NCBI GenBank assembly: GCA_048213135.1
Contig: PS015096.1
Coordinates: forward strand, 30,657-81,267
DNA length: 50,611 nt
Reading direction: 5' to 3'
DNA from: Reclinomonas americana ATCC 50394
Taxonomy: Eukaryota
Position numbers and translations under genes: made by a program. This document shows positions 1 to 50,611 of this stretch, piece by piece; the first letter of the stretch is position 1; the number at the start of each line of letters is the position of its first letter. Below the pieces are notes generated by a model. The model was given only the letters and a program-made list of their open reading frames with translations. It was not told the origin of the DNA and did not search any database.

Positions 1-362
1 GTGGCCGCCAGAGACGACGCACCACCCACTGACAACAACAGCGAGCCACCTGCGCCTCCTGCTCCGCCTCCGCCACTCACAGACGATGCCGACGACGATG
101 CGCCTCCCTCCGATGCCGACTTCTTCCCTCCCGCGCCACTGTTTCCGCTGCCGCCTGAGCCTCCGCCCAAGTCCAGCGACGAGGAGAACAGCTCGGCGGG
201 GGAGGCGCGTGAGAGCACCTCGCCGAGCAGCACTCCCGTGTGACGCAGTTCGTCGAGCGCGCGTGAGAGAGCCTCCGTCACTCCGCTGTCGAGCCCCGCC
301 ACGGTGTTGCCCATCATCATCATCCCACCTGCAGCACCGCTGCCAGCACTGCTGGTGGCCAT
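1..362 (-). CDS. TOR: TOR kinase, N-terminal exon on an inverted contig
   Basis: ATG at 362 reads MATSSAGSGAAGGMMMGNTVAGLDSGVTEALSRALDELRHTG..., resembling the first helix of TOR. The frame is open to position 1 and ends in 'AC', which joins 'A CCG TCG' at 1179 (+) in frame with the next TOR segment. Confidence 0.75.
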   Translation of the reverse strand, partial: MATSSAGSGAAGGMMMMGNTVAGLDSGVTEALSRALDELRHTGVLLGEVLSRASPAELFSSSLDLGGGSGGSGNSGAGGKKSASEGGASSSASSVSGGGGAGGAGGSLLLSVGGASSLAA

Positions 363-1178
363 GGCTGTGTGTGGATGAGAGAGAGTGTGTGTGTGGGTGA
401 GGCAAAAGTGTCATGGCGCGCACACGCAGGAGAATCATTTTCCATGTGGCGCGCACCTGCCTGTTGCTGTTAACGCGCCTGGAGGATGAGCTGCACAGGC
501 ACACACAGACACACACGCACGCACGCAGACNNNNNNNNNNNNNNNNNNNNNNNNNNNNNNNNNNNNNNNNNNNNNNNNNNNNNNNNNNNNNNNNNNNNNN
601 NNNNNNNNNNNNNNNNNNNNNNNNNNNNNNNNNNNNNNNNNNNNNNNNNNNNNNNNNNNNNNNNNNNNNNNNNNNNNNNNNNNNNNNNNNNNNNNNNNNN
701 NNNNNNNNNNNNNNNNNNNNNNNNNNNNNNNNNNNNNNNNNNNNNNNNNNNNNNNNNNNNNNNNNNNNNNNNNNNNNNNNNNNNNNNNNNNNNNNNNNNN
801 NNNNNNNNNNNNNNNNNNNNNNNNNNNNNNNNNNNNNNNNNNNNNNNNNNNNNNNNNNNNNNNNNNNNNNNNNNNNNNNNNNNNNNNNNNNNNNNNNNNN
901 NNNNNNNNNNNNNNNNNNNNNNNNNNNNNNNNNNNNNNNNNNNNNNNNNNNNNNNNNNNNNNNNNNNNNNNNNNNNNNNNNNNNNNNNNNNNNNNNNNNN
1001 NNNNNNNNNNNNNNNNNNNNNNNNNNNNNNNNNNNNNNNNNNNNNNNNNNNNNNNNNNNNNNNNNNNNNNNNNNNNNNNNNNNNNNNNNNNNNNNNNNNN
1101 NNNNNNNNNNNNNNNNNNNNNNNNNNNNNNNNNNNNNNNNNNNNNNNNNNNNNNNNNNNNNNNNNNNNNNNNNNNNNN

Positions 1179-4100
1179 ACCGTCGTCGGTGGGCGGCAGT
1201 GGCGACGATGATGATCTGATGTCGGAGGCGAGTGGCGTCGGTGGTGGTGTGAGCAGCAGCGGCGCGTCGGATGCCATGTACTCGGATATGAGTGGCAATG
1301 AGCAGGATCACTTGGGTCACTTTTCGCAGACGTACTTGCATTCGGGACCGCGGCGTCTGCAGATGCTGGTCTGTGTGTGTGTGTGTGTGCTCTCTCTTCT
1401 ATCGGTTTGTGTGCGATGTGTGATGCTCACTGCTCTGCTGATAATGTAGGTGGAGACGGAGCTGCGTGAGCGCTCCTCGGAGGAGTTTGGCAAGTTCATG
1501 CACGAGCTGTACCGTTGCGTGTTGTGTGTTTTGTGTCAATGCCAACGTGGAGAGTGGCTCATATACATGCGCAGGCCGGGTTTTCGATTTGGTGAACAGC
1601 TCAGACAAGAACGATCGAGTGGCCGGCATTCTGGCCATTGGTGTGTTGTTTGTCTCCTTCTACGCCTCGTGAATGTCGTGCTCACAAACTGTCCCGCAGA
1701 CGAGCTGATGGACGTGGACTGTGAGGAGACGGCCAGCAAAGTCACACGATTCGGCAACTATTTGCGCATTCTGCTGCCCAACTCCGACGTCGGTGTGGCG
1801 CGTCTGGCCAGCGCCTGTCTCGGCCGATTGGCGCGTGTGGGTGGCACAGTGACAGCCGACCTGGTGGATATTCAGGCACGTCGCGCTCTCGAGTGGGTGC
1901 TGGCCGACAAGGGGCGAGAGGAAAGTCGCCGACTGAGTGGCCTCCTGGTGCTGACGGAGCTGGCGCGCAACGCGCCAACCATGTTCTACACGCATGTGCG
2001 CGGCTTCTTGGACTCGGTGTGGGCACCACTGCGCGAGAGCTCAGTCACCGTCCGCATCGCTGCCGCTCACGCACTGCAAGCCGTGCTGGCACTCATTGCC
2101 GAGCGCCCGCAAGGTCGTGTGGAGGCGCTCCATTTGCTCTTTGATGAAGTCCAAAAGGTGCGTGCTGTGATGCTGTCGAAGTGCAGGAGCGCGATTCTCA
2201 TCATCAATATATGTGTGTGTATATATGTGCAGGGCTTGAAGAAGAAGAGCGCCGACGCGGTGCACGGCTCGTTGCTGGCCATTGGCGAGCTGTTGGCACG
2301 GTCCGGTGACTTTATGCGCGTGCGCTTTGGCGACGCCTGCGCCATTGTGTTGCAGTATCGCGACCACAAGAATCCGCACGTGCGGCGCGCGGTCATTGGC
2401 CTCATTCCCCAACTGGCGGCCTTTGAGCCGCTCATGTTTGCTCGTGAGGGCCACCTCGACACGGCGATTCGGCACCTGCTGAGCCTCACCAAGGCCTCTT
2501 CATCGTCGTCCTCGACCTCGGCCCAAGAACGCGGACCGGCATTCCTGGCTCTCGGTCGGCTGGTGGAAGCTGTGGGATCGTCGGCGTCGCAGTACCTCGA
2601 CGAAGTCTTTGTGCAGATTCGCGAAGCGCTGGTGATTGTCGGCAACCGGAGCAAGCACAAGATGTTCTGTCCCGAGTCGCTCACGTGCATGGCCATGCTC
2701 GGTCGCGGACTGCCGAAGCTCGTGGCACCGCGCATCCCGCCTCTGCTGGGTTTGTTGTTTTCTCCGCGCGCACACTTTTTTTCGTTTCCAGTGGCATGTT
2801 GCTGTAGCTGACGTGTGCGTGTGCAGACGCCATGTTCTCGCATGGCCTCAGCCGAACGCTGGCCGAGTCACTCAACGAGCTGGTCATTTGCATTTCCGAC
2901 TTGCTGGGCATTGTGCAGGAACGCGTGCTGGACGCGGTCAGCATGTTGCTGGCCGGTGCGCCGTTCCGCTTCTTTGCCGGGCGTGTTGGCAGCTCTCGCA
3001 TACATTCGCACCACTCGCTGAAATCCATCTCGGGTCTGCTGGCTGGTCACGGTGACGACGGTAGTGGCGGCTCATCCGCCGACGGCAACGGCTACGCCGC
3101 CCCTATTCAGGCTCCGCATGATGTTGCGTGGGGAGGAGAGAAGATGTTTCTCGCTTGCACCTCATTGTTTCACACGCGTCCTGCAGTTGGAGGGTGTGGC
3201 CGATGCCACCACACTCATGCTGGCGCTCAACATTCTGCGCACCTTCAATCTCGAGGGACACGTGCTCACCGAGTTTGTGCGCGACTGCGTGGTCAACTTT
3301 TTGGATCACGACATGGCGTTGCGTGTTGCTTGATTTCTGTGCTGCATCTCGCCGCGGCGATTGACCGCCAAAATCCTCCTGCACAGTGGCGTGCGACGAG
3401 AGGCCGCGCTGACGTGCTCCAAGTTGATACTGCCGAGCGATGTGGCAGACGGCGATTCGCGCGGTGGCGGTATGCACCTCGGCCCGTACACGAGCTCAGT
3501 TGTTAGTGACGTGCTGTCGCGGCTGCTGACGGTGGCCATTTCCGACCAAGGTTCAGTGGAATCTGTGCACTTGGTTTTGTGGTGCTGCCGCACTGCCTCA
3601 CCACATCCTCCCGACGCAGATGCCGACATTCGATACTCGGTGCTCGTGAGTCTCGATGTGCGGTTCGACAACTACCTGGCTGTGGCCGACAACCTGCGCT
3701 CGCTGTTTATTGTGTTGAATGACGAGAAATTCCAAGTTGCGATGTCCAGTCCCTTTCCGAATGTCGTGCGTTTTTCTCAATGCGTGTCGAACAGACTCGT
3801 GAGGTGGCGATCGCGGTCATTGGTCGCTTGATCTCCAAGAACCCGGCGTACGTGTTGCCTGGCCTGCGCAAGACGCTGCTGCAGTTGTTGACGGAGCTCG
3901 GTACGTGTGTCCCCTCGTCTCGTTCTGGAGTCCTTTGATGGCCTAACCGCACTGTTTGTATGTACAGAATTCAGCACTGATGTGCTGAGCAAGGAGGAGA
4001 GCGCGCGCATGCTCGGACACCTGATTCGTGCTGCGCCTCGACTCATCAAACCATACGTGCCGACCATTCTCAGGGTTTGTCTGCTGCTGTTGTGCGTTTG

Positions 4101-7100
4101 ACTATCCACGCGCAATGCGCTTTTTCACCTCGCCCCCCGCGCTCCTCGCAGGTCCTGGTCAGCCGTCTCTCTGACCACAACACCACGGTGGCCGCATGTG
4201 TGTTGGGCACGCTGGGCGACTTGTGTGTCGTGGGCGGCACCGACATGCTGGTGTACATTCACCAGCTGCTGCCGCTGATCATTGACACGCTGAAGGACCA
4301 GAGTGCGACCTCGAAGCGCGAAGTTGCGCTGTCGACCCTCGGCAAGCTCGTGCAGAGCACCGGCTACGTCATTTCGCCGTTTTACGAGTACCCGGCGCTC
4401 CTGCCCATTCTGCTCAATCATTTGCGGCGAGAGGAAGACTGGAGCACGAGGCACGAAGTGCTGCGTGTGCTCGGCATTCTCGGTGCACTCGACCCGTTCG
4501 AGCACAAGGTTGGGGAGACTCACAGTGTCCCGTGTGCTGCCTCCTTTTGTTGCTCACCAACGCCCCCTTTGTCCACACACAGAATATCCAGCAAAACTCG
4601 GCGGCTCGTGAGAAAGGTTTATATTTCACATATCAATCGCGCTTGTGCTGTTGCCCTGACGCTCTTGCCCATTCTTTGTCACAGCCACCAACACCGAGCT
4701 CCTGCCGACACTGAGCATGGGTTCGTCGCTCGACGAATTCTACCCCAGCAAGGCCGTCCACGCACTGATGCGCATCCTGCGCGACTCGTCACTGAGCGCG
4801 CACCACCACTCGGTGGTCGTGGCGCTCATGTTCATCTTCCGCGGACTCCAGCTGCGCTCCGTGCAGTTCCTGCCGGATGTGATGCCGGCACTGGTCAGCC
4901 TCGTTCGCACGTGCGAGCCGCAGCTGCGCGACTTTGCCTTCCAGCAACTCGGCATGCTCGTCAGCATTGTGAAGCAGCACATTCGCCCGTACCTCACCGA
5001 TCTCTTCAAGGTTCGCTCATCTCGTGTGCGTGTGGCTCCTGTTTGTTTTTTCGGTACTGACGGCACTTGTGTACGCACAGCTGGTGCACGAGTTCTGGCT
5101 CCCCGGCCTGCTGGTCGAGATTATCGCGCTGGTGGAGCAGATCGCACTGGCGCTGTCGGACGAATTCCGCACGCACCTGCCGGAGCTGGTGCCGCAGATG
5201 CTGAGTGTGATGAGCAGTGTGGATCGCAGTGAGCGGCGATTGCCGACGCTCCGCGTTCTGCGCGCCTTGGAGACTTTCGGTCGTCTGCTGGACGACTACC
5301 TGTACCTGGTGGTGCCGGCGATTCTGCGTTTGATCGAGAGCTCACAGGCCCCAGCCATGGTCCGTCAGCAAGCTGTGCGCACCCTCGGTCGCCTCAGCCG
5401 CGTGCTGCCGTTTGGCGAGTACGCCTCACGTATTGTGCACCCGCTGGCGCGTGTGCTTCAAGACGATCGGAATCCGGGACTGCGACAGGATGCGCTGCAG
5501 GCCATTTGCACCCTATTTGTGCACCTCGGCAGCGACTTTGGCGTGTTTGTGCCCATGGTACGTGTCAACGATTGCTCTTCTTTTCCCCTTCCTTTTTGTT
5601 GCCCTCACGTTTTCGTGGCAACCACCAACAGATCAGCAAGACGCTGAAGATGCAGCGCTTGCCGCACGCGCGGTTCGAGGAACTCGTGTCGCGGCTGCTC
5701 AAGGGACAGGCGCTGGTCGACGACGTCTCGTTGGATCCGTTGCGTGACTCTGCGCTGTGCCGAAAGCAAGGAAATCGCGCCGCTCATTTATTTCGCTCTC
5801 GTGCAGGAATGCGGATACGGATCTCGGCAGCGAGTCATCATCCGGTGCCTCGTCTGTGGTGGACGATGCCGTGGAGATCAGCTCGTACAAGAAGTTGCCA
5901 GTCAATGAGCAGAACCTGAAGCGAGGTTTGAACTGCATGCCGTGTCATGCCTGGCTGGCTTCCTTTTGCTTGCTTTCTCACCTCCTGCGCAGCGTGGGAG
6001 GCTTCACAACGCAGTACGCGTGACGACTGGGCCGAGTGGCTGCGTCGCTTCTCAGTGTGGCTGCTGAAGGAGAGCCCGTCGCCAGCACTGCGTTCGTGCT
6101 GCGCTCTCGCGCAAGTGTACCATCCACTGGCGCGTGAGCTGTTCAACGCCGGCTTTGTGTCGTGCTGGAACGAGCTGCAGGAGCAGTACCAGGCCGAAGT
6201 CGTGTGCGCGCTGGAGCAGGTGACGATTCTGCACGCACTACACTTGCTGTCTGCTCCTTTGTTGCCTTGCTGACAAGTGTCTGTCTCCCTCCCTCCTTAG
6301 GCGTTTTCGTCGCCCAACTTGCCGTCAGACGTGCTGCAAACGTTGCTGAATCTGGCCGAATTTATGGAGCACGACGAGAAGCCGCTGCCGATCGACATTC
6401 GTGCCCTCGGTGCGCTGGCCGATCGTTGCCAGGCCTACGCCAAGGCTCTTCACTACAAGGAGCTGGAGTTCCAACAGCAGCAGCAGCAACACTTGGTCCC
6501 TGCGCCAGCCGGTGCGTGGCTTGCCAGTCGTCTATTGTTGTCTGCGTGCACGATTACTGACACACTCTCTCTCTTTGTGTGCCAAAGGCACCAGCACGGT
6601 GAGCGCCATGGCTGAGAGTGTGGAGGCCTTGATCACCATCAACAACCACCTGGACCTGCACGAGGCCGCCATGGGCATTCTGGTGTACGCACAGCGTTCG
6701 CTCAATGTGCCCATGACGGAGACGTGGTACGAGAAGCTGCAGCGATGGGAAGGTGCGTGTCGCCAGGCGATGACAAATGGTTGAATGCGCACTCGTGCCA
6801 AACGCTGACTGCTCGTGACAGATGCGCTGCGACTGTACGAGCAAAAGGAGGCGGACGAGGGTGAAAAGTTGGAGTATGTGCTCGGCCAGATGCGCTGTTT
6901 GGAGGCGCTCGGCGAGTGGGAGCAGCTGCACGACCTGGCGTCGCGCTACTGGCGTATTTCGTCGATTGAGGGCGCGCCGGCACCGACGCCGGCCAGTGAC
7001 CCCCGCCGATCGTCGGCCGCATTACTGCCGCCGACCTTGCTGATCGACGAGACGGCTCGTGAGGTGGCCGCCATGGGTGCTGCCGCTGCGTGGCACTTGG

Positions 7101-7639
7101 GCCAGTGGGAAGACGTCCGTGAGTACGTGACGTCGGGCGCACTGAGCTCGTCGTCGCCAGTGGGCGATCCGCGTGCGTCCCTGTACGCCGCGCTGTTGGC
7201 TGTGCGCGACGACGACCAGCGCGCACTACGTGTCCATGTTGAACGCACCCGCTCGTTGCTGGACACGGAAGTGAGCGCGTTGGTACGCGAGTCCTACAGC
7301 CGCGCCTACAGCCTCGTGCTTCGTCTGCACCAGCTGATTGATTTGGAGGAAATGGCGTCGTACCGGCGATCGGCACCGGACCGGCAGGCGCAGATGCGCC
7401 AGATCTGGACGAAGCGATTGCTCGGCGCGCAGAGAAATGTGGAGCACTGGCAGGACTTGTTGTCGACTCGTGCGCTTGTGATCCCGCCGTCGCAGGATCT
7501 GGACGTGTGGCTCAAGTTTGTGTCTCTCTGCCGCAAGACCGACAAGGTCCGCCTGGCGCAGAACACTCTGGCGTCGCTGACCGGCTTTGATGCGATGCAA
7601 GAGCCGCGTCGTTTGCTCGGCACCGACATTGATCCGAAG
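1179..7639 (+). CDS. TOR: TOR kinase, HEAT repeats and first part of FAT domain (21 GT-AG introns)
   Basis: Spliced reading gives TOR motifs: [96 protein letters not shown]. Confidence 0.97.
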
Positions 7640-7696
7640 GTTTGTTGATGAAAGAGGTGTCTGTCTGTACACGCTATCAGTCGCCTTGCTGACCAC

Positions 7697-7818
<122 letters not shown>

Positions 7819-8347
7819 NNNNNNNNNNNNNNNNNNNNNNNNNNNNNNNNNNNNNNNNNNNNNNNNNNNNNNNNNNNNNNNNNNNNNNNNNNNNNNNNNN
7901 NNNNNNNNNNNNNNNNNNNNNNNNNNNNNNNNNNNNNNNNNNNNNNNNNNNNNNNNNNNNNNNNNNNNNNNNNNNNNNNNNNNNNNNNNNNNNNNNNNNN
8001 NNNNNNNNNNNNNNNNNNNNNNNNNNNNNNNNNNNNNNNNNNNNNNNNNNNNNNNNNNNNNNNNNNNNNNNNNNNNNNNNNNNNNNNNNNNNNNNNNNNN
8101 NNNNNNNNNNNNNNNNNNNNNNNNNNNNNNNNNNNNNNNNNNNNNNNNNNNNNNNNNNNNNNNNNNNNNNNNNNNNNNNNNNNNNNNNNNNNNNNNNNNN
8201 NNNNNNNNNNNNNNNNNNNNNNNNNNNNNNNNNNNNNNNNNNNNNNNNNNNNNNNNNNNNNNNNNNNNNNNNNNNNNNNNNNNNNNNNNNNNNNNNNNNN
8301 NNNNNNNNNNNNNCCTCCCCCTCTCTTTCCCTCGCACACACACGTAC

Positions 8348-9403
8348 CTCCTCCAATCCCTCGTGCCACATCTCGTGCCACAAGATTGCCACACGAATTA
8401 GCTCTTCGGACACCAGCATGGCTTGATCGACCAGCCGTGAACTGTGCTGCCGCATGTCGCTCAGCACCTCGGCAGCAGCGTCTCTCCGTTCGGCATTGGC
8501 ACTCTGTGCATCAAGTGAGCAACCAAAAAGTCCGCTTGTGCTGCCGCACTCTCACGGAGACGAAAGGGCGAACGAACCTTGGCAGCGACTGTCACCGGAT
8601 ACACCAGCGCCTGCGGGTGTTCCTTGCCGATGCGCGACAACAGGTTCATCACCAAGTCGCGAATCGGTTGTACGTGCGTGTGGATACGAGCCATGAGCTG
8701 CGGGATGACCGCCAACCAGGTCTCCACCGGCAACGCATCAAAGCCCTCCAGCAGTGCCCGCCGTACACCCTCCTGCTCGCCGTGTTGGAACCACACACCC
8801 AGCAGGCGCAAAATGTCCTGCAGTGTTGCGCGGCCATCCCGCGAGAGCGACACCGATCGCACGTAGCCTTGCACACATTGCACCGTATGCGGCTCAATGT
8901 CGGTGGTCGGCGCATTCGAGCGTCGCTTCTTGGCCGTGCTCGCTTCACGTTCGTACAAGTGCACGATCTGTTTGCCAACGGCTAAAAAGTGAGCACTGCC
9001 GATCAATGTGAAAAACTGCGCAGTCGATCTTTCCGTACCTGCGAGTTGGCAAGCGCCCACAAATGCCACGCCTTGTGCCAGTCGGGATCGAGCTGTGTGG
9101 CCTGCGTGTACAACGCAAGCACTCTTTTCAAGTCGTCCTCCTGCAGCGAGAGATGCAGCGTGTCAGAGGCGTGGACAAGTTTGTGTATGTAAAGAGTAGG
9201 AGAGACGCAACCGATTGCTCCTCTGTCACGTGCTCCTCCCATGTGCCGAGCAATACGCAGCACCGTGCGCGCAGCTTGTTGGGCGTGTGCGGGCGAGATA
9301 CAAAGTCCTTCATCATGGAGAGCGCCAGCGGCTGCAAGTCATTCTCGTCGTCGACGTTCTGACTGCCGAGGCTCCACATGAATTGCAAGTATGACACAAT
9401 GAT
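8348..9403 (-). CDS. TOR: TOR kinase, C-terminal FAT to start of FRB (inverted contig)
   Basis: [67 protein letters not shown]. Confidence 0.95.
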
Positions 9404-9747
9404 CTGTGGCAAAACACACANNNNNNNNNNNNNNNNNNNNNNNNNNNNNNNNNNNNNNNNNNNNNNNNNNNNNNNNNNNNNNNNNNNNNNNNNNNNNNNN
9501 NNNNNNNNNNNNNNNNNNNNNNNNNNNNNNNNNNNNNNNNNNNNNNNNNNNNNNNNNNNNNNNNNNNNNNNNNNNNNNNNNNNNNNNNNNNNNNNNNNNN
9601 NNNNNNNNNNNNNNNNNNNNNNNNNNNNNNNNNNNNNNNNNNNNNNNNNNNNNNNNNNNNNNNNNNNNNNNNNNNNNNNNNNNNNNNNNNNNNNNNNNNN
9701 NNNNNNNNNNNNNNNNNNNNNNNNNNNNNNNNNNNNNNNNNNNNNNN

Positions 9748-10900
9748 TAGCCGACCATGCTCATCACGGCCAGTGACCTTGTGTAGTTCGTGCGCCGATC
9801 GAGCCACACCTGACGCGCGCGGCAGAGTCAGTGGAGACAGCGAAGGGCAGCAAAGAAACACTGACAAACCTCAGAGTTGCGGCTCTTCAACCATAACACC
9901 TTGTACAGATCCTGGCCGGTGGTGTTGGCCAGTGCATACTCAAACACCTCGACCTTCTGAATCAGCGTCAAGTGGTCAAAGTCTGGCGCCATCTGCAGCA
10001 TGAAGCGGTGCTCGACGTTGAGCAGAATCTTGCGCGACTCGCGGTACTCCTTGATCAGTGCGTGCAGCGTGTCGCAGTTGGGCACCCAGCCAATGAGACC
10101 GGCGTTGTTGGAGAGCGGGATGACCGAGTAGCGCTTGATGTTGAGATCGCGACGCGAGGTTTCTCGGTCGTGTGTCAGCAGCGTGTTGACGAGGCCAAAG
10201 AGCTGCATCACACGCTCGTCGAGACGCAGATCCTCGTGGCCCTTGAGCAAGAAGGTGTGTTCCTTGCCGTCGCTTCCGTAAATGGTCAGCTTGCGCGGCC
10301 GCTGCTTGGAGGCGATGACATTCAGCACTGGCGAGAAGCCAGAGATGCGTACCACCTCCTGACCCGCATTGTACATGCCTAGAACAGAGATCACGCAGTG
10401 AGTCAAGATGCGCGCAAAGGGAGAATGAGGCAGTGCGAACCGGGCACAGAAATGTCGAGATTCTTGGCCTCCTGTCCCAACTTGGGCGACACATACTGCA
10501 GCTCCAGTGTGGTCATTTGTTGCAGTTGCTTGGTGATGCGACGGAACACCTGCGTGCACAGATTTCAGTTCGTCGTTTCTTGACGTGTATGTAAAGGCAC
10601 ACACGCGTCCACGCAACATGATAGTACAAGTCCCAGGCCTGGTTGAGGTCGGATTCCTTCTTCGAGCGCTCGTATTTCTGCACAGTTCTTTTGGTGAGCT
10701 GCAAGAGACGCGGGAACATCACCAACAGGATGAAGAAGACTCGCCTTGCACCACTCGTGTGCTTCCTGCAGATCGCGACCAAAGGCCTGCTGGAAGGAAA
10801 CCTCGCGAAGTGTCACTGCCTTGTCCATCATTTCATGAAGCGGCTCCAGCTGCGCGAACATGCCCTGCACATTATGCTCGCCAAAGTACAACCTTGATGC
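9748..10900 (-). CDS. TOR: TOR kinase, FRB and N-terminal part of the kinase domain (inverted contig)
   Basis: [11 protein letters not shown]...[62 protein letters not shown]. Contains one GC-AG intron (donor 10744). Confidence 0.97.
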
Positions 10901-11786
10901 CTGCAGCCAGTGAAGGTGAGAACAACATCTCTCTCTCNNNNNNNNNNNNNNNNNNNNNNNNNNNNNNNNNNNNNNNNNNNNNNNNNNNNNNNNNNNNNNN
11001 NNNNNNNNNNNNNNNNNNNNNNNNNNNNNNNNNNNNNNNNNNNNNNNNNNNNNNNNNNNNNNNNNNNNNNNNNNNNNNNNNNNNNNNNNNNNNNNNNNNN
11101 NNNNNNNNNNNNNNNNNNNNNNNNNNNNNNNNNNNNNNNNNNNNNNNNNNNNNNNNNNNNNNNNNNNNNNNNNNNNNNNNNNNNNNNNNNNNNNNNNNNN
11201 NNNNNNNNNNNNNNNNNNNNNNNNNNNNNNNNNNNNNNNNNNNNNNNNNNNNNNNNNNNNNNNNNNNNNNNNNNNNNNNNNNNNNNNNNNNNNNNNNNNN
11301 NNNNNNNNNNNNNNNNNNNNNNNNNNNNNNNNNNNNNNNNNNNNNNNNNNNNNNNNNNNNNNNNNNNNNNNNNNNNNNNNNNNNNNNNNNNNNNNNNNNN
11401 NNNNNNNNNNNNNNNNNNNNNNNNNNNNNNNNNNNNNNNNNNNNNNNNNNNNNNNNNNNNNNNNNNNNNNNNNNNNNNNNNNNNNNNNNNNNNNNNNNNN
11501 NNNNNNNNNNNNNNNNNNNNNNNNNNNNNNNNNNNNNNNNNNNNNNNNNNNNNNNNNNNNNNNNNNNNNNNNNNNNNNNNNNNNNNNNNNNNNNNNNNNN
11601 NNNNNNNNNNNNNNNNNNNNNNNNNNNNNNNNNNNNNNNNNNNNNNNNNNNNNNNNNNNNNNNNNNNNNNNNNNNNNNNNNNNNNNNNNNNNNNNNNNNN
11701 NNNNNNNNNNNNNNNNNNNNNNNNNNNNNNNNNNNNNNNNNNNNNNNNNNNNNNNNNNNNNNNNNNNNNNNNNNNNNNNNNNNNNN

Positions 11787-12857
11787 CATTCTTGGTCTCG
11801 GCGACAGACATCCCTCCAATCTGCTGCTCGATCGGCACTCGGGCAAGGTCATCCATATTGACTTTGGCGATTGCTTCGAGGTGGCCATGAAGCGCGAAAA
11901 GTACCCAGAGAAGATCCCATTCCGCCTCACGCGCATGCTGGTCAACGCCATGGAGGTGCGTGTGCCGTTTTTTTCCTCTTCCTATCTCAAGCTCCAATGC
12001 TCACAAATGTATGTGTGCCACTTGCAGGTGTCCGGCATCGAGGGCACCTTCCGCAGCACGTGCGAGAGTGTAATGCGTGTGATTCGCGACAACAAGGTGA
12101 TGCATTATCCGTCGTTGTTGTGTGTGAAGTGGATGGTGGTGAATGCTGACCGAGGGGACTGTGTGTTTGTTTGTGAACAGGACTCCATCATGGCCATGCT
12201 GGAGGCCTTTGTGTACGACCCGCTGATTTCATGGCGTCTGCTGACGCAAAAGAACGTACCACAACACAGTTCAACTGGCGGCTCCGGAGCCTCGGGAGCC
12301 TCCGGCAGCATGGGCACGCCGGTGGCCGGCGGCTCAGGCTCTGGCGGTTTGGCCGGAATGATGGTGTCGAGCGGTGGTGCCAGCTCTGGGCGACCCACGC
12401 TGGCCGAGTTGCAAGCGGAAATGGCCTCGTCTCGTTGCGTTGGCGAACACGTGAGCGCTCTTGTGTGTCTGTGCCGGAAGCTGACAGCGGAGTGTTTTTT
12501 TTTTGTGGAAACAGACGAGGGCAGCCTCGGACACATGCCACGCAGTGTGCGCGAGCGCGAGCTGCGCGAGGCGCACGGCGAGGAGGGACTGGGTGCACGC
12601 GAAGAGGACATTAACGAGAAGGCCATGTCGGTCATCCAGAGAATCACCAACAAACTTAATGGTCGCGACTTTAACGCGCAACCACTTGGCGTCGCCGAGC
12701 AGGTTGATCGACTAATTTTGCAAGCACGCAGCCACGAAAACTTGTGCGAGTGTTACATTGGGTGAGTGTCAGTCAGTGGAGAGAGTGTCACCCATCCGCC
12801 CCCCTTTGCTCACTTGCTTCCTCGTCGCATCCTCGCAGATGGTGTCCGTTCTGGTGA
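11787..12857 (+). CDS. TOR: TOR kinase, remainder of kinase domain and FATC
   Basis: ILGLGDRHPSN, HIDFGDCFE, PFRLTRML, LEAFVYDPLISWRL, ENLCECYIG|WCPFW followed by TGA at 12855-12857. Confidence 0.98.
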
Positions 12858-12997
12858 AGTGCATGTGTGTGTGCAAAGAGAAACAGACTTAAAAAAACAT
12901 TCCATTTTGTCATTTACTACTGAACGAGAAAAAACAGTGGGGAGGCGGGGGGAAGGAGGAAAGACAGGGAGAAGAAAGACGTGAGTGTATAAAGCTG

Positions 12998-15900
12998 TTA
13001 CGCCGGTGGCACGGTCCGCGAGTTCTCGGTAATGTGCTGCACGAAAGAACAGCAATGTGAGGCTCAAGGTGTTGGCTCTGTGTGTACGCGTGTGTTTGTC
13101 GCTCACCGCCTGCAGCGCCTGCACCCACTCTTCGCGAACAATGTGATTGGCCGCCTCAAAATCGACCGTGCGGTCCGCCGTCTGGATGTAAAATGTCTGG
13201 GTGATCTTGTTGCCTGTGTGTGTGTGCACACAATGGTGAGGATCACGGTACGAGGCGACTGGATAGAAAACGAAAAGGACGAAACAGACTGCGGCACGCG
13301 ACAGAATGTCGGAGCCCGAGTTGCCACTCTTGACGGTGGCACCGACCAGCGACACGCTGCGTTCGGCCTTGCGACGATCGGGTGTGGTCCACACCAAATT
13401 CATGCCCTTTACCTGCACGAAACGTGCATGTGGAGCTCCACGATGACCGTGCTTGACAAATATTTGACCTGTGTGTGTGTGCACAATCAGAGTCGAAGTC
13501 CATTCCGCAAAACAGAGCAAGTGACAACACACACACACGCACCATCGGCAAGCAGACGCATGCGGCGTTCGGGTGTGGCACCAATGGCTCGCGACTCGGC
13601 CAGCTGGTCGGTCAGTGCGCCGACCTGCGTGCTGAGTTCGTTGATGCGATGCTCGTTCACTTCACGCTCGCGGCCGCGGGTCAACTCGAGTGCATCCTGC
13701 GATAATGACATGTGAGCACTGGGGAAAAAAACGAACGACACTTGTCGCTCACCTTAGCTGTGCGCACGGCCTCCAGCTCACCACGAGCGGCGCGCAAGCG
13801 AGTCTCCAGCTCATGCATCAGTTGCTTCATCTGCTCATTGGCAGCCACCACTGACGACGCTCCCGCAGCGTTGGTCTGTGCGGCGGCAGCCGAGGCCTCG
13901 GCCACGGCCAATGCCCGGCGCAGACTGTCCACTTCGTCGTCGCGTGCGTGGGAGGCGGAAGTCGCCGCCGCCAACTGCTCACGTACGGTTGTAATCTCGG
14001 CATCGCGTTGCGCCACCGTCGCCTCCAAATGTGGTACCCTGCGTGCGAGCACGTCGTGCTTCTCCTGCAACTCTGCCAACTGTCGTCGCAACGCTGCCGC
14101 CTCCTCCGATGCCACTGGCGATGCCACTGGCGATGCGGCCTGGAGGGGGAAGGTGAGATCGATACAAGAGTGACTGAAGATAGAAAGGTACGCAACAGCA
14201 GGCACGGGACTGCTCGACGACACTGGCATGGCGCGTTCACGCTGCAGTCGCTCCGCCTCCTGTGCCAAAGCTCGCTCCTTCTCTTGCAGCTTGGTTTCCT
14301 GGCGAAAACGAAACGTGGGTGTGTGCGGTGCATGCACACTCAACACAAATGAGACGCACCAGATCCAACAATTGCTTCTGTCGTTTCTCCGCCTCCTCGC
14401 GCAGTCGCAGCTCCTCGCGTTCGCGTGCCAACAGCTTTTGCTCCTCCTGCTCGCGTGCCTGCAGCAGAATTTCCCGCATACGCCGGTTCTGGTTGGCAAA
14501 TTGCTGTGGAAGAACAGGCAAGGGCGGTTGGTGAGGGAACAGGAACACGAAAAAATAAAGAAAAGTGGCGCTGCGGCGCACCCTCAAGAACGCCATAAAG
14601 TCCTCCGAGTCGAAGCAGCCGCGCGGTCCCGACTCCAACGACACCGCCACACACATGCGCTTGTTGTTCCGCACTCCATCGTCGGCTGCTAGGTCGTCGC
14701 CTCGCATCAGATTTCTGCATCCAAAAGGATGGTGAGTTGAACGGCACGCACACAAAAAGTGCAAGTGCCGTTGAGAGCACGCAACAATATGTGCGACTCG
14801 ACGCCCTTGTCCAGAGTCATGAGCGAGTAACGTACGCGCCCCTTGGCACCCTGCGGCACATTGACCAGATCCAGCGACCGTAATCGGTCCGTAAGATACT
14901 TGCCGCATTGCTGATCCTCGCGGACCTGCACGTAAGAGGGAGAGGGGTCAGTGAGGGACAGGAGAGAGAGGGGAGAGAGAGAGAGAGAGAAGGAGAGGGG
15001 GAGAGAGAAGGAGAGGGAGAGAGAGAAGGAGAGGGAGAGAGAAGGAGAGAAGGAGAGGGAGAGAGAGAGAGAGAGAGAAAGAATAGAAGAGAGAGAGAGA
15101 GGCCGGCGCACCTGATGCAAGCACGCGAGCGCCACGCCAATGACGTTCTCGCCCCACGATGATGTCAGCAGCTGAAGTGATTTGGCGGCCTCGCGCGCAA
15201 TCGGCGGCTGCTCGTACTCGCTCACCGCCCACGACGGTGTCGTCACGTGCGACAGAGCTGTCGGGGAGCGCCGAAGTACGGAAGGACGACGCTGTCGCGA
15301 CGAGCCGCCGCCGGAGCCGTTGGTCGATGCCGCCGAGGCCGACGAGGAGTACAAGATGCTTTCCAGCAGGACCTGCACACACAAAAATCAGATGCCGCCC
15401 ACCAGCCCAACACACAGGAGGTGGTGACGAACCGACAGACTGATGGCGTCGGGGTCGGAGAGCTGGATGCCGAGGAGGTTGTTCAGTTGTTTCTCATACC
15501 TACAACAGGAGAAGAGTGAGAACTTGGGAGAAACGGCGTGGTGTGCGTGTGAATACTCGCAGTCGCACCGTGGTTGAATAAACTCGCTCAGCGCGAAAAT
15601 GTACTTGCTCTCGCGCACGGGGCAGTCGCGCAGAATGACGGCGCGCACCTCGTCCGACTGCGGGAACAGCAGATTCTTGGTGGCAAACATGGGATTGCGA
15701 GCCACCTGCGGGGGCGGGCCTGTGCGACACACGGGCGTCAGCGTGCGACACAACATCGCCGAGTGATCCTTGGTCACTCAACTCATGGACGACGACGAAT
15801 CGCCTGGAACGCGAGGCGTCTGCGGCAAGAGTGTCCGTGGTGTGATCATGTCGTCGAGGAGACCCTCCTCCTTCAGCAGCTGCTGCTCCGCCGAACCCTC

Positions 15901-16452
15901 TGCCGACAGAGACCAACGATTCAGATCACACACGATCGACAGCCAGATCGCCAAACAACAAGCCTCACCGTCAAAGCGCAGCATAAAGAGCAGAGTCTGC
16001 CACTCGCGCAGGTAGCGAACAGTATCCTGCTGTCCGCCAGGGCCGCTGCCGGTCGGCGACATCGCACTCTGCGGGCGCGCCAGACTGCGTGTGCGACGAC
16101 ACACACTGCGGGTCAGCAAAAGTACGGAAAGAGACAAGCGATGAGGGGGGAAAATAAGACGCAACGCAATGCGCACGATGCGCAGGTGCTCCTTGAGGAA
16201 GGTCAGCGAGTGGTCGCGAATCTGCTGCTCTTCCGCCGGACTCGGCCGCTCGACCAGGCGCACAGTTTTGTGCGGAGTCGCATAGTCACCACCCGCGCTC
16301 GAAATCGACTTGATGTCGGTGGCGTCGTCAAACACCGCACGAATCGCGAGGGTGAGCTCGGAGACAACACCGGAGTTGCGCATGAGGATCAGTGCGTCGA
16401 TGCCGTCGGGGTGTTGTGTGAAGCTGTCGGCGTCGACCTGCAGATGGAGTGC

Positions 16453-16489
<37 letters not shown>

Positions 16490-19400
16490 AGAATGCGAGA
16501 CGCAACGACAAACTCCAGTTGCGTGTCGTAGAGACCGTGGATCAAGGCGCCAGCTGCTTGGAACGACGACTGAATCTGTCGCAACTCGGCCTCGATGCGA
16601 CGTGTGTCAAGTGAGAGCCACTGCCGCAGCATGCCGCGCATCTCGTGGTCCTGGCAAAGCAAAGGCGGGTGATGAGGGTGAAGGGATGGGAGGCACGATA
16701 GAAAGCAAGAACAGGCCGTAGAGAAGAGGGTGAAGTGAAAGGAGATACTCAGAAAAGGTGGAACACCGAGAAAGGGAAGAGGGGGTGAACGGAAGAGATA
16801 CGCGGAAGAATGCGCAGCCACCGAGCAAGAATGAGAGCAAATGGCGTGGAGAGGAGGACGAAGGGAAGGGAGGCACGAGAGAAAGCGCGATCATCGAGCG
16901 TAGAGAAGAGGGTGAAGTGAAGGGAGAGGCGGAGCACCGAGCAAGAGAAGAGGGGGTGAAGGAATGGGAGGCACGACAGAAAGCAAGAACAGGCCGTAGA
17001 GAAGAGGGCGAAGTGAAGGGAGATACTCAGAAAAGGTGGAGCACCGAGCAAGAGAAGAGGGGGTGAACGGAAGAGAGACGTGGGAGAATGCGCGGCCACC
17101 GAGCAAGAATGAGAGCAAATGGCGTGGAGAGGAGGACGAAGGGAAGGGAGGCACGAGAGAAAGCGCGATCATCGAGCACGACAGAAAAACAGGCCGTAGA
17201 GAAGAGGGCGAAGTGAAGGGAGATACTCAGAAAATGTGGAGCACCGAGCAAGAGAAGAGGTGGTGAACGGAAGAGAGACGCAGGAGAAAGCGCAATCATC
17301 GAATACGAAAGAAGAACGTGCCGCAGAGAAGGGGACAAAAAGAAGAGAGACACTCAGAAAAGGTGGAGCGCAGTCACCGAGCAAGAAAAAGAGTAAATGC
17401 CGAAGAGAAGAAAAGTAAAGGGAGACACTCAGTGCATGCGCAGAGAAGGGGGCGAGGAAAACAGACACAAGTGACATGAAAGAAGAATGTAAAAAGAAGG
17501 GGATACAAAAGCAGGCCAAGAAAGAATGCACCCAATCGAAGAGTCAGAGACGGCGAAAAACCATAAGCTCACGTTACCTTTTGACACTGAATCGGATGGT
17601 TGGTGCCGTCGATAATGTCGCTCAGCACGCCCGACATGCTGAACTTGAAGAACTCGTCGGTATCGTCACGGCGGCGGTGTCTGTGACAACACGCATGAGG
17701 CAACGACACAGAAAAACTGACACACAGGAGCCATGGTCCAAGTACCGGAACACAAGCTTCTTGACACGCTGCCGAAGCACCTCAGCACCGGTGGTGTCGT
17801 TGGCCTCCACCACCAGCAGGCGGTGCAGCCGCTCGATGCGACTCTCGTTGAGGAAGCGGACGCAGGCGACAGGGCGCGCCGACGACACGAACGAGTCAAT
17901 GTCGACCTCCAGCACAAACTACACACGCGAACTAAGCACGTGACGGAGAGAAAGAGAAAGTCTATGGAAGTGAGCACACGCAACATCGTCGCCGAGAATC
18001 GATCGCAGATCGGCAGAGACGCGCGGAATGACAGTCGATGTCAGCGTGTTCAGCTCCACGCCGAGCTGGTACCACTGTTTGTTTTTTTCGACACGCACGC
18101 ACACAGGTGAGTGACAGCCTATTCAACCAAACAATGCAGAGGGAGAAAGAGTGCATCGCACCGCCAGCAGCGCCTCCTTGATGTCGAACGAGGTAGGCAC
18201 ATATGTCGTGTCCGGTCCAGCAGACGAGCTGCCACCGCCACCGCCACTAGAGGGCGACAAGGCACCGGAGGGCGAAGTGATGGGCGGCACGGCATTAAAG
18301 GGGACTTGCAGCTCTTGTGTGCGATTGTCGACAAACACACGAGCCGGCGCAGAGGCGCGTGGGCCCACGTGGAAGATGCTGAAAGAGGCAGAGAGTCAAA
18401 GACTGCGAGGAGGAGAGCAGAAGTATACAAGAAGTCTCACCGAACACCACGCAGGCGCTCGCGTACGGCCTGAATCATGGAGGTGGCCTCGTTGGCCGCC
18501 TGCTGCAGCGCCTTGGTCACATTCGGCGACACTGCCTGCTGCAGCAGACCGGCGGCGCGAGTGGGATACGGCGCCTGCCGAATAGACTCGCGGTCCACCT
18601 GCAACAAAGAAAAGGTGGGCACAAGCACACCATGGACTACTCTGTAATGACGCACCGCCACAGTGATGGAACCAATGGCGCCCAGGTTGCATCCGTACTC
18701 CGACGCCAAACGACTCGACACGTGGTTCTCGGTCTCCTTGGCCACGGCCTCGATGACCACGCTCTTGGCGCGCAGCTCGGCGACAAACGACTCCGGTGTC
18801 GTCTTGGTCCACGGGAAAATGTCGGTGAGGGTCTTGGTGGCCGGCTCGTACGTCGACTGCGTCTCGGTGGCCTCGCGCCAGCGCACAATCACTCCCTGCA
18901 CGCCCTCGCGGATCGTGCGCATGTCGTAGTCGTGTTGCACGCTGTCGCGTTGTTGGGACTGCGGGAGGGAGGGAAGTGAGAAGGAGAAGGAGGGGGAAAG
19001 AGAAAGAGAGAGCGGACGAACCGCAAGCTGCAGGAGAGCCGGAAGCAGATTCTTCTGAATGTGCTCGTAGAACAGCTCGCTGGCTTGCGTGGTCACCACG
19101 TGACTCGAGGGCGCCGAGGACCAGTCAATCTATCAGTGCATTCCGTGAGCACGTCGCTCGACACTCCACGCAAACAGCAAGTGCACACGAACCTGGATCC
19201 AGAACGGACAATCAAACACATGGCCCACACGCTGTGCCTCCTCTGCACACAGTCCATTGTACAGCTCACGCACGTCGTCCTCCACTTGTTGCTCCTGTCG
19301 TCGACAGCGTGAGCGAGATATGCAAACACAGACGCACACGGAAAGATCACCACCAAACCTGCGCATGTCGGAGAGCATTGATCCACTCGGTGCGCTCCTC

Positions 19401-20477
19401 GGCCGAGGAAACACGCAAACGATACAGACGGTGTGCGGTTTGCACAGTGAACGCGAATTGTTGCTTCGTCGCGTCCGTCTCTTCGTCGTCCACACGAACG
19501 GCCGAGTCGCGTTGCATCTCAATGGCGCCCTTGAGAGGGCCCTGTGTGTGAGGGGGTGAGGAGGGGGAAGGGGGGAGAGCACAGGGGAGAGAGGTGGAGA
19601 GGGAGGAGCAAGAGGGGGNNNNNNNNNNNNNNNNNNNNNNNNNNNNNNNNNNNNNNNNNNNNNNNNNNNNNNNNNNNNNNNNNNNNNNNNNNNNNNNNNN
19701 NNNNNNNNNNNNNNNNNNNNNNNNNNNNNNNNNNNNNNNNNNNNNNNNNNNNNNNNNNNNNNNNNNNNNNNNNNNNNNNNNNNNNNNNNNNNNNNNNNNN
19801 NNNNNNNNNNNNNNNNNNNNNNNNNNNNNNNNNNNNNNNNNNNNNNNNNNNNNNNNNNNNNNNNNNNNNNNNNNNNNNNNNNNNNNNNNNNNNNNNNNNN
19901 NNNNNNNNNNNNNNNNNNNNNNNNNNNNNNNNNNNNNNNNNNNNNNNNNNNNNNNNNNNNNNNNNNNNNNNNNNNNNNNNNNNNNNNNNNNNNNNNNNNN
20001 NNNNNNNNNNGTGCAAGCGTGAGAGAGTGTGTGTGTGTGTGTGTGCGTGTGTGTGTGAGAGAGAGGAGGGAGAGTGTACGTCTGTCAATGTGTCTATGTG
20101 TTAGAGAGAAAGAGCGTGTTGTGCTTGTGTGTGTGCTTGTGTGCTTGCGTGTGTATGCGTGAGGAGAGACACGAGTGTCTGTCTCAATGTGTGTGTGTGA
20201 CTGTGTGTGTGTGCGAGTGACTCACCATTGAGACTGCCATGACACTGGGCGAGGCAGCGGCAGCCGCATCGGAGCCGGAAGCAGGCATGCGCAAGGAGCC
20301 GACGCTGGCGGAGGAGAGGCGCGAGCCCGAGCGGCGGCGCATGTGCTCACTGGCCACACTCGCGCCCGCACTGCCCGCGTCTGTTGGCACTGTCGGTGGT
20401 GTCGGTGGGGGTGTGGGCGGGGTGGCGGAGCCCGGTGGGGAGGCGAGCAGCGAGAGGAGAGAGTTGCCGCCGCTCAT
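12998..20477 (-). CDS. Large multi-exon protein: low-complexity N-terminus, PH domain, internal alpha/beta repeats, coiled coil, C-terminal PH domain
   Basis: First PH, C-terminal half: FAFTVQTAHRLYRLRVSSAEERTEWINALR (N-terminal half probably lost in the gap 19619-20010). C-terminal PH: GQIFVKHGHRGAPHARFV...TFYIQTADRTVDFEAANHIVREEWVQAL. E/Q/R-rich coiled coil at about 13540-14500. Stop TAA at 12998-13000. Confidence 0.75.
14931..15102. repeat. GA-rich simple repeat (GAGAGAGAAGGAGAGGGA-like units) in an intron
   Basis: Direct inspection. Confidence 0.85.
16691..17390. repeat. Purine-rich tandem repeat (about 200-280 bp units, at least 3 copies) in the 927-nt intron 16651-17577
   Basis: The block AGGCCGTAGAGAAGAGGG(T/C)GAAGTGAA(A/G)GGAGATACTCAGAAAA... 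recurs at 16713, 16991 and 17191, with a degenerate copy near 17351. Confidence 0.9.
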
Positions 20478-20889
20478 TTGTGTTTGTGTGCGTGTGAAGA
20501 TATTGGTGAATTGGTCGGTCGCGCTAAATTTCGTTCATTGCTGTTGTGCGCTCTGTGTGATCTCTGCGCTGGGCACGCATTGGGTGCGATAGGTGGTATC
20601 CGTGGCTTGGTTGAGGCCTGTGAACACGTTGCAGACTCGAGCTCGCGCACAGCGCTGCGTCTTGCACGGGTTTGATGCCGAGGCTTGGTGCTCTTCTTTG
20701 CGAGTTATGCAGGATCAGGCCGGCATGCACATGACACTGTCTGGTATCTCCGTTGCTCTCCTGCATGCAGGCGCACCTGTTCGATTCGCAATTTTCTTGC
20801 AAATGTACGTTCCAGCGCTTTGAAGTTTTCATTCGCGATCGTTCTGTTTTGCATGCACTCGCATCCTCTTGGATCTCTCTTGCGACTCA

Positions 20890-21565
20890 CTACTGCTCCT
20901 CGTCAGATCCGGCCGCCGCAGACGCCTTCTTCGCCTCGAGTTCCGCACGCCGCGAGCCGACAGTCGGCACCAACTGCTCATGCTCGATGCAGAGCAACAG
21001 AACAGCGTCGCCGCTGCGAGCCGGATCGTGTCCCTGAATATTCATGTCCCACGAGAACGAGCTGCTGGCTGGCGCTCCCTCCCGGTCGTTCTGCGTGTCG
21101 AAAGACCAGTCGCCAGCACCGTGGACGGAGTACTGTTCCGCATCGTCGCCGACGGCAGCGTGTCCGAGGGTGGAGGCGTGTATCGAGATCTTGGCTGTGC
21201 CCGACACCTGCACAGCAGAGTGGGTCACACGAACCTCAGCAGTTGCGCATGCACTGCGCCGGAGCAATCACCTTCAGCAGCTCGGGGCTTCGAGCAGACA
21301 CCGTCAGCTTGATCCACACAGCGCGGGTGTAGTGCACCTCGGCACTCCACTCCAGGTGCGGGCAAAACGGATCAACGTACGTGGTGCCGTCGAAGGCAGC
21401 CTCAAGGAAAAACCTGCATAATCACGATATGTTCGGAATGAAAGAAGTTGTCTCACTCTCATCGTAGTCAGCAGGAATAAGCACGCGGGTGCATCTCCTG
21501 CAACCTCCTCTCTTGCCTGGGATTCCCCCTCCACAGGGCATGCAATCTCGAGTGGAATACTTTTA
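20890..21565 (-). CDS. Hypothetical protein (start not resolved)
   Basis: Spliced reading SIPLEIACPVEGESQAREEVAGDAPA|FFLEAAFDGTTYVDPFCPHLEWSAEVHYTRAVWIKLTVSARSPELLK|VSGTAKISIH...SDEEQ followed by TAG, with two plausible introns. No family recognised. Confidence 0.5.
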
Positions 21566-22036
21566 GAACCCAAACACGCACACTGTTTTTTCTCTCGCTG
21601 CCGGCGCCGGCCCTTGTATGCGTGCGTGCACGAACATAAAACTGCGCGCCCACTGTGTTGCTACCTCCACCACACACGCAAACACACGCTCACACAGCGG
21701 CTTGCACGTGCAGCAAGCAACACACAACCATTCCGAACACACTTTCGATATCTTCACGCGCAAGCCCACTTCCGACGCACACGCACTCACTACTTCCCAC
21801 CCCACTCGCAAGCGCACACCCCACTCACTTCATTCGAGAGATAAAGCGCGAATGCATTCGTCCTGCACAACGACTTCGAAGTTTATACACCACCACACGC
21901 CTTCGTCATCGCTCTCTCCCTCTATCCCTCTCAGAGACAAGCCAGACAGCACTCCTCCGTCCGGCCAGGCGAGACCCGATTCAACCCACACACACACGCA
22001 GCGCAGGCCTTTTCTCTTCAATCTCTACTCTCGCAC

Positions 22037-22831
22037 TCACGAAGCCGATCCACCAGCCACCACCGCGACACCACCAGCAGCACCCTCCGCTCTCAACTCC
22101 GCACGCAGCCGCATCAGCAGAATACCCAGCATGTTCTTGCCCGTGCTGTTCTCACCACATCCCCAGTAATCTGCAGGCACTCAAGAGTCAGACTCCCTTT
22201 CTCTCTCTTGCGCCTCTCCCCTCTCTCTTTCTCTCTCTTCTCTGTCTTGCGCCTCTCCTCCTCCCTCCCACGCAACAGTCTCCTGCCGCCTCCTCCACCA
22301 CCACAGCATCACCCGTCGAACTGCATTCCGACACCATCAATCACCCACTTGTCATGTCACACACAAACAGTGGGTGGAACGACGCAACAGCAGAGCCTCG
22401 CGACACTCGTCATACTTGGTGAACTTCTCCCGCAACGCCACATACATCACCTCGTCCTTGACTCGCTCCCAGTCGCGTCGCAAGTGCAAGTCACGTGAGC
22501 GTCCGGTTTTGGCGGCGTCGGCGGGTGACTTTTGTGAGCGCACCAGCTCGCTCTCGCGCGGATCCAGGAACTTTTGCGCCTGGAAATAGTGCTCTGTGGT
22601 CGCGTCTGCACATGCACGAGAGAGAGCGAGAATGAGAGACAACAAGATATCGAGAGAGTGTTATTTTTGGCTCCTTGCTGCCTCAACAACGCAACACTTT
22701 ACGCCATCGACCCAGATCGGGTGCTTTTAGAAGTTGGAGAAGCAGCCAAAGGCACCGCGAGTTCCGTAAAAGCCGATGCGTTCTGCATCGTCAGAGTAGT
22801 CGTCGTGATGCCAGCGGGAAGCAAGTGACAT
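22037..22831 (-). CDS. NADAR/YbiA-family N-glycosidase with one in-frame TAA (possible pseudogene or base error)
   Basis: IGFYGTRGAFGCFSNF*KHPIWVDGVK|YATTEHYFQAQKF...LRRDWERVKDEVMYVALREKF...LL|STGDAVVVEEAAGD|YYWGCGENSTGKNMLGILLMRLRAEL matches the YbiA/NADAR motifs. TAA at 22727-22729. Confidence 0.88.
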
Positions 22832-22966
22832 GATGAGTGCGCTGTATGTGGATCTGCATGCAGCACGTGATGTTCTATGAGCAGCAGTTGCAACAGTGGC
22901 AGTTGCCCGCTCTCCACCACACACCTTTAAAAAGTACGGAGAGACAAAAGCCGACGGAGCGATCCG

Positions 22967-25035
22967 ATGAATCCGAACACCTGTTGCTTAGATTACATGC
23001 ACCGGGCGCGATCGGCCAGCGACGAGGGGCCGCAGCTGCTGCTCGCCAACCGCGATGCACACTCATTACAGTCGGGCTCCTCCTCGACCTCCTCAGCCTC
23101 GCCTCGCTCCACTGCCTCAGCCGACGATGAGGAGGGAGACGAGGAGGAGGAGGAGTACGTGATTGGCCTGTCCACCGCGACTGCTGCAGCAGGCGATGGC
23201 ATGATGCCACACACCACACGTGGTGGTCGACATCACCACCACCAGCATCGTCATCATCGTCATCATCATCGCCGACAGCGAGCAGCAGGCAGTGGCGATC
23301 GTGCATCAGTGTCGATGCGCGAGGTGCGACTGGCACGAGCGCGCGAGGCTGCTGCGGCCATGCTGGCGGCGGCCAACAACAGTGCCATTGCATCGCATGG
23401 ATCGTCGGCCACGCAGCAGCAGCCACAGTTGCAGTCACCGGTGCCACCACCGACGGCGGATCGTGACGTGGAGATGGGGCTCGGAGTGGTGTCAGTTGCG
23501 CTGATTGATGAGGACGCGGAGCAGCGGCGGCGGAGACGGCGACGACAGCTGGAGCTCGATGAGGACGAGAGTCAGATGCTCAATGGAGTTGCGGGCCTGG
23601 TGTCGGGACCGGCGGATCGGCAGCGTGCGGCGCCCGTGTCGACGACGCATGTGCGGTTCGCGGTCACTCCGGAGGGGAGCTCGGCAGGTGGTGCCGCCTC
23701 GTCGAGCACCACGTCGAGGCGGCAGTCGCTGGAGCGCTCTCGCTCCGGCTCCGATCGGCTGCCCACGTCGTTCAGTTTGCCGACCATGAACAGTGGTTTG
23801 ATGCTGAACAACGACGACGTGCAGCTGCAGGTGCGTTTTGTGCGCTTGCAGGGGTGCCAAGAGAGAACTCACTCCTCTATTTTCGACAGCACATCGACTT
23901 GCACCAGGAGCGCTTGCTGCACAGCTCGCGCAACTCATCTCGTCGCTCCTCGCCGGCGTCCTCGGTGACGAGTGCGTGGGATGAGGACGGCGATGTGGAT
24001 CACAGCAAGCCAGTGACTTCTGTGGTGGCGCGCATTGTCAAGGTGCGTCGTCGCGGGGAGAGAGCATGTGAACTGAGATGCACTCGTCGCTCACTTTGTA
24101 TTCTGCGCAGCCTGGGAGAGACGACGAGGTTGCGCAGAATTTTTCCCCCCTGCTGCATATTCCTCGCACTCGCCCCTTACCGGTTGCTATTTACAGTACG
24201 TTGCCTGGGCCAAGGAGGGCATTCGCTTGCTACGGTATTCACAAGCTTACCTCCTGAGTTCGCGTCACCTTGTTCCTCACCGTCCGTTCATGCAGTGCCG
24301 AGCCCGGCTACCGTGGCATGACGATGGTGCGACCACGCGGTGGCTCGCGCGAGTACGTGATGATTGGTTCGTAGTGGTGTGCCCCAGTCCTTGTGCGAGA
24401 GATGCTGAGTGTCGGCGTGCGCGCAGCTCATTGGGACACTTACGACGATGTGCGGCGATGGTTCACCTCGGAGGCACGGCAAGCGTGGTACGACAGGTCG
24501 GCCGATTTTAGCGAGGGCGACACAGTTGCCAAGCTGCAGACCGGCATGGAGGGGTTTGTGGATGGCAAGTCCGAATGAGTGGGCATGAAGCTTACTTCGT
24601 GTCTCCACAGTTTTGTCACGTTCGGCGGTGGAGACGCACCGGCACAGAAACCACCACCAAAAGTTTCAACCTGCTGCCTTGCATCTGTACTGCGTGTGCC
24701 GTACTGACCGCTGCTTGTGTTGCGCAGTGGAAAATGGCGCTGCTCGTGCTGCTTGTCATCTACCCGGTCAACTGCTTGCTCGGCACCGTGATGCTCACCG
24801 TGTTCAACGGGAAGCCACCGCCCATACCCGTCAGCCAGCTGATCACTGCGCCGATCGCCATCATCCTCATGACCTACGTGTTGATGTTGCGCGCGCCATT
24901 CCCATTCATGCAACAACCCCGTCTCGCACTCACTGCTCCATTCCCCCACATCGCAGGCCACACGCCACCTACCTGCTGTGGCCACTACTGTACAAGACAC
25001 CACGGCCACCGTACAGGCTACCGTGCCGCGACTAG
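22967..25035 (+). CDS. ABM (antibiotic biosynthesis monooxygenase)-superfamily protein with C-terminal membrane hairpin (bacterial COG3224-like) and long disordered N-terminus
   Basis: Spliced: PVTSVVARIVK|PGRDDE|YVAWAKEGIRLLR|AEPGYRGMTMVRPRGGSREYVMI|AHWDTYDDVRRWFTSEARQAW...TGMEG|F...PPPK|WKMALLVLLVIYP...LMTYVLM|P followed by TAG. Confidence 0.8.
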
Positions 25036-25088
25036 AGACGTAAAAACACACGCAAAGATTTTTCCATTATAAAGACGCACAAAATTAA

Positions 25089-26383
25089 TCAGGGTTCGCT
25101 CGGCGGTGGTAGCGGGGGTGGTGCAATAACAGGCAGTGCCGACGGCCATGCCAGCGAACCAGACGGTTGTGAAACGACAGCAACGAAATCCATGGGCGGA
25201 AGAACAATGGTGACTGGAGAGGGAGCAGCAGCGGCGGCGGTGGACTGAGAAGCAGCATTGCTGGACACTCGGTTGGAGTCGACTGGCGCTGAGAATCCAC
25301 TTCCACTCGCGTCGTCTGCCACCGCACTGGCGGAATCTGCACAACCTCCCGATGCCGCACCGTCGGCCGCTGCAGTCGCACCGCCGGTCATGGGCGTCAT
25401 CTGCACACCGTGATTGCGTGCCAGGTCGATTTCTCCCGGCGTCGGAATATGTAATACTGCCACGAGAGTGAGCGTCAGCACAAACACACCCACCGCGCGC
25501 GTAGGAATACCAGGACGCACCATATTCGGTGACGTTGCCCATGTGGTTCGCATGCGGAAACTGCACCAATTAAAAAAAAACAAGCGCATTAGCGGACGCA
25601 AGCACACCCACACGCACACGCACTCGCACACCCACCATGACAAAATTCGGCGAGTGCGGTGTATCGGGAAACGTCGGCGGTAATTGCCGTCGATCTACGA
25701 GTGGGTCGCGACCCGCAGCACCCGCCGCCGACACGTTGTTGCGCATCTTGGCCACCTCCGCTAACCGCTCGTCCTCCCGCGCCGCAAACACGGCATCGCG
25801 AATGGCCATCTGATACATTCTCTGGCGATCTGCGACACACAAGGGGGAGTGGGAAAATGATCCACACTCGAGTGGGGAGGGGAGCGCACACGACTCAACT
25901 GGCCAAGTCTCGCCGTCGCTCAATGCCGCGCCGCAACGTTTCACGACAACTGGCACACCCTCTACATATACAACAACACGAGTTCTCGCAGCCCTCGTTG
26001 CACCACAGCATGCAACCGAATGTCAGCTGCACCCACGGGAATCCACAACACAACGAACAACACATGACAGTCTTGAAGAAGCAGCCGAGGTCATCGCTGC
26101 ACCAGCGGGGAGGGGGTGAGTGGAGGACAATGGAGAGAGAAATGCAAAAAACGAGAGAGAGCACGCAACGTCGACAGCAACGGGATGCACGTCGCATAAC
26201 AATCGCGAAAGAACTCCCGTTTTCCTGCACGTGCGCAGCAGCAGCAACAACAACAATCACGTGAGCAGACAAGCGCACAAACTTGCTCATGCTCCCTTGC
26301 AAACTCCCTCGCCCCTCTCACACTCATTCATTCCTCTCCGTCTCTCTCACGCACACTCACGCAGTTCTGCTCCTCTTCGTCGT

Positions 26384-26418
<35 letters not shown>

Positions 26419-26840
26419 CTATTCCTATCAGTCACGCCAACTCACTGCATCATTCCACTCTCATCTCCTTCTCCTTCCCCTCTCCCTCTCCCACTCCTCT
26501 CACACGCAACTGCACGCCCACGCTCCCGACGAACACCCATTCTACGCACACACACACACACACAGCAAATGCATGGAAACCGTCAGCACACACCGCATGT
26601 TACACGCCACGCACCGCACGCGGACAACAACCACCACCAAACAAACGCAACGCAAAACGCAAAGCAACAGTTGGCCTCTGTGAGGTGCACATGATGAGCA
26701 GCAGCAGCAACACAAAAATGAGGAAACTCCGGTGAAAAAACACGCTCGCACGCCACACATCTGTGAGATGATGCGCTACTCTTCTTTCGGTCGAGACACC
26801 CACAGAAAAAAACAAAGCACGAAACGCACACGCACGCACA

Positions 26841-26872
<32 letters not shown>

Positions 26873-27071
26873 AAAGAAGAGGCACTGTCACGTGCGCACA
26901 GACAAACACACACACACGCAATATGATGCTGATTCGCGCCATATTCACACACGCAGATACGCCTCACACTTTCTCTATTTGTCATTGTGTTTTTCACACA
27001 CTCACACAGAGAGACGCACCTGGATCACGACACCCTCGACAGCAACAGCCATCGCGATCACTGTGGTCCAT
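25089..27071 (-). CDS. Cysteine-rich hypothetical protein (5' exons uncertain)
   Basis: Exons MDHSDRDGCCCRGCRDP; KREFFRDCYATCIPLLST|DDLGCFFKTVMCCSLCCGFPWVQLTFGCMLWCNEGCENSCCCICRGCASC...; Ser/Pro-rich tail. The upstream joins were not fully resolved. Confidence 0.55.
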
Positions 27072-27358
27072 TGCGCTAACCCAAAGTCATAACACAGAGA
27101 GTGGGGGCTGTGTGAGACGAATGACCCGAATCAGTTGATCGAGTGGAATTGACTGAGCGGGACAGAAGAGAGTGCGTGGCTCGCACTGTCCGCGGCTGTC
27201 CCTATCGTTATACTCGGCGACTATTCAACGAGACGCACGCGTGTCGCTGTGTGAGGAACTATGTTGCGTCATCGGTGCTCATATGTACACGAAACGCGCT
27301 CGGTGATCGTTTTCTTTTTTTCGATTTGTCCTGACTTCTCTTTTCCTCCTTACGTAGG

Positions 27359-30358
27359 ATGGCGGCGTCGGCCAGCAGCAGCAACACTGTGGTTCGCGTA
27401 CGCAAGATTACCTATGGAAACGCTCCGTTACCGGATTCGCGGCACCCGAGCGCGGCCATGATGGCGAGCATTCTCGGCGGGAGCGATGCGCGACGCTTTT
27501 CGGCACCCTCCGCCGCATCGCTCTTTGGCAATGGCGGCGATTCAGCGGCCGCGGTCAGTGGAACGAATAGTGCGCTGGTGTCGGGACGAGGCTCCGGCGC
27601 AGAGGTCGCGAATCTCACACTGCTTCCCGAGGTCTTTTTTGTTCTTCGTGGCGTTGTCGTTGCTCTTCTTCTCCTCCTCACACGCGGTGGTAGTTCAACG
27701 AGCAGGGAGTGGCGACGGGCGGATCGATGTCGGCGCGTGGCACCTCCAAGGCGCTGCGCAAGCCGCCGGCGTTGAAGCCCAAGTACATTCACGTGGACTT
27801 TGTGGTGGAGTCGTCGCCGTCGGCGGCCTCCACCATGGTCTCGTCGTCGTCGACGCGTTCGTCGAATGTGCGGCGGCCGTCGTCGGCACCGAGGGAACGT
27901 GCGTCGCCGGTGAGTGATCACAACAAGGAAGCGTCTGCTGGTGCGGATCAGGCGGCACCGGCGGCGGCACCGGCAGTGGTGACTCGACAGCGACGCATCT
28001 CGTTCTCCAGTGCGCGGGCGGCACCGTCACCGGGATCACCGACGACGGCGGCCACGCAGCGACGGCGAGCGAGTGTGGGAGCCTTGTCGCAGCCGACGTC
28101 GGCGCGGGTGTCGCGACAGGAGGTGGTTGGTGGTATCGATTGGGCCGTGCGTGCACGCATGCCGCCGGCGGCGCGACCGGTTGCCACCAAGTTTGCACGC
28201 TCGTCGGTGAATCATGCGAAGATATTTGCGTGGGCCGACACGGACGCCCCGGGCACGGCGCACATTGAGTTGCCACCGACCGCCGGCTCCAATGGCGTCT
28301 GCAACTCGCCCAGTCGCGCCTCATCTCCGTCGCGCTTCTCTCAGGCCTCGTCCTCATCGTCGGTGGCGGGCCATCGGCGATCGCCACCGTCGCCGATCGA
28401 TGTCGACGGTGGTCGTGCGTCGCCCGTAGATCGCCGCCCATCGCCGTTTGCCGCCAGCTCACCGCCGAAACGACCGCCCTCCGACACTCCCCTGTCGGGT
28501 GCCTCGCGCCCGCTCACATCGCCACCCCCACGAAGACCCTCCAGTGCGTCGATACATCATCGCTCGACAGCAGCCGCTGCTCCCGCCCACCACCCCCATC
28601 CTCCTCCTCCTCCTCCCGCTACTGCCGTCACCTCGACTACGCCCACTGTCGTTGCCGGCGAGTCACACGACAGAAGGAATCAGCGTCCAGGTTCACCTCT
28701 CATCCTTCCGCTGGACCTCAAAATGCAATCGGTACAGCAGCCGGAACCGCCACGCCTGGAGAGGAATCACGCCGTGTCCACCGAGGATGTGTTGGCGTGG
28801 ACTCGCCGTCAACAGCAACAACAGAAGCAGCAACAACCGGCTGCTCCACAACCACAACAAGCTCCTCCACCACCGTCATCCAAGCCAGCAACGGCGTCTG
28901 CCTCGTCGACGCTTCACAAGACTCGTAGTGAGCCGCCTTCTGCACGATCGGTTGCGTACTGTGTGCTGTCGGATGCCGCTTTTCTTACCTGGCCCTTTTC
29001 TCACCTCATGCACAGGACTCGGGAACTCGCTCGCCTCGACCGCCACCCACCGTCGCCCCCCAGCAGCTGTCTGCGCGGCGCACCTCGGTGGTGCACAGTG
29101 TTCTCGGCTCGGTCTCCATTGGCATGCCGCCACCGCCGTCGCTGCTGCCCGACGTGGCCACGGTGGCGTCGGCCCGGCGGAGCAGCCGTGATGTCGTGGT
29201 GGTGCCGGCGGAGAAGCCGAGGGCGATGCCACCATCGTCGCCCGTCGCCGGCGAGAGCAAGATCCGCACAAGCGGCGGTCTGAGTCCAACACGCCTGTCC
29301 ACCGAGATCCAGCACCACGTGGTGAACTCGGATACGGAACACAGCGCTTTTCGTCTTCGACACGGCCGCCTTTCCGAACAACCTGAAGCCGGTCGCTCAG
29401 CCGCACGTCGCCTCTCACCGTCTCCCTCGCCGGCACACGGGGCGCAGTCCGAGCCGCCGCCACCACCACCACCACCTCCGCCTCAACCTCAACCACCCGC
29501 TCCACGTGCACCTGCTGCCGCCTCTGCAGCTGTCACACCGCGCAAGGCAGCCTCGTCTGCTGCTGTCACACCACGGCGCGCCGATGTGACGCCGCCACTA
29601 CGACCGACGTCGCCAGCCGATGCGGCCGAGTTGAAACGGAAACTTGAGCACGCTGGTAAGTAGTACTTGTGTTTCGCTCCCCCCCCCCTGTTTCTGAGTC
29701 TCATACATGACACGCACGCAGATCGACGACACAAGCACATTACACGCTTTCGGAAGCAGCACGAGCGCGCCCTGCAGCAGGTTGCAGTGACGGCCGTTCC
29801 CTCGTCGCCGTCACGAGCAAGGTCACCCTCCTCGGGCACACCGACCCGGTCACGTTCACCGGCGCGTCGCACTGCGGCGCAGAGCAGCAGACCGGGCTCA
29901 CCGGCCACCAAGACCACTGTCGCTGTCGATGACGGTGTGGCGGCACTGAAGGCGGCAGTCATGGGCGGCATGCCGGGATTCCCCGTCGAAGACCTCGTGG
30001 TGGAGATTGACGAAAAACGCGTCAATCGTCTCAAACTCTTCAATGGCGGTCCACTGAAGGCCACCACAAGGTGACTACGATTGTGTGGTGCACAACTTTC
30101 AGGTGCTGCGTGTGGCACTGACGCGAAGATGCATGGTTGCAGGGCACAACCCTTCCAACTGGCCACTGCGGTGCAGGTGCAAGGACCGGAGCGCCCTGCT
30201 TCGGCGCGACCGGCATCTGCTGGCCGGTGCGTGTATGTGTGTGTGCACGTAGCATTTTGGTGGTGGTGTTGTTGTGCTCACCGACATTTTCTTGATCATG
30301 AAACAGGTCTCGACCGCGTCCAGCCGGGCTATTTCCTTACTCCAACAGAGACACGTAG
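27359..30358 (+). CDS. Ser/Pro/Arg-rich, largely disordered hypothetical protein
   Basis: Long ORFs (27709-29283, 29088-29663, 29667-30074) are linked by canonical-looking introns. Predicted stop TAG at 30356-30358. Confidence 0.6.
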
Positions 30359-30442
30359 CAACAACAACAACAATAACACTTCATTTTTCTTTACCATTTA
30401 AAACAACAACCGCGGAAGCTCGGGGCGCATCCACTGTGGAAC

Positions 30443-33400
30443 CTACTGGCAGTACGAGTCGTCGCTGAGTCCGGCCAGCTCATTAATTATTGCGGCCACG
30501 TCGGACTCGTTGATGAGGTGTCGTCGTGATGGTGGTTTGCCTACATCGTATGTCGCGCACTCCATGGCCTCGCAGCGCAGCACACCAAAGTCCTCCACGT
30601 ACGCCTCGGCCAACAGCACACTCTTCCTGGCACGTGCATATGCCGCCAATGCTTCCAACTCGGCCCCACACTGACTCAGGCGGCGTGTGTGTCGCTCGCG
30701 CTCAATATCCTCCTCCAGGCGGCCCTGTGCGCGAAAGTAAGTCAGTGACTGCACTGTGCATGGGACTGAAAGCCACGTACACGCACCATGTGGAATGAGA
30801 AACGCTCCTGCAACTCGGCGTCGTAGCGGTTGCGGACCACCACGTACTGTTTGTATAGTCTTGCGACATAAGTCTTGACCGATTGCATAATGTCAGATCT
30901 GTGTGGTGCAGTGATACCAGTCAGCGATTCGGTGACAGGTCACGTGGAGCGAAAAAAAAACTCACCGACGAATGTGCTGCGTGGGTGGTGTAGGCGATCG
31001 CAGACTGATGAAAAAACACGATCAACGGCGTCAGTTCAAACACAACATCTATGCAACTGCAAGCGCCCGTCACACCACTGCAGACCTGCGTCGGAATGCC
31101 TCCAGGCGCTCGTGGCTCATCGACAGATTTTTCATGAGGCCGGCGATCGTTACCTGCAAGTGCATTCCACTGCTGAGGCGATGCTCTATGGTGGAAAACA
31201 ACACAGGTTCAGTGCAAAATGAACCTTTTGATCGCCCCAGTCAACAGTCGCAGCCGGCCGGCCAGCCATCTTGTGAAGCAAGCGCAGGTACGTGATGACC
31301 TTCAGCGCATTGACGTAAAACTGTGCATCACATGCTTGGTGAATAAAAAGACACACATGCGGGCGAAACCACAAGCCGTGCGTATACCAGACTGAGTCGG
31401 CAGCGGATCCAGGTGCGCGCAACCTTTTGCGCCGTTCGCACTGTTGGGGGGTGGACAAAGAGCATCACTTGTCAGGGTCGAGAAAGAGAAAAAGTGGCAG
31501 CAACAGTTGTGTGTTTGAGTCGTACCTTGTCGGCGGTAGAGACGCATGGCGGAGCTGAATTTGCGGGCCAGCGAGTACACGTCGAGCGTGCGACGAATGA
31601 TTTCGATCGCATGCCTCTTGCGCTGCACCTTCCAGTTGAGACGGAAGAGCCACGTGTTTCTGCGCAATCGTGAGTACATCCAGGATCACTGTAATGTGCA
31701 GCAGGGCTATATGCTCACCGCTGCATGAGCGCAATGGACTTCTTGCGTCGAATGTGTCGTCTAAACTGCACCAGCGGCAGCAGTATTCTCTGCAGCACGA
31801 GCGCAGCACGATGTCGTGCCTCGATCCAGTAGCGCACCTCACGATCCACACGCAGTCGCTCGCTCCAACACAACAGTCTGCAGATACCTGCAATGTTCAC
31901 CATCCATTGCTGCACAAAACACCGCACTCTCATCAGCAGGCTGATGGTTAAGTCACATGCGCTTCTCCAACACACCTTTTGCAGTGGTCTCTTCTTGACC
32001 AGCTCAAGCTTGTGCGCTTGCATGCTCTCGGCCTTGTGCTGCCCTTGCTCCGTTTTCTCCACCTGCCAGGAAGCACATGCGTGGGTGAGCAGACAGCAGC
32101 AGTATCATTGATGCGCTGCGAGTGGTGCGTGCACGCAACAGTGGCCACAAAGTGCATTTGGCGCTCCATCTCGAGCTCGGCGTGGTGTCGCCAGATCTGC
32201 TCCTGTCGCTCGTTAGCCTTGTCCACCTGCACGACTCCCACGTGAGTGCTTGTTGGATGGACCACAGGCGTTCATGATACAATAATAATATTCACCTTGG
32301 CTGCGAGGTTCTCGGCGCGCTGCTCCGGCGTCTGCAACGCCAGCGTCTGGATGTTGCGCTCGATAATATTGTTTGGGTCTTCCCGCAACGCGCGCTTNNN
32401 NNNNNNNNNNNNNNNNNNNNNNNNNNNNNNNNNNNNNNNNNNNNNNNNNNNNNNNNNNNNNNNNNNNNNNNNNNNNNNNNNNNNNNNNNNNNNNNNNNNN
32501 NNNNNNNNNNNNNNNNNNNNNNNNNNNNNNNNNNNNNNNNNNNNNNNNNNNNNNNNNNNNNNNNNNNNNNNNNNNNNNNNNNNNNNNNNNNNNNNNNNNN
32601 NNNNNNNNNNNNNNNNNNNNNNNNNNNNNNNNNNNNNNNNNNNNNNNNNNNNNNNNNNNNNNNNNNNNNNNNNNNNNNNNNNNNNNNNNNNNNNNNNNNN
32701 NNNNNNNNNNNNNNNNNNNNNNNNNNNNNNNNNNNNNNNNNNNNNNNNNNNNNNNNNNNNNNNNNNNNNNNNNNNNNNNNNNNNNNNNNNNNNNNNNNNN
32801 NNNNNNNNNNNNNNNNNNNNNNNNNNNNNNNNNNNNNNNNNNNNNNNNNNNNNNNNNNNNNNNNNNNNNCCAACGTCGCCGACGGGAGGAGACAGCGGAT
32901 TTGGGACGGGTTTCCTCGCACTGTCGAATGCCGCCGGACTGAGCACGGCTCCACTGGAGCACGATCGCCGGCCACCGACAGCGGCGGGGTCGAAGAAGCA
33001 CCCTCCGCCGAGCGACTTTGGCGGTCGGTTAGGTGTCAAGCGCCCGCGCTCAATCGACAGCAATCCGTCGGAGAGCAAGCCAGAGTCGCCCGAGGGTGAC
33101 TTGCTGGCCGCGCTTCTTCGTTGCGTCTGGCTGTCTTCTTGTGCATCTTCCCTGTGTTTTTTCTCATCGCTGGGCGTGAACAGACGAAGCAGAGGAACTG
33201 CAGCAACGAAGGTTTGCCGACCCGCTCCACGGCACTGGTGGCGTGGGTGCCGGTGGTCGTGCTGGGCGCGGTGGACAGCGGGCGGTGGCGACACCCGAGA
33301 GCGAAGGACGTCCGTTCAGCTCCATGGAACCGGAGCGCCCGATGTCGAAGGCGCAACCGCGACCGCGATACGTGAACGTCAAAAAGAAGGTCGCCGACAC

Positions 33401-34765
33401 TGTCAAGTACTACTTGCATCATCCAGACGAGTTCCGCGAGTTTGAGCGTCGCGTCAGTTGCGTTGGGGCACTGTGCTCAGCACGGACTGCAGGAATTGTG
33501 GGCTCATTCCCTTTCTCGCGCACAGACGACAAGGAATCGCAAAAGNNNNNNNNNNNNNNNNNNNNTGCACTAATAGAAGTGGTGTGACGCGAGCGGGGCG
33601 ATGGATCCGCCGAACGCCGACCCAAGTCGCTGGGCCATCGGCGGCGAGCGCGCTTGGCTCGGTCCGTGGTCTCCCACCAGTCGTCGTCGTCCTCGTCAAT
33701 CATCTCTGCCAGTCGGCGCACGGAGCTGTCGCACCCGCGCGTCGTCACATACGAGAGTGCCGACACGGTACCGTTGCGCACACGCGATTGTGGCGACAGC
33801 GAGACTGTGCGCGACCGAGGCGACACGCTGTGTCGTTCGGGGCGCTCACACTTGCGCACCACTTGTCGCAGCGACTCCAACGCCTGCACGGCGTGCTCAC
33901 GTTGCTGAAACAGCGGCGGGGTTGGGATGGGTGGTGAATCGCGCGCAAGTCGTGTGCGATCGTAAAAGCTGCCGGTGCTGGCCACGCTGCCTCGGTGCTG
34001 CATGGACGCGTCGCCAATGGCATCGAGCAGAATCCGGTTGCGGAAATTCGTCAACACCACGGCCTCCGGCGCTGTGGCGAACGGCGCCAGCGGTGGCCGT
34101 CGGCTGGTGGAGGTGCCACTGGCCGTGCTCATGGTGCTGCCGCGCCGCATCGCGGCAATGGCGATCGACGGCGATCGCTGACGCATCACTCCCGGCGTAC
34201 CCGGCATCAACGATGGCCGACGCACTCCCTCGCCATCGCCACCGCTCACCGACAACGAGATGGCGATAGGCACGGCGGCAGAGCCAGGCTTCTGCAGCTG
34301 CGCCAGCGATGGGCGCCGCAGAGCGTCATCGCGGTAGTCGGCAGCAGCGGCAGCAGTGCGCGACACATCGCAGCTGTCGCCGTCGAACCCACCGCCATCG
34401 CTGCCGGCATCGCTGCCGGCCACCGAGAAGCGATGCCGCTGCTGCATGAGCAACGCCGAGTCGTGCGACACGTGACGCTGGCGCTGTTGCGCGATCACCG
34501 TCGACAGGCGTCGATTGTCGTCGCTCACCCTGAACCGTACTGTCGATTCCCGTCGTGCCTGCGCTGCGGCGCGCGCCGGCGCAATCAACGTCGTGACCAG
34601 AGGCGTGGCCGACATGGGCGACGGCATGGAGAGCGACGACGACTCGGCCACCGATGTCGATCGCGCAGACTCATCGCCGCCTTGCGAGCTGAACGATGAG
34701 TTGGGCGACATGGCCGTCATGCAGTCGTCCATCGACAAGTGCGCATGCCGCTTCGCCGTCGACAT
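30443..34765 (-). CDS. Hypothetical protein with coiled coil and IQ-like helices (segment 32870-33545 is on an inverted contig, + strand)
   Basis: In-frame joins HTTSISA(33566-)|PTSPTGG(32870+) and DKESQK(33545+)|KRALRED(32397-). Motif RLNWKVQRKRHAIEIIRRTL...KFSSAMRLYRRQVRTAQKVARTW. Confidence 0.65.
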
Positions 34766-35200
34766 GTCGAGTCGGTGTTGCTGTTGTTGTTGTTGTTGTC
34801 GTCCGTATCAACGGCGACGGGTGGTGATTGTAAGACGATTGTTGCTCTTTTTGTGCTGCGTGTGTACGGAAACACGCCGCCGACCACTCCGCCTCTCCAC
34901 ACACAATATGCGCTCAGAAGGAAAACAAGAGCGACGAGCGCGCGCACACGCACACACACTCAGAGGACGCAGACGGGAGCGTGTCACTGCGCGAACGGGA
35001 ACGCGATGAAAACCGGGTGTGGAAACACCACACACAACCGTTGCCCGATGGGCCGCGGTGACATCCGTGCGGTATTGCAATGGGGGACAAGGCGCCTACG
35101 TTGCAAGCGAGGCAAGCAAAGAGGGAGCGGCGTGTGCGTGGAAGCGAGTGACATACTCCAATGCATACGCGTGCGTGTGTGGGAATCAATCAATCAGGCC

Positions 35201-35214
35201 CAATCAGTTGATTG
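35201..35214. promoter_or_regulatory. Candidate promoter element CAATCAGTTGATTG (near-palindrome)
   Basis: The AATCAGTTG core also occurs at 27129 and 39123, each in an intergenic region upstream of a start codon. Confidence 0.4.
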
Positions 35215-35447
35215 AGTTCTTCCGGTCAAGCATGCACGCAGAAGCATGCACACCTAGCATCACTCTATCCAGCGCATACGAGGCTATAGATAAAGCGCGA
35301 GACCACGAGCTTGCATGCAAGCGCAGACAAGTCGACATGAGTATCGATGATGCGCGTGGATGACATCTCGGACACCCAAACGCCCGCGCTTGTCTCACGC
35401 ACTCACTGCCTCCCAACGCTGTGTGTGTGCTTGTGGAGTGTGAGTGA

Positions 35448-38400
35448 ATGTCACTCTACAGTCGACGGCGAGCGGGTTCCGCCGCCCCGGCTCCTCTCTC
35501 CGACGCCGTGTCGACTCCCTCTGGATCCACTCAGCGACCGCAAGCTACACCTCTCTCCGCGCAGATGAGCCACATGCGCATCATGCGCGCGTCGCCCTCG
35601 GTCTACTCATCACCCAAGACGCCGGCGACCTACATTGCAAGTTCCTCACCCGGAGCCTCAGTTCAGTTCACTTGCTCTCTCTCACTCTCTCTCTCACTCA
35701 TTAACACTTGACTGACTTAACTCGTCGTCGCTCAGCCACCACTGTCGCAGCGGCATGATGATCAACAGCAACAGCAGCAGCAGCCACCAGCAGCACCACA
35801 AGAGGAACGCAAGCGGAATCGCTCAGTGGCAGCGTTTCTGTTCGCCGCGGCCGTGGCCAGTCAGGAGGGCAAGCTGCAGAGCACACCGAGTGCACGCGAC
35901 CTGCTGCTGGCCGAGAGACAGACGTGCGGCTCTCTCTCCTCTTTGTGTACGCTCACGCCCTCCGCTGATCTTCTCTGTCTTTCTGGGCGTAGATACATGG
36001 GATCGCCAGTGGCCACCGCAACGCGTCTGTCACCCTTGGCGGCCGCCGCACAGCTGCCACCGCGCTTGACGTCGGTCCTGGTGCAGTCCAAGTTGCTGGA
36101 CGATGTGGTCGACGAAGTGTGCAACAGTGACGATGACGACGACGACGATGCTGCGGCTGGGATCATTCGTGACGATGGCGACGACGGCGACGATGATGTG
36201 GGAACGAGCAGTCGGAAGACAGTTGGTGGTGGCAGTGGTATTGAGCGTGACGACGATGGTGAGCCGTTCTTCTTCTTCCGCGAGCACGCACCGCGGCCGG
36301 CGTCGGCTATATCGACGGCGTCGGCGACGCGCCCGACGTGGTGGCGCATCAAGAGTCGATCGACACCGCTTGCTGTCTCCTCGGCCACTGCTGTCGCTTC
36401 GCCGACGTCGACCACGCTGCTCAGTGCCACCGCTCGGCGACAGCTGGTGAGCACCGGCACCAATGCCAAGTCGTTGATCCGACGCGCCACCTCGGCCGTG
36501 TCTCGTGGCTCCCCTTCGTCGGCATCGTCCGCATCGTCGCCGGCGTCGTCGGCGTCGGTGATTATGGAGGCTGCCGCCGTCTCCACCACCAAACAGCCGC
36601 GCACCAGCCAGTGGTGGCTGGCTGCCCAACGAGAACCACCGCCGGTGACGCCGCAAATGTCGTCCACCCCGCTGCTGTCCACGTTTGACCTCGACGGTCT
36701 GCTGCCATCGACTCCCGGTGGAGGTGCGTGCGAACAGAAAGAGAGAAGTGGACAGAAGAGCTGACACGTTGCATTTCGTCGACGCAGGCTCCACTTTCCT
36801 CACCGATCTCGACCACCTGGGCCCGGAAGAGGAGACGCTGTCGTCCATGTCGCAGTCCATGACCACGGTGCAGTCCTTGTCGACCATGAGCAAGACGCCG
36901 GCGCGGCGTGCACACGCTGTGACTCACGACATTGCACAAGTGATTCGTTGCGTTGGTACTTCGCTACCCCTCACGTGGTACTTTTTGGTGCCTCCTGTGA
37001 CTGACTCGGGCCGCAGATGAGGTGGAGGAGATGCAGCGCTCGCTCAACAGCGGCAACATCCCCGATCGCCTCATTCCCGACCACGTGCATCGCCAGCCAG
37101 CACTGCTGGCCAGCATGTCGTCGCACCACGGACATCGCGGCTCGGTGGTGCAGGGTGCGGGTAATACACCGGGACCTGCGACCGGTGGGACGCCGGGAAA
37201 GCGCCCCCGTGCTCGATCGGCTTCCATCATGTCGCGACGCTCACGGCGCAGGACTATTTCACCTCGTGCGGTGGGCTCGGACGACGAAGGCGGTGGTGGA
37301 ACGGAGATGCTGGTCGACATGAGTTTCGAGGACAGTCACCGACGCGGCCCGCAACACGTCAATCTCAAGGAGCGTGTCAACTCTCGCTTGGATCTGTACT
37401 TGCACGATGAGGAGGCGGCCAAGGTGTTTCTCAAGCGCACACTGGAAATGGAGGAGGATGTTGCGTGTACTCGTACCCGAATACCACCTTTCTCTACACC
37501 TTTCTCTACTCCGCGTATTTGTACTCAATACCCCTCCCCCCCCCCCCCCCCTACACAGCGTCGCAAGCAGCGCCTATTACGTCCGGTCTCGGCCAATGCC
37601 ATCTATCGGAACACCAAGTCAGTGGTTGATCGCAGCCCGGAGCGTCGGCAGCAGATCGAGCAAGCCAAGGCGGAGCGTACGCGGCAACATGCAGAGGACA
37701 CGGCGCGAATGCATGCGGAGCGTGTGGCTGCGCGCCTGCAGCATCATCAGGAGACGGTGGCGCGCGTCGAGCAACGGCAACAGCAGTTCGAGGAGGAGTC
37801 GAAGCGGGCGCAATTCATTCGACGACTGCGACCACAGATCAAGACGTGGCTGGCACTGGCGAACCTGGCCGTGCGACTCGAATTCATGAGCGACCGTCTC
37901 AACGAGTTGCGCAAGGAGTGGAAGGAGGCTCGCATGCGCGAGTGGGCCGCTCGTGTCATCCAGGAGCGCTTCTTCCCGGTGGTCAAGGCGCGCGGCATGC
38001 TCGTGATTCGGCGGGCGATGAAGGTGCTTGGCCGCAACATGTGGCGTGCCATGCTTAAAGTACGCCTCATGCGCAAGCGGCGTGCGGTCGAGCTCATTCG
38101 CTTCTATATCTCGGGCCTGTCACACACTCGCAAGTTCGTCACGGCGGTGGAGGCCTTTGCGCGGTCAGTGCGTTTCGTGCAACGTGTGGTGCGCGAGTAC
38201 GTGGCGAAGAGGAGAGCCAACATTGCACTCAATGTGGAGGTGAGAGAGGCTGTTTTTTTGCATGCTGTGCTGGCGCAAGAGAGCACCACTGACGCGACTT
38301 GTGTGCTGAGCAGAAGGTGTTGATGTACCTGCGCGTGCTGCATAAGCTTTCGGTGCGCGCATCGCAGACGCTGGAGTGGGCACCCAACGACGTGGAGGTG

Positions 38401-39114
38401 CCGTATGCGCTGCTGGTCCGTCGACTGCAAATTGACGAGGCCGCCGTGGATCATTTCCGTAGCAAGCTGCTGACCATGACACCGCCGACGCACCAGATCA
38501 CCCGGTGAGTGAGTGTTGTCGCTTGTCCATGACCTGTGTGTGCGTATACGTTGCTCACACCAGGAGACAGAGTCGACGTGCAGGAGGCGGTACACACCTT
38601 GTCTATCGAGCATCGGCATGCGGTGGTGCAGGAGCAGCTGGAGTGGGAGCGTGAGCGTGACGAGTTGATTCGTGAATCCGTTGATCGAACCATGGCTGAA
38701 CGCCGCCGAGAAGAGGCACTGCGGATGCTGGCAACTGGTGGCGATTCCGAAGGTGGAGCCGGTTCTTCCGGCGGTGGTGGCGCGCCGTCTTCCATGTACT
38801 CCACGTCGGCTGAGGCCGAGGAGTCGCTCGTCAAAGTTCTCCGAATGGCCTCCGACTCGCTGATGCGACGCACGAGGCCGTCACAACGAATCGTCTTCAA
38901 CGAGGACGACTGCGCCGAGGTGTGTCATTCTTTTGCTTACATGTCCGCTCGCGATCGGCAGTATCTCACTGCATGCCAGGTCATCAATCGCCTCATCACG
39001 CTCGTACGAGAGCGCAACTTGGTCGCCGCTGCAAACGCACGTGAGACCCGACGATCGATTGATAATCAGTCGCCATCATCCAGCATGAGTGGGAGCATGA
39101 GTGGGAATGGGTAA
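35448..39114 (+). CDS. Hypothetical protein with coiled coil and IQ-like helices, paralogue of 30443-34765
   Basis: EWAARVIQERF; KVRLMRKRRAVELIRFYI...KFVTAVEAFARSVRFVQRVVREY. Stop TAA at 39112-39114. Confidence 0.7.
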
Positions 39115-39256
39115 AGAAAGGCAATCAGTTGTCGCATCTTTTTTCGGTGGATTGGTCCGTCGCCCAACACACCGTCTTCGCATCTCGCCCCGCACGCACA
39201 CAAAGCCCTTGACCTTTAACCCAACGGAATCACACACAACACAATCGCCGATCGTC

Positions 39257-41423
39257 ATGTCAGGAAAGCATTCGGTCAGTGCGCAGCGCGACCGACTTGC
39301 TCGTGTCACTTGTCTCTGCCACCTCTCTCTTTCTCCTTTCCTCTCCGCTGCCTCTCCTCTTCCCCACACCATCGCACGGCGCACTACAGCGTCTGCTAGT
39401 CACCGCTGCCTCCACCAAGTCACACAGTTAACTTGATTCCTTCTCATGGTGTGTGTGTGTGCGCGAATCTTGACAGTCGCCGACACATGGAGGAGGCAAG
39501 GCACCGTCACAGTCGCACGAGGATCGCCACCGTCGTGTGCACGCCGACACCACCAAGGCTGCATCGTCGCCGACACGCTTCGACGACGAGGGCGACGATG
39601 ATTATGAGCGCAAGGCACGCGGAAGACGTGGTGGTTCTCATGACGGCGACGACAATCCGAACGCTGACATTTGCCGGATTCTCGACGGTGAGCTTTCACT
39701 TGCCACGCGCCACGTGCGGCTGGTGCGTGGATCGCTCACTGACGGAGGGTATGGGGGGGAATAGAGATGTCGGAGGTGGAGGCTGCCAAGGGCGAGCACT
39801 GGCGTTCCCTGGCGTATCATCGGGTTCGTGTTTGCAGAAGGCCAGCTTGCAGGGCGACTAACTTTGGCTCACGCTTCTCTCATCGTTGTGGTATACCTGT
39901 AGGCGTCACGCAAGCTGGCGTCGCTGCCGTATCGCATCGAGTCGGTGAGTGGTGAAGTTGTCGTCGATCGTGCTTGAGGAGACAGGTGGCTGAATTTTTG
40001 TGGATTCTTCGCAGGGCGATGAGGCGCAAGAGGTGATCGCTTGAGTCTCTCCTCACCAACTTGTGGTATCTGTAACACTCAATGCGTGTTCAGCTCGACA
40101 CCATCGGACCGAGCATCGGTGCCAAGATCGACGAGATTCTGCATACGGGCACTCTGAAAAAGTATGCATTCCTCTCGTTTTTCTGTGTCAGACTGCATGA
40201 GCTGATGCGTGCGACACACTCGCGCAGACTGGAAGAGGAGGGCTCGTCGGAGAACATCAAAGCGTATCGCGACCTGATGCGAGTGCACGGCATCGGGCCG
40301 ATCAAAGCACACCAGCTGGTGGCGGGTGGGATTCGCTCGGTATCGGAGCTACTCGAGCATCCCGAGTTGCTCAATCGACGACAGCGCGTTGGTGCGTGAC
40401 TACAATCGCCCATATGCTCGGAAAGAGGTGTCATGCTCATCGCCGACTCCCTTTTGCAGGTCTGCAACATCTGGAGGACTTTGACCGGCCGATTGGCCGG
40501 CACGAGATCGCCAAGATCGAGGCAGCACTGGAGCAGACGGCGATGGAGGCGCTCGGGCCTGGCGCGCGCTTCGAACTGGTGGGCGAGTACCGACGCCACG
40601 AGGAACCGCTGACGCGAGTGGACGTGCTGATTGCACATCCGGATTTCGTATCGGAAGGCGGTCGACCGGCCACGCACAACGCAACTGGCACCGAGCTGCT
40701 GCGCCGGTACTTGCGCGAGCTGCATCAGCGTGGCATCATCACGGCCGACATTACCGACAATCCACAATCCAAGTACATCGGCGTGTGCCACGACGTTGCG
40801 TGTGGGACCAGTTGTAACGCATACTCCGTCGTACCCACCCATGTGCTTCCTCCGCTCCCACAGCCGAACGGTTCCGACATGATGAAGTACCACCCGATCA
40901 TGAGTTGTGTTTCCTCCCGCACTCGTCGCCTGAACGAAGCCTGTCGCTAACTCGGTGTATCTCCTGCAGTCCGCATCATCCCGTACGATCGTTGCGCGGA
41001 CTCCCACAGCGTCGCCCTGCGCTGCAGTCTCCTGCGTACTCACACGCCACAAAACAGAGTATTACGCGGCACTGGTCGGCCTCACCGGAAGCCAGGACTT
41101 CAACATGCAGCTGCGCCGAGTGGCCAAGAACAAGGGCTACCTGCTCGACGACTACGGCCTCTTCAGGCGCAACGCCGACGGCTCAGTGGTCAGTCACTGT
41201 CTGTCGCACACAAGAACTCACTATTGCCTCACACATTCGCGCACACACACAGGGTCCCGCGGAGCCGATCGAGAGCGAGCGTGACATCTTTGACAAGCTC
41301 GGCGTGGAGTTCACCTACACCCCGCTGCTGTGGCAAGAACACGAGGGCGAGGAGGGACACACGGCGCACAAAAAGTCATCGCACCACCACGCCAGCGGCA
41401 GCTCACACGAACAAGTGCAGTAA
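39257..41423 (+). CDS. DNA polymerase family X (Pol beta-like) with degenerate polymerase active site
   Basis: NPNADICRILDEMS...WRSLAYHRA, LDTIGPSIGAKIDEILHTG, RVHGIGPIKA, GLQHLEDF, GEYRRHEEPLTRVDVLIAHP, KYIGVC, LTGSQDFNMQLR, ESERDIFDKLG. First exon tentative. Confidence 0.92.
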
Positions 41424-41499
41424 CACACGGCCTGTACACAGATGACAACAGACATAGGGAGAGAGAGAAAGAGAGAGCGTTCGCAATGCACACTCGCTG

Positions 41500-41836
41500 C
41501 TATGACTTGCTGCTGCTGTTCTCGTCGCCAATCATGCGCTGGCCGAGTCCCGAGCGATCCTTGTCGAATGATGAGTTCGGATGCAGCGACTGCACAAACT
41601 GCCACTGCTCCCGTGTGAGTGGAGGCGCACGTGCGTTCAACAGTGCCGACTCCTGTGCATCGTGCAAGCGAATGCCCGTCTCCCGTCGACCGTCCACCTG
41701 GAATCAGCGTGAGTGCGAAAGAGAGAGAGTGAGAGAGACAGAAGCACTGACTGACCTCCAAGACCCACTTGGTGAGGCCACCAGCACCTAATATGATGCC
41801 GAGCACAATGGCCACTTGTCTGGGTGACGCGTTCAT
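41500..41836 (-). CDS. Small single-transmembrane protein (about 92 aa, 2 exons)
   Basis: MNASPRQVAIVLGIILGAGGLTKWVLE|VDGRRETG...SSKS followed by TAG. One GTCAGT...CCAG intron. Confidence 0.6.
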
Positions 41837-41902
41837 CACGCGCTCACACTCACACACGGAGAAAGAGAGTCCTGCCTGTGTCCTCCTTCCTTCACTCTTC
41901 GC

Positions 41903-42791
41903 ATGCAGCACGACAGGCTTCTGAGTGAGTTTCTCTTTGCGGCCGCACACGCCACAGTGTGCACAAGTCCATACGTGTCGCATCATCTCAGGCAAGTCTC
42001 TCTCTCTCTCTCTCTCTCTCTCTTCCGCCTCTCACTGTGCACGCACCTGCAGTCGTCTCTGTCGCGACACGCTGCTCAAGAACAACATTGGTGCGTTGTT
42101 CTGCTCTCACACACGCGCCTCACTCTTCCCCTCACACGCCTGCACAGTTGTGCCACGAGTGATTCGCGAACACATGTGTGTGCACTGTGGAGGCCTTTTG
42201 ATCGCCGGCCTCACGTGTGAGACGCGCATTCGGCAGCACAAGAAGGCAACAAAGGCCTCCTCCACTGGCGAGTCGCCCAAGCAGCGCAGCATGTCGAAGA
42301 AGGCCAAGCGGAGGAGGAAACGCGGCAATGTGGTGGTGCGCAACTTGTGCCCTCACCGCTGCTGCTGCTGCTGTCTCGCTGTCTGTTGCTCACTGAAGCG
42401 CGTGTAGAGGATGCGCTGTGCAGTGTGCGATCATGTGAGCGAGTTGCCGGGCAAGTCGGTGAAGCGACCCAAGCGAGCAGCAGCCGCAGTGGTGCCGAGT
42501 ACACCACAAAAGGTGCCGTCGACACCGCTCAAGGTGCACACGCCGAGTACGCCGGCGTTGCAGCAGCTGCCAGCACCGCCACCGCCATCGCCGTCGCCGG
42601 TTGTGGCGCTGTTTGCGTCGCCTGCCACGCCCATTAACATGGCCGCAGCTGTGGACGGGAAGAGGCGTTCGCGGTCGGCACGAAAGGCAGCGGCGCAGGA
42701 GGAGCGCACACCGACAAAAGCCACCGCGGCCGGTGCCAGTGGACGTGCGCAGCTGTTGAGCTTTGTCAGTCAGGTGGTGTCTCCAAGATAG
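41903..42791 (+). CDS. RPP21: RNase P/MRP subunit, Rpr2/Rpp21/Snm1 family
   Basis: FLFAAAH...PYVSHHL, PRVIREHMCVHCGGLLIAGLTCETRI, MRCAVCDH (CxxC...CxxC zinc ribbon). First intron is GC-AG (donor 41992). Confidence 0.8.
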
Positions 42792-43115
42792 AATAATAAC
42801 AACACGCACTTTCACTCTCATTGTGCTCCGCACACATAAACACCACCACCATCACACACTAAAACACGACGATGAACAAAAAAACACACGCTGCGCCGCA
42901 CCAGTACCCACCGTGGCGCGTCAAGCAAAAACAGATATTGTTACCTAGACAGAGGAAGAAGAGAGATAGAGAGCCAAAATTATGAAGAAGAGAGAAGGAT
43001 CGAGGCCCCAATTGCGAAATAAAAAAGAACACACTGGCACCATGCAAAACTCGAACGGGAAGCACGCATATTAGAAAGGTGCTGGTCCCCGCACGTCCCA
43101 CACTGCCCGCTCCCA

Positions 43116-46100
43116 TTACCGCCCATCCCGCCGCAGACGGCCGAGCCGTGCGGCCTCCGCATACGCCTGGTCGTCCTCGGGCTCCACACCCTCCAGCGCC
43201 TCTCGGAAGGCACTGTCGTGCTCCCGTCGCGCCTCCTGCATGTGCTCACGAACACGCGGACCAATGCAGCGGCCCCAAACTTGCGACGACGACGATGATG
43301 ATGACGGTGTGCCGGTTGTAGAGCCACCGTTCGCGGCACTGCCTGTCGATGACTCAGTCGACGACGACGACGAAGATGATGACGACGACGAGGAAGACGA
43401 GCCGGGAGGCGCCGACGGTCGAGATTTCATGCCCTCCTGCAGGCGCACACCCGTGAGTGATGAGGAAAGGAAGGGAAAAGAAACAACAAAGGGAAGGGGA
43501 CGCACCAGTGCACAGTCGGAGAGCACGGGTGGCGCCGACCACTCGCGCGGTCGGATAATGTACTCGCGATCCGGCAACAACAACACCTTGTCGCCCACAC
43601 GCCCGGTAAACACCACCGATTCGGTGACACCGGGTCCGCGCTCCGACGGCCGACCGTCCAGGTCCACCACCTCCAGCGTCTGGCCCTTCCACTGCCACGC
43701 TGGCTCGTCTCCGCGCCACGTCTCGTCGTCGCCATCGTCGGTGTTCTCGCTGCGGTAAAAATCGGCGAGGTTCGGCAGCGAGAACGAAAGCGGCGTGTTC
43801 ATGTAGTTGCGCACACGGAAGTGNNNNNNNNNNNNNNNNNNNNATCGTGCCACGTCTCCATGCTCCATCCGCGCTCGCGCAGCTGATTCAGCTCCGACGA
43901 CGTCACAAAGACGACCTCCGGGTGATTGGCGCGCAGGTACTCCACCGTGCGCACAAACGCCGAGCGCATGTACGCAGTAAAGTGCTGCGAATAGATGCCG
44001 CGGATCCACGACTGGAGGTGCCACATGAGAATGGTAACGGCTGTCGCTCAATGACCTCGCTCAGCAAGTGCAGGCGCTCCTCGACCTCGAACTCGGGCCA
44101 AATAACATCCCACCGCACTCGATCCTGGTACGCCACGCGCGGTGGCACGTGCCACGGCAGCTGCACAGGCTCTGTCGGCAACTCGGGCGCTGGTTGTTGC
44201 TGCTGCTGTTGTTGTGACGATGAGCTGTCAGCCGGTGCCGGTGTATCGTGCTCCAACACACGGNNNNNNNNNNNNNNNNNNNNNNNNNNNNNNNNNNNNN
44301 NNNNNNNNNNNNNNNNNNNNNNNNNNNNNNNNNNNNNNNNNNNNNNNNNNNNNNNNNNNNNNNNNNNNNNNNNNNNNNNNNNNNNNNNNNNNNNNNNNNN
44401 NNNNNNNNNNNNNNNNNNNNNNNNNNNNNNNNNNNNNNNNNNNNNNNNNNNNNNNNNNNNNNNNNNNNNNNNNNNNNNNNNNNNNNNNNNNNNNNNNNNN
44501 NNNNNNNNNNNNNNNNNNNNNNNNNNNNNNNNNNNNNNNNNNNNNNNNNNNNNNNNNNNNNNNNNNNNNNNNNNNNNNNNNNNNNNNNNNNNNNNNNNNN
44601 NNNNNNNNNNNNNNNNNNNNNNNNNNNNNNNNNNNNNNNNNNNNNNNNNNNNNNNNNNNNNNNNNNNNNNNNNNNNNNNNNNNNNNNNNNNNNNNNNNNN
44701 NNNNNNNNNNNNNNNNNNNNNNNNNNNNNNNNNNNNNNNNNNNNNNNNNNNNNNNNNNNNNNNNNNNNNNNNNNNNNNNNNNNNNNNNNNCGATGGCCGC
44801 CGGCGCCGTCGGTCGAACTCGACTTGGAGGGTGCGGGCGGAAAGCGTGACGGTTTTGGCGATGCTGCCACGGGGGCCTTGCGCTTCGCGCGCAGTGACTC
44901 CGCCACCATGGCACTGATGCGACTGGCGGCTGCCTTGGCGGCAGTGGAACGCGGAGCCGGCGGCGGCACTGCAGCCACGTCAATGTAGGTCTCCGTGGCC
45001 CGCAAACCGAGTGCGTCCATGGCGTACGCCTGGTACGGGTGCGACACGTTGTGCGGGCAGTTCATCACTTGCGGCCGGTAGCCCCACAGCTTCTCAAACG
45101 TCTGCACGCCCGGCAAATGCCACTCGACCAGCTCCTCCACCGACTGCCACATTCAACGAGAGTACATCAGTACCTTCCCAAGCAGCAAGTAGCAGTCATT
45201 TGCTACACAGATACACACACGCACGCTGGTCCACAAACCTCAAAGTCCAGATTCTCGCTGCGCAACCCCGTGTACTCGCCCGAGCACACGATTCCGTATT
45301 TGAAACAGAGTCGAGCGGCCTTGTCGTTGTTCTTCAACAAGTTGACCCACTTGTGTGGCGCAATGTGCGAGCGGCCGTGATACTCGGGGTGCCAGACGCC
45401 ACGCCGGAACAGCAAATGGTACAGAGGTCGCAGATCGCCGCGCATGTACGGCAGACGCGAATGGCCGCCAGCCGAGTCATCCCATCGCAACTCGCGGTAT
45501 TCGCACTGCGGTGACTCCGGGCATCCCAACTCCTTCATCGCCTCCTGCACAGCACACGTCAGCCGGATCGCACGCCACAAAGAGAGAGAGAGCAACTTCA
45601 ATAAAAGAACGCAACGATATCAGGGCCGCCAACTACCCAAAACGGTGTAATCACCACCTGATGTCGATGCGACAGTGGCCGCCGCGGTGCCGAGCGATTC
45701 AGCCGCTCCATCGACGCCAACAGCGATGTGAGATCCTCCACACCCTCCAGCGACGCGTAACCCCACGCTGCACGCAGGCAAAGATGAGGGGGAAAACACA
45801 CAAAATCGTGCAATTCTCAACTCCTCACACACCCTTGTAGGTCTCCTCGCCCGGCAACCCCTGCTCCATCAACTCCTTGCGCATCTCCGGGCTGGAGAAG
45901 CGCGGCGCAGAGTCCGCCCAGTGACCCCAATCATCAGAGCTGATCACCACAAACCTGCACACACAAGACGAGCACGCATGAGTGCTGCAGTGACACGCGT
46001 AGATCACAAGTGCGAGCTTTCAACATGAACATGACGTGCTCGCCTAACACACACATGCACACACGCTCTCTCCTTGCTGCTGCTGCTGCTCACTGTGTCT

Positions 46101-46640
46101 GTTGTGTGCGTGTGTGTGGCGAGAGAGTGTGTGTCCAGCAACGCACTTTCGTCCGTGATAATGACGCGCGCCACTCGTCGCCGACTTGGCCCACTGCGGC
46201 GGAGGCGCCGACATTGCAATCTCCTCTGACAAGCGCATGGCGGCCGCAGAAGAAGCAGAAGAAGAGGAGGGCGGTGAGTGTGTAGTGGCGTCAAATGTCG
46301 CGCCGTTGTTGTTGTGGCCGACTGTGAGCCTGCCCATGGACACATGCAGGTACAGCAGCGACAGAGCCGCCACCACCGCCAGCATGGTGAGCACGCGCGA
46401 GCCTGGTCTGCGCGGGCACGAGGGGGCGCGACTGTGGCCGCGGCGGTTCAGGCGTCGCAGGCAGCTATCACTGCCGCCGCTCAACAGCTGCAGCAACTCC
46501 TGCTCATCGTCCGTGTCCTCCTCGCTGCCGCCACCCGGTGTGATGGCGACGTGCGAGGGCGGTGCGGCGACGCTGCTGCTGGTGGTGGTGGCGGTGTTGG
46601 TGGTCGCCCCGCCTTGCGTCGTGGTGGCCTGCGCGGCCAT
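43116..46640 (-). CDS. Type II membrane polysaccharide deacetylase-like (NodB-type barrel) protein
   Basis: TM segment VLTMLAVVAALSLLYL. Motifs FVVISSDDWG, ITPFWVVGGPD, WHPEYHGRSH, GVQTFEKLWGYRP...CPHN, FVTSSEL. The N gaps at 43824-43843 and 44264-44790 close in frame. Confidence 0.7.
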
Positions 46641-47031
46641 CGCCTCCAAATCCGGTGTCAATTTGTATTCGGTCGTTTCGGTGGATTCGATGAATATTCC
46701 CTCAAGATTTTTCTCGAGGCTTTGCCTGCTGCTGCATTCCTGGTCTGCATTGTGGACGGACGGGAACCATATCCCGCCTGTCAGCAGAAAATCGCGACTG
46801 CGGAATGCGGTAACGTGGTCGATTTTTGTTGGCTTTCGAATATCGAAAATGTCGAAGTTGAAGGCGAAGGCTGTCGTTACCGTACCTTCCAGTGCAAGTC
46901 ACTGGATCTTCACGGCTGCATGTACCTCCCTCGTCCTTGCAAGTAAAGTCGAAAAATATAACAAACCAAAATCCTGGTACAATGTATTCCGCGAAACAAC
47001 ATTGCCGAAAAAGAGTCATTCTTTACTTTGT

Positions 47032-50000
47032 TCACTGAGCGGCCGATGCAGCAGCGTCCTTTTCGTACACATCCCACAGCTGAGCAAATGAGTCGTCAAG
47101 GCAGCGCTTCAGATCGCGAAATCTGCAACGCGTTGTGAGTCACCCCGAGCACACTCTCATCGCTCCTCACTCGTGAACACAACTTGACCGCCAGCAGCGT
47201 TTGTCCATCGCGCGAGAGCAGAATACACCGTTCATCGACACCCGCATCCAGCTGTGTGTGAGTGGTGGTGAGATTACACGTAAGAGTGGAAAGAGGGCAC
47301 GGTTAAAGGAGAACGAAACTCGGTTCAGGTTGTCAACGACGTGGCCGTAGTCAATCACAGGAGCGCCTGACTCCGACGTCTGCAACACGGCGCACTCAGT
47401 GAGTCTCCCTTTGTCACACACACAAGTGCGCAAACGCGCGAGACCATCACTCGCTCACCTGGTGGAACAGGAAATCGCGGAACAGCTTGAGCAGGTAGCG
47501 GTCACCGGTCTCTGACCAGGTGGTGTCCTGATTGAATCTGTCACACACGAAGACAGGTGAGCCGGCAGCACCCAAGATCGGCGATGGTAGGAGGAGTACG
47601 CAACTCGGGTCTTTCGTTGATGAAATTCAGCTTGGCCAGCAGACGGAGAATGCGACCATTGTTGAACTCCTTGTACAGATCTCGTTCCAGCGCATCGGTT
47701 TGCCTACCACCACACACGGGACGTTGAACTCAACCACGAACTCACACTTCTCTCTGACACCCGACGTACCCGTACAAGCTCTCCAGCTCGGCCATCACAT
47801 GCGGGGTCGCTCGCTCCAGCAGCTTGGCGGGTCCCTCCACCGCCGAGAACATGATCTCCAGCACCTCCACCAGCATCGGCGAGTAGTTGCGTGCGGCCTG
47901 TTCACGTGCTCATGAGTCACCTCAACAAGGAAACAGTGGGGAGCCACGCAAGACGAACCTGCTGCAACATGATTTGCACCTCGTGGTCCCTGACCACCGT
48001 GAGGGTGGCCAGTGACAGCATGGAGTGCGCCAACTGCACCATGTCTTGCATCTGAACAAGCACATGGCGTCAGCGGCGTGCAACACACACATGCACCTTT
48101 CTACTTTTCTCCCCCAACACATGCCTGCATCTCCTCAGTGGTGGCGTCCATGTCGGGATGGAGCACATCAGCAATGCCAATGTTCTTGATGCGGATTCTG
48201 CGCGCATGACAGGTAAGCTACAGAGGTCCGCACATAGTCAGAGCAGTGTCGTCGCACCGATTGGGTCCCGTCAGCACCATGTTCGACAGCGCGATACACC
48301 TCAGAGCGAGGCCGGCTTCGTGAATCTTGTTCATCACCGACAACAACTGTACAATGTAGCTCCACAACACTCGCTCACTGGCAAACTGCACGCAGGATTA
48401 TGAGACATGAGACGCTCGAAGACGACAGATCATACACACAACACACCGATCGTGTCTCCGACGACGTGAAGAAGAACGAGTACACCGTCTGCAAAGTCGG
48501 TTGCATCTCATACACAAACACCATGTCTGTGCGGTCGAGCACAGAAATCAGCAACACAGCACTGCGTCGCCACGGCCACACGCGTGACACAAACCTGACG
48601 TGTCAAAGTCGCGCGAGTAGAATACATCGGTGAGGTTAACAATGCTCGGGTGAGCGATTGACTTCCACATGTCAGCATTGGCGACGGCGTACTACACGAA
48701 CACCGGCACTCCGAATCAGGACCACAGCAGTCAAACCATCCTTGCACGCAACCAACACGAACCTCGGCCTGCTGCTTCACCGAAGTGACTCTTCGCAGGA
48801 TCTTGGGCGTGCCGTCAACCTCATCTATCGCCTTGTACGCCGCCGTACGCAACGAAGGGTCCCACCTAAAACGAAGACACAAAGAGACACACCAACCATT
48901 CAGCTGTTGACCGCCACGTATTGAATGCGCCTGGAACACATACCCCGACGGCTGAGGTGTGGTCTCCAGTGGGTAGATCGAGTGGTAGCGCTGGCGCAAC
49001 ACTTGTGGGACGGTGCTCGAGTGCTCGTCGGTCGCTGCATCGGTGGAAGGGGTCAGCCAAGAAAGCTCGGTCGTCACGCTTCTCAAAACAAACGCAACGG
49101 ACTGTGGCCGTCTGCAGACGGGAGGCACTCTCTAGTCGCTGTCGCAGATTCTCGGCCACAAAGAACTGCGACATGCTGGCACTGCCGCCCACTGGCGCTG
49201 CACACATTCCACGAAGACAGATATGAGGGCCGCGAAACAAAGGTGCAATCGACAGGATGTCCTGCGTACCTGCACCTCCGACGCCGGACGCAGCACTGCC
49301 AGAAGCACCACTGCCGGAACCGGAGGGCATGTTGGAGGACCCCGGCACCGGCATGTGTCTCCGATCCGGTCGCCGGTGCGCCACGGGTCGCGAGAACGGT
49401 GGCGGCTCACCCTTTTGTCACACGAAAAAGTGAGTTGTCGCCCCAACAGAACGAGAGGATGATGCAACTCAACTGCATGGCCGTGCGCATGCGCACCAGG
49501 CTGCTGCGACGGAATGAACAAACTGTTCCCGCTGCCGCCGCCTCCGCCACCGACCACCACGGGACCACCGACCATGCCGCCTGCGCCACCAGGAGCACCT
49601 CCACCAGGCATCATTCCACCGACATTCGGTTGCAACACTGGAGTCGGCTTGCGCTGTGGCACGGCTTGCGGCGGTCCGTGCATGGCGCCGGGCGGCATCA
49701 TCGGATGCATACCCGGGTACATGGGCCCACCAGACGGCGGAGGACCCATCGGTTGCCCGGGGATGTACAGCGACGAGCCGTGTCCGTGAGTGTGAGCCAT
49801 GGGATTGCCAGGATGCCCGTACGGCGGCCCTGGCATCCCGTATGGAGGCATTCCCCTGCACACAGAGCGTCGATCAGCTCACATCCCACACAGGCGCGCG
49901 AGAAGAGGGAAGCCAAAACAAAACACAACATTTGCGACGAGAAGGGGGACGGGTTGCCGAGGAACACGGGCGGAGGATGTTGCGGCTGTTGCGGATGTGG

Positions 50001-50446
50001 TGGCGCCATACCTTTGGCCATTCGCGCATGTGAGTCGCCTTCTCTCACTCACACTACAGTGAGGAGCACACATGAACGCGCCACGCACCAGCAGCAGGTC
50101 GGAACTCGGGGACCTCATCAGGGCTCCAACTACGACCACACACGATGCGCGCGCGCGCACACACTCCACAAAGTGAGATTAACAAAATTGATGTGTGTGT
50201 GCGCACACACAGTCTCTCTCTCACACACACTCTGTGCGTGGAGTGTTGCCACAACGATAACAAGAGAGAGACAGCGGGTGCGCAAGTGAGTGAGTGTGCG
50301 TGTGCGCGTGTGTGAGCGACATGCTCTGCTTGACAACACCTCGATGGGCATCGTGAATCAGAGAGAATGTGCGTGTGTGCGTGTGTGTTACCGTGTGAGT
50401 CACCACACTGTGCGTACGTGTGCCGAGCACGCAACTTGGCCGCCAT
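47032..50446 (-). CDS. PAN3: PAN2-PAN3 deadenylase subunit PAN3 (pseudokinase plus C-terminal knob)
   Basis: [90 protein letters not shown]. One GC-AG intron (donor 48124). Confidence 0.95.
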
Positions 50447-50525
50447 GGAAGGGCGCGAATGCTAATGTTGGCGCCAAATTGGGGGCAAACAAGGACGCAT
50501 GTGGGACAACCTCTCTGCTCGTTTT

Positions 50526-50611
50526 TTAATAATCACCAGGCGGCGGCGGCGTGAGCGGTGCACCGGCCAGCTTCGTAGGGAGACGACGAGCAGCTGCTGC
50601 ACGACCGACGG
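50526..50611 (-). CDS. Possible 3' end of an upstream gene (partial)
   Basis: Open frame VGRAAAARRLPTKLAGAPLTPPPPGDY ending in TAA, followed by an A-rich tract. Confidence 0.35.
   Translation of the reverse strand, partial: VGRAAAARRLPTKLAGAPLTPPPPGDY

What the first reader, a model, noticed from the sequence alone, without database searches (positions are those of the whole stretch)
1514..50435. Abundant atypical 5' splice-site class: GTTGCG donors (consensus shifted +1, no +5G)
Seen: about 30 introns, counted by hand, start with GTTGCG. Donor positions are TOR 1514, 3123, 3318, 3736, 5739, 9211-, 10617-, 12434; PH protein 14196-, 14785-, 16165-, 16506-, 17984-; NADAR 22276-, 22388-, 22695-; ABM 24129, 24886; 26169-; 28951; 33120, 33457; 36947, 37460; PolX 40795, 40991; 45615-; PAN3 47604-, 49098-, 50435-. 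Conserved protein context fixes the cut at the first G: TOR DLYYH|VFRRI, TOR DEKFQ|TREVA, PAN3 INERPE|FNQD. Sister forms GTTGAGT (25899-, 49473-) and GTTGTGT (40904, 47183-) are the ordinary GTGAGT and GTGTGT donors displaced by one base. Known: rare human GUURAGU donors are recognised by U1 in a +1 shifted register (Roca and Krainer). Inference: here this mode appears to be the commonest single donor hexamer, suggesting a lineage-specific recognition system (shifted U1 pairing as routine, or a variant U1/U6 snRNA).
Basis: partly seen in the sequence, partly recalled or inferred. Interest (0 to 1): 0.88.

Follow-up and report, generated by a model that had tools for sequence, protein, structure and literature searches.

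The report
One-base-shifted GUUGCGU splice donor class
In this protist-like eukaryotic scaffold about a quarter of the short introns begin with GTTGCG(T), a donor that looks like the ordinary one moved by one base, which makes a rare human splicing oddity a routine signal here.

Summary
GTTGCG occurs 77 times against 55±7 in shuffles. All 30 listed sites exist and precede 57-110 nt intron-like stretches ending in YAG.

My own gene finder ranks GTTGCG as the top donor hexamer. Without a donor model it is 15 of 99 filtered introns. With a trained donor model it is 22 of 93, next GTGCGT at 10.

Homology fixes the cut before the first G:
- four TOR junctions
- PAN3 47604
- PolX 40991, where the GC alternative gives a stop codon.

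The rival GC-AG reading fails.

Ordinary donors have G at -1 in 47 of 55 cases and this class in 3 of 31 (p=3e-12). The inserted base must be T. Everything from UGCGUG onward lines up one base later. That fits a +1 shifted recognition register better than a bulge.

Pairing with a standard U1 5' end is predicted to be very weak (-1.3 against -6.0 kcal/mol; AUC 0.28 against decoy GTs). A lineage-specific U1 variant or protein help is therefore plausible but untested: no genome, snRNA or RNA-seq was available. I class it as a new variant of a known kind.

The parts
1514..1574 (+). TOR intron, donor acc|GTTGCGTG, 61 nt
   Evidence: Cut at first G: 6 of 6 informative TOR homologs ungapped and better than the GC alternative.
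3123..3186 (+). TOR intron, donor gat|GTTGCGTG, 64 nt
   Evidence: The junction lies in a variable region, so homology is uninformative (3 homologs).
3318..3386 (+). TOR intron, donor ggc|GTTGCGTG, 69 nt
   Evidence: 19 of 19 informative homologs ungapped, all better than the cut 3 nt downstream.
3736..3794 (+). TOR intron, donor caa|GTTGCGAT, 59 nt (DEKFQ|TREVA)
   Evidence: 24 of 24 informative homologs. Alignments shown.
5739..5806 (+). TOR intron, donor tcc|GTTGCGTG, 68 nt
   Evidence: Variable region: 14 homologs favour the first-G cut and 4 the alternative.
9141..9211 (-). TOR intron, donor tcg|GTTGCGTC, 71 nt
   Evidence: Variable region: 51 against 38 homologs, not decisive.
10550..10617 (-). 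TOR FRB intron, donor cat|GTTGCGTG, 68 nt (DLYYH|VFRRI)
   Evidence: 129 of 129 informative homologs favour the first-G cut, 128 of them ungapped.
12434..12514 (+). TOR intron, donor ctc|GTTGCGTT, 81 nt
   Evidence: 3 of 3 homologs, few.
14140..14196 (-). intron, donor gct|GTTGCGTA, 57 nt
   Evidence: Passes the flank coding filter.
14715..14785 (-). intron, donor att|GTTGCGTG, 71 nt
   Evidence: Passes the filter. Also found without a donor model.
16085..16165 (-). intron, donor tgc|GTTGCGTC, 81 nt
   Evidence: Passes the filter. Also found without a donor model.
16438..16506 (-). intron, donor gtc|GTTGCGTC, 69 nt
   Evidence: Passes the filter.
17919..17984 (-). intron, donor gat|GTTGCGTG, 66 nt
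   Evidence: Passes the filter. Also found without a donor model.
22171..22276 (-). NADAR-gene intron, donor act|GTTGCGTG, 106 nt
   Evidence: Passes the filter.
22321..22388 (-). NADAR-gene intron, donor gct|GTTGCGTC, 68 nt
   Evidence: Passes the filter. The upstream exon matches Pfam NADAR.
22606..22695 (-). candidate NADAR-gene intron, donor agt|GTTGCGTT, 90 nt
   Evidence: Read by eye only. Predicted by neither gene-finder run. An in-frame TAA lies 31 nt upstream.
24129..24196 (+). candidate intron, donor gag|GTTGCGCA, 68 nt
   Evidence: Trained run only. Fails the flank filter.
24886..24956 (+). candidate intron, donor gat|GTTGCGCG, 71 nt
   Evidence: Found in both runs. Fails the flank filter.
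26097..26169 (-). candidate intron, donor gac|GTTGCGTG, 73 nt
   Evidence: Trained run only. Fails the flank filter.
28951..29015 (+). candidate intron, donor tcg|GTTGCGTA, 65 nt
   Evidence: Trained run only. Fails the flank filter.
   Evidence: Found in both runs and passes the filter.
33120..33183 (+). candidate intron, donor ttc|GTTGCGTC, 64 nt
   Evidence: Found in both runs. Fails the flank filter.
33457..33525 (+). candidate intron, donor tca|GTTGCGTT, 69 nt
   Evidence: Found in both runs. The next exon is cut by a gap.
36947..37016 (+). intron, donor ttc|GTTGCGTT, 70 nt
   Evidence: Passes the filter.
37460..37558 (+). intron, donor gat|GTTGCGTG, 99 nt, with a C run
   Evidence: Passes the filter. 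Found in both runs.
40795..40863 (+). PolX intron, donor gac|GTTGCGTG, 69 nt
   Evidence: Passes the filter. It borders a variable loop. Among 28 informative PolX homologs, the first-G cut is better in 18, the alternative in 6, with 4 ties.
40904..40969 (+). PolX intron of the sister form, donor tga|GTTGTGTT, 66 nt
   Evidence: Among 28 informative homologs, the first-G cut is better in 16, the alternative in 5, with 7 ties. The top alignments are ungapped across it.
40991..41057 (+). PolX intron, donor atc|GTTGCGCG, 67 nt
   Evidence: A cut 3 nt downstream would create an in-frame TAG. The IPYDQYY stretch aligns ungapped to PolX homologs.
45545..45615 (-). intron, donor atc|GTTGCGTT, 71 nt
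   Evidence: Passes the filter.
47538..47604 (-). PAN3 intron, donor cga|GTTGCGTA, 67 nt (INERPE|FNQD)
   Evidence: The upstream exon ends at residue 740 of 9qtu_A and 357 of 4bwp_A. The next exon starts at 742 and 359. Exactly one split codon fits between them.
49035..49098 (-). PAN3-gene intron, donor tcc|GTTGCGTT, 64 nt
   Evidence: Passes the filter. Found in both runs.
50326..50435 (-). candidate intron, donor caa|GTTGCGTG, 110 nt
   Evidence: Trained run only, with weak flanks. The GC alternative gives a stop codon.
10678..10744 (-). control: true GC-AG intron in TOR, aag|GCGAGT, 67 nt
   Evidence: 119 of 125 informative homologs prefer this model over the gene finder's. It shows what a real GC donor looks like here: G at -1, ordinary register.

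Best explanation
These are ordinary U2-type GT-AG introns, about 57-110 nt long, whose 5' splice site is Y|GUUGCGU(G).

Shown: cleavage lies before the first G, and the class is the commonest single donor hexamer in the window, roughly a quarter of confident introns.

Inferred: early recognition reads the site one base out of step with the ordinary donor G|GUGCGU(G).
- The intronic G+1 takes the place of the exonic G-1.
- U+2 sits where the ordinary G+1 would be.
- U+3 to G+8 occupy the places of ordinary +2 to +7.
- The catalytic core needs GU at the intron start, so the cut falls one base upstream of where that register would put it. This is the shifted-register model described for rare human sites.

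Inferred, and weaker: a textbook U1 5' end would pair very poorly with these sites. The lineage therefore probably adds something, either an altered or extra U1-like 5' end or protein help.
For: Cut site:
- TOR 10617-: 129 of 129 informative homologs favour the first-G cut.
- TOR 3736: 24 of 24. TOR 3318: 19 of 19. TOR 1514: 6 of 6.
- PAN3 47604-: exactly one residue fits between the exon ends, against both human and fly structures.
- The GC alternative gives a stop codon at 40991 and 50435.
- PolX aligns ungapped across 40904 and 40991.

Abundance:
- 77 occurrences against 55±7 in shuffles.
- Top donor hexamer in both runs: 15 of 99 without a donor model, 22 of 93 with one.
- 22 of all 77 GTTGCG hexamers are confident donors, against 10 of 95 for GTGCGT.
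- By my listing plus three by-eye corrections, 8 of about 32 TOR introns belong to the class.

Shifted register:
- G at -1 in 47 of 55 other donors against 3 of 31 in this class, p=2.6e-12.
- Homology-verified TOR junctions alone: 15 of 15 against 0 of 4, p=2.6e-4.
- Run without a donor model: 44 of 83 against 0 of 15, p=8e-5.
- All 28 donors with GT at +5,+6 have G at -1. Of the 31 donors with T3 and GT at +6,+7, 27 lack it.
- G follows the GU at +8 in 15 of 31, as at +7 in 15 of 28 ordinary donors.
- GTNGCGT is a confident donor in 20 of 35 occurrences for N=T. It is one in 0 of 19 for N=G and 0 of 10 for N=C.

The rest of the intron is the same: median length 69 against 67 nt, the same RCAG acceptor and similar phases.

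Other eukaryotes: 80 metagenome TOR loci carry 0.22-0.25 GTTGCG per kb per strand with no strand bias. This window carries 0.82.
Against: - No RNA evidence of any junction. No run could be listed.
- The window is one 50 kb stretch, so the genome-wide share is unknown.
- With the standard U1 5' end, nearest-neighbour folding gives these sites a mean of -1.3 kcal/mol against -6.0 for the other donors. It never pairs G+1 with C9.
- These sites score below 1500 random GT sites, AUC 0.28. The shifted helix is therefore not supported energetically.
- Under a pure shift, base -1 should resemble ordinary -2, which is A in 23 of 55. It is A in only 4 of 31 and a pyrimidine in 24 of 31. I cannot explain this.
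- The class is much more fixed on GCG than the ordinary donors are. It is not simply every ordinary donor moved by one base.
- Part of the 'ordinary' set comes from a self-trained model.
Confidence: 0.55

Rival explanations
1. Same introns and same cut, but recognised in the ordinary register with one bulged U. G+1 pairs with C8 and U+2 with A7, U+3 is looped out, and GCGU pairs as ordinary +3 to +6. This is the 'bulge +2/+3' or asymmetric-loop register described for human sites.
For: - One-base bulges and asymmetric loops in the 5'ss/U1 helix are validated in human cells (Tan et al. 2016, PMC4856993, passages read).
- The downstream block UGCGUG lines up equally well under this model.
- Only UU allows either U to bulge, which would also explain why N must be T.
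Against: - In this register exon base -1 still faces C9. Ordinary donors here almost always have G there (47 of 55, and 28 of 28 for GTNNGT donors). A weaker, bulged site should need it at least as much, yet only 3 of 31 have it.
- The human examples printed keep the ordinary G at -1 (GAG/, CAG/).
- Predicted stability is also poor.
Confidence: 0.2
2. A dedicated or altered snRNA reads the class. The lineage's U1, or a second U1-like RNA, would have a 5' end complementary to GUUGCGU. Examples are A instead of C opposite U+2, or G instead of pseudouridine opposite the C. The class would then be a strong site, not a tolerated misfit.
For: - The commonest donor class pairs worse with a standard U1 end than random GT sites do.
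- GTAAGT, the perfect match to standard U1, occurs only 3 times in the window and is no confident donor.
- At +4 of the ordinary GTNNGT donors, C is found in 16 of 28 and T in 9 of 28. A is found in only 3 and G in 0. That is the pattern expected opposite a G.
- The class without the G-1/G+1 core insists on GCG, as if that stretch must pair fully.
- Variant U1 snRNAs exist in humans (PMC3561869, abstract seen in the listing).
Against: - By recall, the U1 5' end is among the most conserved RNA sequences in eukaryotes.
- A preference for C at +4 can also come from high G+C content.
- Varying positions 5 and 6 in silico did not single out one variant. Decoys gain stability too, and the best overall AUC was 0.75.
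- No snRNA gene lies in the window, and none could be fetched.
Confidence: 0.2
3. The introns are GC-AG introns cut three bases downstream (GTT|GCGTG), so GTT is exonic.
For: - The frame is kept either way.
- True GC-AG introns exist in this window: aag|GCGAGT at 10744-.
Against: - The alternative is worse in every informative homolog at four TOR junctions.
- It is incompatible with the PAN3 residue count.
- It gives stop codons at 40991 and 50435.
- The real GC donor here has G at -1 and GCGAGT.
Confidence: 0.01
4. The excess is a relic of intron spread. A family of inserted elements (introners) ended in GTTGCGT, and the donor is frequent for historical reasons, not because of a special recognition mode.
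For: - One fixed heptamer without the usual exon-side AG|G 'proto-splice' context is what insertion of a common element could leave.
Against: - Intron interiors of the class are no more alike than those of other introns: mean local score 7.8 against 8.0.
- No target-site duplication: 0-1 of 30 at k=3-5.
- Lengths, acceptors and phases are the same as for other introns.
- History would not remove the need to recognise the site today.
Confidence: 0.05
5. Artefact of hand counting or of my gene models: the motif is merely frequent in a G+C-rich sequence.
For: - Shuffles already give 55 copies.
- 10 of the 30 sites fail my coding filter.
- My trained model could reinforce itself.
Against: - GTTGCG is the top hexamer also without any donor model.
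- Homology supports the junctions where it can be tested.
- By my count, 27 of the 35 GTTGCGT heptamers sit at the 31 sites.
- 80 other eukaryotic TOR loci show no such excess or strand bias.
Confidence: 0.02

Closest known systems
Shifted-register 5' splice sites of humans (Roca and Krainer 2009, cited as ref. 10 in Tan et al. 2016, PMC4856993; the 2009 paper itself was not held)
   Same: - GU at the cut, with a U at +2 and +3.
- The consensus G and U sit one base later than usual.
- The site reads like a normal donor moved by one base.
- The cut is set later by the need for GU, not by the U1 register (passages).
   Different: - In humans these are rare exceptions. All validated non-canonical bulge and loop registers together are put at 1.5% of 201,541 sites.
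- They rest on a long AAGUAU-type match to U1. An example printed is ACA/GUCAAGUAUA.
- Here the class is about a quarter of confident donors.
- It is fixed on GCGU and is predicted to pair very weakly with a standard U1 end.
Bulge and asymmetric-loop 5'ss/U1 registers (Roca et al. 2012; Tan et al. 2016, PMC4856993, passages read)
   Same: One extra nucleotide lies between the GU and the +5G/+6U equivalent. A 'bulge +2/+3' register for GUU sites is listed there.
   Different: The two candidate sites printed in the table seen keep G at -1. This class lacks that G (3 of 31).
Left-handed and right-handed 5' splice-site classes set by LUC7 proteins (PMC11842720, passages read)
   Same: There are two donor classes in one genome. 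One leans on the exon side (G at -1) and one on the intron side (non-G at -1, with the consensus G downstream of the GU).
   Different: - There both classes share one register.
- Here the intron-side class carries an extra base.
- The ordinary class keeps G at -1 even when its intron side is perfect: 28 of 28.
- No LUC7 gene could be examined.
Variant U1 snRNAs of humans (PMC3561869, abstract only) and lineage-wide non-canonical splicing in tunicates (PMC13326754, one passage read)
   Same: Both are precedents for extra U1 species, and for whole lineages whose donors no longer match the U1 5' end.
   Different: - The tunicate case abandons GT-AG altogether. Here GT-AG is kept.
- No variant snRNA is shown here.

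Membership tests
U2-type GT-AG spliceosomal intron | GT at the 5' end and AG at the 3' end | tested here: met
   All 31 sites start with GT. The 30 with a modelled acceptor end in AG: CAG in 29 and TAG in 1.
U2-type GT-AG spliceosomal intron | Removal restores a continuous, homologous protein | tested here: met
   TOR at four junctions, PAN3 at one junction, and PolX across 40904 and 40991. Other sites rest on coding score only.
U2-type GT-AG spliceosomal intron | Spliced RNA observed | not testable with these tools
   No RNA run was listed.
+1 shifted-register 5' splice site | The intronic G+1 replaces the exonic G-1, so the exon-side consensus is lost while the downstream consensus moves by one base | tested here: met
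   G at -1 in 3 of 31 against 47 of 55. The UGCGUG block sits one base later.
+1 shifted-register 5' splice site | More stable pairing to U1 in the shifted than in the ordinary register | tested here: inconclusive
   With the standard U1 end, the best duplexes pair C4 with +6 in 10 of 31 sites but never C9 with +1. The mean is -1.3 kcal/mol. This organism's own U1 is unknown.
+1 shifted-register 5' splice site | Rescue by U1 with compensatory changes in the shifted register | not testable with these tools
   Needs an experiment.
Bulge +2/+3 register 5' splice site | Exon-side pairs (G-1 with C9) are kept while one U loops out | tested here: not met
   G at -1 in 3 of 31, and in 0 of 4 homology-verified TOR sites.
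GC-AG intron (cut at GTT|GCG) | The exon includes GTT and the protein gains one residue | tested here: not met
U12-type intron | 5' end RTATCCTT and a TCCTTAAC branch site (motifs recalled) | tested here: not met
   The sites read GTTGCG. Their 3' ends look like those of the other introns.
Introner-like repeated intron family | Sequence similarity between copies and target-site duplications | tested here: not met

The most novel reading that the evidence does not exclude
This lineage runs two parallel 5' splice-site codes. The second code (Y|GUUGCGU) would be read by a U1 or U1-like snRNA whose 5' end has changed to match it. Possible changes are A opposite U+2, or G opposite the C. The near-universal U1 recognition sequence would then have diverged or duplicated in a free-living eukaryote that still keeps GT-AG introns.
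Probability: 0.2. Interest if true: 0.88.

Novelty: new variant of a known kind. Interest (0 to 1): 0.68.

Why it matters
Shifted or bulged donor recognition is known only as a rare exception, studied with minigenes in human cells. Here about a quarter of donors, including those in essential genes such as TOR, PAN3 and a PolX polymerase, use one fixed out-of-register site.

Such a genome would be a natural test bed for three questions:
- how U1, U6 and their proteins set the register and the cut
- how far the 5' end of U1 can drift
- how gene finders should model donors in such lineages.

Standard donor models that expect G at +5 and G at -1 would misplace or miss these introns. My own model without donor information put several of these donors a few bases off or missed them.

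Tried and rejected
- RNA evidence: no RNA holder was listed for window 20011-30010.
- Whole genome: none is held, so U1, U5, U6 and splicing-protein genes could not be searched.
- Rfam at gathering thresholds found nothing in the window.
- Earlier notes of the scan: nothing on this genome or on look-alikes. A word search gave one unrelated note.
- Relatives: a metagenome scan with the TOR kinase exon gave 80 loci, none closer than 76% identity. They served only as a control.
- Lineage: TOR searches gave no close named relative. The Atlas gave only 'Eukaryota'. A word-based search with the PolX exon found nothing. I did not try to name the organism.
- First gene-finder run without signals was useless.
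- A crude per-site classifier was too noisy.
- Sister form 47183-: the downstream PAN3 exon did not hit PAN3 in the structure database, so the result is inconclusive.
- NADAR 22695-: the upstream piece gave no Pfam hit, so the site is unverified.
- Varying U1 positions 5 and 6 in silico did not single out a variant.
- Literature: two full-text searches for the motif and four on shifted registers or unusual donors in protists found no paper describing this donor class. That does not show it is unpublished. Roca and Krainer 2009 and Roca et al. 2012 are not held. Supplements were not consulted.
Full report
What the window is. The window holds 50,611 bases, of which 3,750 are N in nine gaps. It is about 59% G+C and packed with eukaryotic genes broken by many short introns. 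I recognised these genes:
- TOR at 1179-12850
- a coiled-coil gene and a further gene on the minus strand at 13000-19500
- a NADAR-domain gene
- a PolX polymerase (Pfam DNA_pol_B_palm; homologs)
- PAN3.

No whole genome is held. No RNA run could be listed. Rfam finds no RNA gene in the window.

Is the motif there, and is it more than chance? GTTGCG occurs 77 times on both strands. One hundred dinucleotide-preserving shuffles give 55.3±7.0, with none reaching 77. Thirty-five of the 77 are GTTGCGT. In 80 TOR loci of other, unrelated eukaryotes from metagenomes (0.98 Mb), the hexamer occurs 0.22 and 0.25 times per kb on the gene strand and the opposite strand. This window carries 0.82 per strand-kb.

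Are the sites donors? I wrote a small exon-intron parser. It uses codon log-odds, allows GT or GC...AG introns of 38-400 nt, and applies a branch-like motif, YAG and length terms at the 3' side only. A run that knew nothing about donor sequence predicted 293 introns. Of these, 99 pass a filter that both flanking exons beat the other five reading frames. GTTGCG is the top hexamer in both sets, 20 of 293 and 15 of 99. After self-training a first-order donor model, 433 introns were predicted on the two strands (many are antisense shadows) and 93 pass the filter. GTTGCG accounts for 22 of those 93, GTGCGT for 10, and no other hexamer for more than 4.

Site 22695- is predicted by neither run. In TOR, where homology guides the model, I count 8 GTTGCG donors among about 32 introns. 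That count comes, plus by-eye corrections at about 4075, 7640 and 12765. These numbers describe one window, and the filter is my own.

Where is the cut? A cut three bases on (GTT|GCG, a GC-AG intron) keeps the frame, so it needed a test. For every TOR junction I built both versions inside a script and aligned them to 162 TOR homologs. I counted only homologs whose alignment spans the junction. Results for the first-G cut:
- 10617-: wins in 129 of 129, with 128 ungapped
- 3736: 24 of 24 (alignments)
- 3318: 19 of 19
- 1514: 6 of 6
- 12434: 3 of 3
- 5739: 14 against 4
- 9211-: 51 against 38
- 3123: 1 against 1.

The last three lie in variable regions and say little.

For PAN3 47604-, the upstream exon ends at residue 740 of human 9qtu_A and residue 357 of fly 4bwp_A. 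The next exon starts at 742 and 359. That leaves room for exactly the one split codon of the first-G model. At 40991 and 50435 the GC alternative creates a stop codon. The PolX model with first-G cuts aligns ungapped through 40904 and 40991. There the first-G cut beats the alternative in 16 against 5 homologs at 40904 and 18 against 6 at 40795, out of 28 informative homologs among 34.

A true GC-AG intron does exist in TOR, at 10744- (aag|GCGAGT, 119 of 125 homologs). It has the ordinary exon-side G.

What distinguishes the class? I compared 31 sites of the class with 55 other filtered GT donors. The others read G|GT[G/T/A][C/T/A]GT[G]. G at -1 is found in 47 of 55, and in 28 of 28 of those with G5 and T6. 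The class reads Y|GTTGCGT[G], with G at -1 in 3 of 31 and a pyrimidine in 24 of 31 (Fisher p=2.6e-12).

This contrast is not a product of my trained model. Among TOR junctions verified by homology it is 15 of 15 against 0 of 4 (p=2.6e-4). In the run without a donor model it is 44 of 83 against 0 of 15. All 28 donors with GT at +5,+6 have G at -1. Of the 31 with T3 and GT at +6,+7, 27 do not. The base after the GU is G in 15 of 31 of the class (+8) and in 15 of 28 of the others (+7).

The extra base must be T. GTTGCGT is a confident donor in 20 of 35 occurrences, GTGGCGT in 0 of 19 and GTCGCGT in 0 of 10. GTAGCGT does not occur. Length (median 69 against 67 nt), acceptor and phase do not differ. 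Intron interiors of the class are not similar to each other, and there are no target-site duplications.

How it most likely works. If the class is laid one base to the right against the ordinary donor, every conserved letter coincides: G, then T, then GCGT, then G. The only exception is the ordinary G+1, which is T here. That T is the letter needed to make the earlier G the start of a GT. This is the shifted register described for rare human sites. The site is marked in one register and the cut is later placed at the GU (Tan et al. 2016, PMC4856993, passages read). A bulged-U reading, also known from human sites (same paper), fits the downstream letters equally well. It predicts, however, that exon base -1 still matters, and it does not. 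I therefore prefer the shift, at roughly 55% against 20%.

Two things do not fit a simple copy of the human case:
- With the standard U1 5' end (as printed), the best duplexes of the class average -1.3 kcal/mol against -6.0 for the others, and they never use the G+1-C9 pair. Against 1500 random GT sites the class has an AUC of 0.28, while the other donors reach 0.83.
- The class is far more fixed on GCG than the ordinary donors. Sister forms are few: GTTGAGT gives 2 gene-finder donors of 6 occurrences, GTTGTGT 4 of 16, and GTTCAGT 3 of 6.

Some further points go with these. C and T, not A, dominate +4 of ordinary donors. GTAAGT is almost absent from the window, with 3 copies. This suggests, but does not show, that the reading RNA or protein differs from the textbook one. 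The pyrimidine preference at -1 is unexplained.

Comparison with what is known. Closest are the human shifted and bulged registers. All validated non-canonical bulge and loop registers together are put at 1.5% of 201,541 human sites. The split into an exon-leaning and an intron-leaning donor class recalls the LUC7 'left-handed/right-handed' classes (PMC11842720, passages read). There, though, both classes share one register. Flexible U6 registers have been proposed for one human tandem donor (PMC11162779, abstract read). Lineage-wide departures from U1 complementarity are known in tunicates, but those give up GT-AG (PMC13326754, one passage).

I found no paper describing GUUGCG donors. The organism is unknown to me, and its genome paper, if any, may mention them.

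Verdict. The 'ordinary donor displaced by one base' reading is supported by sequence statistics and homology. The claim of a special recognition machinery remains open. I rate it a new variant of a known kind, interest 0.68.

Noticed in passing
window 8314-9420 and 9748-10937: Two gap-bounded blocks of the TOR gene are each inverted in place. Along a TOR homolog the matches run 2808-7579 (+), then 9149-8348 (-), then 10918-9750 (-), then 11788-12762 (+). This is most likely a scaffolding orientation error.
   Followed up: yes
window 10678-10744, minus strand: A true GC-AG intron (aag|GCGAGT, 67 nt) in the FRB region of TOR, missed by my gene finder. A second candidate, ccg|GCGAGT, lies at 28658+.
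   Followed up: partly
window 22726-22728, minus strand: An in-frame TAA sits in the NADAR-like gene between FSNF and KHPIWVDG, where I would expect an aromatic residue (by recall of the family). It could be a sequencing error, a pseudogene or an allele. The other genes I read end normally.
   Followed up: no
whole window, other donors: Ordinary donors have an almost invariant G at -1 (47 of 55). At +4 they prefer C or T over A. GTAAGT is nearly absent, with 3 copies on both strands and none a confident donor.
   Followed up: partly
window about 7690-7818, and the edges of other gaps: Long (GT)n and (CT)n microsatellites abut several N gaps, for example inside the TOR intron that starts at about 7640. 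They probably caused the assembly breaks.
   Followed up: no
window 48847-48853, minus strand: One GTTGCGT heptamer lies in frame (Ser-Leu-Arg) inside a PAN3 exon, 12 nt after an acceptor, and is apparently not used as a donor. Sense-strand exonic copies otherwise seem rare.
   Followed up: no
window 33566-34765, minus strand: A 399-codon open frame without introns and without any Pfam match. It is unusual among the intron-dense neighbours.
   Followed up: no
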